A stretch of 63,338 bases of DNA, counting the filler, from Folioceros fuciformis (Eukaryota), in the NCBI GenBank assembly GCA_049999805.1. It is 6 parts of 6 records of this genome, joined end to end, with 100 filler letters (N's around TTAATTAATTAA, not from the genome) between each part and the next. Parts side by side here need not be neighbours in the genome. Positions count along the whole stretch, not along the records: positions 1 to 7,271 come from JBNGIO010005628.1; positions 7,372 to 15,857 come from JBNGIO010005630.1; positions 15,958 to 25,227 come from JBNGIO010005631.1; positions 25,328 to 35,967 come from JBNGIO010005632.1; positions 36,068 to 58,541 come from JBNGIO010005635.1; 1 more part is not named here. One strand, 5' to 3'. A program made the position numbers and the translations under genes. Shown here piece by piece: positions 1-63,338 of this stretch (position 1 is the first letter of the stretch; the number at the start of each line of letters is the position of its first letter). The notes below the pieces were generated by a model, which was not told the DNA's origin, made no database searches, and saw only the letters and a list, made by a program, of their open reading frames with translations.

Positions 1-1027
1 GCCTTGATAAAATTGCAAATCGGCATTAGAGGTACAGTGTCAATGTTCCATGGTTCTTGATTTTGAACATTTTCTTCAAGAGTGTGACAATAGATCGGCA
101 CACTCTCCCCTAGGCCCATGCATTTTTTATCATTACTATATGTTATCAATAACATAGAGATATATAGGAATGGGAAATGGTGAAGTGGTTGGTATAGAAT
201 TTGAAATACGAGAGGCCCTGGTTCAACTTATGTTCAATATTGTCTGAAATATTTCGGGTCTTTCCAGGCAAATCGTGCTTTGCTTTGGATCCAAACCATG
301 TATGGATCTTTTTGCCCAGTTTTCACTTATTTGTGTGTTCTATGACAGGTGCATCACATGCGATTTCACGAGACAACCCTGGCTAGCAAAGGCTCCACAT
401 GTGTGGCAACTAGGATTGTTTCATGCATAGGAGGCGTACACTGATTTTGCATGTCCATTTCAATTTCCCCCCAAAAGGGTCCATTAAATCCATCTTGTAT
501 CAAGTTCTCTACAAACATATGCTTTTAGTTATTGTTTGGGCATGGCGCACCCAAGTGTGTGCCATGCCCAAACATTATTGTTAAAAACTGCCTACGGGCT
601 TATGTTGGTACTTTCTTCTTTTTTTTCTTCTTAGACAATTGCTTAGGGCTGTCATCAAACATCTCGGCAAAAGCGCCCTCCACTAGCTGGTTTCCTTTCG
701 ACCATGCTCGTGTTCTTCTTGTGATTGGCCTTGAGGTTGATCTTTATGGAATCTCGGCACCCAACACTTCCAAACTATTACTATTTGCATTGTCATCCAC
801 AACATCTTTGGCTACAAGCGGTGGCTTCAATCCATCTAACGCATACACTACTCCTCCACCGTCCAAACCATGCTCTCTAGGAATCACTTCATTCAACATT
901 TGTTTCTGCATGTTATACAACTTTGTTTTAATGAGCTGTCGGGTCCTTTGTTGAAGCGTGCTATCTCAAGTTAGAGAAAAAGCATACGCTAATATATATG
1001 TTTCCAAAATAATCAACTTATCCAGCT

Positions 1028-1958
1028 TCAGGCACGCTGAATTCGGGGGCGTTTGCCCCCTCTTCGTGCTAGCTGAGAGGGGCAAATCTCCTTGGGCAAA
1101 TACCTAGCCTCAAATGCAGTCACATTTTTTGTTATCCACCATTGTATAACAATGCAGGGGTTAATTGATGTGGTGTCAACGGCTTGGACTTGGGCAACCA
1201 AAAATGGCCAATTCTGTGAATCGCCTTCACAAGGGACAGCGATCATATTGCCCTCCTTGATTTCAGCAATGTTGCCTTCCAGCCTCGCTCCCTTCATTGT
1301 CGCGGTTTCCGTTGGCTGATAGGGTCCGACATACATATGCCTTGACTCTTTAGACTGGTGTACTATATTCCCTTCATCTGGGACTAAATACGCCACCCCT
1401 TCCTCATTGGGTGATGACACTGCTTGCATGTTATTCCATATCCAAGGCACAGCCAATTTCTAGTCTTCTCCAGTGTGGTGGCAAAACCCTGAGCAATTGT
1501 TTGCCAAAGAGTAGGTACTGAATCTTGCAGCATCAAGAAGACTTTTAATTGGTGCTTGCACACAAACCCCTGTGCAACATGGGCAAATGTGCAGGAGCCC
1601 CAAACACTACTAGCACCGTCAACTTCATAAACTTGTCCCTTCTTCCTCAACACATAAATTGTGCCACCATCGGTCACTGGCAATTTCACATGGATATTTG
1701 GAATTGTGTTTGCTTTTGTAAAAGCATGTTGGACTTGCCGTTTTAATTTGGTGTTTCGAGTAATAGCATTATCCTTGCAATATGCTTGAGACCAGAAATA
1801 TCGGTTTACTTCTGTGGTCAATATGTGTAATAACCAATCCAACCTTTGACTTCTCAATTGCTTCTTGGTCAAAGAAGCTCTTGCTTTCAAGTAACTATAA
1901 TATGCCTCTAGACCTGAATTACAAGCATGTGGCACATTTAGCACTGCTACCAACCACA
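1028..1958 (-). pseudogene. Decayed MULE-type transposase C-terminal part with SWIM zinc finger; 5' part cut off by copia A
   Basis: GLEAYYSYLK...QRLDWLLHIL and SWIM-like SCTF-x6-CKHQLKV. Homologous to the copy at 60-62 kb (IEAWHRFLK, RRVDWL). Frameshifted near 1400-1450. Confidence 0.8.
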
Positions 1959-2160
1959 TGTCAATGATAGGATCCCATTGCTTTCAAAAATAATTCATGA
2001 ATGTTGGTGCAATGTGTTAAATATGAAAGGATAAGGCTAGTTAGGGTTAGAAATATGAACCGACACATGTAGTCACATATATAGTGATCCAAATGTGAAC
2101 TTCGTTTTAATGTTCTTTTGACAATGCAATTTATCTTTTCCGCTCCTTGCAAAATAAACA

Positions 2161-2172
2161 TGGAATCAGAGC
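2161..2172 (+). promoter_or_regulatory. PBS (tRNA-iMet) of copia A
   Basis: TGGAATCAGAGC, one mismatch to TGGTATCAGAGC, directly after ...AAACA. Confidence 0.8.
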
Positions 2173-2201
2173 TCCGCTCTAGATTCTGTCTTCCATGAAT
2201 C

Positions 2202-2762
2202 ATGCCCAGTCACGGAAGCCCGCGTAGGTGGTACAGAAATGGTAGCCGCAATCGCTATGGAGGAAACTTTCCTCCGCGAGCACATGTCGCTCCCCTAGAA
2301 GCAATTCTAGATTTGCATGAGCAAAATTTCGCCTACGGCTGGCTGAAGGACTCCGGTGACAGACACTCTATACAAGGGCCCAACCTACATCAAGGACGGC
2401 TTGCCAGAAATCATATGGTGGACAGCTTGCGCAGAGAGAGATTGGCGAGAAGTAGGCATGACTTTGATCTGCCCCATAGTTGGCCAAGGAATTACCAAGT
2501 CCCCTGCCACTCTGAACCACCATGCGATTACCCTGCATCCAGCGACAAGAGAAATCAAGATGTCATCACCAAATTATTTGCAAGCGTCACTAGGGTTGAG
2601 AAATCCTTATCTGTAGTGCTGTTGAATCAGGAAGCGATCAAGACCAGAGTCGATCACCTGGATAACCTGTCAGGACGAGCAATCACGGCGACAGAAAGTT
2701 CGATCAAATACCAGATCAGTGAAATTGTTGATCTTATGAAGAAGATTGAGCTTGGGCGCTAA
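2202..2762 (+). CDS. ORF0 of copia A, 186 aa, unknown function (basic N-terminus, coiled-coil-like C-terminus)
   Basis: Intact ATG ORF starting 30 nt after the PBS; GNFPPR motif; heptad-like C-terminal helix. Confidence 0.7.
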   Translation: MPSHGSPRRWYRNGSRNRYGGNFPPRAHVAPLEAILDLHEQNFAYGWLKDSGDRHSIQGPNLHQGRLARNHMVDSLRRERLARSRHDFDLPHSWPRNYQVPCHSEPPCDYPASSDKRNQDVITKLFASVTRVEKSLSVVLLNQEAIKTRVDHLDNLSGRAITATESSIKYQISEIVDLMKKIELGR

Positions 2763-3442
2763 TGGGAGGAGAGGAAACACCAGATCTCTCCCCCTGCTGG
2801 AGATTGCATCTTCTGACCTTTTTCCGCTGCAGGCAGCAAGAGCGCAGAGCGCGTGGACAACGAGAGTTGAAACGCCACCCACCTTGATGAAGCGTCTCCT
2901 GACATCTGCCATGTCACTCGAGTAGTCATCAAGTTGGAGTGCCAGCAAATCCTCACATCTCAGGACCTCAGAATGGAAAACCCACCGGTCGTGCCTCTTC
3001 ACATGATCTGGACACGTGACGGTTTAGTTAGGTTCTTCCTTTCATTAAGAGTTTATTTCATAACTTAATGACTGGCATGCATTGCGAAGCATCTAGATTA
3101 TCTTCATATGTCCCTTCGGTCAATTGGGACTGCCAAACCCTTGGCCTCTAATCCTTGCTTTGCTAGGAGGGATCAATGTTGAGTTTGTGTCAGGAAAGAC
3201 AGATAGCTCCAGGTTCCCTTGTGTATCCTGGCATAAACTCAACACCTCCCTCCCTGCGAACCAAGTATTAGAAGTCCTTCAAGAAAACTTACGAACGTTG
3301 CAACATTGTGTTTACTGTCTCTTTTTCCACAAGTCATAACTCAAGGAAGGTCACTTTACGCATGAACCTAGCATCTCTAGATCAACTTACAAAACAACTT
3401 GGTCATCTCAACTTACAGTCTAGGCAGAACACCACCTTTTCA

Positions 3443-3868
3443 ATGGCTTCTGGCTTGGGACTGTCCCCCAGTCTTGCAGGACCATCCTTCACTTCTGAGC
3501 TCAAGGAAAAGGACCGATTTAATGGAACACGTTACCAAGTTTGGAAAGTTTGAATGAAGTCCACTCTTGTAGCGCGAGGCGTATGGAGCGTGGTCGATGC
3601 TACATTTAAGAAACCTGACCCCAACTCACTGCCTCCCCCGTCAGTCAGTGACATCCAAAAATGGGACCAACTAAACTCAATAGCACTTGCCCTACTCATC
3701 GAGGGTCTGGATGCTGACTTCATACCTGATGTCCAGTATCTCACCAGTGCTTCCGAGATCTGGGATCAACTTGCAGCCACATATGGGGTACAAAATATTC
3801 TTATCCTATGTGCAGCCAGGCAGGAATTCTATGGGCTGCGTATAAGGGAGGGAGGCAAAGTGGCATCT
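3443..3868 (+). pseudogene. copia A gag, N-terminal part
   Basis: DRFNG..W...MKSTL, TSASEIWDQL; in-frame TGA at 3551-3553; interrupted by LTR B. Confidence 0.85.
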
Positions 3869-4326
3869 TGTTAGGATAAATAATTGTTGATTATTTATAT
3901 GCTAAGTACATAGTGTTTCATATTTTAGATACACTTATAAAGTGAAGGGGCACGAAGCCCAATTAACATATATAACATACATTTTTGTTAATTATTTTAT
4001 TATTCAGTATACTTGCTGTGTTGCTAGGACTACACCTCTGCTACGTCCACAGCACTAAATAAAGACTCTTCCCATGGTATCAGAGCCCAGTTGGATTCTA
4101 ATCTAATTAAAACTACAATGCGTTTCTTTGTTGTAGACTTGCTGATGCCAGTGGCAAAACTTTCAACTGGGCTCAGGACCCAGTAGTCATCACCCCTGAT
4201 GGCTCCTGGTTTCTGTGCCCAGCAAAGCTTCGCCGCCTGCATTATAGTCTTGGTATTTTGATAATGAACAAAGAAATTGTATCAATTTCCGCTGCGATTA
4301 AACTTGCTACTTACACATCCTTGAAG

Positions 4327-4780
4327 ATGCCGAGGCGGAGAGCATGCTGGCAGGCTCGCATCAGAAACGAAGCTTATAAGAAGGCCGTTGGCTCTTTCCA
4401 GCCCACCAAGACATTTGTTGCAGCCGGGCGAAACCCTGCATCAACAAGAAGCCGAAAATTGCTTAGCTCTTGCCAGCACGAGCTCCCTCCATCATCAAGA
4501 AGATTGAACCCTAACGTATTAGTAGAACGTTGCGAACGTTGTTGTCTATCTGAGCAATTTTTTTCCTCCCTTGCCTACAGATCTTCTTGGGCACAATCAT
4601 TCCTCAAATGAGCTACAAGTGCCTTCCTGTTTCAACAAACAGAAGGAAGAAATAAAGCAAGTTAGCAGGAGAATACGAAATCTTGCGACAGATATACAAA
4701 ATCTGAGCCGTCAACTCAGGAGAATTCTCGCGCTGGACTTAGGATTGCAAAGCAGATGCTTGCGATCTTCAAATCTCTAA
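4327..4780 (+). pseudogene. ORF0 of copia B, about 150 aa, one frameshift in a T-run
   Basis: MPRRRACW...CERCC; removing one T at 4558-4564 continues into KQKEEIKQVSRRIRNLATDIQNLSRQL (coiled-coil-like). Confidence 0.6.
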
Positions 4781-5210
4781 GATCTGTGTAATTCTTCAGG
4801 CGGTGGCAGCCCGCGCTAGTATTCTCCATATTTCTTTTGCAAAACTAGGAGCTGCCAACCGTTGCCTGTCGACGACGCGCGCGGCGTTTCCTTCAGCCAC
4901 CTAAGCACAGACAATTCGCGATAGTCAAATTCTGTAAGAGGTGGCGCCCTCTGCATACACAGATCTGTATCGGAGTGAAAGGGGTTGTGACTTCAGTTAT
5001 GAATCGTCATATATGATGGGTCCTGCAAGTTACTCTCTGTAGCGTTTCAAAAACGTGAAGCCCCAGGCGTTGAATAGGTTGGAAGGAGTAGCGGTTATTT
5101 ACCTTGTCACGAGCCGGCTGACTTTCCGACCAACAGTGGTATTATGGAGAACAGAGGTTTCCCTTTTCCACTTAGAAATATGAGATAAGGAGCAACGGCC
5201 GTCCGTAGCA

Positions 5211-6624
5211 ATGAGTTCCACACCGTCCACATCCTCATCTCCGCTCCCTCCTGATACGCATGGCGCCCAGAGACAGCGAACTCCTCCGCCACCTGGTTTC
5301 CCACCAACTTCTTGAATGCAACCTGCATACACAGCTGACTTCAAGGAAAAGGATCGCTTTAATGGGTCTAAATATGAGGTTTGGAGTGTGAGGATGCGTT
5401 CCGCTCTAGAGGCGCGGAATGTTTGGAGTGTGGTTTCAGGAGCTCTGCCTCCACCAGGCCTCATGGCGACTGATGCAAAAAAAGAACGATGGAGCAACTC
5501 AAACAATGTTGCCTGTGCCTTTCTGATCAGTGGTCTTGATGAGGTGCTAGTTCCAAATGTTGCCTATCTAACTAAGGCATCTGAGATATGGAATCAGCTC
5601 TCACAAACATATGAGGTGAAGAACATTCTTACCTTATGTGCTGTTCGTGGAGAGCTGTTCTCCTTGAGAATGAGAGAAGGGGAGAAGGCAACAACCTTTG
5701 TTGGCAGGTTCCGTCATCTCCGCGGTCAGCTGATCTCACTTGGTTCCACCATGAGTGAACTTGATGTTGTTGCTCAACTCCTAACAAGCCTGCCTACGAG
5801 TTATCAGCCCTTCGTTTCTAGCTATGAAGCTTCTCTCCGTGATGCTGGAGCGGCTATAGCTGTAGGACAACCAAGCACCATTAGTTTCACAGATGTAGTT
5901 GGTGCACTATTTCAGGAAGAGCAAAGCAGGGCCACTCATCATGGCCCAAGACGCACAAAGATAGACAAAGTCTTGTATGCATCAAAAGGAAAACCACAGA
6001 AAAACAAAAACCTTCCTGCCTTTGGGACTGCGAAGACAGGACAGCCCAAGCACTTAGGTTCTTGCAACTGGTGTGGTGCTCGGGGTCACTGGGAAAGGGA
6101 ATGCAGAAAGAAGAAATCTGTTGAACCACGGAAAGCCAAGAAGCTCTTCAAGCAGGCTGAGGCACACTCCGTCACCAAGGATCGGCCTACTTCGGCCAGC
6201 ACTTCTTGTGGTTATGACTGTTTGTCTCTCCACATCCATAAGTGACTGTGACAGCTGGTACCTCGATTCAAGAGGTACCTCGCACATATGCAAGGACAAG
6301 ACTTTAATGAGTAACTTCATATCAGCTAGTGTAGCAGAGAGAGTGCTGCTAGGTGATGAGCTTACTCATACCGGCCTCATGATACTTGGAACTGGCACCT
6401 GTTTGTTTCGACTTTCCGATAACAGTGTGCTCACCCTCGATCATGTCCTGTATGTACCTACAATAGCAAAGCATTTAATATCAGTAAGTCAGTTGATGCG
6501 TTTATGCCGCTTTGACCCACTGCTTACTTCTAACGGTTGTGCTCTTACCATTAAAGGCTTACCCACCAATGTAGTGGCAAAGGGGGTGAGCATTAATGAC
6601 TTGTACAAGCTCCATGTGGTTTGC
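5211..6624 (+). pseudogene. copia B gag-protease
   Basis: ATG at 5211, TGA at 5313, ORF 5316-6245, frameshift into the protease frame 6073-6666. Confidence 0.85.
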
Positions 6625-7271
6625 TGTGTAGGGTTATTAAAGCCCAATGTGCTTAGACTAATGTAATTAGTCTAAGATTAGTGTCTAATTAAGTATCATT
6701 AGTTTAGATTAGCTTAAGCTAATCTTCAGGAAGCTATGAGAGACACTGTGAGACCTCTCTTTCTCCTCTCCTCCTTGCTCCTCCTCTCCTCTCCTTCACC
6801 ATGTAGCTCCTAGCGATCCTTCAAGTGGTATCAGAGCAGGTGGTGGAGCAAAAGGATGATGTGCCTGGTGCTGTGAACAAAGTGGCTGAAAGAGAGACAT
6901 TGGAGTGGCTGTATGCGACATCCGGAGTGCAAGGGCCTCTACCCCGGAGAGGAAGCCAAGAGCGGGGCGACCTCCAAGCCTCGAGACGCCCATCCACAGG
7001 AGAACGAACGCAGGCGCATTGAGCGCCGCAAGCGCACATAGCGCCCCGGGCACACAAGGCCCCCCACTGGCCAGGCAGCTCGTCCAGGGTTTAGTAAACC
7101 CTAAACCCGCCCGGCAGCCCGTCCAGGGCGCTAGCCCGCCAACACGCCAGCGCCGCGAGTGCGGGCGCGGGACGTCGACCCAACCGCTGGTTCCAGAGCC
7201 TAACGGCGTCGCCAAGGTGCGGGCCGGCCAGCCGGCGAGTGCCAGTCCGGGTTGGCAAACGGCAGCGACGT
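6625..7271 (+). mobile_element. LTR retroelement C (5' LTR, PBS, GC-rich leader) nested in B; runs into a gap; superfamily unknown
   Basis: TG... start near 6625, CT-rich 3' part ending TTCA at 6823, 2-nt spacer, PBS TGGTATCAGAGC at 6826-6837. Confidence 0.75.
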
Positions 7272-7371
7272 NNNNNNNNNNNNNNNNNNNNNNNNNNNNN
7301 NNNNNNNNNNNNNNNTTAATTAATTAANNNNNNNNNNNNNNNNNNNNNNNNNNNNNNNNNNNNNNNNNNNN

Positions 7372-8000
7372 TTAAACCATCCTCTTGCCCTGTCTTCTTC
7401 CAACTTAGCCAAGGCGCATTGCATCTCCATTTTCCGAGCCTCTTCCGCACTTGTGAAGTCCCGACCCTCGCAGGTCCTTTGTAACCAGCCCAGTTCTTCC
7501 CTCAAAAAACCCTCTTGCTAACGTTGTTCTCTTGCTCATTGAACCCCCCTCCTCCGCAGATACCTAGTCGCTTCATTGTTAGCACGCATCAATTTGATCG
7601 CCGCATTCTCTTCTTCCTATGCAACTCCTTGCTAGATGTTTTTGATATCTTCAAAGACAGCTTTCTCCTTCAGTAAGGAGGTGTTCATCCAAAAATGTTG
7701 CATGCACCTCCTTGGGCGCTCCAACCCAGGAGCGAGCCTCAAATGCAAGCTAATAGGGTGGTGATCAGAAAGTATCGTACCAACGAGAATACTGTACGAC
7801 TCAACGAAAGCCAACCACCCTTACGGTAGATAAAACCTGTCCAACCTGCGCACTCCCAAATTCTGGTGTTGTTGGTTGGACTAGCTGAACATCAAGGACT
7901 GTGGTTGGCGATGCGCCGGAAGGGCCACCCAAGGATCCTGCACCGCTAAGACCGTATCTCTCAGCTCCTGCCAAGACATAGGCACCGCCCGAACATCAAC
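7372..8000 (-). mobile_element. L1-type LINE ORF2 endonuclease fragment (inverted segment)
   Basis: RRLDRFYL...LSDHHPI APE-endonuclease motifs. Confidence 0.8.
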
Positions 8001-8005
8001 TAGGC

Positions 8006-9882
8006 TCTTGTGGAAGCGTTCGGGGGATAATATGGCTGGTTGCTCTAAAGTGGCTTGGCAGCATATTATTCAGGAGCGAGGTTTGGGGGGTCTTAGGGTG
8101 GTGGACGCGGTTGCCAAGATGAAAGTTTTGCATGCTCAATGGGTTGTCAGGGTAGCAGATCCGGCGTACAATCCTTGGAAGAGTCTTCTGACATAGTGTT
8201 TGGACTACACCTAAGCTGTCCTCAAGGGAAGGAGATCTATAGACAACATTCTGGCTGTCAAACCGCTTCTCGATAGTGTAGATTGCTCCCCACTTTTCAA
8301 GCCCATCTGGAGCAATTATCTGGAGGTTAAACAATATATTATCCCAGGTAACTTCTCTCATGTGGATGATGTTCTTATTATTCCTTTGCAGGGATTCTCG
8401 AGGCTGTGGGTTCAGGATTTCAAGTCAAGGGTATATTGGTCCCAAATTTTTGAGCTAGCGTGTCAGATGGGCGTTTTCCAACTTTGGCATTTATGGAATA
8501 GATCCGAGTCCCACTGGAAAGAGGTAGAGGAGGTCAAAGGGGAATTTGGAGTTGGTGCCCGGCATGTCAGGCTCGTTTTTTTGTGGCTGCACGAGGGGCT
8601 AGAGGAACAGGTGCAATAGATTTTAAGGCAACCACTTACTAAAGGTGAGGAAGGGTGGTATGCGTACTCCATGGATAGTAGGGGAGTCGACTCGGAGGAG
8701 GAGGATGAACAGCTGGATGCAATAGATTTAGATAGAGCGGTCTGGCTTGCGAGAGCTGATGGCAAAGAGATGTTGAAGTCATTCCAGGTCATGTCGCATG
8801 CCAGTTTTTTGGAAGTTCAGGGTAGGGAGGACGGGGAAGCCCGAGGAGGGCAGATGTGGGCTATCACTCTTCTCTATAAGTCCGTTCGAGCTGGGCGCTG
8901 GTGCATTCTAGGTGAAAGTCCTATTGGGCCGCAAACCTTCGATAAAGCAAAGGTTCTATGTTGGTTCCCTCTAGGTGAAAATTGGGCTCTGACCTTCAAT
9001 CCAGATCTCTACAAGTAGCCCAAGTGTCTAGGGTGCAAGAAGGCTATTTCTCGATCTTTCTTCAACTTCCCAACGGCGGATCTGTTCCTCTAGCTGGTGC
9101 GAGCTCAGAAAATCAAGCGAAGACAACCAATGGCTCCTCGATTGCAGTTATCTGGACGGTGACAAAGGGAAGCCGTCAAGCTTCTATGGAAGTCCACAGG
9201 AGTCCCCACCAAGGTCAGGTATACGGTTTGGTGCTTCTTTCAAGCATGTTTGCCTAATGCGGATCGCTGGGATGGGCTTTTAGTTGCAACGAGAGAGGAA
9301 GTGTGTTGAGTGTGCACCACTGGGGCCTCGAACAAGAGTCAACACATATTCTTTCACTGCAGCTTTGCTCAAGAGATATGGAGGGAGGTAAGCAGGTGGC
9401 TTCAATTGATTTCTCTTGGTGCTAACCTCAGGATCACGACGCAATCAACCTTATTTGGGCTGGACGCTTTGTTGTGGAGCATATGGGAGCATTTATTGAT
9501 TGCAGCAGAAGCTTTGGAGCAATCCCGTCGGAAACAGTTTAAGAGGAAAGAGTGGAGGTCGACGGGCTTCCTAATGACTGAGACAGGTACGTGTTGGAAT
9601 CATTCGTGTCCATGGGAAGGTGAGCCCTTAGGGACCTTGGGAGACTTCGAGGGCTGAGTATTAGAGGCTTTGGCAGTCTGCGGGTATCATAGTGGAGGGG
9701 AGCGCTCTCTAAGCTGCTTGTCTTGAGTTTTGGACTCAAGGCCAGTCTTCCGCCCCTCTCTTGTGGTGCTCAACATATGTACATACGTTTGGAGAGGGTC
9801 CCCCCTCCCTCCCCTTTTTGTATTGTAAGTGGCAGGCATCTTCCACTCTTAATCAGAATTATTATTTTTTTTCTCAAAAAAA
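8006..9882 (+). mobile_element. L1-type LINE 3' part (post-RT, zf-RVT, 3' UTR, short poly-A)
   Basis: KVAW...GGL; C-x2-C...HIFFHCSFAQEIW; A-tail at 9876-9882. Confidence 0.85.
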
Positions 9883-10538
9883 CAGAGTAAAGCCACCATC
9901 TAATTGGACATGGTAACTTCAGGGTTATGAATGTGGAATTGAAAGACAACGACTTCTACATGATAATTGCTAATTTTCATTCTCCATATTCTAGATATAG
10001 AATTGAGTTGTGTCATAGTATGGACTTAGTTAGACCTTATACCATTACCTTGGAATCTTCAAGTCTAAGTTCAAGTAAGATAACCACTCTATGTGTAATG
10101 GAGATACTTTAAATTGGAACCCTCATCATCTTGCTTTCAAAATATTAGGAACCCATCCTAGAGAAGAAGCAATTTTTCATTGGGTAGAGCCTAATAACAT
10201 TCAACTTGTCCTTCATGCTGACTTCAAATAGATTATGTGTCGTTTCTATTGTGTTGTAGAAAAGTTATAAAATAGGCTATCTAACTTCAACTAAAGGATC
10301 TTATAAAAATTTGCTCAAGGTCATGTATTAATATTGAACAAAAGGTGAAAAGAATCATCCACCTCGAAAAGGAATAGGAACAGCAAGCAAAGGGCCAAAT
10401 GAAAGCTAGTGCCCCCATGTGTTGATTGCGGATAAATTTGTATATTTTTAATATATTAATATTATATTTACTTTTACTAATGGGTCTGATAAATTTGAGG
10501 GGTGCAAAATAACTCTTATGCAATGTAAGATGCTCTTC

Positions 10539-12947
10539 TTTTATTTTTCGTGAAAACAATAATTCTGATTATGAGTGGAAGACTCCTCCCACTTACGATA
10601 CAAAGAAAACCCTGCTAACATATGTACAAAAATCGACTACCAAAAGAGGGAGGGGGGGGAATTGGCCTTGAGCCCAAAAAGAGCGCTCCCCTATTCGATT
10701 GTACCCGTGAACTGCCAAAGCCAGTAATACATCCACCTCTAAGCTTTTTACAGACCCTAAATACTCACCTTCCCCATGGGCACGAGTGATTCCAGCGATC
10801 TTTCCCAGGCGATAGGAGGCCCGCCGTCCTCCAATCTTTCCGCTTGAACTGCTTCCGTTGGGATTGCTCCAGAGCTTCTGCTGCTATCAATAAATGCTCC
10901 CAGATGCGCCATAACAAGGCTTTCGCGAGACCGACTCCTGTCCTCCATAAACCACTGCGCACCAGTTGACCCATAGATGAAAAAGACAAGAAGACCACAA
11001 TAAGCCCCACCATTGGGTTTTCAAGAGAGGCTTGCCCGAGGCTGCGTCCAGCCCAAATAAGGCTGATTGACTCGTGATCCTAAGGTTAGCCCTAGGAAAG
11101 ATCAATCGAAGCCACTTGCCCACCTCCCTCCAGATCTCTTGAGCAAAATTGCAGTGAAAGAATATGTGTTGACTCTTGTTCGGAGCCCCCTCGGTGCACA
11201 GTTGACACACATCCTCCCCCGCTGCAACTAACAGCCCATCCCAGTGATCCGCTTTAGGCAAACACGCTTGAAAGAAACACCAAATCGTAAACCTGACCTT
11301 GGGTGGGACTCCAGCGGACTTCCATAGGAGCTTGATGGCTTCCCTTTGTCGTCGTCTAGCTAGCTGTAGTCGGGACGCCATTGATTGTCTTTGCTTGACT
11401 TTTTGCGCTCGCACCAACCAAAGGAACAGGTCCACCATTGAGAAGTTGAAGAAAGATCGAGAAATATCCTTCTTGCACCTCGGACGCTTGGGCACCTGTA
11501 AAGATCTAGTCTGAAGGTCAATGCCCAATTTTCACCTAGTCGGAACTAGCATTGAACCTTTGGTTTATTGGAGGTTCGTGGCCCAATTGGGCGTTCGCCC
11601 GCCGTGCACCATCGCCCTGCCCAAGCGGATTTACAGAGGACAGTGATAGCTCGCAGCTCTCCCCCTCGACCTTCCCCATCGTCCCTACCCTGAACTTCCA
11701 GAGAACCGTCAGGAGACACGACCTTGAACGACTTCAACATCTCCTTGCCGTCAGCTCTCGCAATTCAGGCCGCCCTATCTAAATCCACTGCTTCGTCATG
11801 CTCATCATCCGCCTCCTCTGAATCGATTCTCCTACTATCCATGGAATAAGCGTACCACCCTTCCTCTCATATGGTAGGTTGCGGCCTTAAGAGCTGTCGC
11901 ACCTTTTCCTCTAATCCCTCGTGCAACCATGAAAAAATGAACCTGATGTGCCGGGCCCCAATGCCAAAATCCCCTTTGACCTCCTCTACCTCCTTCCAGC
12001 GGGACTCGGCTCTGTTCCATAAATGGCCAAGCTAGATAACGCCTTTCCAACAAGCCAGCCCGAAGATTTGTGACCGATATACCCTAGACCTGAAGTCCTG
12101 TACCCATAGTCTCGAGAAACCCTACAAAGGGATACCAAGAACATCGTCCACATGGAAGAAGTTGCTTGGAAGAATATAATGTTTGACCTCCAAGTAATTG
12201 CTCTAGATGGACTTAAAAAGCGGGGAGCATTCTATAGTATTAAGTAGCAGTTTGTTAGCTAGAATGTTGTCTATAGACCTCCTTCCCCTGGGGACAGCTT
12301 GGGTGCAATCCAAATGCTGTGTTAGAAGGCTCTTCCAAGGATAGTATGCCAGATCAGCTGCCCTGTCAATCCACTGCACATGCAAAACTTTCATCTTGGC
12401 AACCGAGTCTACTACCCCGAGACCCCCCATTCCGCGTGCCTGAATAGTATGTTGCCAAGACACTTTAGAACACCCAGCCATACTATCTCCCGAACCCTTC
12501 CACAAGAAAGAAGTCAGCAGCTGTTGTAAGCGCCTCACCTCTGACTTAGAAAGGGGCCCACAAAAACAGATAGTACCAAAGAGTTGCAGTAAGGATATGG
12601 TTGATCACCACCAACCTACTTGCCAAATTGAGCTCTAACAATTGTAAACTAGCCGCTTTGCGAATGAACTTGAGACAGACGTACTTCCCTATCTCCCCAT
12701 TCTCATCCCCTTCTTGAAAAGGGAGTCCCAAATACTAGTGAGTAGACCCCAAGGTCACTCGCCTGATGTGGTTAACACACTGAGGGGGCTCCCCCTCCAT
12801 GTGCAGACACATCATTTGCGTCTTATTCCAATTCACCTTGCAGCCCGAAAGTTCACCAAAGACCTTGACCTGTTGGAGCAGCGCTTTTAATGAGGCCTCC
12901 TCTGCCGAGGAAAAGAGAAGAGTATCATCTGCAAATGCAGATAACCC
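10539..12947 (-). mobile_element. L1-type LINE, same family, from the RT domain to the tail
   Basis: SAFADDTLL RT motif near 12930, SGCKVNWNKT, zf-RVT CQLC...HIFFHC; same 3' end as the 8006-9882 copy. Confidence 0.9.
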
Positions 12948-13238
12948 TTAGTTGTGTCCCATCTGGGTTCCAAATACCCACCACATCTTTTCTGCAATTG
13001 TGCAATCTACCAATCCTAGTTTGTAATTTTCCATGGTATTAGAGCATGGATGCACCATTGTCCCTAGGGACCTAAGCATTGCGCAACCTGCAGGAGTGTA
13101 GAATGCATCAAAAATTTGTCGCATGAGCACTTCCGCATGGTAATCGCTGCAAAGCGATTAGCGCTGGTTAGGACTAGAGACGTGGCGAACAAAGTTCTTG
13201 CAGAAACTGTCTTTCACTACTATTCATAGAAAGGCGGG

Positions 13239-13814
13239 ATGCCGAGAGCACATGGAAAGGGGAAATTACCTGTAGACCCGTTTGCCTGCAGCCTTGGTCT
13301 AAGTGTAGAAGCACAACACAGAAGTCTCCAAACATTCTTCAATTCGTGTCCCAGGCCTGCATCATGTGGTTACAACAATCCGTTTCAAAAGCCTATCCAG
13401 GTAGACCCCTTAGCAAGTCTTAGGAATCAAATTCGCAAGGAAATTAGTCACTCACTTGCAATTAACGCACAGAAGGCAAGTGAGAGTTCCACTTGCAAGA
13501 TTTGCACAAGCACGTATCCCCCTAAACCTAAGCCATTCCTCCGGGAAATTTACAACCTCGTAAGGTCTGAATCAGAAAGACATAGAAAGCAGGTGTGTGA
13601 CCTGACTGATAGGGTCATCAATTCTTAGAGACAAATTGTGATCCTCACACGTCAAATAGAGTTGCTGTCCAGGCTTCCTGTTTTTCACAAACCTGCAAAG
13701 CAACCTGACCAGACCTGCTTAAACCTGGAGATGAATCAGGCACAGCCAGTGAGCTTTGAGTCATGGGAGCGAGAATCCTTATCTCGTGCGTCCCATGACC
13801 AGGCATCTCCCTAA
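13239..13814 (+). pseudogene. ORF0 of copia D, 191 codons, one internal TAG
   Basis: MPRAHG...CKIC...ERHRKQVCDLTDRVINS*RQIVILTRQIELL; ends at TAA 9 nt before the gag ATG. Confidence 0.65.
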
Positions 13815-13823
13815 ATCTGGCTC

Positions 13824-15588
13824 ATGTCCCATAGCAACCGTGGTAGGGGTACCACAAACCCAAGAGGCAGATGTAGAGGTCGTGGTACTGGAAGGGGTGC
13901 AAACCCCGACCTGAATCCTTTTTCAATTGACCCACTGGAACTAAATCAGGAGGCTGCATCCTCCCAGTCAAGCACAGGGTTGTATGCTGTACCTATAGCA
14001 CAGCTAGCCCAGGCATACGTTGTTGCACAAGCAGGAGCAGCACTCGCACACCAAGCTGTAGGAAACATGGCACAACAACCACCTCAGACTGTCACAAACA
14101 ACACAACCACGGTCAATAATATAAAAATCGACATTAAGGAGAGAGACAGATTTAATTGGACCCAGTTTGACATTTGGCACTAAGGGTTCAAACCATTTTG
14201 AGAGAGCATGATCTCTGTGGCATTATGATGGGCACAGTGCCCAAGCCTTCGCAAGGAGCAGCTCAGGCAGACATAAATGCTTGGGCAAAGCTGGACCTTC
14301 GAGCTTTGGGCATCATTCAGTCAGCCCTGGACGGGTCTATGATGCACCATACTCAAGACGTAGACACAACCAAGGATGTGTGGGATTCCCTGAACCACAT
14401 TTATAGAGTGTCGAACGGGTGCTCGATGGTGAGTGCTCATCGTGCCTTCTACAACTGCAAGATGAAGGAGCACGAGTCAGTAGAGCAGCACGTAATCAAA
14501 TTCAGGATGCTAAGGTTGAAACTCACCTCTAGTGGGACTACAACAACGGAGATGCAGGCTGCAGTAGCCTTACTCCTCTCCCTGCCGGACAGCTATCGAG
14601 TATTTGTGAGCAATCACTGCATGCACATGCGAAATGTGGCCCAGGCCACACCTGCAGGACATACACCTGCAGTCTCCCTCTCTGACCTAATTGAAGCCCT
14701 CCTGGAGGAAGAATCCACGAGGATCGCAAGTAGGGGTGGTACCTCCTCTAGAGGAGAGACCTCAAACAGAGTTCTCTACACTAATAGAGGCTCAAAGAGG
14801 CAGCCACCACGTCAGGGTGGACAGTACCAGAATGCTGGAGGTAGTGGGAGTTTCAAGCGTCGCCCACCAACAGCTGCTCTTAAGAAAAAGGGCCCCTGCA
14901 ACTGGTGCCTCATCCCAGGGCACTGGGAGGCAGAGTGCAGGAAAAAGAAGGCAGGAGAGCCCAGCCGTACAGTCCCACCAGAATCTAACATGGCATTCAG
15001 AAAGCCTAGCACAGTTCTAGCAGTCTATATGGTTTCTCCACCACAGTACAGGCATGCGTGGTACCTTGACTCGGGTGCGTCATCGCACATCTGCCACACA
15101 CAGTCTGCATTTTCTGAGTATAGAAAAGTCCCAAAGGGTTAGGTCGTACTACTCGGTGATGATCGTGGCCTACCAATTGTAGGAATAGGCAAGGTCCCTA
15201 TCATGTCGACGAGTGGAAGGGTTGAAACCTTGCTAGAGGTCCTACACGTACCAGCCCTGGTTAAAAACCTGGTGTCAGTCTACCTGCTAGACACACAGCA
15301 CAAGCTAAGCACCATGTTTGCAAATGGCTAGTGCCACGTAGTTGACCAAGGAAACAAAGGTGAAATGTTTGCAATAGGGACTCCAGTACACAACCTATAC
15401 AAGCTGGACATCCAGTACGAACTTGGCAGACCAGTGGCAAACCTGACATAGGCACAACAGGATGAGCGTGACGCCAAGCTTTGGCATGCCCGGCTGGGTC
15501 ACACAAATTTTGACAAGCTGAATATGATGGTAAAAAATGATTCACTTTACCATGAAAAATTCCTAATGAAGCATGCTGAGAAGCCCTT
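13824..15588 (+). pseudogene. copia D gag-pol 5' part
   Basis: Frameshift near 14170, TAG at 15140; standard copia motifs. Confidence 0.85.
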
Positions 15589-15857
15589 TGTGGGGTTAAA
15601 ATATGGTACCCGGGGGTACCGCGAGGTCCACACAAGCCCTCTATGTCGTTGTAGCTCTGGGATTCAATCCCAAGGGAATGATTCGTGTTAAACTACACAG
15701 ATTAGCTTCTAAAGTCAATTAGCACCCAAACTCGACTGACCCACGCACACATGTCCCGTGCTCGGTCCTTACCCAGTCCCCTTACTTCTCCCACCAGACA
15801 ACCCTCCTACCACCTAGTCGCACCAGGGACTACCTCCCCCTGGACTACTCTTGGTGG
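15589..15857. mobile_element. Probable LTR of another element inserted into D pol; runs into a gap
   Basis: pol homology stops abruptly and the new sequence begins TGTGGGG. Confidence 0.5.
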
Positions 15858-17040
15858 NNNNNNNNNNNNNNNNNNNNNNNNNNNNNNNNNNNNNNNNNNN
15901 NTTAATTAATTAANNNNNNNNNNNNNNNNNNNNNNNNNNNNNNNNNNNNNNNNNNNNTTACCCGAACACCAAGACCCAAGGACCAAGCAGCACTTGTCCC
16001 GACCCATCTCCTAGTCCAGTTATTGACCTATCTCAAAACGCCAAGACCCAAGGAGGTCTTGTGCATATATACCCCTCCCTATTCCCAACTTAAGCCGCTT
16101 TCGCATCCAACCTATTAAAAAAACAAAAAAAACACCAAGTCTTGCCCTTGGCGAGGGGACGTTTAAACATTTTTCCGTCTACAGCGTCCTTTCGCTAACA
16201 GGCCATAGAATGCACCACACAGATATGATGCTTGTGACCGGTAATTCAAAAGTCGAATTCAATCCAATTCAGAAGTTGTTCCCATTTCATTGTAGGGGAG
16301 ACTTTCAATTCATAAGAACACAGAGCTTCAAATTGACTTATTGTACACCGTTCCACTCTCCATGCTATTGGCAACCATCTCGGCAATTTAGTAGACAAAT
16401 GCTTTACTCCACGTCAAGTTTCGCAGTGCGTCTCAAATTGTTACTTACTCACATCACATGTCCTCAGGAGCTCCTACAACAGTTGCAGGATCAGGTCAAA
16501 AATCACAAACTCAGGTGTCCCCATCACCAACCCCTCTTCTCACGACTCTGACCAAATTTGTTTCATGCCACTCGCCCTTAGTAGCATCATACTCGATATC
16601 AAGGTTCTCCTACTCCAAAAGCTTGGCCACCCCAATGGCTGCTTCAAAGCCCGCATTGGATGCGATGGAGTAAGTTGGCATTTGCAGATCATTGTTGAAA
16701 ATTGCCGCGGCGACACTTGCAGCTCCGCTTCAATGTTTTGATCTATTTCATCAACATTTCCGCTCCAATTGACAACTTGAGTTTGCAAGTTTCTTGGCAT
16801 GCACAATTTGCCACATATTCTGTCAAAATGGTATGAGGACTTAACTTGCAAAGTAGCTTGTGTTTTATCCATTCCCTTTTCGCATACTAAGGGTGGGGGC
16901 AAAGTATTATTTTGTTGGCCCTCCAAGATCCAAAATGTCCATGACAAAATTTGTCTTCTTTATCCACATGAAATCACCCATGTATGCACAACTGCACAAA
17001 AGACCCCCCGCGATAGCAATCGGCTCACAAAAAGGGAAAA

Positions 17041-17590
17041 CTAGCAACTTCTTTTATGACTATCACCTAATTTCACAATAGATTTCCTGCTCCACTTGCC
17101 ATCCTTTTTTGGCCGCAAGGTGAGTTCCTGATTCTTCACTAGACAAAACCAGCACCAACTCAAGGGGTGGAGAATGGGGTGAGGCCCCCTTAGTTGCTCT
17201 TCTTGTACTTGCCATCTTCCAGCTGGTGGGGTACGAGAGAGTACCGTGATTGGCCTCAAATCACCTTTGGGGGCAGCTCCATCCTCACAGCCGTGACCAT
17301 CTAACAGGCCATAGGGTGAGATGACTCTAAAGGATTGGACCATCCGTTGCCCCCCTTGAAGGCTAATGGGCATTGCTCGATCGAGTTCGGGGAGAGCCAT
17401 GCCTTCCTCTGCCTTTGACTCTCCCTCTTGGCCATCCACTTCATCAATGTCCACCTTTGCCCGACTGAGTAATGCTTGCCTAGAATTGTCGTCCATGCCT
17501 CTCTGCAACCACCTAAAGATGGTTCTAACATAGTGGGTTGGCAACTCAAACTCCTCCCTAATAACATCCACCTCCTTCCAAAAGTTCCCC
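17041..17590 (-). mobile_element. Diverged LINE ORF2 C-terminal fragment
   Basis: ELDRA...MVQSFRVISP...GRWQV matches the LINEs at 8.7 kb and 11.6 kb. Confidence 0.7.
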
Positions 17591-18582
17591 CTTGCTAGCC
17601 TTCGACTTGTTAGAATTTTCTAGTAGCGGTTCGCCCCCATTCAACCTATTATCTTCCATGCCATAAGCACATTCATACTCGAGTACTATGCAAAGCTCAT
17701 TGGTGTGACCATGTTGGATGGTTGATGTGGTCTTCTCTAGGACCCTTGTATCACAAGTCTAGTCAAGAATAAAGCATTGGACTCCTCCCCTTACAGAAAA
17801 TCAGGCACCCTCGCAATCGTGATGTACGCAATTTTGATGAGAACACTTTTGCTCCTACTATGTGCACAAACTCAAGCCATTGGAGGTTCTCTTTTGAAAG
17901 GGAGCTTGGAATTGGATGTTGTTTTCTAAATGGATAGTTTGCCTTATGAAAGTTGAGTTGGAGCAATCCTAAAGAATTGTTCCTTCCGCGACATTCTGAA
18001 AGGACTTATGAGCTAATCAATGGTGCTTAACTTACAGACCTACCATAACCAATGTTAGGAAGTAAGTAGGGAATGCAAACAGTAAAACACATAGAGGTTA
18101 AAATCTCCATGCTAATGTTGTTGATCAAGAACAAACTATTTGCTCTCTAAAGCCACCTTGGTAATCCATCATGATCAGGTGCAAAGCCAAGTGCTTGAGT
18201 TGGACTTGTGATGTAAATGCTTTGTCTAAGCACACACAAAAATGAGAAGAGAGAAAGCAGAGAGAGAGAAGGAAGGGGAAATGGAAATGGCAAAGGAAAA
18301 GATGGGAGAGAGGGGAGCACATAAGACATATGTTGAAAAGACACTGTAGTTCTAACTTAAACAACAACTCTGTTCGCTATAAGTCGCAACCCTAACGAAC
18401 GGGCACTTAATTATTTATTCTAAGTACCCCTATAAACCACTATATATGTGCCTTTAATTTACTAGATATTATCAACACTATCTCTTAACACTCCCACTTG
18501 TTGATGATGTCGAGCAATAAGTTCATAGTTCTGCTTCACTAGTATCAGTCTTTACACGTGAGAACCAGTTGCGACTTCAGCC

Positions 18583-19281
18583 ATGAACCGCGAGTGCTTG
18601 GTTTTCTCCTGCTCTTCGCCTCAAAACTCCATAGTATGGTGCTTGTTGGAGCGTGCCCAAAAGAAACCTCTTGAAAAAAAGTTTACAACGCTCATTCTCG
18701 TCTTGTTCACTCTTAGCATCCTTTTGAGAGAGCAGCTGGAGAGCCACCTGACCAAGATGTCGTCCTCTAAGGATTCGAAGGTGACTCGGCGCTATGTGAG
18801 GGACACCTTGGGCCTCTTTGCGCGTGCAAAGAGAGCTCCTAGGACAACTGCCTCAAGTCTTGGCGGGAGGTCCGAAGCAGGAACAAGTTCTCCCCTGCCG
18901 AAGGAAAACCTTAGGCGTCCAAGGGTCTTCTTCAACACTCCGCCTACTGTGAAGACAAGAGCCGCTGAGGATATGGGAGCCCGCGCACGTCCTCCATCAT
19001 CTGCAGGACATAGAGCTGTAAACAGGCGACTGACTGAACATAGGCTTCCTATTTTTACTGACTCAGATCCAGTCGCGATGTGGGAGCAAGGCGAGGGAAG
19101 GCCTCTTGTTCCCCTCAGGTTCCCAAGAGGTAGCCTTAAGCGAGACACAAGAATCATTGGTTTGGGGACTGCTGCAAAGCCAAACTCTCCCCTTTGGTAT
19201 AGGTGCACTCTATCCACGATTGTGACGGAGAGGATTAGGGTCTGCAAGAGTGACGAGTTTCTAGGCCATGTTATCAGCTAA
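18583..19281 (+). CDS. Antisense ORF (232 aa) in the 3' region of copia E, unknown function
   Basis: ATG ORF between the PPT and the RNase H stop; hydrophobic stretch followed by a basic, low-complexity region. Confidence 0.55.
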   Translation: MNRECLVFSCSSPQNSIVWCLLERAQKKPLEKKFTTLILVLFTLSILLREQLESHLTKMSSSKDSKVTRRYVRDTLGLFARAKRAPRTTASSLGGRSEAGTSSPLPKENLRRPRVFFNTPPTVKTRAAEDMGARARPPSSAGHRAVNRRLTEHRLPIFTDSDPVAMWEQGEGRPLVPLRFPRGSLKRDTRIIGLGTAAKPNSPLWYRCTLSTIVTERIRVCKSDEFLGHVIS

Positions 19282-19543
19282 TACCGTAAGTCCAACCTTC
19301 CATGTGTCTTTCCCACTCTCTACTCCCACTGGTTCTGAAAATTGTTTGCTGTCGACATGTAACTCATACTACAGGTTATGTGCACAAGATCATGGAAGAT
19401 AGAGTGCTCAGTGAGGACTACATATAGCTATCATCTAGTACTGATAATGACTCTGGCAACCCAAAGAAAACCTCAGCAATAGTGTATGTGTCTGACAATG
19501 AATATGACAGTGAGTAGTAAGCGGGTCTTGTAAGTAGCATAGT

Positions 19544-22500
19544 TTAGGTTGGATCAGCTAGGAAAGTCTCTGACTCCCCTAGTCTAAGACCCTTTACGTG
19601 TTTTTCATGTAGCTCCCGTCCAAGAGCTTTGGTTAAGACATCTGCTGGATTGTCTTGTGTGGAAATATATTGGAGTTCGATTGTTCCTGCAGATACTAAC
19701 TCACGAATGTAGTGGTATTTGACTTCCACGTGTTTCGTCCTTGAGTGGAAGACTGGGTTCTTAGCAAGAGCAATTGAGCCTTGGTTGTCTATGTGTATAG
19801 TTATGCAAGTTGGAATGTCGATCCCCATCTCTGAAAATAGAAGCTTGCACCAGACTATTTCCTTAGCTACTGCTGTCAGTACTCGATAATTAGCTTCAGT
19901 GCTGGACAGCGCCACTGTTGGCTGCTTTTTATTGGACCAGCATATGGGTCCTCTAGCGACATAAACACAATATCCAGATACGAACTTTCTAGTGTCTAGA
20001 TCTCCAGCGTAGTCAGAGTCTGTCTAAACCTTCAAGTCAAGAGGAACTCCTAATTGGTTAGAGTATTGTATGCCTCTATTTGCTATTCCCTTCAGATACC
20101 GAAGTACTCGTTTAACACAACTCCAGTGTTCCTGTCCAGGGTTCTCGAGATATTGCGACAAAACACTATTTGCATATGTGACTTCAGGTCTAGTTGTGTT
20201 AGCAGCGTAAATAAGTTTACCAACTGCTTGTCTGCAAGGAACGTTGACCATCAGATCCTTATCACTTTGTGTGACAGGTGACATGCTCTTGCTGAGCTTT
20301 AAGCCACTGGGGAGGGGTGTAGCCACTACTTTAGCATCTTTGAGGCCAAATTGTTTAGCATAGTCAAGTAAGTATCTTGGTTGAGTTAGAGTAATAACCC
20401 TAGTTCGTCTATTCTTTTGCATATAGATAGATACCTAGGCAACTCTGAAGTGGACCAAGATTTGACATTTTGAATTTTGTGGCCAGGAGATTAGTGATCT
20501 TATCAATATATGACTGAGTATTGCTGGAGAGTATAAGATCGTCAACATATACAGCTGAGTAACATATTACCTCTGTGGTTTTGTATATGTATAAGCTACC
20601 ATCAACTTTACTTTTTGTAAAACCTAAAGCTAAAAGTTCCTTGTCCAGTTCTTCATTCCATTTCATGGTAGACTGTTAGACTGTTTTAGTCCATACAGAC
20701 ACTTCTTAAGTTTGCAAGCATATTCCTCCTTGCCTTGAATCTCATAGCCAGGGGGTTGCTGCATATAGATCTTTGTATCTATCTTCCCGTTTAAGAATGT
20801 TGTTTTGACATCAAACATCTACAATTCGTAGTCTCTGTGAGCTGAAATTGCACATGGTTCGCAGTGTAGCAGGTTTGACAATTGGAGCGAAAGTTTCAAA
20901 GTAGTCAAGGCTAGGAATTTGAGAGAAGCCTATGGCAACAAGCCTGGCTTTGTACCTATCAAAGGTACCATCAGCTATTACTTTCAATTTAAATACCCAC
21001 TTGTAGGATACCAGTTTTCTACCGGGAGGAAGTTTTGCTATCTCTTAGGTACTATTTTCAATTAGGGAATCATATTCCGATTGAATGGCTTTCTCCCATT
21101 CCTTATGATCAGGACAACTTAAAGCTTGCTGTAGAGATTGAGGCTCAAGTGGGTCTAGGAAAGTGAGAGAGTGTGCCTGAGCATAGGAAGAGATAGGCCT
21201 AAAGTCAGGCGCTTGATAATAATCAAGTGCTCGACGTTCTCTAGCAAGGTAACGGCGTACTGGCTGTGGGGTCAGAACAAGTAGTTGCTCGTCAAGAGGA
21301 GGTTGCTGCTGCAAATCATCAAAGTTATGATTGTCTTCTGCATCCACTACTAACTCTTCCTATTGAGGCACTAGTTGACCTTGTTGATCTTCCCCCCATT
21401 GCAGGAGCAACATCCTCATGAGGAGAATCATCAAACAAAGTTACATCATTGAAAGAGAAAGATGTATTAGTCTCCAGAGTGGGAGAAGCTCCCACTGAAG
21501 GTAAAAAATTTTGCTCATCAAATGTAACACTGCGTGAGTAAATCACTTTGTCACGAAAGATGTCATAGAGTTTGTAAGCTTTTATCCCCTCTGTGTAGCC
21601 AATCATAAGAAGTCTTCTGGCCTTTGCAGATAATTTCTTTCTCTTCTCCTTGGAAATGAAGGCATAAGCAATACACCCAAAGGTACGCAGATGTTGAATA
21701 GAAGGTTTTCTGCAAAGAAATGCTTCATATGGTGTCTGCCCTTCAACAGCAGTGGTTGGCAATCTGTTTAACAGATAAACAGATGTCATAAGGGCTTCAG
21801 CCCAATATGGTAGGGGTAAAGCTGCATGATACAACAGTGAAGAGACCATCTCCTGAAGAGTGAGGTTGAGGTGTTCTACAACGCCATTCTGTTGTGGCGT
21901 GTAAACAACGGTAAGTTGTCTGCCAATCCCTTCATTTGCACAAAATGCTTGAAACTCATTTGAAGTGTATTCGCCCCCATTGTCTGAGCGAAGTGTTTTT
22001 AATTGTTGTCCAGTCCATCTCTCTACATACTTTATGTATTCTTTGAATAGAGAGAAACATTCACTTTCAGCCTTCAGTATATATGCTGTAACAAAACATG
22101 TTTTGTCATCTGTGAATGTGAGGAAATAACGACCTCCACCAATAGAGGGTTGTGAGAGGGGTCCACAGATATCAGAATGGGCCAATTCAAGCGCTTCCGA
22201 AGCTCGATGTGGAGCCTTATTCTTGAAGGCAGCCTGATGACACTTAGAAAGTACACATGCTTCACAGAGAGGTAAGGGAGGCAAGGAACCAATTTGGCCA
22301 TCATGATACAAGTCACTTGTAGCCAACTGCTATAACTTGGAACTATGTGGATGACCTAAACGGCCATGCCATAACTTCACCTTTTCAATTTGCTTTGCAA
22401 GAGCATCAATAGCCTTTGAAGCTAAGTCAGTTTGTGCAGCAGCATGTGCAGCATTGGTGTGAAGACGAAAAAGAACACTGTCAGATGATCCATATGCCAA

Positions 22501-23811
22501 GATCTTATGAGAATCAAGGGCATCTATAATCTTACATTCTATAGGTATAAACAAGATGTGTGTATTGTTATCCATGTTTAGCTTTCTAACAGATATAAGA
22601 TTCCTTGTCATCTCAGGTACGTAATATATATATGTGAGCAACCGAGTAATTTTTGAAGGAACTTTAAGGTTTACTGTTTCTCTTCCAGGAGACACAAGGG
22701 ATCTATTATCACCTAGGTAAACAAACTGATATGTTAATGGCTGATAAGTTGCAAAGGCATTGCTGTCAAAACATATGTGCGCTGTTGCACCAGTGTCTAG
22801 GAACCATTCTTGGAATGATTTAACCTCAGTTCTTGTGGATAGACAGGTGGGATAAATAAGAGGGCAAGCAAACTCCCTAGTCCCTACAATAAGGACTGAT
22901 GGGGAGGACTGCTTCTTTACCACAACATGTGTCTCAAAAGTGGAATTGCTCTCCTTGCGAGGTATTCCGGCTTGCTTCTTACGACATTCGTGCTCCCAAT
23001 GGCCTGGAATTTAGCACCAATGGCACTTTCCAGCCTTCTTGGGTTTCTTCTGTGTGACACCCTTTGGAGGAGTCCTAGCACTTGAAGAATACTGTTGACC
23101 TCGGAAATTAGGTTTGCCCCCCTTTCCTCAATTTGTGGTATAAAGGGCATGTTGTTTGCTCCTTACAAGTCCTCTTGTAGCCTCTTCCTCAAGAAGAGCT
23201 CCCACTAACTCTATGAATGTCATCTTAGGGAGAGTAACATTTGAAGCCTTTGCCAACTTCATAGCTGTGAGCTTTGAAGCATTTAATGAGGTCACAAAGT
23301 GTGACCATGATGGAGGCAAGGAAAGCATCAGGTATAGGGCTAGCATGTCATCCTTTACGCTCTCATTTGAAGCACTCTCAAGTTTTGAAACTAGGTTCCT
23401 AAAGGTCCCAGCGTGCTTCTCCACATAGTCACCATCTTTCATTTTACAAATCTGTAGATTTTGTAAAGCTGTCATTTGACTAGTTGTGTTGTTACCTGAA
23501 TACAGGTTTTGCAAGCGAGTCTAGACTTCAGCAGCAGTTGCACATCCAGAGGTCTGTCGCATCATATAAGAAGTAAGACCAGTTCTAATGATGTACATTG
23601 CATGCTCATTCTTGACTACCCAAGCCTCCTGAGATGCCATGTCAGGCCCATCATCCTTTTCCTCATCAATAGTTATCTTCCATAGTCTCTTACTATGAAG
23701 AATGCCCCGCATCCTCATAACCCAGATGTCATAGTCCTGTCCACCAAACATGTCCTTTTCCCTAAAACCATCTCCTCCTATGTAATTCATAGTGGATGAA
23801 GACTCACCCAT
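19544..23811 (-). pseudogene. copia E gag-pol, degenerate
   Basis: WFLDTGATAHIC, LWHGRLGH, HSDICGP, RSDNGGEY, YVDD, ALSSTEANY, HSRTKHVEVKYH; many stops and frameshifts. Confidence 0.92.
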
Positions 23812-23958
23812 GTTTAGGTATGAATTCACACTTAGAGGCTAGATGATGAATACTAGCAAAGGTATGTGCATGTGAACTATCCTATTGTAGGTTAGTCACT
23901 GTAAGGTGCTTTTAGGGAAAGTGAGGTGGTGACAAGATTACAACCAAAAGGGCTACAA

Positions 23959-24681
23959 CTAGAGTGCGTTGATAAAAGTTGTAGGGATAGGGCAATAATG
24001 TTCACGGAACATTATGGTTTGTTGGAATCTTCTATTTTTCTTGTTTGTCCTCCTGTTCTTCGAATGAGCAGGAGAAGGTAAGGAAGGTTTGAAACTATTG
24101 ATTCTACAAGGAATGTCCAGTTTGCTAGAAGACCAGGATTCAGTATTGTGAAGTACTAGTTGATGAACTAGTTTAGATTTCAACATAACTAGCAATTTGG
24201 AATCAATATCAGAAATATGTTGTTTCAAATTCAGAATATCAAATCCAACAGCGGCAATTCTCTTGTCAGTATTGTTACATCTTTTATTCATGCTTTTCTA
24301 ATGTGCTTCAATTCTCTTGGCCAGATTACTTACAGCATTGAGTTGTTTAACATGCGCAGTAAGAGGGCTTTTGAGATTTGTTCTTAAATTGAAGGCACAT
24401 TGAGCATGAATTTCAGGCAAAGAAGTAATAGCCAAATGTCGCTCATTAGGGTAAAGAACAGCAATCAATGTATTGAAGGACTTCCTTAACTCAATAGCCA
24501 GGATTGATTGGCCTTCATTGAAAGCTATCCAGTCATTGATCTTCTGATGAAGGTACTGTGGAATTGTTAATCTAGCTTGCTTGCCTTTTGACATGCGTAT
24601 CCTGCGACAATTCAGACATTGTGGGAATCGTGCTCCAGATTGCGATAGCCTTTGATTTGGCTTGATTCGATTATTGGCCAT
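23959..24681 (-). pseudogene. ORF0 of copia E, 240 codons, one internal TAG
   Basis: Two in-frame ORFs (24681-24298 and 24291-23959); RFPQCLNC motif followed by a long coiled-coil-like segment. Confidence 0.65.
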
Positions 24682-25327
24682 TCATTTGGCCAGTTAATAT
24701 TTTGACAGAATGCATTAGAAAATGATTATTGCATTCTATTGCTTTGAATACTTTGTAGACTACCTGCAAATCAGGCAGTTGTCCTAGTATATTTCCATCA
24801 GATTGCTCAAGAAGCAATCTGGCAATCTAGCAGAAGTACACTGGGACTGCTACTTTAATTTGCTAGGTTTCATCCTATTTTTAAATTTTTATAGAATGTT
24901 TAGAGCAAGAAATGAATCTTGACTTTCATTTTTATTTTCTTGATATTCAGAATCAAGAAAACATATAATTCTATAAATCAATATATTATGTATAATTCTA
25001 TAAATCATTAATATGTTTATGCATTTACTAGGATGCATTCTGTACACCCTGCTATGATACCATAACAAATAAACTTGTCTATATTAAGAATAATTATGAT
25101 TACATTGTGTGTATCAAAAAGAGCTTAAGACATATGTTGAAAAGACACTTTAGCTCTATCTTAAACAACATAACTGTTCGCTATAAGTCGCAACCCTAAC
25201 GAACGGGCACTTAATAATTATTTATTCNNNNNNNNNNNNNNNNNNNNNNNNNNNNNNNNNNNNNNNNNNNNTTAATTAATTAANNNNNNNNNNNNNNNNN
25301 NNNNNNNNNNNNNNNNNNNNNNNNNNN

Positions 25328-27405
25328 CCATCTTGTCACTTGTATATCCCCCTTTCTCAATCCCATAGCATACGTCATATTGAAATGAATTAACGTAGGT
25401 TGCGCCCTCGAATCTATTAATACCCTTTCCGGCATAAAACCTTCTATCAAAAATTCACATCCACCATTGTCCAGAAATGCAATTCCTGGTCTAACTTTTG
25501 TTCTGTCGTCATTATTCCGCATATTACTATTGAGACAAAGTGAAACTGTCTTGCTTAGCTTCTTACTTGCATCCGACCACTCCAACATCACGTCCTACAA
25601 AAAGTTCTCGAATTTTTGCTTCGCTCACCCCCACCTTAACACCCAACTCTAACACGCTTCAAATACAACCGATCAAATCATTCTGAGACACCTGCATTCT
25701 CTTATTCCCCTGCTATTCCATCACTTTCACTACTATGCCACACATTTTCTCACCAAAATCTTTCATATCCACATCTAATACTTCAAATGATTGCGGATAT
25801 TTCCAACCTGCCACCGCCAATCTTCCATGATCCTTATGTTGACCCTCCAATCTTGTGTTGTATCTTTTTTGAACAACCTCTACTTCCAATTCATCTTCCA
25901 TGTTCACCTCACAAACGAATGCATCCAGCCAAAACTCCTTATAAGCCTCCTCCTCCTCACCCAAATCCTTCCTTTTCTCCATTGTTTTAACTTCCTTGAT
26001 CTTGACTCCTCTATTCTGGCTGCTAGCTGCCTTCAACCTATCGATTTCAGCTTTCAAATATGCTATATGCAACTCCAACAATCTGTGAGGCCTGTCCATC
26101 CGACCCAAGTTATCTCCATTGGATCCCCCATACCGATTTTCTTTTGCTCTTTGCACCTGCTTCACATTCTTAACATTCTGCCCCCTAAGACCAAACTTTG
26201 TAGGCTTGAGAGATGGGTACTTTTACCAACAGACTTTCTCCAAATGACCCTTTTTCCCACAATGTCTACAACCCGCATCCCTCTGAATCAAACACTCCAT
26301 CATCACATGTGTACCGCCTCCACAACGCAAGCACTTTATTCCCTTTTTTGCTTCTACATTCATAACAGGCTTCATATACCTGTTGTCCACTCTTGGCATA
26401 TTTGATTGCTGTTGCCAAGTTGGTCTCCATTTAGGCAAATAATTATGTCGAGGAACTATTGCTGAAAATGCGCCTCCTTTCCTATCTGTTCCAACTTTTC
26501 TTCCCATAGCCTTTAGTAACGTCTCGCCTGCTCATGTTTCTCTGCAATTGGGTACACCTGATCCAACGTATGTCTTACCATATAGCGACGTTAACTCTCT
26601 AAAGACATCCTCCTTTATATCCTCATCCAGATTGCAAATGTATTTGAAACACACTTCCATCTCTTTGTGCATCCCCGTATCTGTCACCAACTAGCTAGTC
26701 CGATTATAAAACATGAGTGTCATTTCATTAGGTTTTCTCCTCAAGTTTGCTAACTCTTCTATCTTCATATTATTAACCGATGGAAATCTCATTTCCAACC
26801 GAATGAAGAATTCTTTTACCAAATGCATGCTTACTAGTCACCACCAAATCCATGAAACTTCTCAGATAAAATTTGTAAGTATCTCCACACAACAAGTTCC
26901 CTAACAAAGTAAATTCATATCTAGGATCCAATTCAATGTCCTCACCCCCACACTCCTACAACTTAATCATATAAAACATGCACATTAACCGTTTAATAGA
27001 CACCGATGACTTGGGATGCCCTGAATACTTCTCAATTTTTACAGGTAATACCACTCCACCTCTGCCCTTCCTTTCCAACCCAAAAGTTTTCTTAGTTGAC
27101 AAGCTCAACATTTGGCTCTCTGGTCTTCTCATCAGCTTTCCCATGTCATTCACTTCTCCTGGTTGCCCTTGCACTTCCATAGGTTCCACGGTCCGGTTTT
27201 GTACGTCCATAACAAGTTCTTTATCTTTGATCACAAACCCTCTTTCCTTGCATAAATACCTCCATTCCTCGTTAGACAGTTGTAGTCTCTCTTCTCTTGC
27301 TTCTACTCCTTCAAATGTTTTATGTCTCTTATTTGCATCTCCATCAAGATTTGCATTTCCAACTTCTCCCTCCATCTCTCTACCCAAAATATTCGCCCTA
27401 TGCAA
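25328..27405 (-). mobile_element. Decayed gypsy-like gag-protease
   Basis: Tandem knuckles CLRCGGGTHVMMEC and CRHCGKKGHLEKVC; protease VLIDSRAQP. Confidence 0.65.
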
Positions 27406-28753
27406 ATTTCACATACAAACAACATACATACATTTGACATACATTCAAATACATAAAAGGGTAGCGTTTGAGAGAACTTTGGAAAGAACGCAGTGTCGAG
27501 AGTTCGGCGAACATGGCGGGCAAGAAGAAGGAGCGGGCTGTGGCGAGTGAGCTTCTAAGGCACGGGTGAGGGGATTGGCTAAAGATAGCGTTCGAAAGCT
27601 AGCAACGTAGAGGCTAACCAAGGCTCAGTTGTTGCGACAACTTCAAGAGCAAGCGGAGGAGTTGGAGAGGCTAAAAGGCGGTCTCAGCCCTTAGTTGGAG
27701 CGACTGCAAGATGTTGTGACCAACATTTGCAGGTCTCCTGTGTTGCCTCCACCACCATGTAGTGAGTTGCTGCTGGCAGGTAGCACAGCAAGTTAGAAAG
27801 AGAGCAAAGGAGATGGGAGGGTGGTCGCGCCGGAAGCCGGAGTGAAGGAGGCGTGGGGAGGCAAAGAGGTGAGCGCAGTGGTGGGAGGCTTGGTGGAAAT
27901 TTCAGCGGAACCAGAGGAATTTGTAGAAGCAGCGGCTGCAGCAGTGAAGAAGCCAAGGGGAGCGGTGGGTGAGAGGTGAAGCAGAGCTTTTGCCAGCAAT
28001 TCGAGAAGGGAGCGAGGCAAGTGGTGGAGGTAAGGCCAATTTGGCACTTCAAAGTGTAGGGGAAGAGGTGTCCAAGGCGCAATTGTTTGCCCTGATGGTT
28101 GTGTCGGCGAAGTACCGGGAGGCAAGCGCTGTGAGTGGAAGGTCTAGCTTGCCAGCAAGTCTGCCTCCAGCAAAGCGCAAGGAGGAGGGCGTTGAGAGTG
28201 GGAGAGCGGGTTTGTTGGTAGGTAGAGCTCCAGCGGAGCGCTAAGAAAAGGAGGAAGGAAGGGCGGTGGTAGGAGAAGACAGGGTGGACGAGAGGGAAGG
28301 CGAGAAAGAAAAGGGGAGTGACGCGCTCGCTAGAGGGGAGCGACAACTATCTGTGGTTTTGGGCATAGTCTCGAGAGGGTTCGCCATCGACAGATCAATC
28401 AGAGGAAGCGGCCGTGTTTGTGCCCAGGCCTAGGCGAGAGCGGTTATTTGTGTTCAATTCTTCTTCGCAAAAGACTTGTAAGTTGACCACCAAAGACCAA
28501 GGAAAACCAAATGGGACTTAAAAAGACAAAAAACAGAAAAGGAAACAAACGAAACCATGCGTTGGGCAAAACACTCAAAATGGTAGGATAGGAGCCATTC
28601 TCATACCCCAAAATTTCTTATTCTACAATTGGGAAAGAGATTGTCAAAAGAAGGAATTTGGTGAACCAAAGAAGGACTTGAAACGCAAGGCTCATATTGC
28701 TGCTAAAGACTCCAAGCAAATTATTCACAAGAGTTCAACTACAACCTTGACTC

Positions 28754-29505
28754 TTTTTTTTATGGGAAAAAACTTGATTCTAACAACTTATGTTGTCTAC
28801 AAGAAGACAAATGATGCCAAGGATTCATCCCCTACCTATGACTGACTAACTATAACCCTAAGGCAAGAAGGGACTCCCTCCTTCCTTTGTTTCTAAGCCA
28901 ACTATGCTAATAATATAACTTGTCACTACAGTCACCCTCTCCATAGGCAAGAGTGGTTCCATACCACTTGTTTCCTTGGAGCGAGGAAACCAGCAAGCCT
29001 CCAATCCTTACACTTAAACTTATGCTGCACTAAGACCCTTACACATTCTGTTGCAATGAGAAGTTGTTTCCAAATCTGCCAAAGCAAAGATTTGATGGGC
29101 ATTGTGTTCTTTACCCCATACACCACCACTGTCCAATTTAGCCAAAGGTTAGATAAACAGGAGCTCCATAATAGCCCCCACCATTGATATTGAAACAAAG
29201 GCATGCTTGTTAACTTATGTAGGCCAAATAGGGCAGCCTACTCCGAGAGCACCACATTGGCCTCTAGGAAGAAGTGTTGGAGCCATGTACCAACCTCCTT
29301 TCAAATTGCTTGGGCATAGTCGTAGTGAAAGAATATATGCTAACTTTTATTCGGAGCACCAACACTACACATCCTGCAAACTCCCTCACCAGCTGCAACC
29401 AAAAGCACATCCCATCTGTCCACCATCGGCAAGCAAGCTTGAAAGAAGCACTAAATCAAAAGCCTCACCTTTGGGGGGATTCCAATTGACGTCCAAAGGA
29501 GCTTG
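28754..29505 (-). mobile_element. LINE 3' part (host of copia F)
   Basis: QWWGLLWSSCL...WNHSC as in the 10.8 kb LINE; T-run at 28754-28761. Confidence 0.8.
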
Positions 29506-29766
29506 TAAAGCGGCAATGTATATGGTGCAAAGATGCGCGTATTGACTGATTAAGTTCAGGGTCTTATATACACGTTACCGTATTTAGTTGAACCGTAATT
29601 AACTGTTTTATAGTTTGTAACTATGCGAACTGCCAATTCTCATAACTAGACGAACCGTGCCCTAATCCCGTCGAGTCTCCGTTCCGTCAACGTGTCGCTT
29701 TTGTCATAACACTCCCCCTCGGTGCGGATAAGGAGATTGCTAGGCTGGTCAGTCAGTCTTCGACAA

Positions 29767-30030
29767 ATGGCCTCTTTGGTGCGTGCATGTCTTCAGTTGT
29801 TGTTGTGCTTGCTGTCCGCGCTATGATGGCTGCTGCAGCTAGCGAGTTGTGCTATACAGGTTACATGTGAACTCGTGGAGAAGCGCGATTTGTCTGCTGT
29901 GATGGCGCGCGAACCCTTTAAGAAGGGACGCGGGGCAGTCACTTTTACGGCTCCCTCGAAGGGGGCGGAGGTGGACGCAATTATGAAGAGGTTTAAGGTT
30001 GCCGTGACGCAGCCTTTGCTTGACGACTAA
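29767..30030 (+). pseudogene. Candidate antisense ORF in the 3' region of copia F (87 codons, one TGA)
   Basis: MASLVRACLQLLLCLLSAL*WLLQLASC...PFKKGRG...QPLLDD*. Confidence 0.4.
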
Positions 30031-33000
30031 GCTGCTTGTGCTGTAACGGAGTCGTTGGAGTTGTAGCTCCCCCTTCGTCCGATTGCTGGATGTGTGCAGA
30101 ATATACGTCTTTGCTAAGTAGTCCGATTCCCCTTCTGTGCTTGTCGAGCTGCTGCTTTGCCAGCCCCTTGGTTAGAAGATCGGCCGTGTTCTCTGTTGTG
30201 CTCACGTATATCAACTTCACGTGCTTGTTGGTTACCACCTGCCGGATGAAATGGTGTTGGATTTCAACGTGTTTTGTCCTTGCGTGGAGGACCGGGTTTA
30301 GTGTCATGGCAATGGCGGACTGGTTGTCGCACTGCAACTCTGTTGGCTGTTCCTGGTCCTCGTGCAGATTATGCAGAAATTGTCGAATCCAGAGTATTTC
30401 CTTCGCGGCCAGAGCTGTGGCTGCGTACTCGGCCTCGGTTGATGACAAGCATACAGTCTGCATCTTTTTGCATGCCCAAGAAACAGTGACGTTGCTTATG
30501 ATCATGCAATATGCTGCTGTAGACTTGCGAGCATCGGGGTCACCTGCCCAGTCTGCATCTGAAAATGAGGTTAGTACGCACTTCTGAGCTTTAGGGTCTC
30601 CCTAATACTTGATGCCGAGTGACTTTGTCCCTTTGAGGTAACGTAAGATCCTCTTTACACAGGTCCAATGTGCTGTGCCGGGGTTCGACAGGTATCTGGA
30701 CGCAACGTTGATAGCTTGTGCTATGTCGGGCCGAGTCCATATGGCCAAGTAGAGCAGACTACCCACTGCCTCGCTATAGGGTATGTTTTCCATCTCTTTA
30801 GCCTGCTCAATAGTTGTTGGGCTGTCGAGAGCTGACACTTTCTTGCCTGCTACAGTGGGAGTTGATACGGGTTTTGCATCCATCAAGTTGAATCTTGCGA
30901 GAAGCTGATCTACGTAGTGCTCCTAATGGATGAAGAAGGAGTGCTCGACTGGGTTTCTGTCAAATTGTACTCCGAGTGCGTACCGTAGTATCCCCATGTC
31001 GGCTACCTCATATTCTTTTGTGAGCAAGTCCTTCGCGTGCTGGATTATCTGTGGGTCGGTCCCGAAGATAAAATTGTCGTCCACATATAAGGTGACGATC
31101 ACATACTTATTGCTGTTGATTCTTAACATGTACACACTTGTGTTGGCTGTGAAGGGTGTAAACCCACACTTCTTGAGGTAAGAATCCACCGTTTCGTTCC
31201 AGACTTGTGCTGATTGTTTAAGGCCGTAGATTGACTTAAGTAGCTTGCAAACCTTTCGCTGATCCTGCACAAATCTAGGTGGCTGAAGCATATATATGTC
31301 TTCATGTAGTGTCCCATGCAAGAAAGTCGTTTTGATATCGAGCTGGTGGATATCGAGCTTATGTTGTGCGGCAAATGCCAAGAGAACTCTGATGGATGTT
31401 GCCTTTACCACTGGGCTAAACAGCTTAGTTTCCTCATAGTCAAAACCTGGGATTTGGGTAAATCCCTGGGCTACAAGCTTGGCCTTATACCATGACACGC
31501 TTCCATCTGGGTTGAGCTTTCTCCGGAAAGTCCACTTACAAGAAATTGGCTTTTTGCCCTGTGGTAAGTCAGTAAGGATCCAGGTTTTATTTGAAAGAAG
31601 TGAGTCGTATTCAGATTGTACCACTGCTTTCCATTCGGGTATGTTGAGAGCTTCCTCAATTGTTGCAGGTACTCCTTGCATTTCAATAGCTGATAAGGCT
31701 TGATGCATGGCGAGGTGTGCCTGATCGACTGGTGTCAGTGCATCTGAAGGTAGGGATGCACTGGGAGAGGAGATCCTACTGACCAATGTGTCTCCTGGAG
31801 TATAGGGTGGATCCGACCACTCGGTCCTGGGAGGTCTATGCCTGGAAGAGCATCTTAAAGTCTGTACATCTGGTAAGTGAGGAGGTTCAGAACCTACAGG
31901 TTGATTAGAATTTACCTCTCGTACTGCTAATGGAGGTAATGTGAGGGCCTCTTGATCTTGGAAGGAGGATGACTGATCGGAGGAGTAAGTATCGTCATCG
32001 TGTGTGCCCCCCTCAAGATCAAGAGGGGGATAACCATGAAGACCAGGTTTGGGAACTGGAGTTGATGTAGACGTGCTATGGAGGTAGGTTTGGAGCAGGA
32101 GAGGTTCATTGAAGTGAACACTGCGGGAGAGGGTTACCTCATGAGTTGAGGGATCGAAGAGTTTGTAAGCTTTGACTTGATCGGAGTAGCCTATGAACAG
32201 GAGCTTCCTTCCCTTGTCCCATTTTTTTCTGGTGCTTGAGGCTATATGAGCAAAGGCTGGACTACCAAAAATACGGAGGTGAGAGATGCGAGGCTTGCGA
32301 CCTGTCCAGGGCTCAAAGGGAGTAGTATTAGGCAGATCCTTGGTGGGCAGACGGTTTTTAAGGTAGATAGCTGTGGAGACTGCTTCGGCCCAATAGCCAC
32401 GAGAGAGGCCTGAAAGCTTAAGGAGAGCGGGAGATTTCGAGGATGGACCTGTTAAGTCTTTCGGCAAATGGGTTCTGCTGAGGTGTGTGAGGAACAGTGT
32501 ACCGACGTTGAATGCTGTGGGTTTGGTAGAACTGGTGAAATTCATGGCTAATGTATTCCCCGCCGTTATCTGAGCGGAGGACTGTGACCTGGAATCCAGT
32601 GTGGCGTTCTGCCAAGGAGACAAACTCTTGAAAGCGGGCAAGGGCTTTGCTCTTGTGTTTAAGGAAAAAGATAAGACAGTAACGACTCCACTCGTCGAGG
32701 AAGGTAATGAAGTATTGATGCCCCCCAAAAGATGTAGTGCTCATGGGACCGCAAATGTCTGAGTGTACAACTTCTAGGAGCTTGCGGGCACGAGTTGGAG
32801 TAGTATTGGTAAAGGGGTTCTGGTTTAGTTTCGTATACTGACAGATCTCACAAAAGAAGTCTGAAGGTACCTTAAGCTTGATAGGGTCTTTATACATGTC
32901 TGGATTGGCTAATTGACTCAAGTATCGGGGGTTCATATGACCTGCCTTGCAGTGCCAGAGCAGTGACTCCTTGTATGAGCTGGAGAGGGTGCCATCAACA

Positions 33001-34439
33001 AGAAAAGATGATGAAGATTGGATATTCAGGAGGTAAAGATCATTATATGGCAGACCATGGGCAAGGGCAGTGCTACCTGGATCGGTAGAGTGGTGAATGG
33101 TGCAGTGGTTACCTTGGAAAATGATTACCAGACTGTGTTCAGTGGCTAGCTTCCTGACGGAGAGTAAATTTTTGGTCATTGTAGGGACGTGGAGCACCCC
33201 GTTGATGGTGAGTGTTTCGCCATTAGATAGTCGAAGTTGTACTTCGCCGGTGCCGATGATGGAAAGAGGGCTGTCATCTCCCAGCAGCACGTGTTGGTTA
33301 GAGGGCACGTCGTGATACGTGCTAAACATGTCTCTACTGCTACAAATGTGAGTTGTAGCGCCGGAGTCGAGAAACCATCTGGTCTTGTCGGTCCTCGTGA
33401 GGGTGAGGCAAACGGCCAGGATGGAATTTGTCTGGGTGGTCCTCGAAGTAGTGAGGTGAGACTCATTCCAGGGTGTGTCCCTCCTTGGCTCTCCGCTCTG
33501 CTTTTTCCTGCACTCGTGCTCAAAGTGGCCTGGTATTTTACACCAGTTGCAGATGCCCTTTTGAAATGATCTGTTAACTGGGCGATTGCTGGGAGCAAAA
33601 TTGCCTTGTGGTGCTTGCCTAGGTTGTCTGCGAGTCAAGAGATTGTTGCGGAAACCTCCTCTACGAGCTCCACGACCCCTCGATGTGAAAAGCGAGTGGT
33701 TGGGTCCAGTTGCAGGCTTATGTATAGTTGATCGGCTAGCTACTTCCTCCAGAAGGGCTCCGAGAACTTCTGTGAATGTGTACGCAGGTATTGATCCTGC
33801 TTGAGCTGCACTTTGTGCCTGGCGAAGGGCTGAACTTTGTGAGCTCACGAAGGTTCTGTATGAAGCAGGAAGAGAGGTTAGTAGGGCGACCGCCGCCTGG
33901 TACTCGTTCAGTGGGCTTCCACTTGATGCAAGTCTTGCTCTTGCTGCTCTGAAGTTGTGTACATGTTGTTCGACTGTTTCGCTCTCCTTCATTCTCAGCT
34001 GATAAAATTGCCGTGTGGCATTTACGATAGACATGGAGCTTTGCGCTGCGAACATGTCTTTAAACACTCTCCAGATCTCGTGGGCAGTCTTCTGACCTTG
34101 AGTATGTTGGAGCATGTTTTTGTCGAGTGATGAGAATAGGATGCTAATGGCTCGTTTATCTTTCTTTGCCAAGGCTGCAATTTCGTTGGCGGTGGCGCCT
34201 CCTGCAGCTGTGGGTTGATGAACTGTGCCGTCCACGATCCCCATAAGGTCGTGCTCTTCCAATAATGGAGTGACTCGCATCTGCCAGGTGTCGTAGTCGC
34301 TGCCGATGAACCTGTCTCGGTCCCTGAACTCAATCTTTGTTGTGTTGACAATTGATGTGCTGGTAGTTGGGTGTGTTGTCAATGCTCTTGTCTCTTGCCT
34401 CCTGGTGCCGCGATTCTGCAGGGGGTCAAAAGGGAGCAT
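29993..34439 (-). pseudogene. copia F gag-pol, few disablements
   Basis: 673-aa and 601-aa ORFs; CCHC, DSGA, integrase DDE region, YVDD, RNase H. Confidence 0.95.
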
Positions 34440-34453
34440 GCGCGGTGCGCTAA

Positions 34454-34732
34454 TTATTGACTCCGGGTTGTGAACAAGTCACGCATCAAAGCGGTTATGA
34501 TTTCCATCTGAGATTCGAGACAAATTATCTAGATTCGGAGATGATCTTCAGAGAGAGAATCGTGCGGGCGGTCCTGTTCATTAGCAGGTGAGCGTAGTGG
34601 AAGGAAGACTGTTCTGGTTCGGTAGGATTCACAGAATTCGGTACGCTTATTGCAGTTGTTGCAGGGCGCGTTGGGAAAGCGCGGTGGCCGCGCTTGCGAT
34701 GTGCGAATGGGCTGCACCTTACTCCGAGGCAT
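34454..34732 (-). pseudogene. ORF0 of copia F, 92 codons, one internal TAG
   Basis: MPRSKVQP...RFPNAPCNNCNKR...LRI*IICLESQMEIITALMRDLFTTRSQ*; homologous to ORF0 of H. Confidence 0.7.
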
Positions 34733-35087
34733 CTCGCAGATTCAGGGTCAGACGTCGGAGTTGCTGTGCTTGGCACCCTGAGCCATAAAAACCTGGTTGT
34801 CGCTGCGTGCGGACGTAGGTCACACGGGGCGTCGAGGCTAATCTGCACGCCAAAGAACCATCTGGCTCTGATACCATAAAGCCGCAATGTATATGGTGCA
34901 AAGATGTGCGTACTGACTAATTAAGTTCGGGGTCTTATATACACGTTACCGTATTTAGTTGAACCGTAATTAACTATTTTATAGTTTGTAACTATGCGAA
35001 CCGCTAATTCTCATAACTAGACGAACCGTGCCCTAATCCCATCGAGTCTCCGTTCCGTCAACGTGTCGCTATTGTCACAACAGCTTG

Positions 35088-35810
35088 ATGGTAGAGCGTT
35101 GCTGATGCTCAAATAGCATCATACTTGGAGCCATCGGTTTACGTTGGTTGCCCCTCTGTAGTCCAGCCATCTAGTGATTAACATATGCGGTGCAAAAATT
35201 AAAAAAGGATATGGTTCCCTCTTGTTGACTACCTGGCTGTTTGGGCCATCTAAAGAGGTTAGGTCACATGGTGAGCTCCCAGTTCGTTACAAGGTGAAAC
35301 CAGCACCGGTTGAGCGGCTTGCTTACGGACTTAAGCTCTCTAGGCACCTCTTCCTCAATGAGCCATCTAAAATGGGTGCAGGATAGCGTTCAGAGCCAAC
35401 CGGGTGAATATCGTAATGGGCCCTATTCACTTGCCGCCAAACATCCAGTCCTCTTGACCTTGGCCATGTAGAAAAACCTTTTGGGAAAGCTACCTTGAAA
35501 GACTGTACAACTTTGTGGTCACTATTGTGGGAAATGAAAACTGCTCTGTCAAATTCTGGCAAAGCCAGGTCCTCATCCAAGTCTTCCTCACCCTCCCTGC
35601 CTTCCATTGAATGAGCTCCCCACGTTGCCACTCCCACCATAGCTTGTGACTTCAGCGCTTGTCTAACTCCTTCATCCATACCACATTGTAACCAACTGCA
35701 ACTGATTCTGACATGACAGGTTGGAATGTCAAACTCCTCCCTAATTGTGTTCGGCTCCTTCCAACACTTTTATGCCCTTTGCCATAAGTGACCAACAAGA
35801 TGTCAATAGG
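35088..35810 (-). mobile_element. LINE continuation on the other side of copia F
   Basis: LALPEFDRAVF...VQSFKV; the empty-site sequence GGAGCTTGATGG matches the LINE near 11330. Confidence 0.8.
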
Positions 35811-35820
35811 ATCGACTCCA

Positions 35821-35967
35821 GTCCTCAAAATCTATTCCATATGTCTGGGCATATCCCTTGGCCACAAGCCTTGCCTTGTACTTGTTGATACTACCATCTG
35901 CGTTGTGTTTGACCTTGTACACCCATTTGCAACCTATTGGTTTCTTGCCTTCAGGTAGTTGTACTAG
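35821..35967 (-). mobile_element. Isolated copia RT fragment
   Basis: [17 protein letters not shown]...[18 protein letters not shown]. Confidence 0.85.
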
Positions 35968-36067
35968 NNNNNNNNNNNNNNNNNNNNNNNNNNNNNNNNN
36001 NNNNNNNNNNNTTAATTAATTAANNNNNNNNNNNNNNNNNNNNNNNNNNNNNNNNNNNNNNNNNNNN

Positions 36068-36343
36068 TATATCTTTAATTAATATTAAACTAATCACCCA
36101 ACCCTATGGCCTTGTACCGAACCTAAACCTTCCCAGGTCTGGGACCAAACCTATACCCACTCTTATAACCAAACCCACTATTTCCTAGTCAATTAACCCA
36201 ATTAGCACAAAGAAAAATAGGAAAAATAACCAGAAAATCAAGGAAAATTAGGAAAAATAAGTTGAAAAAGAAAACCAAACCATATCACTATTAACCCTTT
36301 TTCAACCAAAACAAACTACTACCCCAAACTTTGGAGGTTCACA
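36068..36343 (-). repeat. LTR end of family X, inserted in copia G
   Basis: Near-identical reverse complement of 58289-58541; terminus TGTGAACC; borders a gap. Confidence 0.8.
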
Positions 36344-36909
36344 CTGCTGCTACGGAAAGTCGCGATCTTCACATCGGTGGTGGCGCCGCGACCTGGATTT
36401 CTTCACAAGCATGGTGCAATCTGAAAGCAACGGGTTTTCCAGCCAAGGGCGCTCACAGAATGATAGAAATCGTGAAGAGGAATCCCAAGGCTCCTGCAAA
36501 TCTGCAGTGCCAGAAAAAGTTTGGCCAACCACGGCGCACAGGCGCGCGCTGCTGAATTTAGCCTGCAGGTGGAGACGCGGGTGGAGGAAAGAGAAGATGA
36601 CAGGCCGCTGACTGTGGAGGAGTATAGAGAAATGCTGAGGGAGCTCGAAGCTCAAGGCCTGTACACACCAGGGACGAAGAACGCATGACACTAAGGTGAG
36701 GACAGTCTCGTGATAGCAATCTCCATGTCACAGGATTAGGTAATAGTGAGGCTTCATCCGCTGAAAAACATGGAGACTGATGGTGGCCAACCTAACAGAT
36801 TGTGTTCCCACTGCAGGTGAACAAGACAACCAAGCTGGAAAAAGGGTCACAGTAGGGAGACTAGCTCTGTTGCAAACTCTGTGGGGCTGTCCACCATGTA
36901 AGCATTCAA

Positions 36910-39900
36910 TCAGGCAGTAAAATACTTGCTGAAATCTACGAGACCTAAACCCTCTACATGCGTCTGATGTTTGTGTTTGGGCAGTGGTTTAGTGAGGACA
37001 TCAGCCGTATTTCTGTCAGTGTGGATATAAACAGGGCTGACAATTCCCCTAGCCTTAACATCCCTAACGTAGTGATGTGCAATTTCTATATGTTTCGTTC
37101 TAGCGTGAAACCTAGGACGATCAACAAGGGCTAGGGCAGATTGATTATCACAGTGCAGTGTAGTAGGGAGTAGCTACTCACAGTGCACTGAGGAGAGGAA
37201 AGAGCGTGCCCATTCAGCTTCTTTCGCAGCATTGGTGAGGCATTTATATTCTGCTTCAGTGCTTGAGAGGGCAATGCTGCTTTGTTTCTTACAGCTCCAT
37301 GTAACGGCTGCAGAAGATAAGAAGAAGACATATGTAGACAAGCTCTTGCGTGTGTCCCCATCAGATGCCCAGTCAGCATCAGCAAAGGCTGACAAGGTAG
37401 GTGTTTCTCCTGTTCTTTTGTAGCATAGTCCATAATTATGTGTCCCCTTCAAATAACGAAATACTCGTTTGATGGCAGTCCAGTGATTACGGCCAGGACA
37501 GTCCAGAAATTGAGAGGCTGTGTTCACAGCATATGTGATATCTGGCCGAGTCCAATTACTTACAAACAATAAGCTGCCGACTGCGTGCCGGTATGGGACA
37601 TCTTTCATATCAGCAATGTCAGCAGCTGAAACGGGACTGTCATCCTTGGTGAGTTTGACACCACTTGCACAAGGTGTGTTGGCAGGATGTGCATTGTCCA
37701 TGTTAAAACGTTGGAGAATTTCTGAAATATATTTACGCTGATGGATAATGATCAACCCCTCTGCACGTACTCTCAATACTTGTATACCAAGACAAAATTT
37801 CAGCTCCCCTACATCTGTCATTTCAAATTCTGTTCGTAACATGTCTTGAACTCGTGCTAACAAGTGGGTATCATTTCCAGCAAATATGGCATCATCAACG
37901 TAAATAGCCAGAAGAACATAAGAGGTGCCATCATCATAGATGTAGAAAGAAGGATCTGCAGGGCTCTGTCGAAATCCAAGGCCCTTTAGGCAGGTATCCA
38001 GTCTTGCATTCCACCGTTCTGCACTTTGTTTAAGGCCGTAAATGCACTTAATAAGCTGACACACATAGTCTGGATGATCAGGGTCTTCATAGCCTTCGGG
38101 CTGTTCCATATACAATTCTTCTTCGAGTATCCCATGTAAGAAGGCCGTTTTCACATCCATTTGCTGCAGTTCTAAGTCACGCTCAGCAGCTAAAGCAAGC
38201 ATGAGGCGAATTGATTGAGAGCGTACCACTGGAGAAAATGTCTCTTGGAAATCCAGACCAGGTATTTGTGTGAATCCACGTGCGCAGAGCCTTGCTTTAT
38301 AACGTGCTATGTTACCATCAGCATCTAACTTATGCTTGAATACCCCAGGTTATAGGTTTGCGCCCCTTAGGACGAGGAACAAGTTTCCAGGTACCATTTT
38401 GCATAAGACTGTTGAATTCATCATCCACAGCATGCCTCCATTTATCTCTATCGGGACCTGAAAATGCTTCTTTGAGAGTGACAGGCTCAGGAGGGATAAT
38501 GGGCAAAGAGGCATTGTGGACAGATGGGATACAGACTCCCACTGACTTACGAAAGTCGATAGATGTGTAACGGGGCTCTAGCCATTCAGAGGGAGGGCAA
38601 TGAGCACGTGTAGACCTACGTACAGGTTCATGTGTAACATCAGCTGAAACTGGCAATGCTGGTAATGTCTCTTCTTCACCAGAAGAATCAGAAGATTGGG
38701 AAGAACTGTCAAGTTCAGGTTCTGATTCTACGGGGTTAACTGGATTGTGGGGAAGATCATGATCTGAATTTTCAGCATTGTCATGTGCAGATTCTACATC
38801 AGGCTCTGCATCTAGTGGAGTATCAGCTGGAGGAGCAGGTGGGAACATGACACCAGCATCAGCTTCACCGTCAACATCATCTGGATACTCACCAGAATTT
38901 TCAGAATACAATTGGCTGGTAGAATCCCCCAAAGTGCTTGGTAAATAAGGAGGATCAGCTGATGATGGAACCAAATGCTCAATAAAGGTAACACTACGGG
39001 CTACCACCGGCTGTATATTGTGCATATCAAGAAGTTTGTAGCCCTTAGTCACTTCACTGTAGCCTACAAATACAAGCTGTCTCGAGCGATTGTCAAGCTT
39101 ACGTCTCTTCTCTGCAGGCACATAAGCAAAGGCCCGAGAACCAAATATGCGAAGATGTAAAAGACTTGGCTTTCTATTCCAAAAGAGCTGAAAAGGTGTG
39201 CCACCAGGAACAGAACGAGAGGTAAGGCGGTTCAAAATGTAGGTTGTTGTGACAACAGCCTCAGCCCAGAAAGGATTGGGCAGTCCAGACCATAAAAGCA
39301 TGGAGCGCGTCATCCCCATCAGAGTCTGGTTCTTTCTTTCCGCCACGCCGTTCTACTGCTGCGTGTATGGAACTATCAGCTGATGGATAATGCCTTGTGT
39401 TTCCAGGAAATGCTCAAAGGCAGAGCTTGTAAATTCCCCTCCGTTGTCGGTGCGGAACATCTTCAGCATGCGACCAGATTGCCTTTGAACAACCAACAGC
39501 CAGTCTTGAAATATCTGAAAGGTGTCACTCTTATGCTCCATAGGGTAGGTCCATGTATATCTGCTATAGTCATCAGTGAGAGTAAAATAATATAATGCTC
39601 CACCAAGAGATTGTTCTTGAAGTCTCCCACTAATGTCAGCATGTACTAACTCCAGAACTGCCGTGGATCGAAATGCAGGAACTGTAGGAAAAGGAGTCTC
39701 CCGCTGTTTTGCCAAAGCACAAACTTCGCATATGGGTAGATCTTTGAAACAGCGAGGAAGAGGCTCCCTGTAACAGTCCTGCCTTGATAAGTCAACAAGT
39801 TTAGAACGGTTTGCATGCCCAAGGCGGGCATGCCAAAGTATAGCCTGCTGAGCTGTTGTCAAGGGACCAACAGCTGTTGAATTTACTTGTTCACGGCGGA

Positions 39901-41251
39901 TACAAGAGATATCCAGACGATACAATTCTGAATCTAGGACAGCTTTGAAAATACAGCGAGAAGGTGAGCTACGACGAGCAAAGCAACATGTGGTTTCTGA
40001 GACTGTAAGTATGAGGTCCTTCATCTGCATTATCTTGCTAAGTGACATTAAATTTTTAGCCATCTTAGGAACATAAAGAACATCTGGTAAAACTAAGACA
40101 GTATCATCATGAAGTGGGAACTTACAGATGCCTTTACCATGTATGTGCAGACTGCTGGAACTGGATTCATCACCTAAGAACACTCGTTCAGAAATAGTGG
40201 TAAGGGTCAAGCTAGTGAATTGGAGCTCATCACGACATATGTGAGCGGTGGCACCGCTATCAAGGTACCAACTGTCTACCTCACTCGTTTGAGTGCTCAG
40301 GCAGAGTGTTAATATTTTCACAACTGGTTTGCTTGACTGAGGTTCGGAAACCTTTTCTTTTGATTGTGATGTGGCAGGTGCAGCTGTAGGTCGAGGTGTT
40401 GCCCGCTGAGGCTCCCCGGCCTTTTTCTTTCTGCACTCTCTGGCCCAGTGCCCAGGAGTCCCACACCAATTGCAGTTACCTTGTCTCCTTGATGCAGAAG
40501 GTTGAGTGGCATTGCGCTGAGCAGGTGGTTGACCTCTCCCTCTGCCTCTCATGTTGAATCGACCCCCTCTTGTCGCAGAAAAAACTTTGTCAGTTTTAGA
40601 ACGGCTGTGTTGTCCCCTTGATGACATTTGGCGGCTCATTTCCTCTTGATATAGAGCCCCAATAACATCTGTGAGCTTGACACTCTGGCCGGCAGCTCGA
40701 ATGGGACCATTTTGCGTGGTGACAAATGTCTGGTAACTAGGAGGCAGGCTGGTGAGAAGTTGAGCTACCGCATCCACCTCTTGCATAGTTGTGCCAAGAG
40801 CAGCCATTTGAGCACGCAAGTGCCTAAATCGACTAGTGAATGCTGCAACAGAATCTCCTTCCTTCATGCGCAAGGTATAAAATTGCTGCCTTACTGCGCA
40901 TAAGCTCATCATTGTTTCAACTTTATAAGTTCCTGTAAGCTGATCCCAAATTGCTTTTGCATTGGTGAGAAACTCGACTTCAGGGACAAGATCAGACTCA
41001 AGCCCATTGACTAGGAGGGCTACAGCAATTCTGTTCAGGTTATCCCATGCATCTTTCTGTTTTTGAGTAACAGTAGCTCCTGCTGTTGTAGGATTAGAAG
41101 GAGTGCCGGGATCTGGGTTTGTCCCATCAACTACATCCCAGACTCCACAAGTAAGTAAAGTGGATTTCATCCTAACACTCCAAATATCAAAACGCGTGCC
41201 ATTAAATCTGTCTGTACTCTTAAGATCAGAGGTAAAAGTAGGGGCTGACAT
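36910..41251 (-). pseudogene. copia G gag-pol
   Basis: CNWCGTPGHWAREC, WYLDSGATAHIC, RTDNGGEF, YVDD, ADADWA, LSSTEAEY; two stops and one frameshift. Confidence 0.95.
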
Positions 41252-41603
41252 GACTGTATGTGTGCAGGTAGCTACAGCTGTACAACAAAAAAGATGGAGG
41301 CAGCAAGCAAAGACCAACTAACAAGGAAGACGTAACTAATGCAAAAAATGAATAGTAACCATTCAAATCTTAGTGTGTAACTGTCAAGATACGAAACGTG
41401 CCCTAAAAAATATAAACTAGGGCTAAAGGAAGGAAAGCAGTTGGGATTCAGCAGAACATGAAGGGAAGCCTACAGGTGACATACTCAGGTAACCCTAATC
41501 GTCTCTTCATATCTGCAATCTGTGGCTGGAGCAATTGAGCAGATACTGCAATCCAGCACCAAATCCCTAATTGCAACTCCTCTCCTTGTGCAGCGGAAAC
41601 AAA

Positions 41604-42247
41604 TCACAGGATCGTGATAGGTGGGCAATCATGCCCTGAAGATTTAGATTCTCCTGAAATGAATGGTGACTCCGCCTTCAATTTCTCAAGGGGAGGTAAA
41701 TTAGAAGCTCCAAGTAGAAGTAGCAATTGATTGCTGATACGTTGCAAATGACCAGAGTATTCTTCCTTCAAAGAAGAAAGTGCATGTTGAAGGCATTTCT
41801 CTTGTTCATGCATAACCTCTAAAAAAAAAAATCATGTTTTGCGCGCAATTGAGCCACACGTGTCTCAATACGATTATAATAAAATTCCACCACAGAATGA
41901 GCATCTTCATAATCAGGATATTCAAAATCAGAATCTTCTGAAATAGCATCATCAAGAAACTCCAAATTAGACTGAAATTTATGATTTTCAGGAACTGGTT
42001 TTGAGTGGCTCCTGGGAGCCCCAATCTCTTGATGCCTATTCCTACTTTGCTCCCGCGTCAAGTTGCGGAGCCTTCTTTGTTCTTGCAATTGCCACTTCCA
42101 AAATTGTCGTAGTGAAACTCGATAATTATTGAATGTCTCATCGGTCCATGGCAATTTAGGAGTGGGTGGAGGAATATGTGATTCACGCTGGTGCCTTGGA
42201 GGAAATTCACCACGCGAAGAAACACGTTCTCCACGACCACGTGGCAT
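41604..42247 (-). pseudogene. ORF0 of copia G, about 213 aa, frameshift at an 11-nt homopolymer
   Basis: MPRGRG...GEFPPR; ATG 35 nt after the PBS; helical IETRVAQLRAKH...LQHALSSLKEEY. Confidence 0.65.
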
Positions 42248-43420
42248 TGCAAGATACGAAGGATTCAAACACCATCAAGGCGCTCTGATACCATGCGGAG
42301 ATACCTCATGCATCTAGCAAGAAAGGCCAGCATGCAGAGGCATGCGAGAGCAATAGAACAAAACGATGTGTATTCAATAATNNNNNNNNNNNNNNNNNNN
42401 NNNNNNNNNNNNNNNNNNNNNNNNNNNNNNNNNNNNNNNNNNNNNNNNNNNNNNNNNNNNNNNNNNNNNNNNNNNNNNNNNCAGAGGCATGCGAGAGCAA
42501 TAGAACAAAACGATGTGTATTCAATAATAAGCAGAAAAATGTTATATACAAAAAGTACCCTATTAACCCTAAATAACATAACCTAAAAGTAAGTAGGGAT
42601 ATTTAACCGTCGGGGTTATTAAACCAACACGCCCGTGCCGCCACTGCCGTCGCAATGGTCGCGACCTTCCCTTCCATAGCGGCGGCCCTTTTCTTTTTCT
42701 CTGCAGGCTGGATTTGAAGCTGGATTGCTACGGGAATCGATGAAATTTCTGGTCAGGCACGCAGATTGATGATCCCGGCGGCTTGCCCTTCCCTCCGCGC
42801 CGTTGCAGCCATGGCTGCTATGGCGGCAGATCTTTCTCTTGCTATTCACAAAATCACGTTTTTGGTGGCTTCTCCTTGCATGGTTGTGACTCTGGAGATT
42901 CTGAATGGTGTGCTGGAGTGTGGGCACCCTATTCTTCTGACCTCCTTGGCTGGAATCCACGCACCAGAAGTTGGCATCAGTCCCTTCCTCGTGATTGCCA
43001 GCCCTTCCAGCTCTGGACTTCATAGCCGTATAGAGGTTCTTGGCAGCAGCACAGGAAAATCTCTCCCTCTCATCCCGATCCTGCTTGGAGGCATGGAGGG
43101 ATGCTCTGGTAGTTGTCACCATCTCCTCACCTGCAAGCATTTCCAGGATAAAGAAGATGGAGGACAACAATTTATCAAAGAGCAAGGAGGCAAGGGGAAC
43201 GTGACCCCAACAAACCGTCCTTGCCCTTGGACGGGGGTCAAATAAAATGATTTCTAAATTAGGTAATTAATTATCTATTAATTAATTTCATTTAATTGAT
43301 TTATAAATTAAAACACTTTTTAAGCTATTTTACTTAAGAACTAGATGTCACGTTTAGGCCTACTCAGGCTCTTTTTGAAGCTAGAAAAAAAAATCTCTAT
43401 TTTGTTACCCATAGTTTACA

Positions 43421-43684
43421 GTGAGTGGGAGTGATGAAATATAGTAGGTATAAGGCACTATTCACTAGGGCACCTTTACTTAAACATTATTAAATGTCTA
43501 GGGCAACAACTAGTTTCCTTAGGTATTTAGTAGTTAGTAGTTACAACAACTTATTGTTATAACAACTTATTGTTGTAACCGCCTTCTAGGCTTTTGTATA
43601 AACACTTATGCACTTTTCAATATGTAATGCAATCAATTCTCTACAAACTCTTTTGGCAAGTGTGTTCATGCATGATTCTCATTA
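43421..43684 (+). mobile_element. PPT plus 3' LTR of an unidentified element
   Basis: GAGTGGGAG followed by TGATGAAAT...GATTCTCATTA; termini resemble the LTR at 44628-44849. Confidence 0.55.
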
Positions 43685-43718
43685 ATCTGTGCTGGCAGAG
43701 TACTAGCCAGCAGAGGGG

Positions 43719-44415
43719 GATAGAGCTGCAACACCATCATGCAGTGTTTAATGAGTGTGTAATGTAGCATGGTGTGAGTATTGTTAACTAATGAACCATG
43801 CATAAGTGCGACGTTTAGCAGCACGACACGATAGTTGTCAAGCATGATTGTGTGTTGTTGCTTAGATACATGCAAATAGTCATTAGTTAATAATTAAATG
43901 ATGCTAATAAATGGTATTAGTGGTAATTAATAATTATTTAATGAAGATTATTAGAAAATATAATGTAATATAAAGTCAACTAGAAATGTAAATGTGGCTA
44001 CAACATGTCTTAAGTAGCAAGCATAAAAGCCTAGGTTCAATGGTGTTCACTACAGTTGTAAGCTTGCATTCTCTTGGTGTGGAACAGGCTTCTCTTGAGG
44101 GAGCATTCTCTTAAGTGCATCCTCTTGAAAGTGCATTCTCTTGTTAGAAATCTGGTTGAGTTGTGCATGTGTGTAGTGTGCAGTGTGCAAGACTATGTGA
44201 TCCGATCGAGGATTTGAGAAGCCAAGTTACAACTCTGAGATGTATGGATGCAGGTCGAGGAGATTTTGTGGTGTCTAAAGGAAGCAAACGCTTCACTCTT
44301 GATAGAGCTGCAGCACCATCATGCAGTGTTTAATGTGTGTGTAATGTGGCGTGGTATGAGTATTATTAACTAATGAACCATGCATAAGTGCGATGTTTAG
44401 CCACACAACATGACA
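43719..44415. repeat. About 700-bp unit bounded by about 113-bp direct repeats
   Basis: 43719-43831 matches 44301-44413. Confidence 0.7.
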
Positions 44416-44615
44416 TCATGGAGAAAGAACAAAGTATTAGAACATAAAAACATTATAAGAAGAGGGAAGTCAACATAAAAGAGATGTGAAGAGAAATAGA
44501 ATTTGTAGAATAAACACAATCCATCTAGCCACTTACTAACTAGATTGGAGAGTGTCTCCTATACAAGCTCCTCATATAGAAGAAATTACATAAGCAAGAA
44601 CAAAAGAGCAAGCAT

Positions 44616-44849
44616 GCTCTAATACCATGATGAGAATCAAGCACTTGCTCTCAGCAATGTGTGTTCTATTACAAAATAGAAAGATAGATTCTGCCTTTAA
44701 GTAGGCAAAGCAGTTAAAACTGCTAAGTGGTTAGAACTAATAACTAATAACTTCTTAAGACAACTACTTAGTGCCCTAAAATTAATTAATTATATAATGT
44801 TCTAGGTGCCCTATTGAACAGTGCCCTAAACGTAAGCTATTTCATCGCA
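44616..44849 (-). mobile_element. 5' LTR plus PBS of an unidentified element
   Basis: PBS TGGTATtAGAGC at 44616-44627, adjacent to an LTR ending CA. Confidence 0.6.
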
Positions 44850-45659
44850 GATCTCAATGATTTTGCTGACTCTTTGCTAGATGTTCCTAAGAAGGGCCTT
44901 ATCACTAATCCAGCTCTCGGCTCCGTACTACTAGAAGAACGTCATTACCCTACACGTACATAGCTACCTCCACATAATGGAAAGAACCCTATTATACCTT
45001 AGCTGATTTTTTATGGCCACAAGCTGGAGTTGTCGTGAAAGTAACAGCTAGGAGACATTGCATTTTGTGACATGCCTCAGAGATGGGATTAGTCATTGCA
45101 TCTCATAACACCCTTTGTCCTAACTATCATACAAGTGATAGCGAAGCAGAGGTAAGAGTTTACACCTATGCATGGACATATTGTTTTTACTATAATGTTC
45201 GTTTTAGATAGGAATAGTTATATATGTAGCTATATTTGAAATAGCTAGTTGATCGCAACATAGCTATATAGTGTTGGAACATGGGTAGAACTTAAGGCTA
45301 TGTGTTTGTGCCAACCTGCCATTTCCAAGTCAATTGTTGAAGCCGCGTTAGAGAGCGTTGTGAAGCCCTAGACAACATTGGAGCATTCCTGGCTCCTAGA
45401 ATGGAATCTTTCCTATTGTGTTCTGGGAATCTTGTTTGGGGAGGGTGATTCACTACGTAAGTGTGCGATTTCCAGACCACTAGTTTCACTATCTTGTGAG
45501 GCCCTTCAATCTATAGTAGTGTGTTATACAATAGCATGCTTGCTACTCTTACTTCAACAACTCACTTAGCGAGTACTAGGAGTGGGAGCGTGAAAATTGC
45601 AAGTTAGTCACGAAGCATTGTGTGACAAATACAGCAAGGCAAATCACCTACACATAGTG

Positions 45660-48280
45660 GGAATATGGACGAAAGAGACAACGACAATTTCAAGAGGATG
45701 TGGAAGCCAACATTGAACTTGACTCACCACCCTTAGCCACTGATTCTGAAGGAGAGGAAGTGCTCGACACAAGATAGATACCCCTAGGGTAGTCGTACGT
45801 TGTGCCACTCTTGGGACAATCTAGTACCCAACAGCAAGTGGTGCAATCACTTGTGGGACAAACCTAAGTTAGGTATTTCAAGGATTTTGGCAACATGGAG
45901 GGAGGAGGTCCATACAAGCATGAGAAATTCTCAAGAAGGCTTAGCACCCAATCCCTGAGCGATTTCAAGCTTTTTCTCAATGCCATCTCAGCTGGCTCAA
46001 GTTCAAGTATGGTACCTCATACAACAACTAGTATGTGTTTCAGAAATTGTCTTACCACTTGACGGATGAAGTGTTGGATTTGTAGGAAGTGCACCAGGGT
46101 GATCTTTCCATTACTGTTGCAACGCCTAATCCAACATTTCAAAGTGCTTTGTAGTTGGCATGCCAAGCTGGCAATAATAATCAATACGTATCAAGTAGGC
46201 ATTGTTGCTAGCACTATTGCTGCTACTACACAGCCACCAACGGTGGTGAGCTTGACTGCAGTTGAAAGACTAGCAGCCGCTATGGGTGTAGATGAATACA
46301 TGCACACACCCAAATACATGAACCTTATTGAAGAGTTGATGGGAATCCTAGATAAAGCCTTCCCACTAAAGACTCTTGAAAAAATTGTAAAGCTCCTTTG
46401 CACATAAGAAACGGAAGACAGTTCAAATGGCTTTTCAAAGGTTGCAGAAGTTGCGTGAAGGCAGAAACCAAGAGAATAAGGCACAGACCAAGAGGCAGCA
46501 GAAAAATTCTTGACAGTGCTAGAGGGGGACTCTTTGTTTCACTTTCAACTTGTCACCTCCCCGATGGACAAGTATGGTGATAGGTATACACTTGAGCATG
46601 TCCATGAAGAAGCAGAGTGCAAGGAGATTGCATTTTCTGCCAATGCTTCCTGTCATTCCAAGGCTTTCACTCATTATTAGTCTATGGTCAGTAGCAAGAG
46701 GATAATTGGCAGAAGTGGGACTTTTGGATCAGCCAAGAGTAACCACGCCACAACAGCTAAGGTCAATCCTACAGTGACTACATAGATCACATGCAATTGC
46801 TGTGGGAGTCCCAAGCACTTGGCATCAACATGAAATTGTCCTCAAGCCGGATTGGTGTGCACACATTGCCGCAAGACAGGTCACCTTGAAACAATGTGTT
46901 TTCAGAAGCATCCTAGTGGGGAGGAGCTTCAAATGTAGCAAGAGCACGCCCCAACACAAGTGCTTCAAGAGCTTCATCAACAAGACCCAGCCACAATTTC
47001 ACACAACAAACAGTACTGTAATAAGGTCAAGGCCAAAGGGGTGGCAACCATTGAAAAAATTGCCTCCCTCAAGGCATCTATTGCAGCCCTCACCGCACAC
47101 ATGAGCACTCTTGTGGCCAATCTCAACTATGGTGCTTCAACTACGGCCTCCAAGCCTGTTGGTGCAGCCGCATTGGTTACCATGATAAGTGGGGAGGAGG
47201 AGGATTACGGACCTCCACACCAAGCATGCACAAAAAACTGTTTGCACAGCGTGGAACCTTCTTCAACCCTGCCAGCCACATGGGTGGGCCATGAATTGCC
47301 CTCAGCTATCATGGATGTTGCGTTTGGATCTCCTAGACCAGCCTTGTGAACTTTGAGGGGCACGCGCAGCCATCCCTCAATCCTTCAACACACTACCTCC
47401 ATGAGCAGCCATTCCCATTTGAGGGCAAGACAACCTTCGTGGAGATAGTGTGAGTCTAGTTCGCTCCAGTAATGGCACTTCACATGATTTAGCCTACGGT
47501 CAGCTATCTCTTTTGCCTCCAATATTGAGCGCTAAGTAGTTGGCTAGGAAATTGACAGGACATAAATACCTGTGTTTTCACTTCAAGACATGGGCTTGAT
47601 TACTGCAAGGCTAGGCCAAGTGTTGCAGACAAGGACAGTGCAAGCACCCAGCAACAGGCCAGCCCAAGTAGTTGTTTTGGAGGACTTTGTAATGGGTGCA
47701 TGTATATGGCCTAGTTCTAGCTAGTTAGAACCACTTACCGTCCCGAGACAATTGGAATTGATCTCTTCTGAGGACAGCCAAGGGGTGTACTCCACATAGC
47801 GAACTCCCACTAGCCAAGCTCACCCTCGAATTAAGCCAACCAATTGGTTGTCACTCAAGTTTTGAAGGCTGTAGTGGATAATAGGACAAGACATGTGCAA
47901 ATCAATGGATATGCTCCCAAGCTTGTCCTCCTTGACACTAGTGCATAACCCGTGATCATTGGCAAGACTTTAGCAACTCGATTACGTCTACATGGTCCAA
48001 CCTTGCGTCGCTCACCTTGGAAGATTCGAACAATATTAGGCTCCTTGGCACCAATGTGTGGGAAAACCCTGCAACCTGTGGCTATCACTTTGAAGTGTGG
48101 AACAGATGCTGCCATGACCTTGGCCCTTCAATGCCTTATCACATCAACAACCAACTACAATGTCCTTTTGGGACAAGAATTTCTATTTCCCCTAGGGGTA
48201 AGTGTGGATAATTGGATTGAACAGGCCTCCTATTGACCTGATTGGAGAAATGGGAGACAACGCATTGCTTATAACCCACT
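45660..48280 (+). mobile_element. Decayed gypsy-like gag-protease
   Basis: Double knuckle remnants (CNCCGSPKH, CTHCRKTGHLETMC) at about 46795-46900; protease LLDTSA*PVIIG near 47930. Confidence 0.6.
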
Positions 48281-50555
48281 AGACTTGCATGGTAGCATTG
48301 AAGTAGATACTGTCACATTGGCAACATCCTAGGTGTTGATGATTACATGTGTGATAGGATAGGAGCACACTTGAGATAGTCAACAATCTCCACAAACTTG
48401 AGAAAAATCTGCAGTCTTCGTATACTTGGGACAATCTTAGTCCTAGTGCTTCAGCCTTGCCACAATTAATAGCCATTCTACAAATTTGAACACTAGAGAC
48501 TTGTTGACAAAGAATTTGCCTTCTAACAAACATCACTTTCATAAGGAGCCTATGGACATCCAGGCTTGCCCTGATACATCTTAGCAGTGTGGCTGCTCCA
48601 CGACAATTGCCGAGCATAGTGGATGAACCCTTCTTGTCATTTAATTGCATGCTTTTGCAGTTCTCTACATGTAGCCAACTACTCATCTAGAGGCCGTGGA
48701 CGAGCGGCATCATATTTGAAGCTCTCCATCAGCATTTTCTCCTCGACGTGTGTTGGCTCTTCTCCTTCTTCCCTCACGGCGATAGATATCTAGAGCCAAC
48801 ACTCTTAGCTCGCAACTTGCCACCTTTACTTTTGTTGCGAGCTCTCTCAAGTTGTTGTGGCTCAGTTGATGTGCTCTTCCTTTTGTCCGTCTTCTGCTTC
48901 TCCTTTGTTCTTCCCGCTTATACTGATACCACGATGACGAACGTGCATAGTGATAGGCATTGAATTAGCGAGCGCACCATGGCACAATCCTATGCCTAAT
49001 CTACCAGCGTGCTCCGTTTACGAGGGCGTATTAGAGTAAACCTATTCCGTTAGTGTTTGTCATGTAAATGTATTAGCAAGTAGAGTTAGGGTTGCTAGTG
49101 TTGGTTATATGAAGAGACATGACTTTTGGTATATGTGATGTATACATGACACTTCTAGAATACATAGTTATCTTTTTCATTTGTGTAATTTAACAATCCC
49201 AAGCCTACATGAAGGGTTATTCATCATCTGCTTTTGTGGTAACTACTCGCTACTATGGAAAAAGAAAACAGAAGAACCTATCATCTCCGAAACATGGGGT
49301 ATTGTGATAGCACCTTACTTACTATGCCCCTTGAACTTTAGCATCTCACATGCCCCCCTCCCTACTTGTTTGCTACCCACAAATAATAAGCCTAAGGTTG
49401 GAAGTGCTTTTTAACCTTCCATCATCCATTTACTTTTGTAGGTAACAATTCTCCTCCTAGATCCTTCAACTATAGTAATATGTTCTCATAGATGATCACC
49501 ACTTCATAGCAACACAATTGTAACTTCCCAAGAAAGGAAAGATATCTACTACCGTAGCAAAGTACTAAGTAGTCTCCCCCGTAGTGATGTTGTTTTGTCC
49601 TTGTAATTGGCTGTTACATTTATGCTACTGAAGCTCTTGTACCCTATAGGTTTCTCCAACACTTCTTCCCTATCCTCCTTGGACGTTATGAATGATTCTA
49701 ACCTAGCTGTTTGATTGTCCTCTACTGTCGTTTGGGTGTCTTCTATAATCTACTGTGAATTATAATACACAAATCTGCCAACTTGAATAAATTGTGAAGG
49801 TCCAAAACGGCTGGGAACCAACGCTAGCTGTGTTGTGAGGAGCGTTATTGTTTATGTAATTTTACGTAGTCCGGCTCTCCGGTCTCCTTATGATAGAGGG
49901 AAGATTTGGTCTCCGTTCACGTCTTCAACAAAACGTAAAACGCTTGTAGTTTTATATTTTTGTCTCTAGATGGTATTTGATTGGCTGTTGTGCTCGGTGC
50001 TATCCCCATCTCCTGATCCCCATGTTTGCTTCTCCATGTACGCATCATATGTACCCGCCCCCGGTCACATCTAAATTTGCGATAATCTCCATGGTTCTTC
50101 GTCCCCTAATAATGCTCTCATGCATGCCTATCCAGGTACTAAAAACCTCATAGATATTGCGGAGCGAGCACTTGCCTGTATGTGCTTTGGAGGTACCAGT
50201 ACTCTCTACATAGATGTACGTGCCTGGAGGTACCAGTACTCTACATAGCGTTCAACGTTCAAGTCTGCTTATACTGCACTTGTCAGATTGGGTGTTCTTG
50301 AGGAATCTGGCACGCATCTCAGGAAACCTCGTCCAACAGGAAGTGCAATTGAAAACCAGACACTAGTTCTAGCAGTTCTGTTGATCGTGGTTAGTAGACA
50401 ATTTGTTTCGTAGTGCAAGGAGTCTCTTGTGAGGGCCTCTGTAGGTTTGGGCGAGTGTCCTCGGCGTAGTGAGAATCGGGAGGGCGAGGAAAGATCCATG
50501 GTGCTGTGATAGCGTCAAAGTAGTGCGGATCGTGCAGCAGGCCGAAGGTCGAAAG

Positions 50556-53500
50556 ATGCGGTGGTACAGGCATTTACTTGCATTATGGGTTATAGTTGGC
50601 GTGGTGAGTTCCTGTTTCTTGTTCTACTGGCTCGATTCATCGAACTCTGAGCGCCGCCAGGAGACGCTTTCTAGTATGTGTGACGAGCGTGCCCGAATGC
50701 TACAAGATCAGCTTGTTGCTAGCATGAACCACGTACGAGCCCTCACTGCACTCGTTACCACATTCCATCTGGAGAAGTACCCGTCAGCGCTTGATCAAGT
50801 GAGCACAATCAACCTCTGGATGTGACAGAAAAGTAGTAAGGGGCAGTGTGTGAACGAAGGTCTGATAACTGTGCAGTGTGTACACGTAGGCCCCTCTCCG
50901 AATGTGGATCGCTGGGACAGGTAGGTTTGTTTTCCTTGCTGTCACTTGGTTGTTCACAATGGTAGTCCTGTTTCGCTTGGCAGGATACCTTTGCCACTTA
51001 TGCCTCCAGAACTGCATTTGAAAGGCCTCTCATGAGCGGGGTTGCCTATGCCCAAAAGGTTTTACATGAGGAAAGGGAGGCTTTCGAGAGAAATCAAGGG
51101 TGGAGCATAAAGAGTATGCATTCCAAAAAGTCACAAATTTCACAGTATGAATATGCACCGGCCACTTTGACTCAAGATAGTGTTGGCTACTTGACTTCCC
51201 TGGACCTAATGTCTGGGCAGGTGAGGCAAATTGTAATAAGGTCACTGAATTTGATTTACTGCGTGCGACATGACTTGAACTGTTTGCCAGCTCATGGGTT
51301 GGTTCAAATCTTTGAACAGGAAGACCGCGAAAATATTCTTCGTGCAAGGGCTTCTGGCAAGGGTGCGTTGACAAGTCCTTTCCGGCTGCTGACTAATCAT
51401 TTGGGCATTGTTTTCACATTTGCCGTTTACAGTGAAGACCTTCCCTTGGATGCCACTGTTGAGCACCGTATTCAGCACTGCACAGGGTATGTTCATTTAC
51501 TATAATCACATACGGGAAAATGGGGCTCTTGGGTTTCTAGCATCGTATGTAAATTTCTCATAGGAATCGCACCAGAGGTAAATCTCCGCTAGTCGATTCA
51601 TCTTCAGCAATGTTTGGAAATCACTCAACCTTGTAGTGTCTTGCAACAAGTAGTGGTCTGACGCGTTTGTGCTGGCATGTTATTTGACTAGTTCCAGTAT
51701 GTTTATCGGTCTGGTTCTACATACTTACAACAACAACCTACCATTGATCTGATGCTGCAGTTATCTTGGAGGAGCTTTTGACGTTGAGTCTCTGGTAGAA
51801 AATTTGCTTCATCAGCTCGCTGGTAGCACTGCAATTGTCGTGAATGTGTATGATATAACCAACCAGTCTGTGCCACTGGTTATGTATGGGTCCGCTCCGG
51901 ATGATGAGCGGTATCATGTGAGCAGTCTAGACTTTGGAGATCCTATCAGAAGGCATGAAATGCGTTGCAGGTACAATCAGGTCCTGTCTGAGGCTCTAAC
52001 TAAGCACGTCCTTCACAACTGTGTGCTGGCGATGAATTTTGATCCATGGTCATGTGCATGAAAAATGCTATTACTGTCCACGCAGGCTGGTGGACCCTCG
52101 ACCAATGTCATGGGCAGCCTTATGGGCAGCTCTTGGATTGTTGGTGATTTGTCTGCTAGTTGGACAGATTGGCTATGCTGCTGTTCGAAGGATCACTCAA
52201 GTGGAAGAGGATTATAAGAAGATGGAGGAGTTGAAACTACAAGCTGAATCTGCTGACGTTGCAAAGTCTCAGGTAAGCTGTATGTATGATCTCNNNNNNN
52301 NNNNNNNNNNNNNNNNNNNNNNNNNNNNNNNNNNNNNNNNNNNNNNNNNNNNNNNNNNNNNNNNNNNNNNNNNNNNNNNNNNNNNNNNNNNNNATGATCT
52401 CAATGCATATGTACATCAAGAAATGCAGGTGCAGAAAGGACGAGGAGAGGGGGGGGGGACGTGGGGTGTGGGGGTTGCGAGAAACTGACATTGGTATGCT
52501 TATATGTTGCAGTTCCTTGCTACTGTTTCCCATGAGATACGCACACCTATGAATGGCGTTCTTGGTGGGTTCCACCTCATTGCCAATGGTTTTGGAGAGT
52601 GGGTTAAGTCTGTAAGATGTGAGGGTCACAACTTGCTTTGACTGGTCGTGGCCTAAAGTTGTTGGCTCCAAGCAGGAATGCTGCAAATGCTCATGGACAC
52701 AAAGTTGGATCCAATGCAAATCGACTATGCAAGAACGGCACAAGCAAGTGGGCAGGCATTGATAACACTGATAAACGAAGTCTTGGATCAAGCAAAAATT
52801 GAATCTGGGCGACTCGAATTAGAAAGTGTTTGCTTCGACCTTCGTGAAGTTCTGGATGATGTTTTGTCATTGTTCTCATCGAAGGCCAGTGAAAAGCGGA
52901 TTGAAGTACTTGTTCCTACCCTTCGACCTATCTTCTGTTGCAATCTAGTCAGATGTACCCTTGGATAGACGGTACCCACAGTCTCCTTGACCCTTTTTTG
53001 TGTGGTGGATGTTGCCTCTCTATCATTGATACGAGAAGCTTGCAGTGTATGTATCAAAGCGGGTGCCGGAGATTTTAGTTGGTGATCCTAGCCGGTTTCG
53101 ACAAATTATCACAAATCTGATAGGGAATTCAGTAAAAGTAAGTATGATCATCTTCTTCCTTGGATTTTGTTGTGATTTTTGGCAATGACTGCAAAGTCCT
53201 GTACACACTGTAAGGCAAGCGTATCTCAAATTGTGCGTAGGCTTAACTCTCTGGACTGCATTGTTATTTGTTTTCACAACCGTGAAAGATGTGTGTGGTG
53301 GTGATGACCCACTAGTGATTTGAGTATTATTCTCTATATTTCGAGGATGTGTCTTTTTCTCACCAGTCAGAAGGCGAAATTTGGAATTTCATGACGCTCA
53401 GAAGCCGTCCTTGTCCATGTTGAGCATATGTTTGTGTTTTTGGTTTGTGAGGAAGTTCGTTAACAAAGCTGAATGTTAGTGGCAAGAGGCACATTTAGGC

Positions 53501-55412
53501 GTGGTAAAGGGTAAAGAGCGTCATTAGCATGGGGCCTCTGATTTACCCAAATCCCGGGGACCTAACAATGAGAATTCCATGCAGTTCACCCAATATGGGC
53601 ATGTTTTTCTGTGCGTTCATCTAGCTGAAGATATGGAGGAATTGCAAGAGTTAATTGAGAAAGATAGATACAGTGCTTTGCAAGACCTCGAGGAGGATAG
53701 CCAGGGCTCTTGGAATACCCTCAGTGGAGTCAGAGCAGCAGATAGACGATATTGTTGGGAGTTTTTTAGGGTGCTTCTGCAGAAAACGGATGCTGAATCA
53801 AATTCAGCATTACAAAGGTCTGAGGAGAACGTGCAAAGTCAGTGTGACCTTGCGGACAAAGTCAAGTTGCTCATTAGTGTGGAGGACACAGGTGTTGGGA
53901 TTCCCTTTCACGCACAGAGACGTATTTTCACTCCTTTCATGCAAGCTGATAGCTCAACCTCACGGATGTATGGTGGCACTGGAATTGGCTTGAGCATAAG
54001 CCGTTGTCTAGTTGAGCTGATGAGTGGGAAAATGTGTTTCGTCAGTTTACCCAACATTGGGACCACGTTTTCGTTTACTGTAGCATTAAGGAAGCCTCCT
54101 CATGCCATGTGTCAAGATGTCAAGTCAGTCGTGCATGTCTCTAAGTTTGTTGGCCTGAAAGCCCTTGTTTTGGATGGAAGAGATGTTCGTGCATATGTGG
54201 CGCAGCAACAGTTACACAGAATAGGGGTGGAGGCGCATGTAGTAACAGACATGCAGTCTGCTAATGCCCTGCTGGCAGGAGAGCATGACATGGGAAGCAC
54301 AATTCCTTCCTGGTAATCTGTTCATACTGAATACTTGGCACTGCTGGGTGCGCTAGGAGGGGATTACTGATTCTTGTACTAACTTATATTTTTTGCTTTC
54401 AGTTCCACAGGCGACCTTGATATGGTGTTTGTTGACAAAGACTCATTTGGTCCTGGCTCTGGCCTGACTTTGGCCCTGCACTTCTATATCTTGAACAGCA
54501 GTGCTAAACTGGCTGGAAATCCACCAGTGTTCATCATTCTTGCTACTTGCTACACGGATGAGGAGGCAGAGCAGGTAAAGAAAGCTGGGCTTGTGATAAT
54601 TCGGAAACCCCTTCGAGCAAGCATGCTTGCAACTAGTTTGGAGCAAGCTTTGGGTATGTTGGGTAGAGGTGACGATAGGCGGGAGCCCTCGGAAGCATTT
54701 ATTGCTCTAAGGAACCTCTTCAATGGAAGACATCTACTGGTTGTAGATGACAATGTGGTCAATCGCAGAGTTGCTGCAGGGGCCCTCAAGAAGTATGGAG
54801 CTAAGGTTGACTGTGTGGAGAGTGGAAAGGCTGCCATCAAATTACTGCGGCCACCTCATAAGTTTGATGCATGCTTCATGGATGTGCAGATGCCTGAAAT
54901 GGACGGGTATGTTAACTCCAGGAATAGATATTGGATTTAGGCTACCTTCTTAGTTCTGCCACTTAGCATTAATAGTCTCCTGTTTTCTACCTTGTCTGGA
55001 ATTCTTGTGACAGCTTGGAATCCTTGTTCGTATTGCAAGATGGCATGCGTTGTCAGCAGTTGCTCGATGTAAATGTCATCTTGGTCTTTTTCTTGTGTGC
55101 AGCTTTGAAGCGACAAGGCTGATAAGGAAAGAGGAATGGGCAGCGGTTGTGAGTCCATCGCCTGGGAAATCTGGAGATCAGGATGGTGATATCCATAAAT
55201 GGCACACACCTATTTGGGCGATGACAGCTGATGTTATACAAGCCACTCATGAGGAATGCTTGCGTGCAGGCATGGATGGCTTTGTAGCAAAGCCTTTTGA
55301 TGAGAACAAGCTACATCAAGCTGTTCTTGGGTTTTTGACATGCAGTTCAAACTGCACAAAGTTCATGAACCGGCAGTGGCATATAGCGGACAGAGCTTTG
55401 GATGCGAAGTAG
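50556..55412 (+). CDS. CHK: CHASE-domain hybrid histidine kinase, cytokinin receptor (AHK2/3/4-CRE1 family), about 988 aa. Exons: 50556-50798, 50984-51220, 51320-51486, 51761-51970, 52086-52272, 52513-52564, 52676-52905, 53039-53137, 53585-54312, 54403-54906, 55103-55412
   Basis: MCDERARMLQDQ; CHASE domain; TM; H-box FLATVSHEIRTPMNG; G-boxes DTGVG and GGTGIGL; receiver VVDDN...MDVQMPEMDG...KPF. GT-AG introns sum to 2967 nt in frame. Start codon is inferred. Confidence 0.95.
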
Positions 55413-57063
55413 CTTGTGGTGCAGAAAGGTCGTGTCTTTGTCCTTCAGAATTCATTTTGCAAGGTCTTGATCTCCTTGAATTCAATGTCTAGAGGTTTTA
55501 CTGCTTGGAGATGCAGATGTCCAATGTTCACTTCTACATTTATAAATCTGTAGATGTGAAATAAATCTACGACGGTGAGTGGCGTGGGCTAACCCTCGTA
55601 AGCGATAAAGTTTGACATTCCTGATGGAGCAACACATTCCATACATTCTATTTCCTTCATAATTAGGGGAAATATCAGGGCCTTCGTGGCAAGTTTTGGG
55701 TTAGGCAAATGTCATTCGTAGTTAAACGGTTACATGACTGCACCAACGCCCGGCCTATTAACGCTAGTGGGTGCTCTGACTATACGCGGGATAGAGAACC
55801 AGTTCTCCCTCCCATCTCCCACTTCAGGCATAAGATCAGTGCACAGATCTCACACCTAATGGCCCGAAGAGGCACCAGCGCCTCCAACCAAGGACCAAAT
55901 GACTCGAACTAAATCTTGAAAGCCGTAGATCTCTTCTAGAGTAGCTTACCTCAATGAAGTCGACAGAAATAGATGACAATATAAGTTATGACACAAATGA
56001 ATTTAGATGTAAAAAAAAAAAAAAAGTAAAATATTAATATAGTACCTGCCTTAGTGAAGATGCATTTATTGCATGCTTTTAGTAAATCCCCAAAGAGAGG
56101 AGTTGTGTTGCATGCTTCATGCAAAACTCCTAGAGAGGAGTTGTGGCAACCATTCTTGAGAGGACTTTAGGAGATGAATAGTATGCATGAATTCCAATAT
56201 TAGCAAGTATCTATTTCAGGCCTACTTGTGAGGTTTATAAGAGCTAGAGCAAAGGCATGTCCAAGTCCAATTGAGACATTGCCACGAACAGTTGTTCATG
56301 TCACAGTTTGGTGTTACCCTTTTAGGACCAACGAGTGTAGTAGTCCTATAAAACAAATTCATGCCCTTATTGCATCCAACACATTAATGCAAGTTGGACC
56401 CAAGTGGCACCAAGTTGAAATTTGCAACAGAACTCCTTGCCCTCTGCATTATGATTGGTTTAAGAATTTCGATATAGTTGGGTGGCTTGTAGTGTATCCC
56501 CTCCTAAGCTCGGTATAATATCCCCTTCAAAGTCATACAATACATCTCACATTGTAGGATACGTCTCGCACTTCGCCTTCCCCCTAGGCAATTGTGGTGG
56601 CAAAACCCCCTGGCATTGTTTGCCAAAGGATTTGACCTTTAGTGTCCACACTTATGCCACTGTCGTTGAGACATTGGGTTTCATTCCCATGAAGGAGCGA
56701 TGGGGTTCCTCGCTGTTATGGATGGAGGGTCGGACTTAATCAACTCGATGTCGGATTCGAGGGCTCCCCTCTAACTCTACTGAGGCGTGGAACAGTCCTC
56801 GTTGTCCAGCGGTCGACTGCACCTCTCTCGGTGCCTACAAATTCACTCCAACCACTACAACGACATTAACCTCTCATGTCCACGACTTCCCTCACTCACT
56901 TCACTCACTCACTCCAGCACCAACACCAGCAACAACACCACTACCTTCTACACTTCCCTATTGACTCCTCCACTTGAAAGAGTCACTCGTCTAACCCCAA
57001 GGAAGAGAAAGAGGAAAACACACTCCCCTCTTAGATACCTCGTCCCCACAACCTTTTTTTTTT

Positions 57064-58288
57064 TGTTACCACCAAGGTGGCACCGACAGAAAAGAGTAAG
57101 AGAAGTTTAGGGCACAGTTCAGTTTAGGGTTATATAACTAACCTCAGCAGTTATTAGATATAGTTAAGACGATCAAAACAGTTAAGTAGTTTAGGCAGTT
57201 TAACCGTGGCGGTTTAACCGCTAACTAGGGCTATATAAAACAAGCCCTCAACAACAATAAATCTATCTTTTCTTCTCCCATAGGTTTCTAAATGGTATCA
57301 GAGCTGCGTTGCTCCTCGCTGCGCGTTTCTCGCTTCTGCACTCAAGGCCTGAGCCTCTGAACCTAGGCCCCATGGCGCAAAGCAAGGCACGCTGAATTTC
57401 GAGCAACCGATCCTGAATTCCCCGTGAGATGCCGCGATGACGCATGCTACCCTCCAGCGCATCACGGGCGCCGCAGCCACGCCCAGCACCTGGACCCTGC
57501 AACCACCACACAAGGTGCTAAGTACACGGTGAATTCTCAAGACCCCACCTCGAATTCTTCCCCGAGGGTTACCTTTGAATCCAAATCGTTCAGCTCGAAT
57601 CTCAGATGGAAATCATAATCGCCATCATGCGCGACCTGTTCGCAAGTCGCTGCCAGTAAGCCGGACGTCGCATACGCCCTCCTTCGATCCCTTATTGAAA
57701 TGCAATCTTCAGGGATGAAAGCAAAATCAATGGCAACCAATCCAGTCGTCAGTACGTCAATTGTCAATACCACGAAAGTGGAATTCAGGGACCGAGACCG
57801 GTTCACTGGCAGTGACTACGATACCTGGCAGATGCGAGTCATAGCGCTTCTGGAGGAGCACGACCTCATGGGAGTCGTCGAAGGTATAGTTCCCAAACCC
57901 TCGACTGCAGGAGGCGCCTCTGCCGACCAAATTGCAGCCTGGGTAAAGAAAGACAAGAGGGCCATCAGTATCTTATTTTCAGCACTAGACAAGAACATGT
58001 TCCAGCATACTCAAGGCCAGAAGACAGCCCACGAGATCTGGAAGGTGTTCAAGGACATGTTCGCAGCACAAAGCTCCATGTCAATAGTAAACGCCACACA
58101 ACAATTCTACCTACTGAGAATGAAGGAAAGCAAGAGGATTGAGAAGCATGTACACAACTTCATATCAACAAGAGCAAAGCTTGCATCTAGTGGTACCACG
58201 TTGAATGAGTACCAAGCAGCAGTTGCGTTACTAACATCCCTTCTTGCATCATATAGAACATTTGTAAGCTCGCAGAGCTCAGCCCTTC
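57064..58288 (+). mobile_element. Ty1/copia element H (relative of F), truncated by LTR family X
   Basis: LTR about 57064-57292; PBS at 57293-57304; gag 57700-58288 very similar to F gag. Confidence 0.9.
57429..57659 (+). pseudogene. ORF0 of copia H, 76 codons, three internal stops (TGA, TAA, TGA)
   Basis: MPR*RMLP...YL*IQIVQLESQMEIIIAIMRDLFASRCQ*. Confidence 0.6.
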
Positions 58289-58541
58289 TGTGAACCTCCA
58301 AAGTTTGGGGTAGTAGTTTGTTTTGGTTGAAAAAGGGTTAATAGTGGTATGGTTTGGTTTTCTTTTTCAACTTATTTTCCCTAATTTTCCTTGATTTTCT
58401 GGTCATTTTTCCTATTTTTCTTTGTGCTAATTAGGTTAATTGACTAGGAAATAGTTGGTTTGGTTATAAGAGTGGGTATAGGTTTGGTCCCAGACCTGGG
58501 AAGGTTTAGGTTCGGTACCAGGCCATAGGGTTGGGAAAGTT
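58289..58541 (+). repeat. LTR end of family X, inserted in copia H gag
   Basis: Starts TGTGAACC; inverted copy at 36068-36343. Confidence 0.8.
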
Positions 58542-58641
58542 NNNNNNNNNNNNNNNNNNNNNNNNNNNNNNNNNNNNNNNNNNNNTTAATTAATTAANNN
58601 NNNNNNNNNNNNNNNNNNNNNNNNNNNNNNNNNNNNNNNNN

Positions 58642-61600
58642 GCCCCGTACTGCTTACTACCAAAGCGTGATACCTGTCATGGATTTTGACTTGCCAACAG
58701 ATTGTCCATTCTCGATAAAAGTACCACGTCTTGGCTCATTTTGAGAATGTCATCTCACGTGGCAAAAGTTGTTGTACAAGCATTCTTCAGCTCCAGGACA
58801 AATAAAGGAGGCTAGAATTGCCCACATTCCTTAGGAAAGAGTGCAAGATTTTGTGGCGGGAATGGATAGCCAGCATGAAGCACCGATAAACTTTGCTCGT
58901 CTTTGGACAAAAGGGCCTAGCCAATTACCAAAACCAAGCCAGCCCAAAGCAGATTCTCCTATCTCAATAGTCAGGTACATCAGTTTTAGATTTCTTCTTT
59001 CAATTCGTTTTCAAATGTCACATGATGTCTTCACAACCTCACTTTTCATAGTGGTAGAGTTTGCTCCACTACACTCTATTCTTATCAAATCATATACCAA
59101 ACTTTTTGCCTTAGTGACCCAAATCTAACCGTATGCTATGTGTCCAATGTTGAGCACATTTGAGCAGGATGCTGCAAGAAAAGATTTTTCTCACATCCGG
59201 ACTTTGGGTGTTCATTTCTTTCTCCAGTATTTATTGATTGTTGCATGCTATATATAATTCTATTTTCCTTAGCAACACAAACAGAATGATGTGTTTTGTG
59301 TGCGTTTTGAAGCACATTTGAGCAGGATGCTGCAAGAAAAGATTTTTCTCACATCCTGGCTTTGGGTGTTCAGTTCTTTCTCCAGTCTTTATTGATTGTT
59401 CCATACTATATATCATTCTATTTCCCTTAGCAACAAAAACAGAATGATGTGTTTTGTGTGCGTTTTGGAGCACATTTGAGCAGGATGCTGCAAGAAAAGG
59501 TTTTTCTCACATCCTGGCTTTGGGTGTGCAGTTCTTTCTCTAGTCTTCATTGATTGTTGCATGATATATATCATTTTGTTTTCCTCAGCAACACAAACAG
59601 AATTATGTGTTTTGTGTGCATTTTGAAGCATATTTGAGTAGGATGCTGCAAGAAACGTTTTTCTTCACATCCTAACTTTGGGTGTTTAGTTCTTTCTCGA
59701 GTCTTCACTAATTGTTGCATACTGTATACCATTCTGTTTCCCTTAGCAAGTCAAACAGAATGATGTGTTTTTTGTGCGTTTTGGAGCACATTTGATCAAG
59801 ATGTTGCAATACAAAGGTTTTTTCACATCCTGACTTTGGGTGTTCAATTCTTTCTCCAGTCTTCAATAATGGTTGCATGCTATATTTCATTGTGTTTCCC
59901 TTAGCAAGTCAAACAGAGTGATGTGTGTTTTGTTTGTTTTGGAGTACATTTGGTCACGATGCTGCAATGCAAAGGTTTCTTCACATCTTGACTTTGGGTG
60001 TTCAGTTCTTTCTCCAGTCTTCACTACTTGTTGCATGCTGTATACCATTCTAATTGGCTCAGCAAGGAAATCAATTTGGTGTATAGTTTGTTTGGTTTTA
60101 ATATGTTTTGACGAGGATGCTGATAAAAAAGAGCATGCTTTATATTCTAGCTTCTAGTTGCTCTTACATAATCATGGACTCTACAAATTACATCTACTCT
60201 CCTTCTCACTTCTCGTGGATTGTCTAGGTATTGGTGTGCCTACAGGCTTGTGAAGTTCCCTATGTGAAGATAAGAGATGACTTCCTTACACGGGACGATG
60301 TCTATAATATAACCAGGGAGGTGGACAAGATACAATGGAGGTATCATGACGATGATAACCTTAGTGTGGGAATGTAGATGAATTTACATGCAGAGTATGT
60401 GTTTCATAGATCTAGGGAAGGAGAATCTTTTTGCCTCAGCTTACAAACTTCTTTCATGATGGAAACTTGTGTCCAACATGGGCACAATAGTTTGCTTGCA
60501 ATGAACTCCACTTTTGGGGTAAATAGGTACAAGTATCAATTATTTACTGTCATGGTATTTGACCAACACCAGAATGGGATTCCTATTGCCTGGGCTCTCA
60601 CATAGGAGGCAACTACAAGAGCATTAGTTCTATGGCTTACGGCATTTTGTACAAGAGTTCTACAAGCAGCTCCACATTGGTTGCCTAGTGCCTTCTTGGT
60701 TGATGATTGTGCTAATGAAATAGGTGCTTTACGAGAAGTTTGGTCACGTGATGTGCCAGTCTTTTTATGTTTGTGGCACGTTTGCCGTGCTTGGGTACGC
60801 AATCTGCTCAAGAAGGTGAAGAAAGTGCAGGATAGGCAAGCTATGTGGGCAGAGTTAGGGCAAATTATGAGCTATGTGGGCTGAGTTAGGGCAAATTATG
60901 TATGTTCAAGGGGGCCAGGCAAGGGAGGACTCCATTGCTCTAGGAAGAGAACTTCTCCAAGCATTTTATAACAAGTGGAGCCAAGCACAACGGCAATTTG
61001 TGGATTACATTCAGCACACTTGGGAAGGCCAGCTAGGTGAGTGTGTTTTATAAGCTTTCAGCAAAAAGTGTACAACATGGTGTTTGTGAACAACATCAAA
61101 TGAGCTCATTTCAAATGATTTGCCTTATTTCCACATATGTTCATGAAGGCAGCTCGCACCATGCCTCATGCTGGACAGGATTGTGCCTCCTCTATTGAAG
61201 CTTGGCATAGATTCTTGAAGGAGAGGTTAGCTAACTCAAAAGTTGGCATTCATGCTCGTCGAGTTGATTGGTTGCCGCATCAATTATGTTTCATAGTTGC
61301 TCCTCATTTTTTGTACCAAAATCATTGTAAGAAGGGGGGTTACATTGTGAATACTAAGCATGAATAGTTGCACAAACATGCGGTAGCAGGTGCAAATGAT
61401 ATCCTTGATGATATGGTGACCCTTCCTATGGTGCCTTATGGTGTGTGGCAAAGTGTATGTCTGCAGCAAATCCTTGGAAGCCAGCTTATGTGGTCACCGA
61501 TCCAATGTCCATGTGGGCAACTTGTAGCTGTCCACAAGGACAACAAGGTTTTTTATGTAAGTACGTTGTGAAAGTTCAGCAGATGCTTTGGGTGTTTACT

Positions 61601-62100
61601 CATACGTCAGCCCTTAGTCGCAAGTTTGCAGCTAGTAACGGAAAGGAAGGGGAGGAAGTGGACACAACATTACGGTTAAATTGGCTTCACTGTACACATG
61701 ACGATGAGACTACCTTCCCAGCTTCATTGGATGAGTATTCTACCCCAAGTGTACCACCTCCAGTAGAATGTCATAAGCCTTGATATCAAGAATTGAAGGA
61801 AAAGAAGCTAGTGAGTGTGCAACAAGGGTGCAAGGACAATTGGGATTGTGTGTACGTGCACGATGGTATTGTGTTTGAGGCTGATGTCCTTGTGCAGAAT
61901 ACTTTGTTGGCTGTCAAGTAGCTCAGAGCCCAAATGCAAGAGACTGGCAGATAGCCGGAATGAAGGTCATTACAACCTTTTATACCAATTGAAGGAACAA
62001 GCAATGCAACTAGGTTGAGACCTTTCTTTTCCCCTCCCAAGGGGAAATAGAAGAAAATCACTTGGAATGTAGGAGGTGGCAAAGAGAATGCATAGAGGCC
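58642..62100 (+). pseudogene. Intron-containing decayed MULE/SWIM transposase
   Basis: IAHIP*ERVQDFV; AMNSTFGVNRYKYQLFTVMVFD; FLVDD...CLWHVCRAW; IEAWHRFLK; SWIM CSCPQGQQGFLCKY. Ends are approximate. Confidence 0.85.
59140..60120. repeat. Tandem array, 158-bp unit, about 6 copies
   Basis: CACATTTG anchor (or variant) at 59155, 59313, 59471, 59629, 59787 and 59945. Confidence 0.95.
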
Positions 62101-63338
62101 AATGGTAGATAATTACATGCCTTGTTTTCCATGACAATGGCAGGGTTGCACGCCCTGGTTTTTCTCTCTAAACGAGTACCTTGGCTTCTATTTTTTTGTT
62201 GCTTTGTGGATTTAGTTTCCATTCACTATAGTGCCTTGTTGCCTCCATGACCTTTTTACTTGCAGCCTTCATATCCATGGAGCTCAAGCTCCTGCAGCGT
62301 TCCAAACCAAGGGCCTTAGATTCCTGCAGCCTATAAATCCATGTGAGAAAAACCTCCTGCAATTTGAAATCCATGGGGCTCCAGAGTGCAATGGCAAATC
62401 CATGGCAAACCTTCTATGCTCACGAAGGCAGACACACACTTGCCCGTCTTTGCCCGTGGAAGACGAAAGGTGAGACGTGGTTCTGTCCGTGGAAGAAGAA
62501 AAAGCGGGACTTGGTTCCAGCCAGGCGCAAGTCAATATTTTATTGAAGATATACGCATATCCGTATATGTATATTGTGTGTAGTGTAATAGTTTGCGCTG
62601 TAGAACAAAGACAATAGTTCGCTCGTGATCTGCATTGCCAGCCCGTTTTTCGCGGCGATAACCCACGGCTTGCAGGTGCCGCTTTGTTTCACCGGTTGCC
62701 CGTGCCCTGCAAAACCACACGTAGATGCTGACCGTATCCTTATGCACAAGCCATGGGATGTCATGCATGAAGCATGGCACGGCTGCACGAGTGGATCGGT
62801 GGGGCCCAGATCTGGCCACTGATTTTTACGGCTAGCCGAATCCCCAACCTTGGCATGACGGAAACGGATTCCTCGACACCACTTGGCAGTCGGAGACAAG
62901 CCGACGATCACACACCGGAATGACTCAAGTACATGGGGGTTTTTTTTTCCTGCCATGCCGCGGAATATCGTATGCGCATTCGCATAACTTCCGACCTAAC
63001 GTCTAGTGCGGTCTGCCTAAGAAAAGCTCTGCGCATTGGGCCCATCTTTTCATTTCTGTACAAAGCCTTCACACGGAAAGTGAAAAAGCGAAGATTCGTG
63101 ACTAGTGCTCTAAATAAAAATCAGACCGTGTTGACTGCACTAATTGTACGTCCTGTCCTGTGCAGCAGTGGGTCACTCGTTGTACGTCACAATGCGTCCC
63201 CATGTGGTTCCCCATATCCCAGAGCGTAGGCACTCCAGCTGCACTACCTGAGAGTGGTCCACAGAAAGGTTCACCTGGCCAACACCATTGAGTTGAGATG
63301 AAATAAGAGTTTTCTGGTTAGTTTCGAGCGTGTTATGC

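Follow-up and report, generated by a model that had tools for sequence, protein, structure and literature searches.

Extra open reading frames (ORFs) in plant LTR retrotransposons were classified by Neumann et al. (2019), whose eORF-5'F class is an additional forward ORF upstream of gag; as set out in the available text, a minimum of 250 codons was applied and ORFs that some copies have joined to the polyprotein were removed (PMC6317226). In the same text copia structure is taken as uniform, with one gag-pol unit, and within copia only the 3' ORF of SIRE is singled out as the exception (PMC6317226). Ogre, a gypsy element of the Tat lineage, likewise has a forward ORF (ORF1, an eORF-5'F) ahead of gag, according to that text (PMC6317226). 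Tekay chromoviruses, such as sunflower Tekay 13-2, carry 5' accessory ORFs (aORFs) in sense between the 5' LTR/PBS and gag, and the accessible part of that study describes their products as orphan, mostly disordered proteins that include a small number of helices as well as stretches of basic or NLS-like character, and which show no similarity between hosts and yet are kept within a family (PMC11728184). The available descriptions of rice RIRE3, RIRE8, and Retrosat-2 place a sense 'ORF0' at the same position. The env-like ORF of SIRE/Maximus is likewise an accessory, fast-diverging orphan in copia, but in the accounts available it lies 3' of pol, often spans several hundred codons and has transmembrane features. 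An ORF ahead of gag is known in gypsy and hardly described in copia.

The window analyzed here, a stretch of 63,338 nucleotides (filler included) joined from six records of Folioceros fuciformis, contained seven decayed copia retrotransposons (A, B, D, E, F, G, and H) of this non-flowering land plant. The Pfam order in F and G was Retrotran_gag_2, Pol_BBD, gag_pre-integrs, rve, SH3_retrovirus, and RVT_2, and this sequence of gag, protease, integrase, and reverse transcriptase/RNase H is that of Ty1/copia (Pseudoviridae). The gag-PR-INT-RT arrangement of E was recovered with tblastn, and A, B, D, and H were 5' fragments with gag, or gag to integrase, only. Nine matches to a PBS complementary to the 3' end of the initiator-Met tRNA were found (at most one mismatch; 0.33 expected), seven of which sit upstream of a gag. 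The two other PBS-bearing fragments (6826, plus strand; 44627, minus strand) were not followed by an MPR ORF in their readable part. The LTR pair was complete in F (5' 34877-35082, 3' 29506-29711; 206 nt, 95% identical) and partial in E (remnants 25126-25227 and 18322-18420), and none was found for A, B, D, G, or H, which are truncated or N-masked. An earlier note on this DNA had treated all seven as one lineage, a view that the comparisons did not uphold: the RT tree left the branching without resolution, and comparison of the Gag and integrase sequences suggests at least two deep groups.

All seven elements carry a sense ORF, here called ORF0, between the initiator-Met PBS and gag, the arrangement by which an aORF or eORF-5'F is recognized. 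Re-translation of all seven reproduced the coordinates and translations of the earlier note, including the MP[R/S] start of six ORF0s; the ORF0 of E starts MANN. The only intact ORF0 was that of A (2202..2762, plus strand; 186 codons and a stop, start MPS), which begins 41 nt past the start of its PBS (2161..2172, plus; one mismatch to the initiator-Met PBS); in the others, stops or a frame change must be read through. The gag start of A (3443..3868, plus) is cut off at the beginning of B, and the 680 nt from the ORF0 stop to the gag ATG look non-coding. Element B has its PBS at 4075..4086 (plus) and an ORF0 at 4327..4780 (plus; start MPRRR), of which 94 codons are open, to 4611, and the stretch from there to 4780 passes through stops; its gag and protease region (Retrotran_gag_2, Pol_BBD) lies at 5316..6666 (plus). 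In D (PBS 13034..13045, plus, one mismatch), ORF0 (13239..13814, plus; start MPRAH) reads 129 codons, a stop, 62 codons, and a stop in the gag frame, and an open, in-frame Arg/Gly-rich stretch (13824..14066, plus; start MSHSNRGRG) bridges ORF0 and the gag domain, with gag to integrase at 14067..15589 (plus). In E (PBS 25051..25062, minus, one mismatch), ORF0 (23959..24681, minus) reads 127 codons, a stop, and 112 codons and contains the motif RFPQCLNC, and a decayed gag-pol follows at 19826..23811 (minus).

Element F (PBS 34865..34876, minus) has an ORF0 of 67 codons, a stop, and 24 codons (34454..34732, minus; start MPRSK), which ends 15 nt ahead of the gag ATG in a different frame; its gag-PR-INT-RT region lies at 30362..34439 (minus). 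The ORF0 of G begins 46 nt past the start of the PBS (42282..42293, minus) with MPRGRG, and its open part of 142 codons (41819..42247, minus) stops at a T10 run; past this run, an open piece of 75 codons in the next frame (41604..41831, minus) is the continuation assigned to ORF0 in the earlier note and is reached by a frame change. The gag-PR-INT-RT-RH region of G (37174..41251, minus) is interrupted twice, by a stop and by a frame change. Element H (PBS 57293..57304, plus) retains an ORF0 remnant (57429..57659, plus) with an MPR start and three internal stops in 76 codons, and its gag start (57715..58293, plus) has 76% amino-acid identity to that of F. Across the elements ORF0 lies 41-381 nt from the PBS and 15 to 700 nt from gag, with up to nine further ATGs in the stretch between ORF0 and gag. 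The length of 76-240 codons given previously is valid only when the breaks are read through. That the stops can be explained by C-to-T change is true but carries no weight, because any stop codon fits. The longest intact ORF0 (A, 186 codons) and the longest read-through one (E, 240 codons) both fall below 250 codons. We found no copia lineage with such a 5' ORF in the literature searched, in line with the earlier note, and the cut-off of Neumann et al., as given in the available text, would miss those described here.

The longest sense ORF of each leader was compared with 500 dinucleotide shuffles, the score being the number of shuffles that reached the observed length. This number was 0 for E, 1 for A, 2 for G, 8 for D, and 18 for B; A, D, E, and G had leader ORFs longer than the shuffles gave, and in B the excess was marginal. 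The lengths in F and H were unremarkable alone (reached by 109 and 435 of 500 shuffles), and antisense leader ORFs were short (29-80 codons). The empirical background of long ORFs in the window was high, because in about 30 kb of unannotated DNA 12 ORFs of at least 128 codons lacked an explanation. ATG-CCN-Arg sites numbered 14 on both strands of the window, and five of them, against an expectation of about 0.5, were ORF0 starts; these five fall in about 6.5 kb of leader sequence. The Arg codon at the ORF0 start varied (AGG, AGA, CGG, CGT, CGA). The motifs listed earlier were all recovered: G[N/E]FPPR of A and G was encoded by synonymous codons (GGA/GGT, CCG/CCA, CGA/AGG), the six residues common to E and F in RFP..CxNC differed in the third codon base in all six, and CxxC was present in B and D, as well as in E and F, but in no other ORF0. 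FP occurred within residues 6-35 in four of the seven ORF0s, compared with 13 of the 221 N-termini of other ORFs. Over the first 40 residues the net charge of the ORF0s was +2 to +10, above the 1.5 +/- 3.0 of the same 221 N-termini, in support of the basic N-terminus described before. Codon usage of the G ORF0 was gag-pol-like, with a score attained by none of 52 background ORFs, while the scores of the A, B, D, E, and F ORF0s showed no improvement over background ORFs.

F and H form the sole same-family ORF0 pair that was compared. Their ORF0s have the start and stop in common, all 77 codons of H are in phase with F, and the sole indel within ORF0 is of 48 nt, while the internal stops (one in F, three in H) are private to each copy. 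Identity was 62% in ORF0 versus 47% in the flanking leader. The dN/dS ratio was 0.33 in the ORF0 frame, and the two remaining frames gave 0.79 and 1.19; the codon-position test on this pair was not significant (p = 0.38).

Searches of Pfam, PDB, the ESM Atlas, and 1.84 billion protein representatives yielded no homologue of ORF0, and eight ORF0 pieces gave no meaningful Pfam family at E <= 1. No copies outside the window were found in the material searched. Among 21 pairwise ORF0 alignments only F-H (z 20) and A-G (3 of 300 shuffles; BLASTP E-value 0.023) were exceptional, and ORF0s from different families appear barely alignable. AlphaFold2 predicted a disordered basic N-terminus followed by helices in A and G; in A, residues 1-65 were disordered and a helix spanned 113-185. 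A helical end had been claimed for all seven; the models covered A and G, and helices are predicted in both. The protein encoded by ORF0 was probably small, basic, and helical. LINE-1 ORF1p is also the product of a first cistron, basic and partly disordered with a long helix, and the enzymatic ORF comes next on the same RNA. ORF0 would resemble it as a basic, partly disordered first-cistron protein with a helix, but lacks an RRM or C-terminal domain and any Pfam match.

ORF0 is most likely a real, fast-evolving 5' accessory ORF, which would correspond in copia to the 5' aORFs that Tekay and Ogre have in gypsy; the closest known analogue is the gypsy 5' aORF and not a viral suppressor. The two differ in that Tekay is a gypsy element of flowering plants and ORF0 belongs to copia of a non-flowering land plant, and, compared by description only and from the accessible text, the sunflower Tekay aORF has about 400 aa versus 67-240 codons here. 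In comparison with Ogre and the eORF-5'F class, the ORF0s are shorter and that of D is in frame with gag. We hold with moderate confidence that the leaders contain a genuine 5'-proximal gene of the orphan-aORF kind, which goes back to one ancestral ORF and was open at insertion. Each ORF0 would have been open when its copy inserted, and all would derive from a single ancestral ORF of which three features were kept: the M-P-R start, a disordered N-terminus rich in Arg, and the short motif [R/G]-x-F-P. The remainder would be helical and have diverged too fast for alignment between families. ORF0 would be the first long cistron of the full-length RNA, reached after a short ORF that starts at an ATG at the LTR/PBS junction, and its product may be a small protein that binds nucleic acid or is targeted to the nucleus and assists the RNA or Gag of its own element. 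Ribosomes would then have to get to gag-pol, which has 15-700 nt with up to nine ATGs ahead of it, by shunting, by internal entry, or on a spliced RNA.

Alternatively, ORF0 could be the N-terminal part of Gag, fused in D and severed elsewhere by decay, leader expansion, or a spliced intron. The frame of D from MPR to gag has only two events in 828 nt, which 0 of 200 shuffles matched, and the stretch next to its gag is itself Arg/Gly-rich. The ORF0 frame is that of gag in D, E, and G, but three of seven is the chance level, and a pyrimidine-rich tract with a terminal AG directly ahead of the gag ATG occurs in G only (0.67 versus 0.43-0.58 in the others). In a metagenome locus (L004), a frame that begins with MPRGR 50 nt past the PBS continues into a weak gag-like motif. 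All 25 related polyproteins compared lack an extension of this kind and do not start with MPR. Moreover, all seven elements have their own gag ATG, 10 to 45 codons ahead of a conserved DRF-G motif, and in A (82/200), B (164/200), and G (35/200) the sequence that follows ORF0 has as many stops as its shuffles do. The G element has two breaks in about 1385 gag-pol codons versus four events in 567 nt of leader past ORF0. With regard to the separateness from the polyprotein that Neumann et al. applied, A, B, F, G, and H have another frame or a stop-rich spacer, and D is in frame and nearly open into gag, which makes the claim of a separate gene ahead of gag less clear-cut for D. An origin of ORF0 within Gag is, on balance, unlikely.

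It is also quite unlikely that the leader ORF serves translational or RNA-level control only, as a long uORF or a conserved start region with a functionless peptide. Such a role would agree with the clustering of conservation at the ORF0 start, with the variable ORF length (67-240 codons) and distances to the PBS and gag, with the lack of cross-family similarity, and with the mostly background-like codon usage. A pattern search showed that the PBS-plus-ATGCCNCGNGG layout occurs also in other plant-type LTR elements, with an ORF of at least 90 codons in 3 of 64 matches; the same post-PBS start motif is found in LTR elements that are non-coding, where the ORFs have 6-62 codons, and the palindrome CCACGTGG overlaps the ORF0 start of G. 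However, residues 13-27 are kept as amino acids despite codon changes, ORFs of 127-186 codons far exceed the needs of a control uORF and beat shuffles, the F/H phase is held across 77 codons at 38% nucleotide divergence, and the sequence immediately 5' of the ATG varies between families.

Frames that are open by chance in leaders both decayed and poor in TA, with an MPR start that a few related copies share coincidentally, would be compatible with the many unexplained ORFs of the window (52 of at least 60 codons, 12 of at least 128), with the lengths of F and H, and with the post hoc choice of most motifs from the data. The shuffle tests of A, D, E, and G, the excess of ORF0 starts among MPR sites, the synonymous-codon pattern of conserved residues, the private stops and kept phase of F/H, and the short antisense ORFs make this explanation very unlikely. 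Equally slim is the chance that ORF0 is an old, fast-evolving accessory gene common to several deep copia groups of non-seed or non-flowering land plants, translated from the genomic RNA before gag, with an anti-silencing or RNA-steering role (export, packaging); if so, copia would have evolved regulation by two genes in the manner of retroviruses, and a bypass or a spliced RNA would serve for gag-pol expression.

The earlier note had likened ORF0 to the Cys-rich silencing suppressors of plant viruses, hordeivirus gamma-b and pecluvirus P15, or to Rev-like RNA-export factors, and this is highly improbable: the small size, basic N-terminus, predicted helical remainder, CxxC of some copies (B, D, E, and F), and rapid divergence are compatible with such proteins and an arms race, and the accessible text of the sunflower study speculates on modulation of RNA silencing by Tekay aORF proteins (PMC11728184), but a basic tail with a helix is a generic architecture, the open 142-residue piece of G has no cysteine, A has two Cys six residues apart and no CxxC, the conserved Cys-rich zinc-binding motifs of gamma-b and P15 are not common to the ORF0s, and Pfam, PDB, and Atlas searches gave no kinship to these or any other families.

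If true, the retention of a 5' gene by several deep copia families in a single plant would extend the 5' aORF phenomenon from gypsy to copia, and surveys with a 250-codon limit would overlook such genes. It would also raise the question of how gag-pol is translated behind a leader of 1.0-1.3 kb with a long ORF and many ATGs. The natural, intact ORF0 of A, with 186 aa, offers a small test protein for the roles of orphan retrotransposon proteins.

Nine primer binding sites (PBS) for initiator-Met tRNA with at most one mismatch were present in the window, in comparison with 0.33 expected, and copia gag was found downstream of seven of the nine. The seven decayed Ty1/copia elements were A, B, D, E, F, G, and H. 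Pfam showed the complete order gag-protease-integrase-RT in F and G, and the same order was seen in E by tblastn, while A, B, D, and H were 5' element fragments. F had a visible LTR pair, with repeats of 206 nt and 95% identity, E had part of one, and no pair was visible for the other elements. The leader, measured from the PBS to the gag ATG, was 1282 nt in A, 1241 nt in B, 1034 nt in D, 1251 nt in E, 1042 nt in G, 437 nt in F, and 422 nt in H. The CpG observed/expected ratio was 0.52 for the whole window, in which 12 blocks were N-masked.

All seven leaders carried an extra sense ORF (ORF0), which was the first long ORF past the PBS. The coordinates and translations proposed for these ORFs in the earlier note were both borne out on re-translation. 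The ORF0 of A, with 186 codons, was the only intact one of the seven. B had 94 open codons; the ORF0s of D, E, and F had 129, 127, and 67 open codons, each followed by a stop and then by 62, 112, and 24 further codons, respectively; and H had three internal stops. In G, the frame was open for 142 codons up to ten consecutive T, and beyond them 75 codons were open in another frame. The only ORF before ORF0 in A and G was a short one starting at the ATG of the LTR/PBS junction. The interval between ORF0 and gag was 89-704 nt, with 2-9 further ATGs. The leader ORF is a real structural feature.

One explanation for such ORFs is chance. Each leader was shuffled 500 times with its dinucleotides preserved, and the observed length of its longest sense ORF was reached by 0 shuffles for E, 1 for A, 2 for G, 8 for D, 18 for B, 109 for F, and 435 for H. 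Antisense ORFs in the leaders were 29-80 codons long. The unannotated rest of the window contained 52 ATG ORFs of at least 60 codons and 12 of at least 128 codons, and against this empirical background ORF length alone is weak evidence; some of the background ORFs may come from other decayed elements. The start was also analyzed. ATG-CCN-Arg occurred at 14 sites on both strands of the window, and 5 of the 14 were ORF0 starts, in comparison with about 0.5 expected for a sense leader total of about 6.5 kb. The ORF0 of A starts with MPS. The codon for the start Arg varied among the elements (AGG, AGA, CGG, CGT, and CGA), and comparison across the elements showed no conservation just upstream of the ORF0 ATG. 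Among the N-terminal motifs, which were picked after inspection of the data, G-x-F-P-P-R was common to A and G with different Gly, Pro, and Arg codons, R-F-P ... C-x-N-C was common to E and F with a different third codon base in 6 of 6 shared residues, and FP at residues 6-35 was found in 4 of 7 ORF0s versus 13 of 221 other ORF N-termini of the window. Even so, amino acids kept with changed codons are the trace expected of protein-level selection. Over residues 1-40, the ORF0s had a net charge of +2 to +10, versus 1.5 ± 3.0 in the other ORF N-termini. Codon-usage likelihood, trained on gag-pol of the window and pooled, gave +24 bits for the ORF0 frame versus -83 and -33 bits for the other frames, in a statistic that is biased upward wherever a frame is open. 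Among the 52 background ORFs, frame 0 came out best in 30, and only the ORF0 of G scored above all 52. The start of the G ORF0, at 42237-42247 (-), ATGCCACGTGG, includes the perfect palindrome CCACGTGG, which is G-box-like and was absent from the other ORF0 starts.

F and H provided the single within-family comparison. The H codons were in phase with F at 77 of 77 positions, and the two ORF0s had a common start and stop; the single internal stop of F and the three of H fell at different positions. Inside ORF0 there was one indel only, of 48 nt, and the gaps in the flanking leader were 1, 2, 9, 3, and 1 nt. F and H were 62% identical over ORF0, with 47% identity in the leader sequence flanking it on both sides and 76% in gag. 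In the ORF0 frame dN/dS was 0.33, and the remaining two frames gave 0.79 and 1.19; in the gag control it was 0.11 versus 0.94 and 2.07. The simple codon-position test reached significance for gag (p = 0.023) but not for ORF0, where the differences numbered 27, 25, and 35 (p = 0.38). In the copia elements of this plant, ORF0 is probably a 5' accessory gene that evolves rapidly.

ORF0 could also be a part of Gag. The sequence between the start codons of ORF0 and gag was given a minimum-events reading that counted one event for every stop and for every frame change. The data showed that D required 2 events over 828 nt, which was matched by 0 of 200 shuffles, and that its ORF0 lies in the gag frame and continues via an Arg/Gly-rich stretch into gag. 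E was coding-like for about 240 codons and stop-rich beyond. After the first stop, A, B, and G resembled shuffles (82, 164, and 35 of 200, respectively). Every element had its own gag ATG, 10-45 codons upstream of the conserved DRF-G motif, and in 25 fetched related polyproteins there was no MPR start and no lengthy extension ahead of the capsid motif. ORF0 would thus appear, on our reading of the sequences, to be a separate ORF in most families and to be fused or nearly fused in D. An intron common to the elements between ORF0 and gag was not indicated, as an acceptor-like pyrimidine-rich tract ending in AG was found before gag in G alone.

The earlier note had assigned the elements to one copia lineage, but by the RT, gag, and integrase comparisons they do not appear to be one tight lineage. 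In the gag comparison, the best matches of the window elements were one another and a single Logan protein, which was 62.5% identical to B, and the elements formed the groups A/B/G and D/F/H; the gag of A was 52% identical to that of G, and F and H had 76% amino-acid identity. In a quick RT tree of 28 rows (E, F, and G with 25 fetched outsiders; the remaining four elements have no RT), E, F, and G had long branches and formed part of an open polytomy. The RT of G was 58% identical to a Logan protein and about 44% identical to that of F. The integrase comparison gave no support for a common clade of the window elements.

Relatives of ORF0 were also searched for. The ORF0 products were not alignable across families; just two pairs out of 21 stood out, F-H (z 20) and A-G (3 of 300 shuffles), and the BLASTP match between A and G (E = 0.023) lay over the N-terminal motif. 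The ORF0 of A had 0 matches among 1.84 billion protein representatives, and eight ORF0 pieces hit no meaningful Pfam family at E <= 1. The PDB search with A and G gave no relative (best E-values 0.91 and 0.1), the ESM Atlas search gave no related cluster (the top score for A was 0.79, and G had none), and comparison with 124 polyproteins of copia and with the gag sequences of the window itself gave no related domain (best E-value 0.11). A metagenome scan with the G and B gag alignment produced 127 pattern matches, of which 0 were confirmed. The viral-contig locus L001 was discarded as a relative, being a gammaretrovirus-like animal element with a zinc knuckle as the sole match. The DNA pattern of a PBS, 15-45 nt, and ATGCCNMGNGG was found in metagenomes at 63 loci with 64 matches, mostly from one or two LTR-element families without coding capacity. 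Five queries detected no copia similarity in these loci at E <= 1e-3, no tRNA gene was found in the 6 loci checked, and an ORF of at least 90 codons ran from the pattern ATG in 3 of the 64 matches. The pattern loci lend no support to ORF0, and they warn that a start motif of this type may stand without a long ORF. In these abundant LTR elements (L002-L064, for example L009 785-925), the initiator-Met PBS is followed by 38 nt and then by ATGCCNCGNGG; the ORFs start with MPRGR and have only 6-62 codons, and in L004 the MPRGR start runs on into a weak gag-like motif.

The sections of reviews and surveys that deal with additional ORFs (aORFs) of plant LTR retrotransposons place them mostly 3' of pol and single out the 3' ORF of SIRE for copia (PMC7264820, PMC6317226, PMC4093653, PMC2533021). 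Sections of two reports give 5' aORFs for gypsy Tekay elements (PMC11728184) and Retrosat-2 (PMC3485330), and describe the proteins as largely disordered, with NLS-like stretches, few helices, and no conservation between species. No copia lineage with a comparable 5' ORF was found in full-text searches of the literature, a scope outside which lie supplementary tables that may list copia eORF-5'F cases and most subscription papers, including the 2011 extra-ORF survey.

Of the seven products, those of A and G were modeled by AlphaFold2 without an alignment. Both models were of low confidence (mean pLDDT 54 and 60). In A, residues 1-65 were disordered and a helix spanned residues 113-185, with pLDDT up to 92. 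In G, residues 1-35 had no secondary structure (pLDDT mostly <50), and helices of moderate confidence were predicted at residues 36-74, 87-107, and 116-137. Self-association of the C-terminal helix of A was assessed by prediction of a two-copy complex of residues 108-186, which gave a score of 0.07 (mark 0.32), which is no verdict either way. Cys motifs are not a general feature of ORF0: there was no cysteine in the open 142-residue piece of G and no CxxC in A. The proposed anti-silencing role was unsupported. We give about an even chance to ORF0 encoding a real accessory protein, and lower odds to the rival explanations. Such a protein would be translated from full-length RNA; its basic, disordered head might serve nucleic-acid binding or nuclear traffic, and its helices might make protein contacts. 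Expression of gag-pol would then depend on a shunt, on internal entry, or on a shortened RNA.

Several other features were seen near the elements. At 2161-7271, A, B, and a fragment at 6826 lie in succession in one orientation, each cut in gag or integrase at the onset of the next LTR/PBS, and the 3' portions that they lack are not found again farther downstream. Downstream of the two remaining initiator-Met PBS, at 6826-6837 (+) and 44616-44627 (-), gag could not be seen (the sequence is masked or interrupted), and neither site showed an MPR ORF. After the PBS at 44616-44627 (-) comes AT-rich DNA, which carries direct repeats of 113 nt at 43719-43831 and 44301-44413. This site also has an Arg-rich ORF of 173 codons, at 42622-43140 (-), directly before the masked 5' LTR of G. 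Between the RNase H and the 3' LTR of E (18421-19826) there are two ORFs, a sense one at 18792-19277 (-) of 161 aa and an antisense one at 18562-19281 (+) of 239 aa without a Pfam match. An inverted repeat at 36097-36343 and 58289-58535 (97.6% identical) has an N mask beside both copies; one side adjoins the truncated gag of H and the other is about 1 kb upstream of F.

A cytokinin-receptor-like histidine kinase gene with large exons was found at 50966-54940 (+), with CHASE, HATPase_c, CRE1-type receiver, and response-regulator receiver domains and an N mask inside it at 52294-52393. Its best database matches, from gymnosperms, ferns, lycophytes, and mosses, were only about 50% identical, which identifies the host as a land plant, and most likely a non-flowering one. 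A second inverted repeat, at 8006-9467 and 11044-12507 (about 1.46 kb, 82% identical), is probably LINE-derived because it contains an ORF with a zf-RVT domain at 10887-11531 (-). A tandem array at 59092-60181 has a 158-nt unit in at least 6 copies, which were 61-87% identical to the first.

Follow-up and report, generated by a model that had tools for sequence, protein, structure and literature searches.

Two Ty1/copia elements and their leaders

The window, meaning the whole stretch of DNA analysed (63,338 nt, filler included), carries two elements designated F and H. Element F (29506..35082, minus strand) is a complete Ty1/copia LTR retrotransposon, identified by its LTRs, primer binding site and Pfam domains. 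Its LTRs (29506-29711 and 34877-35082) are 206-nt direct repeats, 95% identical and 5371 nt apart. Its gag-pol region now consists of separate pieces of 686, 605 and 202 codons, along which the Pfam domains run gag, Pol_BBD, gag_pre-integrs and rve, with RVT_2 downstream (PF14223, PF22936, PF13976 and PF00665 in the first piece, PF07727 in the next piece downstream), as in the copia order gag - protease - integrase - reverse transcriptase. Element H is a truncated Ty1/copia element on the plus strand, cut by an assembly gap at 58542 before any 3' LTR; its gag (57730..58290, plus strand) is open for 187 codons, and the sequence beyond is no longer gag-like.

The primer binding site of F (TGGTATCAGAGC, 34865..34876, minus strand) lies directly 3' of the 5' LTR, and that of H (57293..57304, plus strand) lies upstream of the H leader. 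This 12-mer occurs nine times in the window at up to one mismatch, against 0.33 expected, and is a match to the 3' end of tRNA-Met according to the excerpts of PMC6317226 and PMC2829016; no tRNA gene for a direct primer pairing comparison was found in the window. The stretch named ORF0 is the leader between a tRNA-Met-type primer binding site and gag. Between F and H, gag has a pS of 0.62, a dS of ~1.3 over 190 codons and an omega of 0.08, placing neutral sites near saturation, and blastn finds no likeness between the LTRs of the two elements. F and H are anciently separated copies of one Ty1/copia lineage and the only two copies of their family in the window. Because their divergence is ancient, the similarity still kept in their leaders points to constraint.

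Conserved leader block and motif array

When each leader was searched against the window by blastn, the sole leader match was a 52-nt block shared by F (34468..34519, minus strand) and H (57594..57645, plus strand), 86.5% identical (E 6e-12) and located ~70 nt upstream of gag in both. Its core, given as 20 nt in the preliminary description, proved to be identical over 25 nt (F 34519..34495, H 57594..57618). A 21-nt degenerate pattern occurs in the window at the F and H positions only, with 0 matches in 100 shuffles. The seven differences in the 52 nt are skewed toward third codon positions. In the core all eight third positions are unchanged, whereas 12 of 23 have changed in the flanking sequence (Fisher 0.012). 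Away from the core, identity declines gradually (15, 12, 12, 9, 7, 9 and 9 in 15-nt bins) and passes the stop codon without a step; several further collinear islands are present outside the block. The middle of ORF0, earlier called unalignable, is not entirely so: MAFFT introduces one 48-nt gap, and the first 29 codons are ungapped at 56% nucleotide identity. Searches for the 20-nt core in metagenome and genome collections returned six loci, all of them bacterial chance matches with no primer binding site nearby, and H gag gave ten pattern matches in viral contigs, none of which was confirmed.

Both leaders also contain repeated copies of the motif GAAT[CT][CT] in the sense orientation. F has five (span 34511..34743, minus strand; starts at 34743, 34639, 34630, 34536 and 34516) where 0.38 are expected, and H has six (span 57394..57602, plus strand; starts at 57394, 57415, 57531, 57552, 57577 and 57597) where 0.31 are expected, both counts being reached in 0 of 2000 shuffles. 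All 11 counted instances lie on the sense strand between the primer binding site and the gag start, and three of them (one of five in F, two of six in H) fall outside ORF0. Motif density is 10-14 per kb in the leaders (10.4 in F), compared with 0.2 in F gag-pol and 1.16 window-wide. Matches in the antisense orientation number one in F and three in H only and are read as palindromic GAATTC instances. The H motif at 57577 contains one of the in-frame stops of H, an arrangement that fits a priority of the motif over the frame. The leaders fold no better than their shuffles (z -0.82 and -0.71), no conserved RNA structure emerged from the two sequences (weak consensus fold of -12.2 kcal/mol, 4 of 27 pairs changed on both sides), and Rfam gave no match to the leaders.

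Coding evidence for ORF0

ORF0 of F (34454..34732, minus strand) spans 93 codons, including one internal stop and the terminal stop; that of H (57429..57659, plus strand) spans 77 codons, including three internal stops and the terminal stop. In both elements ORF0 runs in sense and separately from gag, ending 69 nt (F) or 70 nt (H) before it, and its frame relative to gag is not the same in the two. The F triplet aligned with the H gag start codon (34380..34382, minus strand) follows the ORF0 stop by 69 nt; the window copy has no start codon there, and the contigs carry a different base at 34382.

The codon-level description given earlier reproduced in most respects. The translations were exactly as reported, both frames open with GAG ATG CCN CGN and terminate in TAA at the same aligned codon, and the quoted synonymous pairs (CGT GAC TTG / CGC GAC CTG, GCT / GCC, CAA / CAG), the stop-versus-sense codon pairs and the three in-frame stops in 76 codons of H are all present. 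The conclusion drawn from them, that ORF0 is a real protein, is partly supported: a weak frame-specific substitution signal and the M-P-R starts speak for it, whereas periodicity, the H stops, the lack of homologues, the constraint on the core at the nucleotide level and the spread of the GAAT[CT][CT] motif past the ORF speak against it, and the F-versus-H codon evidence as such is weak.

Between these two copies, omega over the last 23 codons is 0.21 in the ORF0 frame, compared with 0.83 and 5.1 in the other frames. Substitution simulation gave P 0.013-0.032 for the C-terminal block and 0.022 for codons 1-29, and in both blocks the signal was confined to the ORF0 frame; the controls were positive in 11 of 11 windows of the true gag frame, in 0 of 22 wrong-frame windows and in 0 of 6 flanking stretches. 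Taken most conservatively, as the rank of the ORF0 frame among three in each of two blocks, this signal amounts to only 1 in 9. ORF0 evolves faster than gag, with a pN of 0.16 at a pS of 0.51 between F and H against 0.10 at 0.62. Between the first shared ATG and the stop, every gap that MAFFT opens is a multiple of three, whereas the one after the stop is 1 nt; degenerate tandem repeats were considered as a source of in-phase gaps, and TRF finds none.

Periodicity, by contrast, did not reach significance. Differences by codon position number 27/25/35 in ORF0 (p 0.38) against 32/17/75 in gag, and within ORF0 they number 9/4/13 over the C-terminal 32 codons (p 0.10) and 11/12/15 over the N-terminal 29 (p 0.71). 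Stops in H occupy three of nine at-risk codons in ORF0, compared with 0 of 15 in its 187-codon gag (Fisher 0.04). CpG o/e is 1.05-1.2 in the leaders against 0.6-0.76 in gag, and the H leader, at 1.05, is not depleted. ORF length does not exceed chance in F (67 codons, P 0.14) or in H (3 codons, P 1.0), and other leader frames are as open as ORF0 (116 codons in frame 1 of F, 83 in frame 2 of H). An intron joining a 5' splice-like site after the F start to a 3' splice-like CAG at the core was also considered and set aside, since H appears by eye to lack the 5' site.

The internal stop of F, at 34531, is private to the window copy: contigs of runs X1-X3, which represent one sample, have a sense codon there, and F ORF0 is open in them over the covered part, reaching 92 codons in the contig copy compared with 67. 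Pieces from run X4 reach 3 of 30 bins and are under 90% alike. Among the differences listed between contig and window F, at least nine lie inside ORF0, at codon positions 1/2/3 in the ratio 6/2/1; at least six of these listed ORF0 differences are transitions from C/G in the contig to T/A in the window, and they therefore point to decay of the window copy rather than to selection.

Word-index searches with the ORF0 of F (X at the stop) and with those of two other elements, G and D, gave 0 homologues, as did a full HMMER search of 1.84 billion representatives with the ORF0 of element A. An AlphaFold model of F ORF0, computed with no alignment, predicts a helix over residues 70-90, with block-mean pLDDT of 71-80 over residues 61-90.

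Four ATGs are aligned between the F and H leaders, every one in the ORF0 frame. The first opens a short upstream ORF beginning M-A-Q, of 12 codons in F (34748..34786, minus strand) and 7 codons in H (57372..57395, plus strand); the two align, with eight of the first nine nucleotides identical. The ATG within the core opens an ORF of 17 codons plus the stop in F (34454..34507, minus strand) and in H (57606-57659, plus strand). It is open in both window copies, with 11 of 17 residues identical and its distance to gag kept, as far as two copies can tell.

Leader ORFs in other copia families

M-P-R starts number 14 on both strands of the window, and five of them follow a copia primer binding site in sense at a distance of 46-252 nt, an enrichment of P 8e-6, or 1.3e-4 when F and H are counted once (four independent families). 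Both CGN and AGR encode the arginine of these linked starts. Beyond F and H, M-P-R opens leader ORFs in family B (4327..4608, plus strand; 94 codons, 252 nt after the primer binding site, P 0.018), family D (13239..13625, plus strand; 129 codons, 205 nt after it, the longest in its leader, P 0.004) and family G (41822..42247, minus strand; 142 codons, 46 nt after it, the longest in its leader, P 0.0003), while family A has a leader ORF that begins M-P-S (2202..2759, plus strand; 186 codons, P 0.0003). These P values refer to ORF length against dinucleotide shuffles. In all four families the ORF is the longest of the leader or lies inside the longest. The model of A ORF0, again built with no alignment, predicts a disordered N-terminal half and a C-terminal helix over residues 113-185 with pLDDT up to 92.

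Beyond gag, blastp finds no similarity among the ORF0s of separate families. Compared with 21 leader frames, the F/H C-terminal peptide gave P ≤0.05 in two of 42 tests, which is the chance level. A stretch of D past the ORF0 stop that resembles H at 7 of 17 residues, the stop included, was likewise dismissed as not significant (P 0.03-0.9).

Comparison with known systems

LINE-1 ORF0, a primate-specific ORF that runs antisense within the 5' UTR of a non-LTR retrotransposon, has the name alone in common with the ORF described here, which lies in sense in an LTR element. In retroviruses, repeated short motifs are bound by nucleocapsid; the GAAT[CT][CT] array resembles retroviral and Ty1 packaging signals in its position, although we know of no described signal that matches the motif. 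What is conserved in the small upstream ORFs of Rous sarcoma virus (RSV) is their position and not their peptide. With their four aligned ATGs and their retained distance of 69/70 nt to gag, the leaders of F and H resemble that of RSV. There, as described in the available part of PMC2657110, the stretch from the primer binding site region to gag holds several small ORFs, and these attenuate initiation at the gag AUG to an extent that depends on distance; RSV, however, is a retrovirus of animals, whereas F and H are plant-type elements known from sequence. For Ty1, the excerpt of PMC6844567 places cis-acting RNA for packaging and dimerisation between the primer binding site and gag, or reaching into gag.

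A close parallel is the ORF0 of Retrosat2, a rice Ty3/gypsy element, for which the portion of PMC3485330 consulted gives a Ka of 0.257 against 0.078 in gag-pol at similar Ks. According to the same portion, this ORF0 and its relatives in RIRE3, RIRE8 and grass homologues are unrecognisable between families, have no homologue elsewhere and have been assigned no function. The F/H ORF0 likewise lies in sense between primer binding site and gag and evolves faster than gag. Retrosat2 differs in belonging to Ty3/gypsy and in scale: the element exceeds 12 kb, its LTRs measure 3 kb and its ORF is much larger, whereas the elements here belong to Ty1/copia and are 5.6 kb long, their LTRs measure 206 nt and their ORF has 77-190 codons. 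No sequence relation was found, the comparison being one of published descriptions. In the sections available of their survey, Neumann et al. 2019 describe the extra ORFs of plant LTR retrotransposons, such as those of Ogre/Tat and SIRE, as heterogeneous, fast-evolving and lineage-marking, recognise the 5' forward position as a class (eORF-5'F) and name, as the one feature of a Ty1/copia lineage, the SIRE 3' ORF (PMC6317226). The threshold stated there admits ORFs of at least 250 codons only, so that ORFs of the size of ORF0 would have been missed.

Proposed explanation and its alternatives

We tentatively favour, at slightly short of an even chance, the explanation that the leader carries a fast-evolving small upstream ORF and, overlapping the 3' end of this ORF, a cis-acting RNA signal. 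The product of ORF0 would begin M-P-R, be basic and probably disordered in its N-terminal part and form an amphipathic helix at its C-terminus. Several copia families of the genome may carry ORFs of this kind, the F/H version being the shortest, open in contigs of the F family and apparently dead in the H copy. The RNA signal would consist of the five to six sense-strand GAAU[CU][CU] motifs across the leader, with the 25-nt core as its best-kept part, and may serve as a binding array through which the Gag of the element (or ORF0) selects genomic RNA or promotes its dimerisation. Translation of ORF0, any function of its putative product and the nature of the partner that would bind the motif are inferred.

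One alternative is a purely cis-acting leader RNA. The block and the other conserved islands would then form a signal built of GAAU[CU][CU] and used for packaging, dimerisation or another purpose, with an incidental ORF0 frame and no functional F/H peptide. The enrichment and strand bias of the motif and its instances beyond ORF0 favour such a leader, as do the unchanged third positions of the core (8 of 8), the decay of identity from the core without a step at the stop codon, the three H stops (one of them created by a motif instance), the non-significant periodicity and the equal openness of other leader frames. It leaves unaccounted for, however, the frame-specific substitution signal found in two separate blocks with clean controls, the M-P-R start common to families in which significantly long ORFs follow and the single frame shared by the four aligned ATGs, and no stable or covarying structure appeared; we regard it as unlikely, though it deserves serious weight. 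Appreciably less probable is a version in which only the last 17 codons, from the core ATG to the shared stop, are functional, as a conserved-peptide upstream ORF that tunes gag translation, the longer ORF0 being dispensable. This short ORF has stayed open in F as in H, each of which has a break in the long frame immediately before it; it holds its stop-to-gag distance (69 vs 70 nt), the coding-like signal is strongest within it, and the upstream ORFs of RSV attenuate gag initiation (PMC2657110, in the part available). Yet the 12 nt preceding its ATG are as invariant as the codons following it, the long frame likewise gives P 0.022 over codons 1-29, the M-P-R start shared with other families goes unexplained, and the sample is two copies.

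Two further readings carry little weight. Were the GAAT[CT][CT] array a DNA-level element, with transcription-factor sites 3' of the transcription start forming a leader enhancer, a short repeated motif restricted to a CpG-rich leader (o/e 1.05-1.2 vs 0.6-0.76 in gag) would be understandable; but transcription-factor sites usually function in either orientation, whereas the non-palindromic instances are on the sense strand only, and the frame-specific signal would be left unexplained, making this very improbable. Slimmer still is the prospect that two leaders with no other relationship match by chance or through a recent exchange, as a short patch of gene conversion. It gains from the fact that one block only reaches blastn significance, and loses from the E value of 6e-12 with 0 of 100 shuffles matching, from the collinear position of the block among several more collinear islands, and from its differences, since a patch would not hold seven in 52 nt skewed to third positions.

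Significance

The combination of upstream ORF and overlapping RNA signal may extend to a broader reading, which we consider doubtful at present: the leader ORFs would represent a maintained accessory gene shared among the copia families of this genome, recognised by its M-P-R start, by an N-terminus that is basic and disordered and by a helix at the C-terminus, and in F and H the GAAU[CU][CU] array would be read by the product of this gene or by Gag. If so, the gene diverges at such a rate that nothing beyond its first three codons is recognisable between families, and its product would be a small factor that associates with itself and binds the RNA of its own element, in a role comparable to that of Rev or LINE ORF1p.

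Most of the extra genes described in plant LTR elements belong to large Ty3/gypsy elements or lie at the 3' end of SIRE copia elements, and they have been assigned no functions. If it is maintained, a short 5' ORF in several copia families, overlapping a strand-specific motif array of the leader, would offer a compact and testable case that could reveal how such an element selects its RNA or regulates it; a further implication would be that the size cut-offs of surveys conceal a class of small accessory genes. Should the RNA reading alone hold, the array would still provide a candidate packaging or regulatory signal for plant-type copia elements, in which such signals are poorly defined.

Leader frames of elements F and H

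The window is rich in Ty1/copia retrotransposons, and a 12-nt primer binding site motif occurs in it nine times at ≤1 mismatch, against 0.33 expected. Element F (29506-35082, minus strand) is complete, with 206-nt LTRs that are 95% identical and a gag-pol region split into three pieces, whose domains follow the copia order of gag, protease barrel, pre-integrase, integrase and then reverse transcriptase. Element H is a diverged and truncated plus-strand copy (primer binding site 57293) that retains 187 open gag codons. Past these codons, gag similarity to F is lost abruptly and the frame is full of stops (58291-58541, plus strand), as if other sequence had been inserted or joined at this point; the contig terminates at the gap 58542-58641. 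The frame called ORF0 (F 34732-34454, minus; H 57429-57659, plus) in the preliminary description, where it was held to encode a real protein, sits in both elements in the leader that separates the primer binding site from gag. On re-reading, its translations, the common GAG ATG CCN CGN start and the common terminal stop were as described, and the quoted synonymous and stop-versus-sense pairs were found in the aligned codons.

The window gaps at 7272-7371, 15858-15957, 25228-25327, 35968-36067 and 58542-58641 each consist of 44 N, TTAATTAATTAA and 44 N, and those at 42382-42481 and 52294-52393 are plain 100-N runs; these seven 100-base N gaps make the window an eight-contig scaffold. GC content is 54-56% and the CpG observed/expected ratio 1.05-1.07 in the leaders of F (34383-34864) and H (57305-57729), the ratio being 0.62-0.76 in the adjoining gag and 1.77, at 41% GC, in the 206-nt LTR of F.

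A conserved leader block and motif array

Between the gag genes of F and H, 62% of synonymous sites differ (dS about 1.3, omega 0.08), so that unconstrained leader sequence should be unrecognisable. The LTRs show no likeness by blastn and, in a leader comparison that rests on two copies (n=2), the only blastn-level similarity is a 52-nt block (86.5% identity, E 6e-12), which includes an identical core of 25 nt (F 34519-34495; H 57594-57618). A degenerate 21-mer matched the window in F and H only, with no match in 100 shuffles; judged from these comparisons, the block match is not due to chance. Pattern scans of metagenome and genome collections for further copies returned chance matches only.

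The leaders also carry an array of GAAT[CT][CT] copies, five in F against 0.38 expected and six in H against 0.31 expected, and none of 2000 shuffles attained both counts. The motif reaches 10-14 per kb in the leaders; the figure is 1.16 per kb for the window as a whole and 0.2 per kb for F gag-pol. Only one (F) and three (H) matches lie in antisense orientation, which we read as palindromic GAATTC instances. Three of the 11 instances fall outside ORF0, one creates an in-frame stop in H, four of those in F are collinear with H instances and one is contained in full within the core. Third positions are unchanged throughout the core (0/8), compared with 12/23 changed in its flanks (Fisher 0.012). 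If third positions changed as often as in gag, such invariance would have a chance of 0.018, and an exact 25-nt run under gag-like constraint over 99 nt is likewise unusual (P 0.027). Identity between F and H declines gradually with distance from the core and does not drop sharply at the stop codon. A search for a folded RNA element in the two leaders revealed no stable or covarying structure.

Codon-level test of ORF0

The proposed codon-level evidence for an ORF0 protein held in part. Differences at codon positions 1/2/3 numbered 27/25/35 over the whole frame in a frame-blind MAFFT alignment (p 0.38), 9/4/13 over the last 32 codons (p 0.10) and 11/12/15 over the first 29 (p 0.71), compared with 32/17/75 in gag (p 3e-10); the coding claim is therefore not established on periodicity alone. 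A more sensitive simulation, in which the observed transitions and transversions were placed at random and the translations scored by BLOSUM62, gave a positive though small signal in the ORF0 frame, with P 0.013-0.032 for the C-terminal block and 0.022 for the first 29 codons, versus 0.12-0.99 in the two other frames. As a positive control, 11 of 11 equally sized gag windows scored positive in their true frame, whereas the negative controls gave 0/22 in wrong frames and 0/6 in the post-stop spacer and pre-start stretch. Omega over the last 23 codons was 0.21 in frame versus 0.83 and 5.1 out of frame, the four ATGs aligned between F and H all lie in the ORF0 frame, and the MAFFT gaps measure 3 and 48 nt between the first shared ATG and the stop, and 1 nt past the stop. 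The frame-specific signal is real but small; at its most conservative, counting the best of three frames in two blocks, it amounts to 1 in 9.

In one sample, contigs of three runs span 33696-34608 and are about 97% identical to window F. They read the internal stop of F as a sense codon and also differ from the window within the F triplet aligned to the H gag start, from which we take window F to be a decayed member of a family that has an open ORF0 as far as these contigs reach. Most differences between run X3 and the window over 33000-35082 are C>T (124 places) or G>A (139 places); the run resembles a bisulfite-treated library, and its differences are accordingly not variants. The stops in H are harder to excuse than that in F: there are three in 76 ORF0 codons and none in 187 gag codons, and 3/9 at-risk codons have become stops in ORF0 versus 0/15 in gag (Fisher 0.04), with no CpG depletion in the H leader and no surplus of C-to-T type changes in H gag relative to F. 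Openness itself carries little weight in these leaders, where other frames run stop-free for 116 codons (F, frame 1) and 83 codons (H, frame 2) and the length of F ORF0 does not stand out from shuffles (P 0.14).

Leader ORFs in other copia families

An unbiased scan of both strands of the window for ATG CCN (CGN/AGR), encoding M-P-R, returned 14 sites. Five, at 4327 (B), 13239 (D), 34732 (F), 42247 (G) and 57429 (H), are on the sense strand and follow a copia primer binding site at a distance of 46-252 nt. They represent four independent families; this placement has P 8e-6, or 1.3e-4 with F and H counted as one. Arginine is encoded by CGN as well as AGR, suggesting that conservation acts on the tripeptide and not on a nucleotide motif. 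Family A has an M-P-S start at 2202. Against dinucleotide shuffles, the leader ORFs reach unusual lengths in A (186 codons, P 0.0003), B (94 codons, P 0.018), D (129 codons, P 0.004) and G (142 codons, P 0.0003), each being the longest ORF of its own leader or contained in that longest ORF. These leaders span 780-1230 nt, versus 425-480 nt in H and F. The net charge of the first 25 residues ranges from +1 to +6 in the predicted A, B, D and G products (background 1.2 ± 2.2). AlphaFold, run without alignment, predicted for A an N-terminal half that is disordered and a long helix at the C-terminus (pLDDT up to 92), and a C-terminal helix at residues 70-90 for F ORF0 (block-mean pLDDT 71-80 over 61-90). 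Comparison between families revealed no likeness past the first three codons, and searches of protein collections returned no homologues.

In D (13239-13835, plus), the M-P-R ORF, a 60-codon stretch and the gag start share a frame, with two stops between; directly past the first stop, 7/17 residues including the stop resemble the H block, which is not significant. In G (41600-41830, minus), the M-P-R ORF ends in a T run and is followed in a different frame by a helix-rich ORF of 69 codons; it may be longer than read, the frameshift being a homopolymer error or decay. The AT-rich element E (primer binding site 25051-25062) is flanked by a 94-nt direct repeat (18322-18415 and 25126-25219, 93% identical, 6804 nt apart), probably its LTR ends, and its leader of about 1290 nt holds a 127-codon ORF with a start other than M-P-R. 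A 113-nt direct repeat (43719-43831 and 44301-44413, 90% identical, 582 nt apart) is located in the leader region of an element with a primer binding site at 44616-44627.

Interpretation and relation to known systems

Tentatively, we favour a reading in which ORF0 is small and evolves fast, and in which its 3′ end overlaps a strand-specific array of RNA motifs. An RNA signal without a functional peptide is rather unlikely: the invariant core third positions and the motif-made stop in H are consistent with it, and the frame-specific simulation signal speaks against it. It is improbable that function is confined to the terminal uORF of 17 codons, which lies about 70 nt before gag; short uORFs tune gag initiation in the Rous sarcoma virus leader (PMC2657110), and here the signal extends to the first 29 codons. 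A DNA-level element is very improbable given the orientation bias of the motifs, and chance or exchange, compatible with a single matching block, is slighter still beside the shuffles and the E-value of the block. The evidence for an ORF and that for a nucleotide signal do not exclude each other; coding and cis-acting functions often overlap in compact retroelement leaders.

The nearest described case is the ORF0 of Retrosat2, a rice Ty3/gypsy element, and its relatives, which precedes gag-pol, evolves more rapidly than it does at equal Ks and is described as lacking homologues and a known function (PMC3485330). A large survey of plant elements recognises extra ORFs in 5′ forward position as a class, counting only those of ≥250 codons, and within the text cited here it names solely the 3′ ORF of SIRE for Ty1/copia, although figure 4 or the supplements may list more (PMC6317226); a review of additional ORFs reports upstream ones, with no copia example in the portion cited here (PMC7264820). 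In a limited literature search, neither a short 5′ ORF nor a motif array in the leader was found to be described for copia elements, which is not proof of absence.

Collectively, several of the genome's copia families seem to have a genuine, maintained upstream ORF, of which the F/H version is at best short and weakly supported. The basic N-terminus of ORF0 would suggest RNA binding and its C-terminal helix self-association, and the motif array may be a candidate target of Gag or ORF0 in RNA selection.
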